A DNA stretch of 36,784 nucleotides from Elusimicrobiota bacterium (GCA_043827405.1 JBDRPD010000040.1:1-36784), one strand, 5' to 3'. Shown: positions 1-36,784, counted from the stretch's first letter. Translations and numbers: made by a program. The notes: generated by a model from the sequence alone, not told the origin.

Positions 1-1
1 C

Positions 2-265
2 AAGCAGCGCTTCTTCTTCCCGCTGCGGCTCATCCCCGTCTCGCCGGGCTGGTCCGGGCTCTTCAGCTGGGGCTTCCCGTCCGTCATGTGGGAAGCCGGG
101 CTCCTTCTGCCGCCGGCGCTCGCCGGCTTTGTGCTGGGGACCCGCTGGCCCGGCAAGATTCGCTGGCCGGTCATCGGCGCGCTCCTCGTCCTGACGGTCG
201 TCGTCTGGCTGATGCGCGTGCGGTTTCTCTTGGGCAACGACATGGGCTTCCTCCTCGGCCGCTAG
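2..265 (+). CDS. C-terminal fragment of a membrane-bound metal-dependent hydrolase (YbcI/YdjM-like), 5'-truncated by the window edge
   Basis: Manual translation of frame 2 gives KQRFFFPLRLIPVSPGWSGLFSWGFPSVMWEAGLLLP...GR*, with TAG at 263-265. The RFFxPxxxIxVxP motif followed by hydrophobic helices resembles YbcI-family C-termini. Confidence 0.55.
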   Translation, partial: KQRFFFPLRLIPVSPGWSGLFSWGFPSVMWEAGLLLPPALAGFVLGTRWPGKIRWPVIGALLVLTVVVWLMRVRFLLGNDMGFLLGR

Positions 266-497
266 GCCGTGGGTGCCGCGCTCCGCCAAGATATTATGAT
301 AACTACTGATTTCCGTCGGAAACCTACAATCGAAACTCATGAAATAGACCTTTTTATACCCTCCACAACTCACGGAGGATGGTCCACTGCCGGCGGGCGG
401 GGGCGGCGGTTTCGCTCATAATTTCTCGCGGGCTGCGGCGCCGACATTCCAACTAATTTGTCCCCGCGCCCACGCCGTTCCGCCGTTCCGGCTTTAT

Positions 498-506
498 TGC
501 TAAAAT
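498..506 (+). promoter_or_regulatory. Extended -10 promoter (TGcTAAAAT), 6 nt upstream of the ettA ATG; probable leaderless transcript
   Basis: Sequence reads ttgc TAAAAT ccaact ATG, with no Shine-Dalgarno before the ATG at 513. Confidence 0.6.
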
Positions 507-512
507 CCAACT

Positions 513-2201
513 ATGGCAAGCACAGTCGACACTAAAAAAATAATTTTCTCCCTAATCGAAGTGGGCAAGCTCTATCCGCCCAAGCGCGAAGTCCTTAAGG
601 AAATCTACCTGTCGTTCTACTACGGCGCCAAGATCGGGCTGATCGGCGACAACGGCAGCGGCAAGAGTACCTTGCTGAAGATCATCGCGGGGCTCGACGA
701 GGACTATTCGGGCGAGATCACGCGCTCCAAGGGTTACGACGTGGGCATCCTGGAGCAGGAGCCCCAGCTCGATCCGACGAAGACCGTCAAGGAAATCGTC
801 GAAGAAGGCGTCGCCGAGACCAAAAAGCTGCTCGACGACTTCAACGACATCAGCGAGAAGCTCGGCGAGGAGATGTCGCCCGAGGAGATGGATAAGGCGC
901 TGGAGAAGCAGGGCAAGCTCCAGGACCGGATCGACGCGCTCAATGCCTGGGAGCTCGAGAATACCCTCGAGGTCGCCATGGACGCCCTGCGCTGCCCTCC
1001 GCCCGACCAGAAGATCGAGTCGCTGTCCGGCGGCGAGAAGCGCCGGGTCGCCCTGTGCCGGCTGCTGCTGATGAAGCCGAAGATCCTGCTGCTTGACGAG
1101 CCGACCAACCATCTGGACGCCGAGTCGGTGGCCTGGATCGAGCATCACCTGCGCGAGTACGAGGGCACCGTGATCGTGGCCACCCACGACCGCTACTTCC
1201 TCGATAAGGTGACCCAATGGATCCTGGAGCTGCGCCGGGGCGTGGGCGTGCCCTTCGAGGGGAACTACGCCTCCTGGCTGGAGCAGCGCCAGACGCAGCT
1301 GGCCCAGCAGGAAAAAGAGGAATCCAAGTACCAGAAGGCGCTGGCGCGCGAGCTCGACTGGGTGCGCGCCGGTACCAAGGGACGGCAAGCCAAGGGCAAG
1401 GCGCGCCTGAAGTCCTATGAAGAAATGCTCGATGAGGCTCCGGAGAAGAAGGCGCGCGAGCTCGAAATTTATATTCCGCCGGGACCGCGGCTCGGGGACT
1501 CGGTCATCGAGGCGCAGAAGGTCACCAAGTCCTACGACGACAAGCTGCTCTTCGAGGATCTGAGCTTCAGCCTGCCCAAGGGCGGCATCGTCGGGGTCGT
1601 CGGCCCCAACGGCGCCGGCAAGACGACCTTGTTCCGGCTCATTACCGGCGCCGAGAAGCCCGACAGCGGATCGTTTAAGATCGGCGACACGGTCAAGCTC
1701 TCCTACGTCGATCAGGACCGTTCGGCTCTGGCGCCGGGCAAGACCGTTTGGGAGGCGATTACCGATGAGCTCGACGTGATCGCGCTGGGCAAGTTCGAGA
1801 TCAACTCGCGCGCCTATGTCGGCAACTTCAACTTCTCGGGACCGGACCAGCAGAAGAAAGTCGAAGACCTCTCCGGCGGCGAGCGCAACCGCGCCCACCT
1901 GGCGCGGATGCTGCGCGATCCGGGCAACGTTCTGCTATTGGACGAGCCGACCAATGACCTCGACGTCCATACCCTGCGCGCGCTCGAGCAGGGCTTGGCG
2001 CACTTCGCCGGCTGCTGCGTGATCATCAGCCATGACCGGTGGTTTCTCGACCGTCTGGCCACCCACATCCTCGCCTTCGAGGGCGAGAGCAGCGCCCGCT
2101 GGTTCGAGGGGAACTACAGCGAGTACGAAGAGGATATGAAGAAGCGCCTGGGCGAGGACGTGCATCCGCGGCGCATCCACTACAAGAAGCTGACGCGCTG
2201 A
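513..2201 (+). CDS. ettA: Energy-dependent translational throttle protein EttA (ABC-F family)
   Basis: 562 aa with two ABC cassettes (GDNGSGKS, LSGGEKRR, LLLDEPTNHLD; GPNGAGKT, LSGGERNR, LLLDEPTNDLD). Has the PtIM linker ELDWVR..KGRQAKGKARL and the C-terminal RIHYKKL typical of EttA. No TM segments. Confidence 0.95.
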   Translation: MASTVDTKKIIFSLIEVGKLYPPKREVLKEIYLSFYYGAKIGLIGDNGSGKSTLLKIIAGLDEDYSGEITRSKGYDVGILEQEPQLDPTKTVKEIVEEGVAETKKLLDDFNDISEKLGEEMSPEEMDKALEKQGKLQDRIDALNAWELENTLEVAMDALRCPPPDQKIESLSGGEKRRVALCRLLLMKPKILLLDEPTNHLDAESVAWIEHHLREYEGTVIVATHDRYFLDKVTQWILELRRGVGVPFEGNYASWLEQRQTQLAQQEKEESKYQKALARELDWVRAGTKGRQAKGKARLKSYEEMLDEAPEKKARELEIYIPPGPRLGDSVIEAQKVTKSYDDKLLFEDLSFSLPKGGIVGVVGPNGAGKTTLFRLITGAEKPDSGSFKIGDTVKLSYVDQDRSALAPGKTVWEAITDELDVIALGKFEINSRAYVGNFNFSGPDQQKKVEDLSGGERNRAHLARMLRDPGNVLLLDEPTNDLDVHTLRALEQGLAHFAGCCVIISHDRWFLDRLATHILAFEGESSARWFEGNYSEYEEDMKKRLGEDVHPRRIHYKKLTR

Positions 2202-3497
2202 TTACTCGTAGCGCAGGGCTTCGACGGGATCCAGCTTCGAGGCCTGGTAGGCCGGGTAGATGGAAAACAGCAGGCCCGCGCCCGTGGCGATCGCGAGCGT
2301 GGCCGCGAAGTGCCAGCCCTTCAGCGCGATGATGATCTCGAGGCCGTCGCGCGGGTCGAGGTAGTAAATTCCGGCGAGCCCCAGGGCGATTCCCGCGAAG
2401 CCGCCGAGGGTGCCGAGGATCATCGCCTCGACGACGAACTGCAGCAGGATGTCCGACTTGGTCGCGCCGACCGCGCGGCGCACGCCGATCTCGCGGATGC
2501 GCGAGTAGATGGTGGCCAAGGTCACGTTCATGATGCCGATGCCGCCGGCGAGAATGGCGATGATCCCGACCGCGAGCACGGCGACCGCGTACTCGCGCGT
2601 GCGCTTGAGAATCCCCTGGATGGTCTCGCGGAAGTCGGTGATCTTGTAATCTTTCTCGCCCCGGTGCAGGTCCTCGAGCAGAATTTCGAGCATGCGCTTG
2701 ACCGCGGGGACCGTCTTCTCATCTCCGGTGTCCACCTGGATTTCATCCACCGCGTCCCAGGCGGCGCCGTTCTGGCGCTGCTGGCTTGACGCGATAAAAC
2801 GCTGGTAGGTCGTGAGGGGGACGTAGATCGAGCCGCCGCCGCCGAAGCCCATTCTAAACCAGCGCGGGTCTTTATCCCGCGGCGGGTTGTGCACCATGCC
2901 GATGACCTCGTAAAGGTGGTCGCCGAGACGCACGGTTTTGCCGACGAGGTCGCGGTGCTTGATGAAGGTCTCGAACGGCCCTACCGGAAAGTGATGCGCC
3001 CAGAACGGCTTCTTGTCCCAGCCGCCGGGGACGTCGATAACGCAGACGCGGGCGAAGCTGCGCATGTCGTCGTCGTCGATGAACCGGCCCTGCAGCCGGT
3101 ATACCCAGTCGCGGCGGCGCCATTCCGGAGTGACGCCCCAGGCGAGCAGGCCCTTTTCCACGAAGTCGCCGGAAATGAAGCGCACCCCCCATTGCCGGGA
3201 GACCGGCGAGACCATGTACAGGTTCGGCAGGCCCGCGCGGATGACGTCCGCATCGGACGCGGTCAAGCCGCGGGAGAGCCCCTGCGATTTATAGCCGCGC
3301 TCCTTTTGTATTTCCATGCGTCCCGGCCCGACCAGGTCGAAGGCCTTGGTGCGCTGTTCGTACATGCGGTTGACTTGGGCGAAGGTGTAGAGGATCGCGG
3401 CCACACCGAAGGCGACGGCGATGAAGCTGAGAAAAGAGCGCATTTTGTGCGAGTAGATCTCGACCGAGCCGGTGCGCGCCGCCTCGAGGATGTTCAC
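2202..3497 (-). CDS. MacB/FtsX-family ABC transporter permease (no fused ATPase)
   Basis: N-terminal HKMRSFLS + TM helix, a large periplasmic domain, the motif GGIGIMNVTLATIYSRIREIGVRRAVGA, and the C-terminal PAYQASKLDPVEALRYE. The GTG start overlaps the upstream TGA. Confidence 0.9.
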   Translation of the reverse strand: MNILEAARTGSVEIYSHKMRSFLSFIAVAFGVAAILYTFAQVNRMYEQRTKAFDLVGPGRMEIQKERGYKSQGLSRGLTASDADVIRAGLPNLYMVSPVSRQWGVRFISGDFVEKGLLAWGVTPEWRRRDWVYRLQGRFIDDDDMRSFARVCVIDVPGGWDKKPFWAHHFPVGPFETFIKHRDLVGKTVRLGDHLYEVIGMVHNPPRDKDPRWFRMGFGGGGSIYVPLTTYQRFIASSQQRQNGAAWDAVDEIQVDTGDEKTVPAVKRMLEILLEDLHRGEKDYKITDFRETIQGILKRTREYAVAVLAVGIIAILAGGIGIMNVTLATIYSRIREIGVRRAVGATKSDILLQFVVEAMILGTLGGFAGIALGLAGIYYLDPRDGLEIIIALKGWHFAATLAIATGAGLLFSIYPAYQASKLDPVEALRYE

Positions 3498-4453
3498 TTG
3501 CCGAGGGCGATGAAGTCCTTGGGCTTCTCGGTGTGGACCTTGTCGCCTTCCTTGAGCCCCTCGAGGATTTCGGCGTCGAGCGCGGTCTTGAGGCCGGTCT
3601 TGACTTCGACCTGCTTGGCTTGGCCCTCGGGGTTGTGGAGATAGACGAAGAACTTCCCCGCTTCCTCGAAGAGCCCCGAGCGCTTGAGCTTGAGGACTCC
3701 GGACTTCTTCTCGAGCAGGGCGTCGATTCTGGCCGTGATGCCGGGCATGAGCTGCTTATCCTTGTGCTTGAGCTCGACCTCGACGCGGAATACCTTCAGG
3801 CCCGAGCCGTCGAGCTCGGCTTTGGGCGAGATCATGCTGATGACGGCGGGGAACTTCTTGCCCGGAATGGCGTCCACGCTGACCTCAACAAGCATGTCTT
3901 CCCGCAGCTTGAAGACGTCCATCTCGCTGATCTTGAGCCGAACGACGAGGGCCTTCAGGTCGGCGATGGTCATGAGATAGGTGGGGGTGCCCGATTCGAA
4001 GAGCCCGGTGACGTAGTCGCCTACCTTGGTGAAGTGGGAGACATCGCTGCGGTTGTTCGATTCGCGGGTGAAGCGGGTCAGTATGCCCGACAGGGGGGCG
4101 ATGACCGTCGAAGGGAGATACTTCTCGGCGCCGGTTTTTCCCGGCTGGACCACGCAGATCGGCTGGCCCTTCTGGATGCGGTCGCCTTCCTCGACATGGA
4201 GCTTGATGATGCGGCCGGACACCTTGGAGGCGACATCCACGAAATCTTTGGCGTCGATCTCGCCGATCTCCTTGAAGCGGACCTCAAGGTCGCCGCGCGT
4301 GACGGCGGTCAGCTCGGCTTCTGATTTCTCCGCCGCTTCCTTTTTTTTCTTCTGCCGGCGCTGGTATCCGTACCAGCCGCCGGCGCCGACAGCGACGGCG
4401 ATGCCGGCCGTGAGCCAAAATCTTTTTTTCTTAAAGAAACGCTTCTCGACCAT
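3494..4453 (-). CDS. Periplasmic adaptor / membrane fusion protein (MacA/HlyD-like), hairpin-less
   Basis: Basic N-terminus and TM anchor, lipoyl halves (VASKVSGRIIKLHVEEGDRIQKGQ / TVIAPLSG), beta-barrel, and membrane-proximal EILEGLKEGDKV. Start is ATG 4453, or ATG 4465 as in the ORF track. Confidence 0.85.
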   Translation of the reverse strand: MVEKRFFKKKRFWLTAGIAVAVGAGGWYGYQRRQKKKKEAAEKSEAELTAVTRGDLEVRFKEIGEIDAKDFVDVASKVSGRIIKLHVEEGDRIQKGQPICVVQPGKTGAEKYLPSTVIAPLSGILTRFTRESNNRSDVSHFTKVGDYVTGLFESGTPTYLMTIADLKALVVRLKISEMDVFKLREDMLVEVSVDAIPGKKFPAVISMISPKAELDGSGLKVFRVEVELKHKDKQLMPGITARIDALLEKKSGVLKLKRSGLFEEAGKFFVYLHNPEGQAKQVEVKTGLKTALDAEILEGLKEGDKVHTEKPKDFIALGK

Positions 4454-4521
4454 AGTGTCAATCATAGTAAAACCGGGGCTTGCGGGGGGGCGGGGGGGTG
4501 GGACCAGCCGTCTCGATTTGA

Positions 4522-5025
4522 CTAGTCGGCGTAGGCGGCGCCGACGCTGCCGACGATCATGCCGATCCCAATGAGGGGATTGACCAGATAGGCGAGAAGG
4601 CCGAAGAAGCCGCCCGAGAGGGCGGCGCTCAGCGCGCCGTCTTTCGCCGCGGTTTTGTCCGCGGTTCGCGGCGCATGCTCGACGAAGACCGGTTCGGGCA
4701 AGGTGCGCCGATAGGCGCGGCCGGGCGCGGCCGGCGACAGCGCGGCGAACGAACGGCGGGCGCCGGTTTCCGGGACGGCAAGGGCTCCCGGCTCCAGGAC
4801 GAAGCCCTTAACCGCGAAGGTTTTCTCCGCGCGCTCCGGCGTCCCGTCGAAGTAGTCCGCGGCTTCTGCCGATGACGCCCGGCGCGCCCATGCCGGCACA
4901 TAGGGTCCGGAGGAGCCGTAGGTCCCGTGCGGGGCGAGGTCCTGAGCATAGGCGGGAACGCGTACGCTCGCCGCGGCGGGAGCGGCGGCCAATAGGGCGC
5001 CGAGAAGGAGCGGGATCGCTTTCAT
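4522..5025 (-). CDS. Hypothetical exported protein with C-terminal hydrophobic anchor
   Basis: Signal-peptide-like MKAIPLLLGALLAAAPAAA and C-terminal Gly-rich hydrophobic segments (GGFFGLLAYLVNPLIGIGMIVGSVGAA). Alternative start at 5031. Confidence 0.65.
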   Translation of the reverse strand: MKAIPLLLGALLAAAPAAASVRVPAYAQDLAPHGTYGSSGPYVPAWARRASSAEAADYFDGTPERAEKTFAVKGFVLEPGALAVPETGARRSFAALSPAAPGRAYRRTLPEPVFVEHAPRTADKTAAKDGALSAALSGGFFGLLAYLVNPLIGIGMIVGSVGAAYAD

Positions 5026-5148
5026 GCCCATTTAGGTTAGCGTACGTCGAGAGCATGATATAGAGGCCTTGGGTAACAACCCCCTGCCCCAAGGTCCGTG
5101 GCGCGCGACGATAGCGCCCGGGCGTCGGGTTATCGTGCCACGATAATA

Positions 5149-5157
5149 TGCTACTTT
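5149..5157 (+). promoter_or_regulatory. Extended -10 promoter (TGcTACTTT), 6 nt upstream of ATG 5164; probable leaderless transcript
   Basis: Sequence reads atgc TACTTT agcttt ATG, with no SD. Confidence 0.5.
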
Positions 5158-5163
5158 AGCTTT

Positions 5164-7602
5164 ATGCCGAAAAAGCGCGCGCGTGCGGGAGCGAGCGGCG
5201 TTCGGGGGAAGGCCGCCGCGGTATTGGCCGGCACCATCGCCGGACTCGTGCTTCTGGAGTCGGGGCTGCGGCTGGCGGGTTTCCTGTCCGGCCTGCCGCA
5301 GGCGTTGAGCAATCGCCCGGCGGACGCGGACGCGGCGGCCTACCGTATCGTAACGCTGGGGGAGTCCACGACGGCCGGCGGCGATAACTGGCCGCATCTT
5401 CTCGAACGCATTCTCAACGCCCAAACCAAGTCCCGCCGCTATAAGGTTTACAATGCCGCGGTCCCCGGCACCTCCACTCCGTTTATCGTCGCCGAGCTGG
5501 AGGGCAGCCTCGAGCGCTACGACCCGCACCTCGTCATCACCATGATGGGGATCAATGACGACTACGACAACCTCTATTGGACCGCGGCGCCGCAAGGCTC
5601 GCTGGGCGCGGCGCTGCGGCGGCTGCGCTTGTTTAAGGTCGGCCGGCGGGCGCTGCTCGCGCTTCGTTCCCGCGGCGCAGGCCCGGCGGCGGTCATGATG
5701 GACGAACAGGGGCGCAGCGCTCTGCGCCGGGCGGATGCGGCCTGCCGGGGCGCCGATGCGGACCGGGCGGATGCGCTGTATCGACGGCTGCTGGAAACGA
5801 CGCGGCATGCCGATGTCGTGCGGGCCTGGAGCGAATGCCGGACGCGCCGCGCGGCGGACGGCGGCGATCTGGTGGCGCGGTCGGTGCGCGATATCGCGCC
5901 GCGGGACCATGCCCTATGGCTGGCCCTGGGGGAAACCCATCTGCAGGCGGGCAAGCTCGACCTCGCCGAGCGATGCCTCGCGCGCGCGGCGGAGCTCGCT
6001 CCGGGAACTCCCCGGGCGTACCAGCGTCTGGCCGAAGTCTACCGGCTCAAGGGGGCCTCGAAGCGGTTTATTGAGAAGTTTCTGAGCCGCAACCTCCGCT
6101 ACCTGCGCGTCGGCGAGACGCGGCGGGCGAGCGAGGTCACGCGCTACCACTACCGGAAGCTGCACGAAATCCTGCGCGCTGGAAAAGTGGGCTACATCGC
6201 CATGCAGTATCCGAACAAGCCCGTGCGCGAGCTTAAGGAATTTCTCGGCGACGCCGAAGATGTCGTCTTTCTCGGCAACGAGAGCAACTTCGCCCGTGCT
6301 CTCCGCCAGGGGCGCTACGAGGATTACTTTACCGACCGCTTCGCCGTCGTGTTCGGGCATGCGACGCCAGCCGGCCGCCGCCTGATCGCGGAGAACGCGG
6401 CGGCCGCGGTGCTCAGGCTCGTCGAGGGCTGGTCGCCCGCCGCGGCGCCGGGGGCGGAGCCGGGCGGCTTCAATGTCCTTGATGCGCTCATTTTGCGCCA
6501 TCCCGGCAAAGCGGACCTGCATGTGGATCGCGCCCGGGAGGCGCTGCGCGGCGGCGACCGCGCAGCCGCGGGCGCCGCGCTGGCCCGGGCCGAAAAGCTG
6601 GGGCTTTCCGGCGCGCTCGCCGTTCGCGCCGCCCGGCTCTATGGTGAATTAGGCGATGAGCGCCGCGCCTTCGCGGCCTGGAACAAGGCCGTGCCCTCGG
6701 GCCTGCTGGGCGCCGACGAGTGGATGGAGCGGGCGCGCGCCGCGGAGAGCGTCAAGGACGCAAAGGCGGCGGCGGAGTCCCTGCGGCGGGCGCGCGCGCT
6801 TCAGACCTTGCCGCAGCAGGAGCGGCAGATCGAGCGGCTGGCGGCGAAGATCCCGCGTCTGGGGGAGCGGCCCAGCGCGACGTCCGATCCCAAGCAGCCG
6901 GCGAAGCTCAAGCCGCGGCCGGCCTCCGATGTGTCGCTGTGGATCGAGCGGGCGGTGGCGGCGCAGCGGGCCGGCGAGCGGGATAAGGCTCTCGCTCAGC
7001 TGGCGCAGGCGGAAAAGCTGACCACCGACGCGCGCTGGCGCGGGGAGATCGCGACGCTTTACGGCGCCTTGGGCGAGAACCGCCGGGCGCTCGCCGTTCT
7101 CGAGCGCATGGTCGCGGCGGCGCCGCAGGACGGCGGGCTGCGCCTGCGGCATGCCGGGCTTGCGTTGGGCGCGGGGAATCTCGAAGCGGCCGCTGCGTCC
7201 CGCGCCCAGGCGGCGGCGCTGTCTCTGACCTTTGCGCAGCGGCGGCGTTTGGCCCTGCTCTATCAGGAAGCGAAAGAGTTCGGCCGCGCGGCGGAGATCC
7301 TGCGGCGGCTGGCGGCCGAGCGGCCGGAAGACGCCGAGTTCTACCGCGAGAAAGGCGTCTGCGAGTTTCTCGACGGTTCGGCCGAGCGGGCGATCGTGGA
7401 TTTTCAGGAGGCGATACGGCGCGCGCCGAAGCGCCTGGCGGCGTACCGCGATCTGGGCAGCGTCTACGAGGGCCTGGGGCGCCGGGCCGAAGCGCTCGCG
7501 ACCTATGGCCGCGCGCTGGCGGTCGCCGCGCCGGCGGAGGACGCGGCGGTCGGTGAAATGATCCGCCGCAGCCGGGACCGGCTGACCAAGAATCCGCAAT
7601 GA
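5164..7602 (+). CDS. Membrane-anchored SGNH/GDSL-like hydrolase with tetratricopeptide repeats
   Basis: N-terminal TM (LAGTIAGLVLLESGLRLAG), SGNH blocks LGESTT / NAAVPG / MGIND / FGHAT, and many Ala-rich TPR-like repeats (e.g. AYRDLGSVYEGLGRRAEALATYGRAL). ATG 5164 is preferred over GTG 5098. Confidence 0.8.
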   Translation: MPKKRARAGASGVRGKAAAVLAGTIAGLVLLESGLRLAGFLSGLPQALSNRPADADAAAYRIVTLGESTTAGGDNWPHLLERILNAQTKSRRYKVYNAAVPGTSTPFIVAELEGSLERYDPHLVITMMGINDDYDNLYWTAAPQGSLGAALRRLRLFKVGRRALLALRSRGAGPAAVMMDEQGRSALRRADAACRGADADRADALYRRLLETTRHADVVRAWSECRTRRAADGGDLVARSVRDIAPRDHALWLALGETHLQAGKLDLAERCLARAAELAPGTPRAYQRLAEVYRLKGASKRFIEKFLSRNLRYLRVGETRRASEVTRYHYRKLHEILRAGKVGYIAMQYPNKPVRELKEFLGDAEDVVFLGNESNFARALRQGRYEDYFTDRFAVVFGHATPAGRRLIAENAAAAVLRLVEGWSPAAAPGAEPGGFNVLDALILRHPGKADLHVDRAREALRGGDRAAAGAALARAEKLGLSGALAVRAARLYGELGDERRAFAAWNKAVPSGLLGADEWMERARAAESVKDAKAAAESLRRARALQTLPQQERQIERLAAKIPRLGERPSATSDPKQPAKLKPRPASDVSLWIERAVAAQRAGERDKALAQLAQAEKLTTDARWRGEIATLYGALGENRRALAVLERMVAAAPQDGGLRLRHAGLALGAGNLEAAAASRAQAAALSLTFAQRRRLALLYQEAKEFGRAAEILRRLAAERPEDAEFYREKGVCEFLDGSAERAIVDFQEAIRRAPKRLAAYRDLGSVYEGLGRRAEALATYGRALAVAAPAEDAAVGEMIRRSRDRLTKNPQ

Positions 7603-7635
7603 AGAGGTCGAGTGAAAATATGAATTTGCTTGCAT

Positions 7636-8496
7636 ATGGCTATGGCCGGTAAGTACCCGTTCGGCACGGTATTAACGCGCTTGCGCCGCGAGCACGGCTA
7701 TCCGACGGCGCATGCCTTCTACCAAAGCCGGGGCGGCAAGCGCGGGCTCGGGCTCTCGTTTGCCAACTATCTCGCTCTTGAGCGGGGACGGAGCCTGCCG
7801 AAAGGCTCGCGCCTGCCGAAGCTTATGTCGGCGCTCGGCCTGGTTTCGAACTCAAAGGGAGGTAAAGAGCTCGTCTATGCCTATCTCAAGGATGTGCTGG
7901 GTTCGGACAAGCTCCTGCGGCCGCTGCTGGCCGCGGCGGCGCCCAATCCCCTGCCGCCCAGCCTCGCGCTCGCCGAAGCGGCTTCGCGCCAAGGAACCCG
8001 TCAGCGTTCCATTCAGCTGACGCTGGAGCAGTACCGGGTTGTGGCCAAAAGCGCCGCCGCCTATGCCTGCCATATCGTGCTGGCCAATAGCTGGGGGTGG
8101 ATGGATCGTCCGGAGCTCGCGAAGATCACCGGTCTTACCAAGGCCGAACTCGACCAGGCCATTAAGGAGCTGGGCAAGGCGGGGCTGGCGCGCTTCCAGG
8201 GCAAACGCGTGCGCAGCCCGCTCGCCGGCCGCTTCATCATCCCGCCCAATATCACGCCGCATACGGCGTCCATTTACAGCGCCATGCTGGGGCACCGGAC
8301 CAAGTGGGTCAAGGAGCGCGGGCGGCTGGCCTTCAACCGCTACCTCCTGCTGCGGATGAGCAATGATAAGCTGGCGGCGTTCCTGCCGCACTTCAACGAG
8401 ATGATCCGGATGTCGGCTCTGTTCGGGGACGTCGCCCGCTCGCCCGACTCGTCGGTGTACCTGGTCGAGAGCCGGGCGGTCCGCTTATTTAAGTAG
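7636..8496 (+). CDS. Putative transcriptional regulator: N-terminal XRE-like HTH plus central winged helix
   Basis: FGTVLTRLRREHG...YLALERGRSLP looks XRE-like. ELAKITGLTKAELDQAIKELGKAGLAR looks like a wHTH. Start is ATG 7636 or 7642. Confidence 0.65.
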   Translation: MAMAGKYPFGTVLTRLRREHGYPTAHAFYQSRGGKRGLGLSFANYLALERGRSLPKGSRLPKLMSALGLVSNSKGGKELVYAYLKDVLGSDKLLRPLLAAAAPNPLPPSLALAEAASRQGTRQRSIQLTLEQYRVVAKSAAAYACHIVLANSWGWMDRPELAKITGLTKAELDQAIKELGKAGLARFQGKRVRSPLAGRFIIPPNITPHTASIYSAMLGHRTKWVKERGRLAFNRYLLLRMSNDKLAAFLPHFNEMIRMSALFGDVARSPDSSVYLVESRAVRLFK

Positions 8497-8510
8497 AGGG
8501 GGAAGAAGTA

Positions 8511-8876
8511 ATGTTCGACTACAAACTCAAAGGCAAGCAAGTCATCCTGCAGCTCGATCCCGAGTTTTTACCGCATTTGAAATACTGCGGCATCGAGGGG
8601 TCACCGCTGTTCGCCAAGGTTTATAAAATGGAGCAGGATGGCCTGTGGCTGGAGACGAACTCATTTCGCGTCTGTCCGACGCCGATCATCAAGCTCTCCG
8701 GGCCGAAGGGCGAGCAGTTCTGCCGCGCTCATATTTACATCCCGCGGCAGGCGATCATCTCGGTGGTGGCGTTTCCCGCCGTCACCGCGAATCTGGAGAA
8801 TGATCCCAAGCTGCACCAGATCGGCTTCCGGCCGAAAAGCCCCATAATGAAAGGAGCGGCGCCGCGGGCAAAGTAA
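8511..8876 (+). CDS. Hypothetical protein, possible Sm/Hfq-like beta-barrel with C-terminal IGF motif
   Basis: Purine-rich RBS (gaggggg). Strand pattern QVILQL..LFAKVYKME.DGLWLE..HIYIPRQAIISVV. TAATG overlap with the next gene. Confidence 0.7.
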   Translation: MFDYKLKGKQVILQLDPEFLPHLKYCGIEGSPLFAKVYKMEQDGLWLETNSFRVCPTPIIKLSGPKGEQFCRAHIYIPRQAIISVVAFPAVTANLENDPKLHQIGFRPKSPIMKGAAPRAK

Positions 8877-10039
8877 TGGGCGCAACGCCGCGACGCGCGT
8901 GGGCCCGTACGGCGCTGCTGGCCGCCTGCGGTCTGCTGTGCGGCCTGCTGCTCGCCGAGGCGGCGAGCTGGCTGGTGTTTCGCCGCACCGTCGCGCAGCT
9001 CGCGGTCGAAGACCGGGACCTTTACTACTACATCGATACCGCCGGCATGCGCCACCATATCCCGAACCGGACCGGCTATCAGCCGCTATGGGACGGCAAG
9101 GGAAAGGCGGCGTTCCGTATCAATGCGCACGGCTTTCGCGGAAAGGATATCGACTTGCGCAAGCCCCCCGGCGTCAGCCGGCTGCTGTTTCTCGGCGATT
9201 CGATCACCATCGGCTGGCGGCTGCGGGAAGAAGACGTTTTCGTCGAGCATATCGGCCGCGCGCTGGGCGCCCGCTATGAGGTGATCAACGCGGGCTACGC
9301 CGACGCCGGACTCACCGAAGAGGACGCGGTGCTGCGCGCGGCCGGCATGCGCCTGCGCCCGGACCTCGTGGTGCTCGGCTGGTATCTCAACGACGGCCGC
9401 CCGCCGGTGGGCTTCCCCGAGGAGGTCGTCTACCGGAATCCCGTCATCCGCTGGATTCAGGCCAACCCGCTGCTGCGCCGCAGCTACTTCGTGGGCTTGT
9501 TCTACGGAGCGCTGCGCAAATCGCTCGTCGAGCAGGCGGTCAAGGTTTCGGAGCATAAGTCCAATCGCTTCCGCTGGGTGAAGCATTACGTCGACCAGAA
9601 GCATGAATGGCGGGTTAAGCCCGAGTCGCTGGCGGAGCTCCTGCGGCTGGCGAAGTACGATTTCGGCGACGGCTGGAACGCCGCCAGCCGCCAGGCGATG
9701 TTCAAGCGCATCCGGGCGATGCGCGATTATGTCCGCGGCCAGGGCGGGGAATTTGCCGTCGTGATTTTCCCGCTGCATGCCCAGGTCTACACCGAGGTGC
9801 GCGAGCCGTTCGTCGATGAGCCGCAGCGCGACTTCGCGGCTTTCTGCCGGGACGCGAATATCCCCTGCCTGGACCTGCTGCCGCCGCTGCGCGGGCGCCA
9901 AGCGGAGGAGCTGTTTCAGGATTTCTGCCACTATACGCCGCGCGGCAACGCCGTCGTCGCGGAAGAAATCCTGGCTTTTCTTAGGAAGCGGAGTCTGCTG
10001 CCAGCAGGGCGCGCTTCTTCTGCACCGGAAAAGCCTTAA
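8876..10039 (+). CDS. Membrane-anchored SGNH/GDSL hydrolase family protein (AlgX/AlgJ-like esterase or acyltransferase)
   Basis: N-terminal TM, INAHGFRG, LGDSIT, INAGY, YLND, and the DxxH block DFCHYTPRGN. Confidence 0.85.
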   Translation: MGATPRRAWARTALLAACGLLCGLLLAEAASWLVFRRTVAQLAVEDRDLYYYIDTAGMRHHIPNRTGYQPLWDGKGKAAFRINAHGFRGKDIDLRKPPGVSRLLFLGDSITIGWRLREEDVFVEHIGRALGARYEVINAGYADAGLTEEDAVLRAAGMRLRPDLVVLGWYLNDGRPPVGFPEEVVYRNPVIRWIQANPLLRRSYFVGLFYGALRKSLVEQAVKVSEHKSNRFRWVKHYVDQKHEWRVKPESLAELLRLAKYDFGDGWNAASRQAMFKRIRAMRDYVRGQGGEFAVVIFPLHAQVYTEVREPFVDEPQRDFAAFCRDANIPCLDLLPPLRGRQAEELFQDFCHYTPRGNAVVAEEILAFLRKRSLLPAGRASSAPEKP

Positions 10040-10319
10040 TCCGGGCTTCGCGCACCAGCGCTTCGGAGCGGGTGAAGCCGTCCTCTTGGTAGACCAGTCG
10101 GACGGGCAGGTGCGTCCGGGTATAGGCTGCGCCCTTGCCCGCGCGATGCTGCTTGAGGCGCGCCCGCACATCCTTGGCGATGCCGGTATAGAGGGTGCCG
10201 CCGGCGCAGGTCAGGATGTAGACCGAGTATTCTTTTTTCGCTCCGGGCTTGTCCTTGAGCCCGTCGAGCATGCGCTTGTATTTGGCCTTCTTGTCTTTGG
10301 CGCTCTGCTTCTTTTTCAC
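9981..10319 (-). CDS. GIY-YIG nuclease family protein (UPF0213/YhbQ-like)
   Basis: YSVYILTCAGGTLYTGIAKDVRARLKQHRAGKGAAYTR..PVRLVYQE..RSEALVREARIK. The probable GTG start at 10319 overlaps the gpsA stop. Confidence 0.9.
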   Translation of the reverse strand: MKKKQSAKDKKAKYKRMLDGLKDKPGAKKEYSVYILTCAGGTLYTGIAKDVRARLKQHRAGKGAAYTRTHLPVRLVYQEDGFTRSEALVREARIKAFPVQKKRALLAADSAS

Positions 10320-11335
10320 GCCTGCTCGACGTCGGCCCGCATGGGGCGCGTCATTAAGGTCTCGGCGACATCGCGCGGGGGCTTGCCCTCGTAGAGGGCG
10401 GCGTAGATCTCGTTGGCGATAGGCAGGTCCACGTGCTGTTCCCGGCTGAGCTTGCGGGCCGCCTTGGCGGTATACATTCCTTCCGCCGTTTCGCCGAGCT
10501 CGTCGAGACTTTCCTCCAGGCTTTTCCCCTTGGCCATCAGGTAGCCGAGCCGGCAGTTGCGGCTCTGCCGGCTGGTGCAGGTTAGGACCAGATCGCCCAT
10601 GCCGGCGAGCCCTTGGAAGGTCAAGGGCTGGGCGCCGAAATGCCGCCCCGCGCGCATGATCTCGGCCAGGCCCCGGGTGATGATCGCGGCCCGGGCATTG
10701 TCGCCGTAGCCCAAGCCGTCCACCGCGCCCGCCGCGATGGCGATGACGTTCTTGAAGGCGCCGGCCACTTCGACGCCCATCATATCGTCGGAGGGATAGG
10801 TGCGAAAGAAGGGGGAGTGAAACAGCCCGGCCCATCTTTCGGCCGCCGCGATATCCTCGCCCGCGAAGGCGACGGCCGTAGGCATGCCGCGGGCCGTTTC
10901 CTTGGCGAATGACGGCCCGGACAGGACGAATATCCCGCCCCGGTCCTTGCGCGCCAGGCTGTCGCGGATAATCTGGGACGGGAAGCGGAGCTGGGCTTCG
11001 CCCAGTCCTTTCGCGGCGCTGATAATCGGGATGTTCGCCGCAATAAGTTCCTTAACCGGCGACAGCACTTGGGCGATGGCCACCGTGGGTACCGCGATGA
11101 TGACGGCCTCGGCGCCGCGCAGGACTTCCCGGATATCGGGCGCGGCGTCGATTTTGGGATCGAGCTCGATGCCGGGGAGGTAGCGGGTGTTCTCGTGCCG
11201 GTCATGGATCGCGGACAGGACTTCTTGGTCGATGTCCCACAGCAGCACGCGCTCGGCTTGCGGGGCGGCGACCGCCGCCAGCCCGGTGCCCCAGCTGCCG
11301 GCGCCGAGAACGCTGATCTTGGCGAGTTTGGTCAC
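10316..11335 (-). CDS. gpsA: NAD(P)H-dependent glycerol-3-phosphate dehydrogenase
   Basis: GAGSWGT Rossmann motif, LSGPSFAKE, GAFKNVIAIAAG, GLAGMGDLVLTCTSRQSRN, AEG. Confidence 0.96.
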   Translation of the reverse strand: MTKLAKISVLGAGSWGTGLAAVAAPQAERVLLWDIDQEVLSAIHDRHENTRYLPGIELDPKIDAAPDIREVLRGAEAVIIAVPTVAIAQVLSPVKELIAANIPIISAAKGLGEAQLRFPSQIIRDSLARKDRGGIFVLSGPSFAKETARGMPTAVAFAGEDIAAAERWAGLFHSPFFRTYPSDDMMGVEVAGAFKNVIAIAAGAVDGLGYGDNARAAIITRGLAEIMRAGRHFGAQPLTFQGLAGMGDLVLTCTSRQSRNCRLGYLMAKGKSLEESLDELGETAEGMYTAKAARKLSREQHVDLPIANEIYAALYEGKPPRDVAETLMTRPMRADVEQA

Positions 11336-11341
11336 GCCGCC

Positions 11342-11350
11342 ATTATATCA
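11342..11350 (-). promoter_or_regulatory. Extended -10 promoter (TGaTATAAT), 6 nt upstream of the gpsA GTG; probable leaderless transcript
   Basis: The minus strand reads TGA TATAAT ggcggc GTG: a consensus -10 box with no SD. Confidence 0.7.
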
Positions 11351-11409
11351 ATGAAGCCGGAGCAACTGTTGCCGGCAACAGTCGGCGCGGGATTGAGGGC
11401 GCGGGTGTT

Positions 11410-11418
11410 TGTTATAGT
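11410..11418 (+). promoter_or_regulatory. Extended -10 promoter (TGtTATAGT) for the 11440 gene, divergent from gpsA
   Basis: TG-t-TATAGT, followed by a short leader with a strong SD (ggaggagg) before ATG 11440. Confidence 0.55.
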
Positions 11419-11439
11419 CAGGGACCGGAGGAGGGGCCG

Positions 11440-11901
11440 ATGAGCGAGGAAATCAAGGTGCAGCTGAAGGGGCCGCAGGCAATTATGGCTGTTTTGGTCC
11501 TTATTGGGATCGGCGGGTTCCAGTGGGTCCGGCTGGGAGTCAATTTCCCGACGGGCGGGCCGGCGGAGGAAGTCAAGCATTGGGTTGTTAATACCTATCA
11601 TGGCGGTGAACTGGAAGAGGCGCTGGATGAGGCGGCCGAGAACTTGACGGAGGATGCCGGGAAAAAGGTGCTTGCCGCCGCGGCCAAGCAGCAGGCTCTC
11701 AGCAAGGTCGAAATCACCGGGTTGTCCGTGCGCCGGAGCGGGAAGAACGAATATGTCGTCCGCGTCGACTTCCTGCTTGACGGGAGGCCGCCGCCGGACG
11801 GGAAGGGGCAGCGCTACTTGCGAGTCGAGAATCGCTCTCCGGGAGGATGGTTTGTGCGGCATGAGACTTCGGCTTTCAGCTATTACTCCACTTTCTTTTA
11901 G
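11440..11901 (+). CDS. Hypothetical single-pass membrane protein
   Basis: Strong SD, N-terminal TM (AIMAVLVLIGIGGFQW) and a soluble alpha/beta domain. Confidence 0.75.
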   Translation: MSEEIKVQLKGPQAIMAVLVLIGIGGFQWVRLGVNFPTGGPAEEVKHWVVNTYHGGELEEALDEAAENLTEDAGKKVLAAAAKQQALSKVEITGLSVRRSGKNEYVVRVDFLLDGRPPPDGKGQRYLRVENRSPGGWFVRHETSAFSYYSTFF

Positions 11902-11912
11902 GGCGGGTTCGT

Positions 11913-12416
11913 CTAAGGCTCAAACCCGATCCGTTTTCGGTCCTTCGGATCCGGTGCCATCAGCTCTCGGATCGCGTCGAAAATGCTTCGGATATGATCG
12001 TCGTGTCCTTCTATCCGTCGCTCTAATTCTTTGAGCTTGACGGACAGTCCTTGGTGTAGAAATAGCGTTTCCTTGATCCTCACGAAAGCCCGCATTATCG
12101 TGATGTTGACGAGGATGGCACGCTCGCTGTTGAGCACGCTGGAGAGCATCGCCACGCCTTGCTCAGTGAACAAATAGGGGCGCCGTCGTAGTCCCATCTT
12201 GAGGCGCGGATTGGAGGTGCCGAATTGGCACCTCCAATTCTTAAACTCTGTCGGATTCATCTGGAACATGAAGTCAGCTGGAAACCTCCGCTCGTGCCGC
12301 TTCACCGCTCGATTCAACTGCTTCGTGGGTACACCATATAGCGCGGCGAGATCCCTGTCGAGCATGACCCGGCGCCCCCGAATGAGCAGAATTGATCCCT
12401 CAATCGCTTCGGGCAT
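11913..12416 (-). CDS. ORF6N-domain DNA-binding protein
   Basis: IRGRRVMLDRDLAALYGVPTKQLNRAVKRHERRFPADFMFQ..PYLFTEQGVAMLSSVLNSERA, then a coiled coil and C-terminal RKRIGF. SD GGGAGA precedes ATG 12416; alternative start 12431. Confidence 0.92.
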   Translation of the reverse strand: MPEAIEGSILLIRGRRVMLDRDLAALYGVPTKQLNRAVKRHERRFPADFMFQMNPTEFKNWRCQFGTSNPRLKMGLRRRPYLFTEQGVAMLSSVLNSERAILVNITIMRAFVRIKETLFLHQGLSVKLKELERRIEGHDDHIRSIFDAIRELMAPDPKDRKRIGFEP

Positions 12417-12647
12417 AGGATTTTCTCCCATGCCTTTGCATACGATTCAGGAGGCGATTCGGTTCCCGAAAATAAAAAGCCTCTATCGCGAATTTGAGAG
12501 CCACGCTCTATGGCTTGAGCATGATCCCGGCTATCGCACCGTGAAAAATGACCCCAGCCATGCTTTCATGCTCCGGCTGCGCGGAAAAAATCGCCGCTTT
12601 GGGCCTAAAATCACCCTAAAATTGCGCTTCTGGGAAGGGGTGGAATT

Positions 12648-12674
12648 TGGTAGAATCAGCTTTCAATATTTGAA
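12648..12674 (+). promoter_or_regulatory. Putative pfa-ole operon promoter: extended -10 TGgTAGAAT plus downstream inverted repeat TTCAA-tat-TTGAA
   Basis: TG-g-TAGAAT at 12648-12656 and a palindrome at 12662-12674, near the expected transcription start. Confidence 0.5.
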
Positions 12675-12687
12675 TTTTTCGTAGATT

Positions 12688-14325
12688 ATGCCCCTCTGCC
12701 TTACCCCTCCTAAGAAGTGCTTGGGTACTTGGCGTTCCGGCGCGGATGAGCCCGCGGCCGATGCCGAGGGGCTTCGCGCCGCCCTCATAAAGCTCAACGA
12801 ACCCTTCTATGTTCTGGATACGGACCATGGCCCGGCCGCAGCGGCCGGCGGCGCCGCCGTTTTCGGGCCCGGCGGCGAGGGTCTCCCCGTGCTGGCCCAT
12901 GCTCCGGCGGGGCTTCCCGCGGCTCTCGGCGACCCCGCTTTTCTCCGCGACCACGGCCTGCGCTTCGCCTATGTTTCCGGCGCGATGGCCAACGGCATCG
13001 GCTCAGCCGAAATCTGCGAGGCGCTGGCGCGGGAAGGGATGCTCGGCTTTTTCGGCGCCGCCGGCCTGACGCCCGCCGTCGTCGAGCAGGCGATCGACCG
13101 CTTGCAGAGCTCGCTCGACGGGCTGCCGTACGGCTGCAACCTCATCCACAGTCCCAACGAGCCCGATCTCGAGGACGCGATTACCGAGCTCTACATCCGC
13201 AAGGGCGTGCGGCGGGTGGAGGCTTCGGCTTTCATGGGGCTGACCCCGGCGATCGTGCGCTATCGCGCGCAGGGTCTGCGGCGAGCGGACGACGGTTCGA
13301 TTACGGCGCCCAACCGCGTCGTCGCCAAGGTTTCGCGGGTCGAGGTCGCCGAGAAGTTCTTCAGCCCGGCGCCCGCGGGCATGCTGCGCGAGCTCGCCGC
13401 CGCCGGCCGCATCACGGCGCAGGAGGTCGAGCTCGCGGCGCATATCCCGGTGGCGCAGGACCTTACCGTCGAGGCCGATTCGGGCGGCCATACCGACGGG
13501 CGTCCGTTAGTGACCTTGCTGCCGACCATGATTTCACTGCGCGACCGCCTGCAGGAACGCTTCGGCTACGCCGATGCCCTGCGCGTGGGCGCGGCCGGCG
13601 GCATCTCGACGCCGCTTGCGGCCGCTTCGGCGTTCGCTATGGGAGCGGCCTATGTGCTGCTCGGCTCGGCGCATCAGGCCTGCGTGGAATCCGGCAGCTG
13701 CGATGCGGTGCGCAGGATGCTGGCCGAATGCGGCCAGGCCGACACGGCCACGGCGCCGGCGGCCGATATGTTCGAGCTGGGCGCCAAGGTGCAGGTTCTC
13801 AAGCGGGGAACCATGTTCGCGATGCGTGCCGCCAAGCTCTACGAGCTTTACCATGCCTGCGCCGGACTCGATGCGATTCCGGCCGCCGAGCGCAGCCTGC
13901 TGGAGCGGCAGGTGTTTCTGGCCCCGCTTGAGGACATCTGGACGCAGACGCGCGCTTTCTTCGCCGTGCGCGATCCGGCGCAGATCGTCCGCGCCGAGGC
14001 CGACCCCAAGCACCGCATGGCGCTGGTCTTCCGCTGGTATCTGGGGCAGGCTTCCCGCTGGGCCAATGCCGGCGAGCCGTCGCGGCGCATCGACTACCAG
14101 ATCTGGTGCGGCCCGGCGATGGGCGCCTTCAACGAATGGGCCAAGGGGACGTTTCTGGAGCGCCCGGAGAACCGCCGCATCGTCGATGTCGCCAAGAACA
14201 TTTTATTCGGCGCCGCGCTGCAGTCGCGGCTTAACATCCTGCGGAGCCAAGGCGTCGTTTTTCCGCGCGCCGCCGCGACCATCCGTCCGGTCGCGTCTTC
14301 CGTGCTAGAGGAGTACTTCCGGTGA
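12688..14325 (+). CDS. pfaD: PfaD-family PUFA/polyketide enoyl-ACP reductase (FMN-dependent TIM barrel)
   Basis: GAMANGI, NLIHSPNEP, VEASAF, AKVSRVEVA, EADSGGHTD, APAADMFE, VQVLKRGTMF, DYQIWCGPAMGAFNEW. Confidence 0.95.
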   Translation: MPLCLTPPKKCLGTWRSGADEPAADAEGLRAALIKLNEPFYVLDTDHGPAAAAGGAAVFGPGGEGLPVLAHAPAGLPAALGDPAFLRDHGLRFAYVSGAMANGIGSAEICEALAREGMLGFFGAAGLTPAVVEQAIDRLQSSLDGLPYGCNLIHSPNEPDLEDAITELYIRKGVRRVEASAFMGLTPAIVRYRAQGLRRADDGSITAPNRVVAKVSRVEVAEKFFSPAPAGMLRELAAAGRITAQEVELAAHIPVAQDLTVEADSGGHTDGRPLVTLLPTMISLRDRLQERFGYADALRVGAAGGISTPLAAASAFAMGAAYVLLGSAHQACVESGSCDAVRRMLAECGQADTATAPAADMFELGAKVQVLKRGTMFAMRAAKLYELYHACAGLDAIPAAERSLLERQVFLAPLEDIWTQTRAFFAVRDPAQIVRAEADPKHRMALVFRWYLGQASRWANAGEPSRRIDYQIWCGPAMGAFNEWAKGTFLERPENRRIVDVAKNILFGAALQSRLNILRSQGVVFPRAAATIRPVASSVLEEYFR

Positions 14326-17300
14326 AGAAAGAAAAAACAGCCCAGCCCCTGGCGATTATCGGCATCGCCTGCCGATTTCCCAAAGCCGACGATCTCGAGG
14401 CGTACTGGAAAAATATAAAAAACGGCGTCGACGCCATTGTTGATATTCCCGCGACGCACTGGAACCCGGAAGAGTACTTCAACGCCGACCCCAAGAAGCC
14501 GGATATGACCTATGGCCGCCGCGGCGGCTTCCTGTCCCCGGCCGATTTCAATCCGATGGAGTTCGGGATGGCGCCCCGGGATATCGAAGCCACGGACACC
14601 TCGCAGCTGCTGGGGATGATGGCCGCGCAGGACGCGCTCAAGGATGCCGGCTACGGTCCGCAAAGAGATTTCGACCACGGCCGCACCAGCGTGATCCTCG
14701 GCGTGACCGGCGCGCTCGAGCTCGTTATTCCGCTCGGCGCGCGTCTCGGCCATCCCCTCTGGCGCAAGGCCATGCGGGAGGCGGGAATCGAGGAGGCCGC
14801 CGTCGAAGACGCCGTCGGCCGCATCGCCGACTCCTATGTCGGCTGGCAGGAGAACTCTTTTCCGGGCCTGCTCGGCAATGTGGTCGCGGGCCGCATCGCC
14901 AACCGGCTCGACCTGCACGGGACCAACTGCGTGGTCGACGCCGCCTGCGCCAGTTCGCTCTCGGCCATTCACTTGGCCGGTCTGGAACTGGAGAGCGGCC
15001 GCTCCGATATGGTCGTGACCGGCGGGGTGGATACCTTCAACGATATCTTCATGTTCACGTGCTTTTCCAAGACGCCGGCGCTCTCGCCCACGGGCGACTG
15101 CCGGTCCTTCGACGCTTCCGGCGACGGCACCATCCTCGGGGAGGGGCTGGGCATGGTGGTTCTCAAGCGGCTCGCCGACGCGCAGCGGGACGGCGACCGG
15201 ATCCATGCCGTGATCAAGGGCGTCGGCTCGTCGAGCGACGGCAAGGGCGCCGCGATCTATGAGCCGAGCGCGCGCGGCCAGTCGCGGGCGCTCAAGAACG
15301 CCTACCGGCTTTCCGGGGTGTCGCCGGATACGGTGGAGCTCGTTGAGGCGCACGGCACCGGGACCAAGGTCGGCGACGCCACCGAGGTGTCGGCGCTTAC
15401 CGAGGTGTACCGCGAATACCGGCGTGAGGGCACCTGGTGCGCGCTGGGTTCGGTCAAGTCCATGATCGGACATACCAAGGCGGCGTCCGGCTCCGCCGGC
15501 CTGATCAAGGCGGTGCTGGCGCTCAAAAACAAGACTTTGCCGCCGACGCTTAAGGTTACGAATCCCAACGAGAAGGTGGCCCCGAGAAGTACTCCGTTCT
15601 ATGTCAATACGTGCAAGCGTCCATGGCTGCCGCGCGCGGAGCATCCGCGCCGCGCCGCGCTGAGCGCTCTCGGTTTCGGCGGCAGCAATTTTCACTGCGT
15701 GGTTGAAGAGTACGACGCGAAGAAAGCGGCGGCGGACTGGGACGGCGACGCGCAGATCGTCGCCTTCTCGGGGCGCGACGCGGCCGGAATCGACGCGGCG
15801 CTCGGCGCCTTCCCGGCGGACCTTCCCTGGCCGCAGCTGCGCGCGCGCGCGGCCGAGTCCCGCGCGGACTTCGCTCCGCAGGCTCCCTGCCGCTTGCTGG
15901 CCGTTCTCGAGAAAGACGGCGACGCCGGAGCGCTGCTGGCGCAGGCGCGGATGCTGCTCAAGAAGGATCCGTCCGCCAAAAGCTGGAGCGCCCCCAACGG
16001 CATCTATTTCGGTTCGGGAGATGCTCCGGGAGGTCTCGGCCTGCTGTTTTCCGGACAGGGCTCGCAGTATACGGGCATGCTCCGCGATCTGGCCTGCCAG
16101 TTCCCGCGGATGCTCGATACCCTCGCCGAGGCCAACGACGCGGTGGACTGCGGCGGCGCCGAGCGGCTGTCGGACTTGATCTATCCGCCGCCGACGTTTA
16201 ATGACGAGGATAAAGCGCGCGACGATAAAGCCCTGCGCGCGACCCAGGTCGCCCAGCCGGCGATCGGGGCGGTAAGCCTGGGCGCCTTGCGCGTGCTTGA
16301 GGATTTCGCCGTTTGCCCGCAGGCCGCGGCCGGCCACAGCTACGGCGAGCTGAGCGCGCTGTGCGCGGCCGGACGCTTCGACGCTTCGACGCTCTTTAAG
16401 CTGTCCGAGCTGCGCGGCCGCCTGATGGGCGAGGGCAAAGGAGATTTGGGTTCCATGCTCGCGGTGCAGGCTCCTATCGACCAGGTGGAAGCGGCCGTCG
16501 AGAAAGGCGGCTTCGACCTGGTGCTTGCCAATAAGAACGCTCCCAGCCAAGTGGTGCTCTCCGGCGCGACCGGGGAAATCGAGCGGGCCGAGAAATCCCT
16601 CGCGGAGCAGGGGCTGCGCTGCAAGCGCCTTCCCGTGGCCGCGGCTTTTCACAGCAAGCTGGTCGCCGGCGCGCGTGAGCCGTTTGCGCAGGCGCTCAAG
16701 GACGTGGCCTTCAAGAAGTCGGCCTTCCCCGTCTTCGCCAACACCAGCGCCGAGGCTTATCCGGACAGCGCCGCCAAGTCGCGTCTGCTGCTGGCGGGAC
16801 AGCTGGCCTGCCCGGTGGAGTTCGTGCGCGAGATAGAGAACCTGTACGCTTCCGGCGTCCGCACCTTTCTGGAGGTGGGGCCGGGAGCGCGGTTGACGGG
16901 ATTGGTCAAGGCGATCCTTGAAGGCAAGGAGTTCGCCGCCGCCGCTGTGGACGCTTCCGGCGGGAAGCGCTCCGGTATCGCCGATCTGGCCCGGGCGCTG
17001 GCGCAGCTGGCCGCGCGCGGGCATGCCGTGGCTCTGGGCAGGTGGGATGAGGGCTTCGCGCTGCCGGAAAGGAACGCGGGCGGCAAGGCCGCGTTCACCG
17101 TTCCCCTGTCGGCCGCGAACTATCGCGCGCCGCGCAAGGCCAAGCCGCCGACCAGCCGGCCGCGTCCCGCGGCCGCTCAGCCGGCTTCCGCTGCGCCGCT
17201 GACCTTCGTTTCCGCTCCCGCCGCCGCACCGGCGCAGGGCGCTCTGCTGCGTACGCAGGAGCACCTAATTGCGCTGCAGCGGATTCAGGAGCAGACCGCG

Positions 17301-20300
17301 CTGCTGCATGCCAAGTTCCTCGAGGGACAGGAAGCGGCGCTGAAGACTATTCAGACTTTGATCAGCGGGGAGCAGGCGGCGCCGGCCGGGACGCCTATTC
17401 CTGCCGCCGCGCCGGCGGTTCCGGCGGCAGTATCCGTGCCGGTTCCCGCCGCCGCGCCCGCCGTCGGCAGCGGCCAAGTCGAAGCCGTCCTGCTCGCCGT
17501 AGTGTCCGAGAAGACCGGCTATCCCGTCGAGATGCTGAACCTCGATATGGGGCTGGACTCCGATCTCGGCATCGATTCAATCAAGCGCGTGGAGATCCTG
17601 TCCTCTTTGCAGGAGAAGCTGCCCGGAGCGCCGACGGTCAAGCCGGACCAGCTGGGCACGCTGCGGACCTTGCGGCAGGTAGTTGATTTTTTGACTTCCG
17701 GTATGAGCGTCGCCGCGCCGCCCGCCGTCGACCGCGGCCGGGTCGAATTCGTCCTGCTCTCCGTGGTGTCCGAGAAGACCGGCTATCCCGCCGAGATGCT
17801 GAACCTCGATATGGGGCTGGACTCCGATTTGGGCATCGATTCAATCAAGCGGGTGGAGATCTTGTCCTCGCTGCAGGAGAAGCTGCCCGGAGCGCCGGCG
17901 GTCAAGCCGGACCAGCTGGGCACGCTGCGGACCTTGCGGCAGGTCGTTGATTTTTTGACTTCCGGTATGAGCGCCGCCGCGCCGGCCGCCGCGGCCGGCG
18001 GTGTCGACTTGGCCGCCGCCGAGAAGGTTCTGCTGGAGGTCGTCGCCGAGAAAACCGGCTATCCGGCGGAGATGCTCAACCTCGATATGGGGCTGGACTC
18101 GGACCTCGGCATTGATTCGATAAAGCGGGTTGAGATTCTTTCAGCCATGCAGGAAAAGCTTCCCGGAGCGCCGGCCGTCAGGCCGGACCAGCTGGGCACG
18201 CTGCGCACGCTGCGTCAGGTGGCCGAGTTCCTGAGCTCGGGAGCGCCCGCATCCGCTCCGCCGCCGGCGCCGACGGCCGAAAAAGGACGTGCGCCCGCGC
18301 GGCCCGATCGGCCGCTGCTCCGGCAGATACTGCAGGTCGTTGAGGCGGAATCCGAGCGCCCCGAATTGACGCTCGCCGCCGGCGCGGAGATTTGGCTGAC
18401 CGAAGACGGGTCGGAGCTGTCGCGCCGTGTCGGGGAGAATCTTTCCGCGCGCGGTTTTGCGGTCAAGCTGCTGGCGCGCGCCGATTGGAGCTCGGTTTCC
18501 TTCCCCGAGCGGCTCGGCGGGCTGGTGATTGTCGCGCCATGCGGCGCGGGCGATGATTTCGTCAAGGATTCGCTGTTCCTGCTGCAGCAGGCCGGCCCCG
18601 CGCTGCGCGCGGCGGGCAAGAGCGGTACGGCCCTGTTCGCCGCCGTTACGCGTTTTGACGGCGCCTGCGGCCTGCGGGAGATGCCCGGGGATGCGGACTT
18701 CGCGGCCGGCGCACTAGCCGGCCTGGCCAAGACCGCCGGACGGGAATGGCCGGAAGTCGTGTGCCGCGTGCTCGACGTTGATCGGAATTTTACGGACGCC
18801 GCCGACGCGGCGCGTCAGCTGGCCGGCGAACTGCTGCTCACCGGGCCGGCCGAAGTAGGAATATCACCGGCCGGCAGGACCGCGCTGCGGCTCGAGCGGG
18901 CCAAGCTGGCCGCGGGCAAGCATATCCCGTTGTCGCCCGATGACGTGGTGCTGGTGACCGGCGGCGCGCGGGGCGTGACGGCGGAGACGGCCTGCGCTCT
19001 GGCCAAGGCTTTCAAGCCGACGCTGGTGCTGCTTGGACGCAGCGGCGCGCCGACGCCGGAGCCCGACTGGCTGGCGGGGCTGGAGAGCGAGGGAGATATC
19101 AAGAAAACGCTGTTGAGCCGAGCGGGAAGCAAGCTCGCCCCGAAAGAGCTGGAGGAGCGCTATCGCGATCTCGCGTCCAACCGGGAGATGCTGCGCAACA
19201 TCGCCCGCATGGAACGTTCCGGCGCGACCGTGCTCTACCGTTCGCTTGATGTGCGCGATCCTGACGCCGTGCGTGCGCTGGTCAAGGAGCTGGAAGGCGG
19301 TGAAGGCCGGGTGCGCGGCCTGATCCACGGCGCCGGCGTTCTGGCGGACCGCAGCATCGAGGACAAAACCGAAGAGCAGTTCGTCCGGGTTTACGGGACC
19401 AAGATCGCCGGCCTGCGCGCGCTGTGGCGGGCGCTGGATCCCGGAGCGCTCAAAATCCTCGTCCTGTTCTCCTCGACGACGGCGCGCCTGGGCCGCAGCG
19501 GCCAAGTCGATTATGCGATGGCCAACGAAGCGCTCAACGTCTTCGCGCGCCGGGAAGCCCGCCGTCTGCCGGGCTGCCGGGTGCTGTCGGTCAACTGGGG
19601 CCCGTGGGAGGGCGGCATGGTCACGCCGTCTTTGCGCAAGGTGTTTGCACAGGAAGGCGTGGGCCTGATCCCGCTCGATAAAGGCGCTGATTATCTGATC
19701 GCTGAGCTGCGCGCGGGTTCGGGTCCGACCGAGACCGTAATTTTGGGCGACGGCCCGGCCGCCGCCGGTTCCGGCAAGGAGCAGCCGGAGCCGCCGCTGA
19801 CGGTGGTTTTTGAGCGCCTGCTCGATGTCGCCGGTCACCCGTTCTTGAAGTCGCACGTGATCGACGGCCGCGCGGTTCTCCCGATGGCCTTGATCGTCGA
19901 ATGGCTCGCGCACGGCGCCCTGCACGGCAACCCCGGACGGGTTTTCCACGGCTTCGAGGAGCTGCGCATAATCAAGGGCGTACGCCTGGCTTGCGGAGAG
20001 AAGGTCAATATCCGCGTGCTGGCGGGCAAAGCCGCGCGCGCGGACGGCGTATACCGCGTCCCGGTCGAGCTGCGAAGCGTGCCTGCGGCGCCGGGCGCCG
20101 ACGTGGTGCACGCGCGCGGGAGCATCATCCTGGGCGACCGGCCGCTGAAAGCGGAGCCCCCGATGCTCGAGATCCGGCCGCAGAAGTTTCCCGGCCCGAC
20201 GCGCCGCGTTTACGACGACTACCTCTTCCATGGCGAGGATCTCCGGGGCATCCGCGAGATCGAGGGCTGCTCGCCGGAGGGCATCGTCTCGAGCGCGGCG

Positions 20301-20666
20301 ACGGCGCCCGCGCCCGCGCGCTGGATCAAAAAGCCGCTGCGCGGCGGGTGGATCGCCGATCCGCTCGCGCTCGACGCCGCCTTCCAGCTGATGATCGTCT
20401 GGAGCTTCGAGAAGCACGGAGCGGGGTCGCTGCCGTGCTACGCCGGCCGCTACCGCCAGTTCCGCTCGTTCCCGGCCGACGGCGTCCGCATCGTCATCCA
20501 GGTGACGAAAAACGGCAACTACCGGGCGCTGGCCGATATCGAGTTCATCGGCACGGACGGCAAGCTTGTCGCGCGTCTCGAGGGCTACGAGTGCGTGGTT
20601 GATGAGTCGCTCAATGAGGCGTTCAAGCGCCGCGCCCTCTCGGTGGCGGCGGCCGAGCCGGCCTAG
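14322..20666 (+). CDS. pfaA: PfaA-like iterative type I PUFA synthase subunit (KS-MAT-ACPx3-KR-PKS-type DH)
   Basis: KS: DAACASS / EAHGTGT / GHTKAA and WQENSFPGLLGNVVAGRIANR. MAT: GHSYG / AAFHS. Three ACPs: DLGIDSIKRVEIL. KR: TGGARGVT / DYAMAN. DH: HPFLKSHVIDGRAVLP. GTG start overlaps the pfaD TGA. Confidence 0.93.
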   Translation: MKKEKTAQPLAIIGIACRFPKADDLEAYWKNIKNGVDAIVDIPATHWNPEEYFNADPKKPDMTYGRRGGFLSPADFNPMEFGMAPRDIEATDTSQLLGMMAAQDALKDAGYGPQRDFDHGRTSVILGVTGALELVIPLGARLGHPLWRKAMREAGIEEAAVEDAVGRIADSYVGWQENSFPGLLGNVVAGRIANRLDLHGTNCVVDAACASSLSAIHLAGLELESGRSDMVVTGGVDTFNDIFMFTCFSKTPALSPTGDCRSFDASGDGTILGEGLGMVVLKRLADAQRDGDRIHAVIKGVGSSSDGKGAAIYEPSARGQSRALKNAYRLSGVSPDTVELVEAHGTGTKVGDATEVSALTEVYREYRREGTWCALGSVKSMIGHTKAASGSAGLIKAVLALKNKTLPPTLKVTNPNEKVAPRSTPFYVNTCKRPWLPRAEHPRRAALSALGFGGSNFHCVVEEYDAKKAAADWDGDAQIVAFSGRDAAGIDAALGAFPADLPWPQLRARAAESRADFAPQAPCRLLAVLEKDGDAGALLAQARMLLKKDPSAKSWSAPNGIYFGSGDAPGGLGLLFSGQGSQYTGMLRDLACQFPRMLDTLAEANDAVDCGGAERLSDLIYPPPTFNDEDKARDDKALRATQVAQPAIGAVSLGALRVLEDFAVCPQAAAGHSYGELSALCAAGRFDASTLFKLSELRGRLMGEGKGDLGSMLAVQAPIDQVEAAVEKGGFDLVLANKNAPSQVVLSGATGEIERAEKSLAEQGLRCKRLPVAAAFHSKLVAGAREPFAQALKDVAFKKSAFPVFANTSAEAYPDSAAKSRLLLAGQLACPVEFVREIENLYASGVRTFLEVGPGARLTGLVKAILEGKEFAAAAVDASGGKRSGIADLARALAQLAARGHAVALGRWDEGFALPERNAGGKAAFTVPLSAANYRAPRKAKPPTSRPRPAAAQPASAAPLTFVSAPAAAPAQGALLRTQEHLIALQRIQEQTALLHAKFLEGQEAALKTIQTLISGEQAAPAGTPIPAAAPAVPAAVSVPVPAAAPAVGSGQVEAVLLAVVSEKTGYPVEMLNLDMGLDSDLGIDSIKRVEILSSLQEKLPGAPTVKPDQLGTLRTLRQVVDFLTSGMSVAAPPAVDRGRVEFVLLSVVSEKTGYPAEMLNLDMGLDSDLGIDSIKRVEILSSLQEKLPGAPAVKPDQLGTLRTLRQVVDFLTSGMSAAAPAAAAGGVDLAAAEKVLLEVVAEKTGYPAEMLNLDMGLDSDLGIDSIKRVEILSAMQEKLPGAPAVRPDQLGTLRTLRQVAEFLSSGAPASAPPPAPTAEKGRAPARPDRPLLRQILQVVEAESERPELTLAAGAEIWLTEDGSELSRRVGENLSARGFAVKLLARADWSSVSFPERLGGLVIVAPCGAGDDFVKDSLFLLQQAGPALRAAGKSGTALFAAVTRFDGACGLREMPGDADFAAGALAGLAKTAGREWPEVVCRVLDVDRNFTDAADAARQLAGELLLTGPAEVGISPAGRTALRLERAKLAAGKHIPLSPDDVVLVTGGARGVTAETACALAKAFKPTLVLLGRSGAPTPEPDWLAGLESEGDIKKTLLSRAGSKLAPKELEERYRDLASNREMLRNIARMERSGATVLYRSLDVRDPDAVRALVKELEGGEGRVRGLIHGAGVLADRSIEDKTEEQFVRVYGTKIAGLRALWRALDPGALKILVLFSSTTARLGRSGQVDYAMANEALNVFARREARRLPGCRVLSVNWGPWEGGMVTPSLRKVFAQEGVGLIPLDKGADYLIAELRAGSGPTETVILGDGPAAAGSGKEQPEPPLTVVFERLLDVAGHPFLKSHVIDGRAVLPMALIVEWLAHGALHGNPGRVFHGFEELRIIKGVRLACGEKVNIRVLAGKAARADGVYRVPVELRSVPAAPGADVVHARGSIILGDRPLKAEPPMLEIRPQKFPGPTRRVYDDYLFHGEDLRGIREIEGCSPEGIVSSAATAPAPARWIKKPLRGGWIADPLALDAAFQLMIVWSFEKHGAGSLPCYAGRYRQFRSFPADGVRIVIQVTKNGNYRALADIEFIGTDGKLVARLEGYECVVDESLNEAFKRRALSVAAAEPA
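17505..18235 (+). repeat. Three tandem ACP-domain DNA repeats (units start at about 17505, 17769 and 18045)
   Basis: Repeated (t/g)ccgagaa(g/a)accggctatcc...ctcgatatggggctggactc...ccggaccagctgggcacgctgcg, at spacings of 264 and 276 bp. Confidence 0.95.
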
Positions 20667-20675
20667 TACAAGGTT

Positions 20676-23600
20676 ATGAAGTTCGAGCAGCCGATCGCGA
20701 TCGTGGGCTTGGGGGGGATATTCCCTTGCGCGCTTACGCTCGACGCCTTCTGGGAGATGATCGCCGCGGGACGCGACGCGGTGCGCGAGGTGCCGCGGGG
20801 ACGCTGGCCGCTGCCGGCCGCGACGGTCTACGATCCCGAGATCGCCGCTCCGGATAAAGTCAACTCCACGCGCGGCTGCTTTATCGAAGACTTCGAGTTG
20901 GACCGCGACGGGCTCGCTCTCGACTCGAAGTTCCTGGACGTTTTGGACCCGATGTTCCATATCGGTCTGCACGCGGCGCGTGAAGCGCTGCGCGGCGACG
21001 CGCTCAAAGAGATCGACCGCCGCCGCGTCGGCGTCGTTCTCGGCAACATCGCGCTGCCTTCCGAGCGCTCTTCGCGCATGGCCGTCGATCTGCTGGGGCG
21101 CACCTTCGAAGAAAAGCTGCTCGGCCGGCGGTCGGAAGACCCGGAGACCGCCAACGGCGCCCACCGCATCCCCCGGTCAGCGGCTTCCAAGGTCGCTTCG
21201 ATAAACCGCTACGTGGCCGGTCTGCCCGCGGGCGTCATCGCCAAGGCGCTGGGGCTCGGCGGCGGATGCTTTACCCTGGATGCGGCCTGCGCCTCTTCGC
21301 TCTATGCTTTGAAGCTCGCCTGCGACGAACTGCTGGCCGGCCGGGCGGACGCCATGCTCAGCGGCGGCATGTCGCGGCCGGACTGCTTTTATACCCAGAT
21401 GGGCTTTTCGCAGCTGCGCGCCGTCTCGCCGAGCGGGCTGTGCTCGCCGTTCGATGCGCGCGGCGACGGTCTCGTGGTCGGCGAAGGCGCCGGCATGTTT
21501 TTGCTCAAGCGTCACGCGGACGCCGTGCGCGACGGCGACGAGATCCACGCCCTGATCCGCGGCGTGGGGTTGTCCAACGACGTCGAAGGCAACCTGCTGG
21601 CGCCCAGCTCCGAAGGACAGCTGCGGGCGATGCGCCAGGCTTACCAGGAAGCGGAATGGGATCCGCGCAGCCTGGACCTGATCGAGTGCCATGCGACCGG
21701 GACGCTGGTGGGCGATGCCGTCGAATTCGCCAGCCTGAGCCGGCTGTGGGGAGAGCGGGCGCCCGGTCCGGAAAAGTGCGTGCTCGGTTCGGTAAAGTCC
21801 AACGTCGGACACCTGCTCACCGGGGCGGGAGCGGCCGGCCTGATGAAGGTTCTGCTGGCGCTCCGGCACAAGGTCCTGCCGCCGACCGCGAACTTCTCGC
21901 GCCAGGGGTCCAAGATCGACCTCGACCACAGCCCCTTCGAGGTGCTGCGGCAGGCTCGGGACTGGAACCCCCGCGCGGAGGGGAAGCTCCGGCGCGCGGC
22001 GGTGAGCGGTTTTGGTTTCGGCGGCATCAACGCGCATGTCCTTATCGAAGAGGCACCCGTCGCGGAGGGCCTGCCGGTAGCGGCCCGGGATACCGTCCGC
22101 TGGCTGGCGGATAAGGTCGCCCCCAAGATCCATATCGGCGGCGAGGCGCCGCCTCCGCCGCCGGCGAATCCCGTTCCCGTCGCGGTGGTCGGCATGGGCG
22201 CGCGCTTCGGACCCTGGAAAAACCTGCGCGCGGTGCAGGAGCGCATGCTCGGCGGCGGCGAAAAGCACCTGCCGCGCCTGCCGCGCTGGTGGGGGGCGGA
22301 GAACTCCGCCTGGTTTAAGGCGCGCGGGTTGAACCGCGAGGCCTTCCGCGGCTACTATATCGACTCCATCGACGCTCCGCTGGGGCGCTTTCGCATCCCG
22401 CCCAACGAGCTCAAGGAGATGCTGCCGCAGCAGTTGCTGATGCTGCTGACGGCCGATGAGGCGCTGCGCGACGCGGGGTGGAAGAAGGAGCAGCGCCTCG
22501 ATGCGGGAGCGTTCATCGGCATCGGCCTTGATCTCAACACCACCAACTTCCATTTCCGCTGGATGATTCAGGACAAGGCGCCCGAATGGTCGCGCCGTCT
22601 CGGCGGCGGGCCGCAGGGCGAAGCGCTCGAGGAATGGATCAAGGTTTTGCGGGATGCCGCCGCTCCGGCGCTGACGGCCAACCGCACCATGGGCGCTCTG
22701 GGCGGCATCGTCGCCAGCCGGCTGGCCCGCGAGTTCCGCTTCGGCGGTTCCTGCTTTACCGTTCAGAGCGAGGAGAGCTCCGGGCTGCGCGCGCTCGAAA
22801 CGGCGGTGCGCGCGCTGCAGAACGGAGACCTCAACGCCGCGCTGGTCGGGGCGGTGGATTTGGCGGGAGATCTGCGTTCCATGATCGGGACGCATAGCGG
22901 GCGGCCGTATTCTCCGACGGGAAGCGTCCGTCCTTTTGACGCGGAAGCCGACGGGACCATGGGCGGCGAGGGCGCGGCGGCCGTGGTGCTCAAGCGTCTC
23001 GACGACGCGATCCGCGACGGCGACCGCATCTACAGCGTCATCAACGGCGTGGGCTCGGCGTCCGAGGGCGGCGCCGACGGGATGATCCCCGAGAAGGGTG
23101 CCTATACCGCAGCGGCGGCGCGGGCCTATGCGGAAGCCGGCGTCGAGCGGGCGGCGATCGGCTATGTCGGCGCGCACGGCAGCGGTTCTCCGGCCGAGGA
23201 TCGCATGGAAGCCGCCGCGCTCGCGGAAGTCTTCGGCGCGCAAGGCCGCTGCGTCCTGGGCAGCGCCAAGGCCGATGTCGGCCATACCGGCGCCGCTTCC
23301 GGGCTGGCGTCTTTCGTTAAGGCGTCGCTGTGCCTGTATCAGGAAATTCTGCCGCCGCTGCGCGGCCACCGCCATGCGATCGAAGAGCTGCGAACCGGCG
23401 TCCGCATGCGCCGCCCGGCGACCCCCCGGTACTGGCTGCGCGACCGCGTCGACGGCCCGCGCCGCGCCGGCGTCAGCGCCTTCAGCGTGGACGGGAACTG
23501 CGTGCATGTCGTTCTCGCCGCCCATGAGCGCGCCGCTGATGAGCGCGGCGCCGACAAGCTGCGGCCGCTGGGCGACCGGGAAGAGGCGCTGTTTATCGCT

Positions 23601-26600
23601 GGCGGGGCCGATGCCGGAGAGATTCGCGGCCGTCTGGCCCGGCTGAAGGCGCTGGCGCGCCGGCATGAAGGCTGCGGCATCGAGGCGCTCGCCCGCCGCT
23701 GGCATGACGGCGGAGAAGACGCGGGCGCGCGCGCCTGTGCGATCGTGGCGCGTGAGACGGGAGAGCTGCTGCGGCTCAGCTCCGGGGCCGAGCGCGCCCT
23801 GGCGGAGACTCCTGATCGCCCGATTGAAGAAGCGCGCGTCTACTACCGGCCCGCGCCGCTCGGCCCCGAAGCGCGTACGGCTTTTCTGTTCCCGGGCTCC
23901 GGCAATCACTTTCCCGATATGGGCCGCGCGCTGTCGGCGCACTGGCCCGCGGCCCTGCGCCGGCAGGACGAAGAGAACGAGCGCCTGCGCAGCCAGTATG
24001 TGCCGGATATTTTCTGGGAAGAAGGGGCGGATATCCGCCGCGATACCAAGGCGCTGATCTTCGGCCAGGTGTCGCTGGGGACTTTTGTCAGCGACATCGT
24101 CCGCGGGCTGGGCGTACGGCCCGACGCGGCGATCGGCTACAGCTTGGGGGAATCCGCGGCGTTGTTCGCCCTGCGCGTGTGGCGTGACCGCGACGAGATG
24201 CTGCGCCGGATGGACGAGTCCACTTTGTTTACTACCGACCTGGCGGGCCCCTGCGACGCGGCGCGGCGCCGGTGGAAGCTTCCCAACGGCGTGCCGGTCG
24301 ACTGGAGCATCGGCGTGCTGGACATCCCCGCGGCGCGCGTGCGCCGGGCGCTCGAGAACCGGCAGCGGGTCTACCTGCTGATCGTGAACACGCCGCAGGA
24401 GTGCGTCATCGGCGGCGACCGCTCCGAGGTCAAGGAGGTCGTCAGCGAGCTCGGCGGACGCTTTATCGAGCTCGACGGCGTCACCACGGTCCACTGCGAG
24501 GCGGCTGAGCCGGTCCGCGAAGCGTATCTGCAACTGCATCTGTTCAAAACCAAGCCGCCCGAGGGCGTGCGCTTCTACAGCGGCTGCTGGGGCAGCGACT
24601 ACGACGTAACACCCCGGCGCGCCGCGGAGTCCGTGCTCGAGCAGGCGCTTTACGGCGTGGACTACCCGAAGGTGATCGAAGCGGCGTATCGCGACGGCGT
24701 GCGCGTTTTCCTGGAGCTGGGACCGGGAGCGTCGTGCACCCGCATGGTCGGGCGCATCCTTGACGGCCGCCCGCATTTGGCGGCCGCGGCCTGCTCGGTG
24801 GAGGAACCGGGGCCGACCGCGATTCTGAAGATGCTCGGGCGGCTCGCGGCCGACCGCATCGCTTTCGATCTCGGCGCGCTGTACGGAGCCGGACATCCGC
24901 CGGCCGCGCAGGATATGCAGCCGGCGGTGACCTTGCAGGTCGGCGGGGACAGCTTCGATATCCCGTCGCCGCCCAAGCCCCGCCGGACTTCGCCCCGCGT
25001 TTCCGTTCCTGTTCCCGCACTTGTGCGGCCGGCCGTGCCTGCCGCGGCCGCGGCGCCCCTTTCCGCGGCGCGGCCGGCGGCGGAGGTCCGAGATCCGTTT
25101 CTGGCGCGGATGCACGCCGCGGATGCGGCCAAGACCCGGGCCCATGAGACTTTTTTGCGCATCTCGGCCGGGGTGACCGCGGCCATGGCGCAGGCCATCG
25201 CGTTTCAGCAGCGCTTGGGCGGCGGGGAAGTTTTGCCCGCTCCGCCCGCCGTGCCGCCCGTATTTTTGGACCGCGAGCAGTGCCTGGAATTCGCCGTCGG
25301 CCGCATCGGTGCGGCCTTGGGCCCGCGGTTCGCGCCGGTGGACGCCCATCCGACCCGGGTGCGCCTGCCGGACGAGCCCTTGATGCTGGTCGACCGCATC
25401 CTGGAGGTGGAAGGCGGGCCCTGCGCCATGACCTCCGGGCGCGTCGTCACCGAGCACGACGTCCATGACGGCGCCTGGTACCTCGACGGCGGCCGCATCC
25501 CCACCTGCATCGCGGTGGAGGCGGGACAGGCCGATCTGTTTTTGTCCGGCTATCTCGGAATTGATTTCCAGACCAAGGGCCTCGCGGTATACCGCCTGCT
25601 CGATGCGGTGGTGACGTTTCACCGCGGACTGCCGCGGCCGGGAGAGACGATCCGCTACGACATCCGCATCGAGCGCTTCTTCCGGCAGGGCGAAACCCAT
25701 CTGTTCAAGTTCAGCTTCGACGGCACCGTCGACGGGGAGCCGCTGCTGACGATGCGCGACGGCTGCGCCGGATTCTTTACCGCGGCGGAGCTCGCGGCCG
25801 GCAAAGGCATCGTGCATACCGAGCTCGATCGCCGCCGGCTCCCCGGCAAAAAGCCCGCGGACTGGACGGACCTCGTCGCGCTGAGCGAAGAAAGCTATGA
25901 CCGCGATAAGATCGACGCGCTGCGCGGCGGCGATCTCGCCGCCTGCTTCGGACCGGAGTTCGCCGGGCTGGAACTGCGCGACCCCGAGACTCTTCCCGGC
26001 GCCGCCGGCGCGCGGATGCGGCTGATCGACCGGGTGCTTGCGCTCGAGCCCGGCGGCGGCCGCTACGGCCTGGGCAAGATCACCGCGGAAGCGGACATCC
26101 GCCCCGACGACTGGTTTTTGACCTGCCATTTCGTCGACGACAAGGTGATGCCCGGGACGCTGATGTATGAATGCTGCCTGCATACTCTGCGCGTCTACTT
26201 GCTGCGCCTGGGCTGGATCGGAGAACAGGGGCGCTGCGTGCATGAGCCGGTTCCGGGAGTTTCCAGCCGGCTGAAATGCCGCGGCCAGGTCATCGAGTCG
26301 ACTAAAATCGCGGCCTACGAGATCACGCTCAAGGAGCTCGGCTACACGGAGGACGGCACGCCCTTCGCCGTCGCCGACGCGCTGATGTACGCGGACGGCA
26401 AAGCGGTGGTGGAAATTACCGATATGTCGGTGCGCCTGACCGGGCTGACGAAAGACGGCCTGCGGTCGCTGTGGAATCGGCGGCCGGCGGCGCCGGCTGC
26501 CGCGGCGGAAGAAAAGAAACCGGTCTACGACAACGCGAGCATACTCGCTTTTGCGGTCGGCAAGCCCTCCGAGGCTTTCGGGAAGCCGTACCGCGTATTC

Positions 26601-27593
26601 GATGCCGACCGCGTGATCGCCCGGCTGCCCGGACCGCCGTACAAGTTCCTCGACCGCATCACCGAGGTGCGGGGCGAGCCGTGGAAGCTGAAGGCCGGGG
26701 CGTCGGCCGAGGCGCAGTACGATGTGCCGCCGCAGGAATGGTATTTCGCCGCCAACCGCCAGCCGGAGATGCCGTTCGCCGTGCTGCTCGAGGTCGCGCT
26801 GCAGCCTTGCGGCTGGCTCGCGGCCTATCTCGGCTCGGCGCTGACCAGCGACGTGGACCTGTCGTTTCGCAACCTCGGCGGGTCGGCGGTGCGGCACCGC
26901 GCGGTCGGGCCGGACAGCGGAACCCTGACGACGCGGGTGACCATGACCCAGGTCTCTCACTCGGGCGGCATGATCATCCAGCACTATGATTTCGCGGTGA
27001 CCAGCGGCGGCCGGCCGGTCTATACGGGCAAGACCTATTTCGGCTTTTTTTCCAAGAGCGCGCTCGCCGATCAGGTCGGCATACGGGAGGCGAAGCTCTA
27101 TCAGCCGACCGCGGAGGAAGAGGCGCGGGGCGTGAGCTTTTGGGTATCCGACAAGGCGCCGATGCCGGGCCGGAAGTTCCGCATGGTGGACTATATCGAC
27201 CTCTTCGTCCCCGACGGCGGGCCTCAGGGGCTGGGCTTTTTGCGCGGCAGCATCGACGTCGATCCCGAGGCGTGGTTCTTTAAGGCGCATTTCCATCAGG
27301 ACTCGGTATGGCCCGGTTCGCTCGGCCTTGAGTCCTTCCTGCAGGTGCTCAAAGTCTATGCGGCCGACCGCTGGAACGCCGCGGCGGACGCGGTGTTCGA
27401 AAACGTCGCGGTCGAGGAGAAGCATGAGTGGACGTACCGCGGGCAGATCCTGCCGACCGACAAGCGCGTGAGCGTGCAGGCGGTGGTGACCGCCGTCGAC
27501 GACAAGAACCGGCTGCTGCATGCCGCGGGGCACCTCTCGGTCGACGGCCGCGTTATCTACGCGCTGCAGGACTTCACGCTGAGGCTGCGGTGA
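20676..27593 (+). CDS. Fused PfaB/PfaC-like subunit (KS-CLF-AT-four FabA-type hotdog DH/pseudo-DH domains)
   Basis: KS1: DAACASS / ECHATGT / GHLLTG. KS2 has Cys replaced by Glu (QSEESSG), i.e. a chain-length factor. AT: GYSLGES. DH motifs CHFVDDKVMPGTLMYE and AHFHQDSVWPGSLGLE, each preceded by a pseudo-DH. Confidence 0.92.
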   Translation: MKFEQPIAIVGLGGIFPCALTLDAFWEMIAAGRDAVREVPRGRWPLPAATVYDPEIAAPDKVNSTRGCFIEDFELDRDGLALDSKFLDVLDPMFHIGLHAAREALRGDALKEIDRRRVGVVLGNIALPSERSSRMAVDLLGRTFEEKLLGRRSEDPETANGAHRIPRSAASKVASINRYVAGLPAGVIAKALGLGGGCFTLDAACASSLYALKLACDELLAGRADAMLSGGMSRPDCFYTQMGFSQLRAVSPSGLCSPFDARGDGLVVGEGAGMFLLKRHADAVRDGDEIHALIRGVGLSNDVEGNLLAPSSEGQLRAMRQAYQEAEWDPRSLDLIECHATGTLVGDAVEFASLSRLWGERAPGPEKCVLGSVKSNVGHLLTGAGAAGLMKVLLALRHKVLPPTANFSRQGSKIDLDHSPFEVLRQARDWNPRAEGKLRRAAVSGFGFGGINAHVLIEEAPVAEGLPVAARDTVRWLADKVAPKIHIGGEAPPPPPANPVPVAVVGMGARFGPWKNLRAVQERMLGGGEKHLPRLPRWWGAENSAWFKARGLNREAFRGYYIDSIDAPLGRFRIPPNELKEMLPQQLLMLLTADEALRDAGWKKEQRLDAGAFIGIGLDLNTTNFHFRWMIQDKAPEWSRRLGGGPQGEALEEWIKVLRDAAAPALTANRTMGALGGIVASRLAREFRFGGSCFTVQSEESSGLRALETAVRALQNGDLNAALVGAVDLAGDLRSMIGTHSGRPYSPTGSVRPFDAEADGTMGGEGAAAVVLKRLDDAIRDGDRIYSVINGVGSASEGGADGMIPEKGAYTAAAARAYAEAGVERAAIGYVGAHGSGSPAEDRMEAAALAEVFGAQGRCVLGSAKADVGHTGAASGLASFVKASLCLYQEILPPLRGHRHAIEELRTGVRMRRPATPRYWLRDRVDGPRRAGVSAFSVDGNCVHVVLAAHERAADERGADKLRPLGDREEALFIAGGADAGEIRGRLARLKALARRHEGCGIEALARRWHDGGEDAGARACAIVARETGELLRLSSGAERALAETPDRPIEEARVYYRPAPLGPEARTAFLFPGSGNHFPDMGRALSAHWPAALRRQDEENERLRSQYVPDIFWEEGADIRRDTKALIFGQVSLGTFVSDIVRGLGVRPDAAIGYSLGESAALFALRVWRDRDEMLRRMDESTLFTTDLAGPCDAARRRWKLPNGVPVDWSIGVLDIPAARVRRALENRQRVYLLIVNTPQECVIGGDRSEVKEVVSELGGRFIELDGVTTVHCEAAEPVREAYLQLHLFKTKPPEGVRFYSGCWGSDYDVTPRRAAESVLEQALYGVDYPKVIEAAYRDGVRVFLELGPGASCTRMVGRILDGRPHLAAAACSVEEPGPTAILKMLGRLAADRIAFDLGALYGAGHPPAAQDMQPAVTLQVGGDSFDIPSPPKPRRTSPRVSVPVPALVRPAVPAAAAAPLSAARPAAEVRDPFLARMHAADAAKTRAHETFLRISAGVTAAMAQAIAFQQRLGGGEVLPAPPAVPPVFLDREQCLEFAVGRIGAALGPRFAPVDAHPTRVRLPDEPLMLVDRILEVEGGPCAMTSGRVVTEHDVHDGAWYLDGGRIPTCIAVEAGQADLFLSGYLGIDFQTKGLAVYRLLDAVVTFHRGLPRPGETIRYDIRIERFFRQGETHLFKFSFDGTVDGEPLLTMRDGCAGFFTAAELAAGKGIVHTELDRRRLPGKKPADWTDLVALSEESYDRDKIDALRGGDLAACFGPEFAGLELRDPETLPGAAGARMRLIDRVLALEPGGGRYGLGKITAEADIRPDDWFLTCHFVDDKVMPGTLMYECCLHTLRVYLLRLGWIGEQGRCVHEPVPGVSSRLKCRGQVIESTKIAAYEITLKELGYTEDGTPFAVADALMYADGKAVVEITDMSVRLTGLTKDGLRSLWNRRPAAPAAAAEEKKPVYDNASILAFAVGKPSEAFGKPYRVFDADRVIARLPGPPYKFLDRITEVRGEPWKLKAGASAEAQYDVPPQEWYFAANRQPEMPFAVLLEVALQPCGWLAAYLGSALTSDVDLSFRNLGGSAVRHRAVGPDSGTLTTRVTMTQVSHSGGMIIQHYDFAVTSGGRPVYTGKTYFGFFSKSALADQVGIREAKLYQPTAEEEARGVSFWVSDKAPMPGRKFRMVDYIDLFVPDGGPQGLGFLRGSIDVDPEAWFFKAHFHQDSVWPGSLGLESFLQVLKVYAADRWNAAADAVFENVAVEEKHEWTYRGQILPTDKRVSVQAVVTAVDDKNRLLHAAGHLSVDGRVIYALQDFTLRLR

Positions 27594-28630
27594 GGTACTC
27601 CAAGGTCCATCTCGACGCCGCGGGCTATGAGCTCGGCCCGGTGGTCGTTACCTCCGCCGAGCTCGAAGAGCGCTTGCAGCCGCTCTATCGGGCGCTGCAT
27701 ATATCCGCCGGTCAGCTGGAGAGCCTGACGGGGATTCGCGAGCGCCGCTGGTGGGAAGAGGGACACCGCTTATCCGACGGAGCCGTCGCGGCGGCACGCA
27801 AGGCTTTGGCGCGTTCCGCGGTGCGGCCGCCTGATCTGGAGGCGCTCATCTACGCCGGGGTTTGCCGCGAGCAGTTCGAGCCGGCTACCGCCTGCCGGGT
27901 CGCGGCCGAGCTCGGGGTAAGCGGCGGGGCGCATATCTATGACATCTCCAACGCCTGCCTCGGCGTCATCAACGGCATTCTGGATATCGCCAACCGCATC
28001 GAGCTCGGCCAGATCCGCGCCGGGATGGTCGTTTCCTGCGAGTCCGCGCGGGAGATCAACGACATTATGATCAAGAAGATGCTGGAGAATCCCGGCATGG
28101 ATATATTCAAGTACTCGCTGGCGACTTTGACCGGCGGTTCGGGAGCGGTCGCGGTGATTCTCACCGACGGCTCGTTCGCCGGGGGCCGCCGCCGCCTTCT
28201 CGGCGGTGTGGCGCAGGCGGCGCCCGAACATCATCGGCTGTGCAAGTGGGGGATCGATAAGAAGCAGCCGGCGGCGCTGTCGGAGTACATGTCGACCGAC
28301 TCGGTTTCCGTTCTCGAGAACGGCGTACGGCTCGGCACCGCGACCTGGAAGGCGCTGCTGAAGAACCTGGAGTGGACCGCGCAGTCGGTGGACAAGGTCA
28401 TCTGCCATCAGGTCGGCTCGGGACACAAGGACTCGATCCTCAAAACGCTGGGCCTGGCGCCGGAAAAGGATTTTTCGACCTTTGAATATCTGGGCAATAT
28501 CGGCACCGTCTCCCTGCCGCTGACGGCCGCTCTCGCCGAGGAGCGCGAGTTTCTCGCGCCCGGAGATAAAGTGGCCTTCATGGGCATCGGCAGCGGGCTC
28601 AACTGCATGATGCTGGGATGGGAGTGGTGA
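27590..28630 (+). CDS. oleA: OleA thiolase-fold acyl condensing enzyme (FabH-like)
   Basis: LTGIRERRWW, FEPATA (Glu), ISNACLG (Cys), ICHQVG (His), GNIGTVSLP (Asn), GIGSGLNC. The probable GTG start at 27590 overlaps the upstream TGA. Confidence 0.92.
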   Translation: MRYSKVHLDAAGYELGPVVVTSAELEERLQPLYRALHISAGQLESLTGIRERRWWEEGHRLSDGAVAAARKALARSAVRPPDLEALIYAGVCREQFEPATACRVAAELGVSGGAHIYDISNACLGVINGILDIANRIELGQIRAGMVVSCESAREINDIMIKKMLENPGMDIFKYSLATLTGGSGAVAVILTDGSFAGGRRRLLGGVAQAAPEHHRLCKWGIDKKQPAALSEYMSTDSVSVLENGVRLGTATWKALLKNLEWTAQSVDKVICHQVGSGHKDSILKTLGLAPEKDFSTFEYLGNIGTVSLPLTAALAEEREFLAPGDKVAFMGIGSGLNCMMLGWEW

Positions 28631-29517
28631 GCCTTTCTCCATTTGCGCCGCACTGGTTCGACCGCGGCGGCGGCGCGCGGATGCACTACGTCGATGAAGG
28701 GCAGGGCGCGCCGGTAGTGATGGTGCACGGCAACCCGACCTGGTCGTTCTATTACCGGGAGCTGGCCGGAGCGCTGAAAGATTCCTGCCGGGTTATCGTG
28801 CCGGACCATGTCGGCTGCGGCCTGTCGGATAAGCCGCAGGATTATCCGTACACGCTCAAGCAGCGGGTCGATGACCTTGAGGCTTTGCTCGAGCACCTCG
28901 GCATCGTCAAGGACATCACTCTTATCGTGCACGATTGGGGCGGAATGATCGGCATGGCCTGGGCGTCGCGCCATCCTGAGCGGGTGCGCCGCCTCGTTAT
29001 TCTCAATACCGGAGCCTTCCACCTGCCGGAAGATAAGCCGTTTCCGTGGCAGCTATGGCTGTGCCGGACGCCGCTCGGCCCGCTGCTGGTCCGCGGCTGC
29101 AATATGTTTTGTCTGGCCGCGGCGCGGCTGTGCGCCGTCCGGCGCCCGCTGTCAGCCGCGGCGCGCGCCGGCTATTTGGCGCCGTATGACTCCTGGGCGA
29201 ACCGCGTCGCGGTTTTGCGTTTTGTCCAGGATATCCCGCTGACGGAGAGCGACGCGGCGTATGCGATCGTGACCGGAGTAGAGCAGGGGCTGCATCGCTT
29301 CCGCGGCGTTCCGACGCTTATCTGCTGGGGCCTGCGTGATTTTATTTTCGATGCGAGCTTTCTGCGCGTGTGGCGCAAGCACTTGCCCGGTGCCGAGGTT
29401 CACACCTTTGCGGACGGCGGCCATTATATCCTCGAGGACGCCGGCCCGGAGATCATCTCCCTGGTCGGGGATTTTATGCGTCGATATCCTGTGGACAAAG
29501 CCGCGCCGGCGCCGTGA
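28627..29517 (+). CDS. oleB: OleB beta-lactone decarboxylase (haloalkane dehalogenase-like alpha/beta hydrolase)
   Basis: MHYVDEG, HGNPTWSFYYR, PDHVGCGLSDKP, HDWGG nucleophile elbow, FVQDIPL, GHYILED; lies between oleA and oleC. Confidence 0.92.
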   Translation: MSLSPFAPHWFDRGGGARMHYVDEGQGAPVVMVHGNPTWSFYYRELAGALKDSCRVIVPDHVGCGLSDKPQDYPYTLKQRVDDLEALLEHLGIVKDITLIVHDWGGMIGMAWASRHPERVRRLVILNTGAFHLPEDKPFPWQLWLCRTPLGPLLVRGCNMFCLAAARLCAVRRPLSAAARAGYLAPYDSWANRVAVLRFVQDIPLTESDAAYAIVTGVEQGLHRFRGVPTLICWGLRDFIFDASFLRVWRKHLPGAEVHTFADGGHYILEDAGPEIISLVGDFMRRYPVDKAAPAP

Positions 29518-31151
29518 AGAACGTCAACGTCGCCGTTCACCTGCCGCGTATGGCCAAGCGCCAGCCCGACACGCTCGCCATCGCCTGGCCCGTCGCCGGC
29601 GGCGGACATGCATCCTGGACTTACAGCGAACTCAATCGCGAGAGCAACCGTGCGGCCCGCGGCCTGGAAGGCTGCGGCATCCGGCAGGGCATGCGCACCG
29701 TGCTTATGGTTAAGCCGGGACCCGAATTTTTCGCTCTCACCTTTGCCCTGTTCAAGATCGGAGCGGTGCCGGTTCTGGTCGATCCCGGCCTGGGCCGCAA
29801 AAACCTTAAGCGCTGCCTGGCGGAGGCGGAACCCGAAGCTTTTATCGGCATTCCCAAGGCCCATGCCGCCCGGATTTTGTTCGGGTGGGCGCGGCGGTCC
29901 CTGCGCCGGCTCGTTACGGTCGGGGGGCCGCGGCTGTGGGGCGGCGCCGACTACGAAGCGCTCAAGAGCCCGGACGCCTCCGCTTTTCAGAACGCCACCC
30001 GTACCGGCGATGCGGCGGCGATCCTTTTTACCAGCGGCGGCACCGGTGCGCCGAAGGGCGCTGTTTACACCCACGGTAATTTCGCCGCGCAGGTCGACAT
30101 CCTGCGCGAGATCTACGGCATCGAGCCCGGCGAGGTCGACCTGCCGACCTTCCCGCTGTTCGCGCTGTTCGCGCCGGCGCTCGGCATGTCGGCGGTGATC
30201 CCGGATATGGATTTTACGCGTCCCGCCGCGGTGGATCCGGCGAAGATCGTCGCCGCGATCCGCAAGTTCAACGTCACCCAGATGTTCGGCTCACCGGCGC
30301 TTATCCGCCGGGTGGGCGCCTATCTGGATGACGAGGATATTCAGCTGACCACGGTGCGGCGGGTGATCTCGGCGGGAGCGCCGGTTCCGGCGGCGACGCT
30401 GGCGCGCTTTACCCGGCACTTGCCGAAAGACGCCGAGGTGCATACCCCCTACGGCGCCACCGAGGCTTTACCCGTCGCCACCATCGGCAGCCGCGAGATT
30501 CTCGCCGGCACCTGCGCCGCGACGGCCAAAGGCGCCGGGGTTTGCGTCGGCCGTCCCGTCGGCGGGGTGCGGGTGCGTATTATCCGGATCACCGATCGCT
30601 CCATCCCGGTATGGTCGGACGATTGGGAAGCGCCGCCGGGGGAGATCGGAGAGATCGTGGTCGCGGGGCCGGTGGTGACCGGCAGCTATCACAACCGTGC
30701 ACGGGCGAACCGGCGCTCCAAGATCCCCGCCCCTGAGCGCGGCGGTTTTTATCACCGCATGGGTGATCTCGGCTATTTTGACCATGACGGCCGCCTGTGG
30801 TTCTGCGGGCGCAAGAGCCATCGTGTGCCGGCGCCCGACCGGCTCTACTACACGATCCCCTGCGAGGGCGTGTTCAACGAGCACCCCCAGGTCTACCGCA
30901 CCGCGCTCGTCGGCGTGCGGCGCGGGCGCATCTATGAGCCCGTTCTCTGCGTCGAGCGGGAGCACAGCGGCGAAGAGGTGCGCCTCGGCACGCTGCGCGA
31001 CGAGCTGCTCGCTTTGGGCGCCGCACACGAGCATACCCGGGACATTAAGAAAATTCTGTTCCACGACGCCTTTCCCGTCGATATCCGCCACAACGCCAAA
31101 ATTTTCCGCGAGCAGCTGGCGGTTTGGGCCGAGGACAAGCTGCGGTGGTAA
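29514..31151 (+). CDS. oleC: OleC beta-lactone synthetase (ANL/AMP-binding superfamily)
   Basis: FTSGGTGAPKG, DLPTFPLFALF, TPYGATE, HRMGDLG, LWFCGRKSHRV, FPVDIRHNAKIFRE. Probable GTG start at 29514. Confidence 0.93.
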   Translation: MKNVNVAVHLPRMAKRQPDTLAIAWPVAGGGHASWTYSELNRESNRAARGLEGCGIRQGMRTVLMVKPGPEFFALTFALFKIGAVPVLVDPGLGRKNLKRCLAEAEPEAFIGIPKAHAARILFGWARRSLRRLVTVGGPRLWGGADYEALKSPDASAFQNATRTGDAAAILFTSGGTGAPKGAVYTHGNFAAQVDILREIYGIEPGEVDLPTFPLFALFAPALGMSAVIPDMDFTRPAAVDPAKIVAAIRKFNVTQMFGSPALIRRVGAYLDDEDIQLTTVRRVISAGAPVPAATLARFTRHLPKDAEVHTPYGATEALPVATIGSREILAGTCAATAKGAGVCVGRPVGGVRVRIIRITDRSIPVWSDDWEAPPGEIGEIVVAGPVVTGSYHNRARANRRSKIPAPERGGFYHRMGDLGYFDHDGRLWFCGRKSHRVPAPDRLYYTIPCEGVFNEHPQVYRTALVGVRRGRIYEPVLCVEREHSGEEVRLGTLRDELLALGAAHEHTRDIKKILFHDAFPVDIRHNAKIFREQLAVWAEDKLRW

Positions 31152-32164
31152 AAGCCCTGGTCACGGGCGGCGGCGGGTTTCTCGGGAGCGCGGTATGCCG
31201 GGCGCTGCGGCACAAGGGCGTCGCGGTCCGCAGCTTCTCGCGCGGCGCTTATCCCGAGCTCGAGCAGGCCGGGGTCGAGACGGTGCGGGGAGATCTCACC
31301 GACCCGGCGGCCGTGCATGCCGCCGCCGCCGGCTGCGATATCGTCTTTCATGTCGCCGCCAAGGCGGGCGTTTGGGGGCGCGGCGAGGACTTCCGCCGCG
31401 TCAATGTCGAAGGGACCCGCAGCGTGCTCGAAGCCTGCCGCGCGCACGGCATTCGCCGGCTGGTCTATACCAGTTCGCCGAGCGTCGTCTTTGACGGCCG
31501 CGATATCGAAGGGGGGGATGAGTCCCTGCCGTATGCCGAGCATTACCATGCGCACTACCCGGCGACCAAGGCGGAGGCGGAGCGCTTGGTGCTCCGCGCC
31601 AACGGCCGGGATATCGCGACGGTGTCCCTGCGGCCGCATCTCATCTGGGGGCCCGGCGACAATCATCTGGTTCCCCGCATTATCGCCCGGCGCAGATCCG
31701 GCGCTTTGCGGCGGATCACCGGCCCGGTGAAGAAGGTGGACTCCGTCTATATCGACAACGCGGCGGCGGCGCATATTCTTGCCGCCGAGAAGCTGGCGCC
31801 GGGCGCCCCGAGCGCCGGCAAGGTCTATTTTATATCCAACGATGAGCCGCTGCCGGTATGGGAGCTCATCGACCGCATCCTGATGGCGGCGCATCTGCCG
31901 CCGGTCGAGAAGACCGTATCGCCCGGGCTCGCCTATGCGGCGGGAGCGGGGCTGGAGGCCGTCTACCGTCTGCTGCGTCTGGGCGGCGAGCCGCGCATGA
32001 CGCGCTTTTTGGCCCGCGAGCTCTCCACCGCGCACTGGTTCGATATCTCCGCCGCCCGGCGGGATCTCGGCTACCGGCCCGCGGTCTCCATTCAGGAAGG
32101 CCTGCGGCGCCTCGAAGCCGCGCTAGCCGCGGATGATCTCGCGCAGGGCGCGCAGGCCCTCTAG
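31145..32164 (+). CDS. oleD: OleD 2-alkyl-3-oxoalkanoate reductase (extended SDR, 3-beta-HSD-like)
   Basis: VTGGGGFLG, FHVAAKAGVWG, YTSSPSVV, YPATK (YxxxK), LRPHLIWGPGD, HWFDISAARRDLGY. Probable GTG start at 31145. Confidence 0.93.
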   Translation: MVKALVTGGGGFLGSAVCRALRHKGVAVRSFSRGAYPELEQAGVETVRGDLTDPAAVHAAAAGCDIVFHVAAKAGVWGRGEDFRRVNVEGTRSVLEACRAHGIRRLVYTSSPSVVFDGRDIEGGDESLPYAEHYHAHYPATKAEAERLVLRANGRDIATVSLRPHLIWGPGDNHLVPRIIARRRSGALRRITGPVKKVDSVYIDNAAAAHILAAEKLAPGAPSAGKVYFISNDEPLPVWELIDRILMAAHLPPVEKTVSPGLAYAAGAGLEAVYRLLRLGGEPRMTRFLARELSTAHWFDISAARRDLGYRPAVSIQEGLRRLEAALAADDLAQGAQAL

Positions 32165-32557
32165 GTAGCTGACGGCGCCCTTCCCCACGAACTGCCCTGC
32201 GCATACCGGCTCGGTCACCGACTTGCGGCGCCACGCTTCCCGCTTGCGGATATCGCTCAGATGCACTTCGACGGCCGGCCGGTCGAGCGAAGCGAGGCCG
32301 TCGCGCAGGGCGTACGAGTAGTGGGTGTAGGCGGCGGGGTTGATGAGGATGCCGTCGGCCCAGCGGCGGTGCCGGTGCATGAGGTCGAGGAGCTCCCCTT
32401 CGCCGTTCTTCTGGAATATCTTGACCGTGATCTTCAGGCGTTTGGCTTCCGCGCGGAGCATGCGGTTGAGGCGGGCCAGCGTCATGGTCCCGTAAATCTT
32501 CTTCTCGCGTTCGCCCAGGAGGTTGAGGTTGGGACCGTGGAGGATGAGGATATTCAT
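32123..32557 (-). CDS. aroQ: Type II 3-dehydroquinate dehydratase
   Basis: HGPNLNLLGEREKKIYG, INPAAYTHYSYALRD, EVHLSDIRKRE. Confidence 0.96.
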   Translation of the reverse strand: MNILILHGPNLNLLGEREKKIYGTMTLARLNRMLRAEAKRLKITVKIFQKNGEGELLDLMHRHRRWADGILINPAAYTHYSYALRDGLASLDRPAVEVHLSDIRKREAWRRKSVTEPVCAGQFVGKGAVSYLEGLRALREIIRG

Positions 32558-33633
32558 GCGATCTCCTTTAGGGCGCGTCGAATTTCGGCCGAGGTTACGT
32601 CGTTTTTGCGCCGCGGCGCGCCGATGCGCTTAAGCAGGATGAAGACGTTTTTGCCGCCGGCGACTTTTTTGTCGCCGCGCAGGAGGTCGAGAATTCTGGC
32701 GGTTCCGACAGACCAGCGCGGCGCCGGGAGCTTCGCCAACAGCGAGTCCGCCAGGGCGGCGTCGGCAAGCCAGCCGCGGTTTTTTGCCAGCGCGATCGCG
32801 GCGCGCATACCCCAGGCCACGGCTTCGCCGTGACGCAGCAGCCGGTAGCCGGTCGCGGCTTCGAGAGCGTGGCCGATCGTATGGCCGAAATTGAGGAGCT
32901 CGCGCTTTCCCGAGAGATCGCGCTCGTCGGCGGCTACCACGGCGGCCTTGAGCTCGGCGCAGCGGCGGATCATGCGCGCGCGCGGCGCATGCTCGCCGCG
33001 CAGGATCGCCTTCCAGTTCGTCTCCAGCCAGCGCGCAAAGGCGCGGTCGAATACCAAGGCGTACTTTACGACCTCGGCCAGTCCCGCCAGCAGCTCCGCC
33101 CGCGGCAAGGTGCGCAGCGCGTCGGTATCGGCGGCGACGAGGACCGGCTGGTAGAAAGCGCCGACGGCGTTCTTGGCGTGCGGATGGTTGACCGCGGTCT
33201 TGCCGCCGATGGCGCTGTCGACCTGGGCGAGCAAGGTCGTGGGAATATGCACCAGCGGGATGCCGCGGTAGTAGGTGGCGGCGGCAAAACCGGCGGCGTC
33301 GCCCACGGTTCCGCCGCCCACGGCAAGCAGCGGGATACGGCGCTCGATCTTGCGGCTGAGCAGAAAGGTGTAGAGCTTCTGCAGCTCGCCGAAAGACTTC
33401 GCCGCTTCGCCGGACGGCAAGGCGTAGATGTCGGTGCGCCAGCCTGCGCGCTTGAGCGCGCGGACGACCTGGCCGGCGATCCCGGCGCGAAGCCGGCGGT
33501 CGGTCACAATAACGGCACGCTCTTTTAATCCGGCCCCGCGCAGCAGTTCCGGCAGGCGCGCGATCAGCCCGCGTCCGGTGTGGACCGGGTAGGGGCGGGG
33601 CTTGGTTTTGACGACGATGCTGGGTCGGGCCAT
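32554..33633 (-). CDS. aroB: 3-dehydroquinate synthase
   Basis: GEAAKS, GGGTVGDAAGFAAATYYRG, PTTLLAQVDSAIGGKTAVN, KNAVGAFYQP, LNFGHTIGHALE, HGEAV. Confidence 0.96.
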   Translation of the reverse strand: MARPSIVVKTKPRPYPVHTGRGLIARLPELLRGAGLKERAVIVTDRRLRAGIAGQVVRALKRAGWRTDIYALPSGEAAKSFGELQKLYTFLLSRKIERRIPLLAVGGGTVGDAAGFAAATYYRGIPLVHIPTTLLAQVDSAIGGKTAVNHPHAKNAVGAFYQPVLVAADTDALRTLPRAELLAGLAEVVKYALVFDRAFARWLETNWKAILRGEHAPRARMIRRCAELKAAVVAADERDLSGKRELLNFGHTIGHALEAATGYRLLRHGEAVAWGMRAAIALAKNRGWLADAALADSLLAKLPAPRWSVGTARILDLLRGDKKVAGGKNVFILLKRIGAPRRKNDVTSAEIRRALKEIA

Positions 33634-33755
33634 ATGCGGTATCCGTGCATAGTGTAGGAACGTGGCGGCGCGGGGTCAATATTGTTCTATAAAATTTATC
33701 GAAAGTTGATTTCTTTAAGCTATCTTAATCAGCGGGAACGTGCTGCTGTCGGGTT

Positions 33756-34214
33756 ATGCGAGTCATTGAAATCATCACCATCGGCCTGCCGTTTTGCGTC
33801 TTCAAGTTCATATTGGGGATGCTGCTGGTGACGCGCCCGGGCTTTCATATGCTCGGCGGCGCGCTGGCGATTCTGGCCGTCGTCGACGGGCTGATCAACC
33901 TGGCTAATCTCGGCAGCCTGCTGGCGCGCGGCAAGCGCGCGGCCGCCCCGTGCCTCACCGCGGCCGTCGCCGGGTATTGGCCCGGCAAGGTCTCCCAGTC
34001 CGCACGCGAAGATATCGGCATTTCGCTAGACGTGCTGCTTGCGATGTCGATTGTGGCGTATGTGATCGGCAGCGGCGCCATCACGCAGCTGGAGCCGCAG
34101 CGGGCGCTGGTGTGGAATGTCTGCGTGATACTCAACGTTATGGGCGCGGGGCTGAGCCGTCTCAGCCGTTCGATCAGCCGTGCCGCCGCCGGCGACCGCC
34201 GCGCCCGTTCATGA
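33756..34214 (+). CDS. Hypothetical membrane protein (about 4 TM helices)
   Basis: Four hydrophobic segments; ATGA overlap with the downstream radical SAM gene. Confidence 0.75.
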   Translation: MRVIEIITIGLPFCVFKFILGMLLVTRPGFHMLGGALAILAVVDGLINLANLGSLLARGKRAAAPCLTAAVAGYWPGKVSQSAREDIGISLDVLLAMSIVAYVIGSGAITQLEPQRALVWNVCVILNVMGAGLSRLSRSISRAAAGDRRARS

Positions 34215-35632
34215 AAAATATCGTCTTCATTCAGCCGCCCATGAGGATGGAGCAGCGCTATGGGCGCTTGGCCGCGGCCGGTGCGACCGCGCCCCCGTAC
34301 GGGATATGCTGCCTGGCCGCCGTCGCCCGCAAGCACGGCTATCGGGCGCATATCATCGACGCCGAGGCTTCCCGCCTGACGGTCGAAAAGGCGGCGGAGG
34401 CCGCGCTGAGCTTTCGCCCGCACTACGCGGGGTTTACCGCGACGACCCTGACGCTGCGCAACGCGGCCCGCATCGCCCGTCTGCTCAAGGAAGCCGACCC
34501 GGCGGTGCGCACGATCGTGGGCGGCTGCCATGTGACCGCGCTCCCCGAGGAGACGCTGGAGACGCATCCGGAGTTCGATATCGGGGTCCTCGGGGAAGGC
34601 GAAGACACGCTCATCGAACTGCTGCGCCGCCTCGACGAAGGCGGCGATCCGGAAAGCGTGCGGGGCCTGGCCCTGAGGCGCAGCGGCGTCGTCCGGACTC
34701 CCCGCCGGCCGCTTATCGCGGACCTCGACTCTCTGCCGCCGCCGGCGTTCGACCTGCTGCCGGAGCTTGCGCGGCATTACCGGCCGAACGCGCAGAGCGT
34801 GGCGAGTCTCCCCGCGCTGTCGCTGATGACTTCCCGCGGCTGTTTCGGGCAGTGTACCTTCTGCGACCGCAGCGTCATGGGCAATAAGCTGCGCTTTCAC
34901 GGCGCCCCTTTCGTGCTCGGCATGATCAAGAACCTGCGGGAGCGGCACGGCATCCGCAGCATTTCCTTCGAGGATGATATTTTCCTGGCGCTGCGCCGGC
35001 GCCTGGAGGAAATGGCTTCGCTGTGGGACCGGCGCCGGGATACGGCCTGGACCTGCGCGTCCCGCGTGGACGCCGTGGATGAGAAGACCTTGCGCCTGGC
35101 GAAGCGCCTGGGCTGCTGGCAGGTCCTATACGGCGTGGAGTCGGGCTCGCAGAAGATTCTGGATCTCTACGATAAGCGCATCACGCTCGATCAGATCGAA
35201 CGCGTCGTCGAGATGAGCCGGCGCCTGGGGCTCTATACCAAGGGATTCCTTATGATCGGGAACCCTCTCGAGACCCTGGAAACGCTCGATGCGACCCGCG
35301 TTTTCGCCAAGCGCATCGCGCTCACCGACATCGCCTTGTCGTTTTTCACCCCGTTCCCCGGAGCGGCGCTCTATCGCGCATGGCGCAAGTACGGGGCTTT
35401 CGACAACGATCCGGAAAAAATGACGGGCAATCATGTCGTTTTTGTCCCGCATGGGCTGAGCAAAGAGCTGCTGCAGCATCATGAAAGAAAAATCCTGCGG
35501 GATTTCTACGGCCGGGTTTCGATCGTCTGGAGCTATCTCCGCCGGACGCGGGACCCGCGGCGCCTCATGGCCCTGGTTCCCAGCGCCGTCGGGCTGGCCC
35601 GGCATGTCCTGGGTCAGCGCTTCAGAGCCTGA
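34211..35632 (+). CDS. B12-binding-domain radical SAM protein
   Basis: N-terminal cobalamin-binding fold (PPYGICCLAA..IIDAE..VGGCHVT..GEGE), TSRGCFGQCTFC (CxxxCxxC), FEDD, GVESGSQ, IGNPLET, TPFPG. Probable start ATG 34211. Confidence 0.9.
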   Translation: MKNIVFIQPPMRMEQRYGRLAAAGATAPPYGICCLAAVARKHGYRAHIIDAEASRLTVEKAAEAALSFRPHYAGFTATTLTLRNAARIARLLKEADPAVRTIVGGCHVTALPEETLETHPEFDIGVLGEGEDTLIELLRRLDEGGDPESVRGLALRRSGVVRTPRRPLIADLDSLPPPAFDLLPELARHYRPNAQSVASLPALSLMTSRGCFGQCTFCDRSVMGNKLRFHGAPFVLGMIKNLRERHGIRSISFEDDIFLALRRRLEEMASLWDRRRDTAWTCASRVDAVDEKTLRLAKRLGCWQVLYGVESGSQKILDLYDKRITLDQIERVVEMSRRLGLYTKGFLMIGNPLETLETLDATRVFAKRIALTDIALSFFTPFPGAALYRAWRKYGAFDNDPEKMTGNHVVFVPHGLSKELLQHHERKILRDFYGRVSIVWSYLRRTRDPRRLMALVPSAVGLARHVLGQRFRA

Positions 35633-36783
35633 AGCGAACGCCGCAGGCGCTCGGCTTTCGCGTCCTCGCCCAGGAGCGAATAGAGCTCGGCCGCGGCGCG
35701 CAAGCTCTCCTCATGCCGGTCGGCGCCGCGCGCCGAATCCGCAGAGGCAACGGCGACGGCGCGCGCGAGCTCCCGCCGCGCCCGCGGACGGTCTCCCGCC
35801 GCGGCTGCGCGCCGCGCCGCCAGGATCGAATGATTCGCGCCCGCCCGCGCCAGCGTTCCGAGATCTCCCAAAGCGGCGGCGTAGAGGCCCGCGGGAAGAG
35901 GCGCCAGCAGCTCAAGGAGCTCCGCGTCCGGCCCGTGGGCGTCGGCGCACAGCTCGCGGCGCACTTCGGCGGAGGCTCCGGCCGCCCATTCCTGGCCGCA
36001 GGCTTTCCCCGCCGCTTCGCGGCTCATGCGAAATGCCTCCCGCGCCGCCTGCTTCTCGCCGCGCAGCAGCAGGCTCGCTCCGGCGATGATATGCGACCGC
36101 TCCGCCAGGAAGGGGTCATCGCGGCGGATTTCCGCCAGCACCTCCGCGGCGGTGATCCCCTGCATCCCGAGAGCCCAGGCGTAGTCCAGCCGTCTCGACG
36201 GACGCGGATCGAGCGCCGCGGCGGCGGAAAAATCCCGAACCGCCGCCCACCCGCCTTCACGCCGCATGCGTTCCCGGCCCCGGCGCCCCAGCAGCCAGGC
36301 GTCGCGCGGGTGGTTCGCAAGCACCTCCTCGAGCCGGTCCAGGGAAGCGTCGCGGCGCAGGGGGTAAGCGCCGGCCAGAACTGCGGCCGCCAGCGCCAGG
36401 GCGAATACCGGCGCGGCCCCGAACCACACCAGCCCGGAGGGGGGTCTCTTCGGCGCCCGCGGATTCAGCCAGCCGGCCGGTGCGCTCGCGGCCAGAACCG
36501 CGGCCAGCGGCCAGAGGGGAAAGAAAAACCTTTCCGTCGTGCCGATCAGGCAGTGAACGCCGAAGAAATACGCCGCCAAGAGCGCCGTCTGACGGTATTC
36601 CTCACGGTTGCGGGCATGCCAGGCCGAGAAAACCGCCAAGAGGAAGATCAGCGGATGCAGCAGCGCCGCATGCCAGGCGCGCTGCATGCAGGAAACCGTG
36701 TAGCGCAGCGGATGGCGCAGGACCTCGCCCGCCGCCCATAGCAGGACGTCGTCTTCGCGCGTGATGCCGGCCATCTTGAACAC
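35614..36783 (-). CDS. C-terminal part of a polytopic membrane protein with TPR-like tail (possibly GT-C/ArnT-like), truncated by the window edge
   Basis: Several TM helices with ERFFFPLWP, followed by Ala/Arg-rich TPR-like helices. The frame is open to the window edge. Confidence 0.65.
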   Translation of the reverse strand: MFKMAGITREDDVLLWAAGEVLRHPLRYTVSCMQRAWHAALLHPLIFLLAVFSAWHARNREEYRQTALLAAYFFGVHCLIGTTERFFFPLWPLAAVLAASAPAGWLNPRAPKRPPSGLVWFGAAPVFALALAAAVLAGAYPLRRDASLDRLEEVLANHPRDAWLLGRRGRERMRREGGWAAVRDFSAAAALDPRPSRRLDYAWALGMQGITAAEVLAEIRRDDPFLAERSHIIAGASLLLRGEKQAAREAFRMSREAAGKACGQEWAAGASAEVRRELCADAHGPDAELLELLAPLPAGLYAAALGDLGTLARAGANHSILAARRAAAAGDRPRARRELARAVAVASADSARGADRHEESLRAAAELYSLLGEDAKAERLRRSLQALKR

Positions 36784-36784
36784 A

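Follow-up and report, generated by a model that had tools for sequence, protein, structure and literature searches.

Gene content of the pfa-ole locus

The 36,784-nt stretch of DNA analysed here (the window) is one whole contig of a 4.33-Mb genome assembled in 108 contigs and 98% complete. Between 12688 and 32164 it carries seven genes in the order pfaD-pfaA-pfaBC-oleA-oleB-oleC-oleD, all on the + strand and together covering ~19.5 kb. The features are listed below, with the source of each assignment in brackets.

12648..12656, + strand: candidate extended -10 promoter element TGGTAGAAT, 31 nt ahead of the pfaD start (picked by eye only)
12688..14325, + strand: pfaD, flavin enoyl reductase, 545 aa (TIGR02814, PF03060, PF21607)
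14322..20666, + strand: pfaA, KS-MAT-ACP3-KR-DH, 2114 aa (TIGR02813, Pfam domains, KS tree)
17487..18233, + strand: three tandem ACP domains in pfaA, at 17487-17693, 17754-17957 and 18027-18233 (PF00550, three GIDSIK motifs)
20676..27593, + strand: fused pfaBC, KS-CLF-AT plus four FabA-like stretches, 2305 aa (Pfam, NCBIfam)
27590..28630, + strand: oleA, head-to-head condensing enzyme, 346 aa (NF006720, alignment to PDB 3ROW)
28627..29517, + strand: oleB, alpha/beta hydrolase, 296 aa, with an alternative ATG at 28618 (PF00561)
29514..31151, + strand: oleC, AMP-forming beta-lactone synthetase, 545 aa (NF006754)
31145..32164, + strand: oleD, NAD(P)H 2-alkyl-3-oxoalkanoate reductase, 339 aa (NF042422 and NF042423, best matches but below cut-off)

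In a reading-frame check all seven frames are open, each with one terminal stop. Five of the six junctions overlap, four of them sharing the 4 nt GTGA and oleC/oleD sharing 7 nt; pfaA/pfaBC is the sole non-overlapping junction, with a spacing of 9 nt. These coordinates agree with the five overlaps and one 9-bp gap of the original prediction, and its seven co-oriented genes with intact catalytic motifs are borne out by the frames and by the residues described below. The start codons of the ole genes were picked from the overlaps and from upstream purine runs. Because the genes overlap, the seven are likely to form one operon, read as a single transcript. A consensus promoter scan returned no + strand promoter at 12648..12656, the position of the candidate -10 element. 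Weak promoter-like sites are slightly more frequent than expected by chance (6 against 1.9 +/- 1.4, all scoring 9 of 12), three of these being intragenic on the + strand. A pattern scan for terminators gave about as many sites as chance predicts (17 against 14.8 +/- 4.6).

The upstream flank holds ettA, a MacAB-type exporter, TPR and GDSL proteins, a GIY-YIG gene, gpsA and an ORF6N gene, and the downstream flank holds aroQ, aroB and a B12 radical SAM gene. The last of these (33950-35632) was considered as a tailoring enzyme, on a ladderane-like idea, and was rejected, being separated from the cluster by aroQ and aroB and having many paralogues in the genome. At an identity of at least 42% it had no match in any of 80 GTDB loci or 20 regions from relatives, which cover ~4-14 kb downstream where the contigs reach.

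Protein families and catalytic residues

Four of the proteins score well above the cut-offs of their family models: PfaD with TIGR02814 (638 bits, cut-off 449), PfaA with TIGR02813 (1503 bits, cut-off 1010), OleA with NF006720 (483 bits, cut-off 285) and OleC with NF006754 (734 bits, cut-off 478). The Ole-specific models for OleC (NF045786, 672 of 900; NF045785, 633 of 850) are its next best matches after NF006754, and those for OleD (NF042422, 445 of 580; NF042423, 432 of 580) are the best for that protein; these models far outrank unrelated families, yet all four fall short of their cut-offs. No OleB-specific model was among the family matches of OleB, the best being a haloalkane dehalogenase (170 of 241), and the protein is a putative beta-lactone decarboxylase by position and homology.

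The motif residues, whose catalytic roles in Pfa and Ole proteins we take as given, are present throughout. PfaA has the KS Cys/His/His set, the MAT motif GHSYG and the serines of three ACP GIDSIK motifs. PfaBC has a second KS Cys/His/His set, a CLF with Glu in place of Cys, the AT motif GYSLG and two FabA-type His/Glu pairs. These columns are constant in the aligned PfaBC homologues: the KS Cys and both His in 45/45, the AT Ser in 47/47, both DH His/Glu pairs in 49/49, and Glu or Asp at the CLF position in 43/43. OleB has HDWGG and a C-terminal GHY. Glu97, Cys123, His273 and Asn303 of OleA line up with the matching motifs of the OleA structure PDB 3ROW (E 5e-55, 332 residues aligned), which is presumably the enzyme from Xanthomonas campestris. 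The family search found no AGPAT domain in PfaBC, whose C-terminal end is a FabA-like domain; within the cluster, plsC was not found and pfaT is absent. Taken together, the family and motif evidence is far beyond chance.

Placement of the host

The host is likely a member of the Elusimicrobiota, on the following evidence. Its RecA is 76% identical to that of a genome labelled Elusimicrobia, against 53-67% for four other comparison genomes. Its 16S gene is 84% identical over 667 nt to that of the same genome, against 74-77% for three others, the fifth giving a 44-nt match only. A named Elusimicrobia locus (L077) groups with relatives from the host's own family with support of 98-100 in both the OleA and the concatenated trees described below. 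Finally, the genome carries a Type R-like synthase, and Type R is listed for Elusimicrobium minutum (PMC3098273). The marker panel is small, being the five comparison genomes reached via named loci, and RpoB could not be matched in the one labelled Elusimicrobia. The earlier guess of a poorly cultured host lineage is thus likely right.

Comparison with known Pfa and Ole systems

The closest counterpart is Geobacter bemidjiensis Bem, which according to a review produces the C31:9 polyene hentriacontanonaene and has pfaD,A,B,C,oleA-D,pfaE as a tandem array (PMC4882568). Gene order, the fused pfaBC and the tandem ole genes are all alike here (PMC4882568, PMC3098273). The same arrangement underlies Shulse and Allen's (2011) secondary lipid synthase of Type I, described by them as a pfaBC fusion found in Deltaproteobacteria and one planctomycete and proposed to feed olefin synthesis (PMC3098273). 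The pfaBC fusion, the tandem ACPs in pfaA and the pfaD enoyl reductase of Type I are present in the window, and the proximal KS sits with Geobacter and planctomycete KS in a tree built without the paper's own reference strains. Protein identities are 54-68% to Geobacter sp. AOG1 (PfaD 61%, OleD 65%) and about 54-71% to Geobacter overall, with OleA mostly 64-69% identical to its Geobacteraceae homologues. There are two differences. Most Geobacteraceae loci inspected by eye carry a PPTase-like ORF after oleD, in one locus confirmed as a HetI-like PPTase, whereas none follows oleD here; and this host belongs to another phylum and has no detected FAS II core genes. Shulse and Allen describe the adjacent PPTase, with its P0 motif, as present 'most often', which makes it usual and not obligatory (PMC3098273). 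The cluster would work like the Type I pfa-ole system and, on the sequence features examined, is a member of it, lacking only this usual adjacent PPTase.

Other systems are less similar. The Type A pfaEABCD and oleABCD genes of Shewanella and Photobacterium, which yield C31:9 and EPA, encode a like enzyme set with like predicted chemistry, and in P. profundum SS9 the pfa and ole operons are adjacent (PMC6463001). However, Type A keeps pfaB and pfaC as two genes, places pfaD last, carries 4-6 ACPs and makes EPA, whereas here pfaBC is fused, pfaD comes first and there are three ACPs. The OleABCD system of Xanthomonas campestris is alike in OleA fold and catalytic motifs, but it draws on FAS II-derived saturated or monounsaturated chains and has no Pfa synthase. 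The myxobacterial Type L pfa1-3 also has its ER gene first and its third gene fused; its Pfa3, however, is reported to carry a C-terminal AGPAT domain directing PUFA into phospholipids (PMC4882568), and none was found here.

Linked pfa and ole loci were held from the outset to be known elsewhere, and they are: in G. bemidjiensis, in a cluster type classified in 2011 (PMC3098273) and in dozens of genomes. The original prediction had tied the novelty of the cluster to whether an identical one was already characterised in close relatives. This is nearly the case, since the gene order is known in the C31:9 producer G. bemidjiensis, but that organism belongs to another phylum and is no close relative. 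Layout and chemistry are thus already known, with no new chemistry and no new architecture; what is new is the host. A literature search, with most subscription journals outside its scope, found no report of a pfa-ole cluster in Elusimicrobiota.

Distribution of the cluster

Searching GTDB genomes with OleA gave 273 confirmed relatives, of which the best 80 were analysed; these come chiefly from Geobacteraceae and other Desulfuromonadia, then from Planctomycetota. Among the best 80 of 273, 71 loci extend 1 kb or more upstream, and in 69 of these the 3' end of pfaBC lies ahead of oleA; 40 of the 80 carry pfaA, pfaBC and the complete ole set within 21 kb. Contig ends or inserts break the set in the remaining 40; pfaD lies outside the 21-kb flank. 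In all three named genomes that were read completely (Geobacter sp. AOG1, a planctomycete and one labelled Alcaligenaceae) the seven genes are in order, at 46-69% identity.

These loci also bear on how far the pathway runs. OleA alone is reported to give a ketone and OleC a beta-lactone (PMC6463001), and no OleB-specific model matched here, so that a polyunsaturated ketone or beta-lactone might be the end product, with no olefin formed. But oleB, oleC and oleD are intact, OleB keeps both HDWGG and its C-terminal His motif, and an oleB homologue follows oleA in 80/80 of the best 80 of 273 loci. We consider an end product of this kind extremely improbable.

The host's order was sampled in 41 genomes, its own included. 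Matches to oleA were found in 28 and to pfaD in 25; both genes occur in 24/41, neither in 12/41 and one alone in 5/41, four of these five being <90% complete. The pfa and ole halves travel together in the order; kin are not independent, so these counts do not amount to a statistical test. Regions around oleA were taken from 20 of the 27 oleA-positive relatives in the order: pfaBC precedes oleA in 19, six genes are present in 16, and all seven are in order in 11. A second family has an extra DUF4384 protein between pfaA and pfaBC, and its pfaBC and oleA are often split by unrelated genes, up to 12 kb; tight packing is therefore not universal. The layout is nevertheless found again in dozens of genomes from Geobacteraceae, planctomycetes and Elusimicrobiota.

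Trees and origin

In a KS tree of 22 rows, the PfaA KS falls in a clade of 14 rows with 100/100 support, together with Geobacter sp. AOG1, the planctomycete and the order's own sequences. Six plasmid-borne pfa-like KS and the Type R KS fall outside this clade; two outgroup rows are long branches. An OleA tree (59 rows) and a tree of DH, OleA and OleB combined (48 rows) were built with 36 of the 80 named loci, hand-picked for length and spread; G010 and rows below the coverage limits were left out. None of the trees includes G. bemidjiensis or a Type A or B sequence, and the KS tree is also without Types J and K.

The order's sequences fall into two groups in both the OleA and the combined tree. 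Two separate acquisitions were considered on this account and rejected, the tree that joins the order's sequences lying 9.2 log-likelihood units higher (p-AU 0.637). A single origin in the order is not rejected and may apply; the trees are unrooted and silent on the direction of transfer. Recent transfer or mobility was likewise rejected: the GC of the genes (0.64-0.69) is that of the window, and flanking genes vary between relatives. A search of 72,556 plasmids gave no OleA match at E 1e-30.

Priming of the synthase and fatty-acid background

No PPTase was found in the window and no pfaE follows oleD. A Geobacter PfaE query had 0 matches in this genome; it matched 11/41 genomes of the order. 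The PPTases found elsewhere in the genome are an AcpS-type gene and one on contig C12, next to the Type R-like synthase, and by eye the latter lacks hRxhLS, given as the motif of PUFA-type PPTases (PMC3098273). The cluster might thus be silent, with no cognate PPTase left to prime its ACPs. Against this, its 19.5 kb are free of frameshifts and stops and keep all catalytic residues. The clusters of the relatives are intact, although the C12 PPTase had no match in the regions of 20/20 relatives and most relatives have no PfaE match. Moreover, PPTases unlinked to pfa genes are known, according to the review, in myxobacteria and Moritella (PMC4882568), and with the genome at 98% completeness a gene may be absent from the assembly. 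A silent cluster is, in our judgement, highly improbable.

The fatty-acid genes of the host are unusual. No standalone FabF, FabH or FabD was found in the 98%-complete genome, and canonical FabD was detected in 0/41 genomes of the order at E 1e-70. Genes named from their sequences as acpP, fabG, plsX and fabZ-like were seen, and a motif scan, a weak method, gave no convincing match to FabI, FabK, FabV or FabL. The Type R-like synthase occurs in 15/16 genomes of the host's family, in 6/6 of a third family and in 0/18 of the second family; a FabF-like gene is present in 18/18 second-family genomes. Three genomes (G013, G018 and G022; 97, 97 and 91% complete) have a Type R match, but no oleA, pfaD or FabF-like match. 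Because these three, each at least 91% complete, have Type R and neither pfa-ole nor a FabF-like gene, the Type R enzyme is likely to make the core fatty acids, with the pfa-ole cluster as a predicted accessory. PfaD was also considered as the reductase of Type R and rejected as a general solution, since G007, G008, G012, G013, G018 and G022, all at least 90% complete, have Type R and no pfaD or oleA.

In a cell that lacks FAS II the Pfa synthase might instead chiefly feed membrane fatty acids, the ole genes being a side branch. The FabD, FabF and FabH results would fit such a role, as would the AT serine, intact in all 47 homologues. However, the spread of the Type R-like synthase through two families of the order would offer another source of acyl chains, and the three genomes that have it and no pfa-ole genes make the cluster look dispensable. 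The cluster has neither the AGPAT domain nor plsC, and some strict anaerobes are described as yielding C31:9 and no long-chain PUFA (PMC4882568). We regard a chief role in membrane supply as very unlikely. Since the PfaBC AT serine is intact, the synthase may still release some free or lipid-bound PUFA.

Predicted pathway and product

The pfa-ole line would work as follows. A PPTase encoded elsewhere, likely the C12 one, would prime the three PfaA ACPs in trans. The MAT would load malonyl, and the chain would be extended by the PfaA KS and the PfaBC KS/CLF, with the KR reducing it and the dehydratases dehydrating and isomerising it; PfaD would reduce chosen double bonds to give a chain of about 16:4. 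Shewanella OleA is reported to couple the Pfa and Ole pathways in vivo without an acyl-CoA synthetase, and the Ole enzymes are described as acting in the sequence OleA, OleD, OleC, OleB (PMC6463001). By analogy with those in-vivo data, OleA here would likely draw the chain straight from the ACPs and join two of them, whereupon OleD would reduce the keto group, OleC close the beta-lactone and OleB remove CO2. The predicted outcome has 31 carbons and 4+4+1 double bonds.

That the locus is a dedicated line for a polyunsaturated hydrocarbon, as first proposed, is well supported by homology, and its main product is quite probably a polyunsaturated head-to-head olefin. Chain length and unsaturation were said to be unreadable from sequence. 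They are indeed not directly readable, but the close relationship of this locus to the Geobacter system makes C31:9 a strong prior expectation, and we put C31:9 itself, as a prediction, at slightly better than an even chance.

The same chemistry could lead to another molecule, either because OleA couples one chain from Pfa with one from the Type R-like synthase or because the synthase makes chains of another length, so that the polyene is not C31:9. The lack of standalone FabH, FabD and FabF makes the acyl pool unusual, and the proteins are only about 54-71% identical to those of Geobacter. Yet the OleA of PUFA producers is reported to condense Pfa-derived 16:4 only, although FAS II is present (PMC6463001), C31:9 comes from both the Shewanella and the Geobacter systems, and the catalytic columns are invariant in homologues. 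A polyene other than C31:9 is, on balance, unlikely.

A more elaborate proposal joins several of these elements: the host would have lost FAS II and carry two megasynthases, the pfa-ole line would borrow the Type R PPTase, OleA would join Pfa and Type R chains into an undescribed asymmetric polyunsaturated hydrocarbon, and the cluster would have been inherited across the whole Elusimicrobiota order. If true, it would make this order an unrecognised source of long polyenes; as a whole we judge it to be unlikely.

With C31:9 as the favoured product, the Geobacter-type gene set for this polyene reaches a third phylum and, going by oleA (28/41), some two thirds of the genomes sampled in one order. 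This widens the range of possible environmental sources of long polyunsaturated hydrocarbons and makes these compounds weaker markers of Shewanella or Geobacter. At 19.5 kb, the compact unit would also be a handy construct for learning what Type I synthases make.

The use of such a product to the cell may lie in membrane properties or in cold or oxidative stress, which is speculation in the literature too. The genome also encodes a heme-copper oxidase subunit, which suggests that the host meets oxygen; this is no test of an antioxidant role, but it fits one.

A second megasynthase in the host genome

Besides the cluster's own synthase genes, the host genome (G000) encodes a Type R-like synthase on contig C12, followed by a phosphopantetheinyl transferase (PPTase) and a carboxyltransferase.

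G000:C12:25236-33887 (equivalent to L097:7237-15888), Type R-like synthase, 2883 aa, KS-AT-KS-like-ACP4-KR-DH
G000:C12:33845-36179, PPTase and carboxyltransferase

Because FabF, FabH and FabD were not found in G000, this synthase is likely the core fatty acid synthase of the host. No enoyl reductase was identified for it.

Cluster organization in other genomes

Relatives from f2, the second family within the host's order, carry an additional gene between pfaA and pfaBC. The window's cluster lacks it. The encoded protein of 334-353 aa matches DUF4384 in all five cases scanned (one of them below the cut-off), and its N-terminus appears lipoprotein-like by eye.

L119:3026-4030, DUF4384-match protein
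L120:13988-15049, DUF4384-match protein
L123:2850-3881, DUF4384-match protein
L125:2986-4002, DUF4384-match protein
L136:642-1676, DUF4384-match protein

G003, a relative from the host's own family, encodes a PPTase resembling PfaE (G003:C205:12926-13612; 42% against its Geobacter counterpart). This gene is on the strand opposite to pfaD and ~1.2 kb upstream of it, so at least one member has retained it next to the cluster. Among Geobacteraceae, pfaBC and oleA lie no more than a few bases apart in most loci, while 1-8 kb of inserted DNA is common at the oleB-oleC junction (L020, L024, L028, L046, L049, L056 and L063, among others).

Genes flanking the cluster

5098-7602, TPR protein with a GDSL/SGNH domain
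8876-10039, second SGNH protein
11913-12431, minus strand, ORF6N-domain gene, divergent from pfaD
33950-35632, plus strand, radical SAM gene (B12-binding), two genes downstream of the cluster
35614-36783, frame resembling a membrane protein, truncated at the contig end

No connection with the cluster was seen for the two SGNH-type proteins or the membrane-protein-like frame. The radical SAM gene, whose true start probably lies later than the ORF start, is one of many paralogues in the host genome and showed no co-location with the cluster in relatives. A homologue of the ORF6N gene (55% identical) stands just upstream of pfaD in one of the 20 relatives' regions (G017).

Elsewhere in the host genome, a full-length match to heme-copper oxidase subunit I (500 bits; G000:C25:42223-43554) suggests that the organism respires using oxygen or a related acceptor. 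On contig C30, one protein (L099:942-1973), a conceivable counterpart of PfaT, joins a response-regulator receiver domain to a thioesterase of the 4HBT family.
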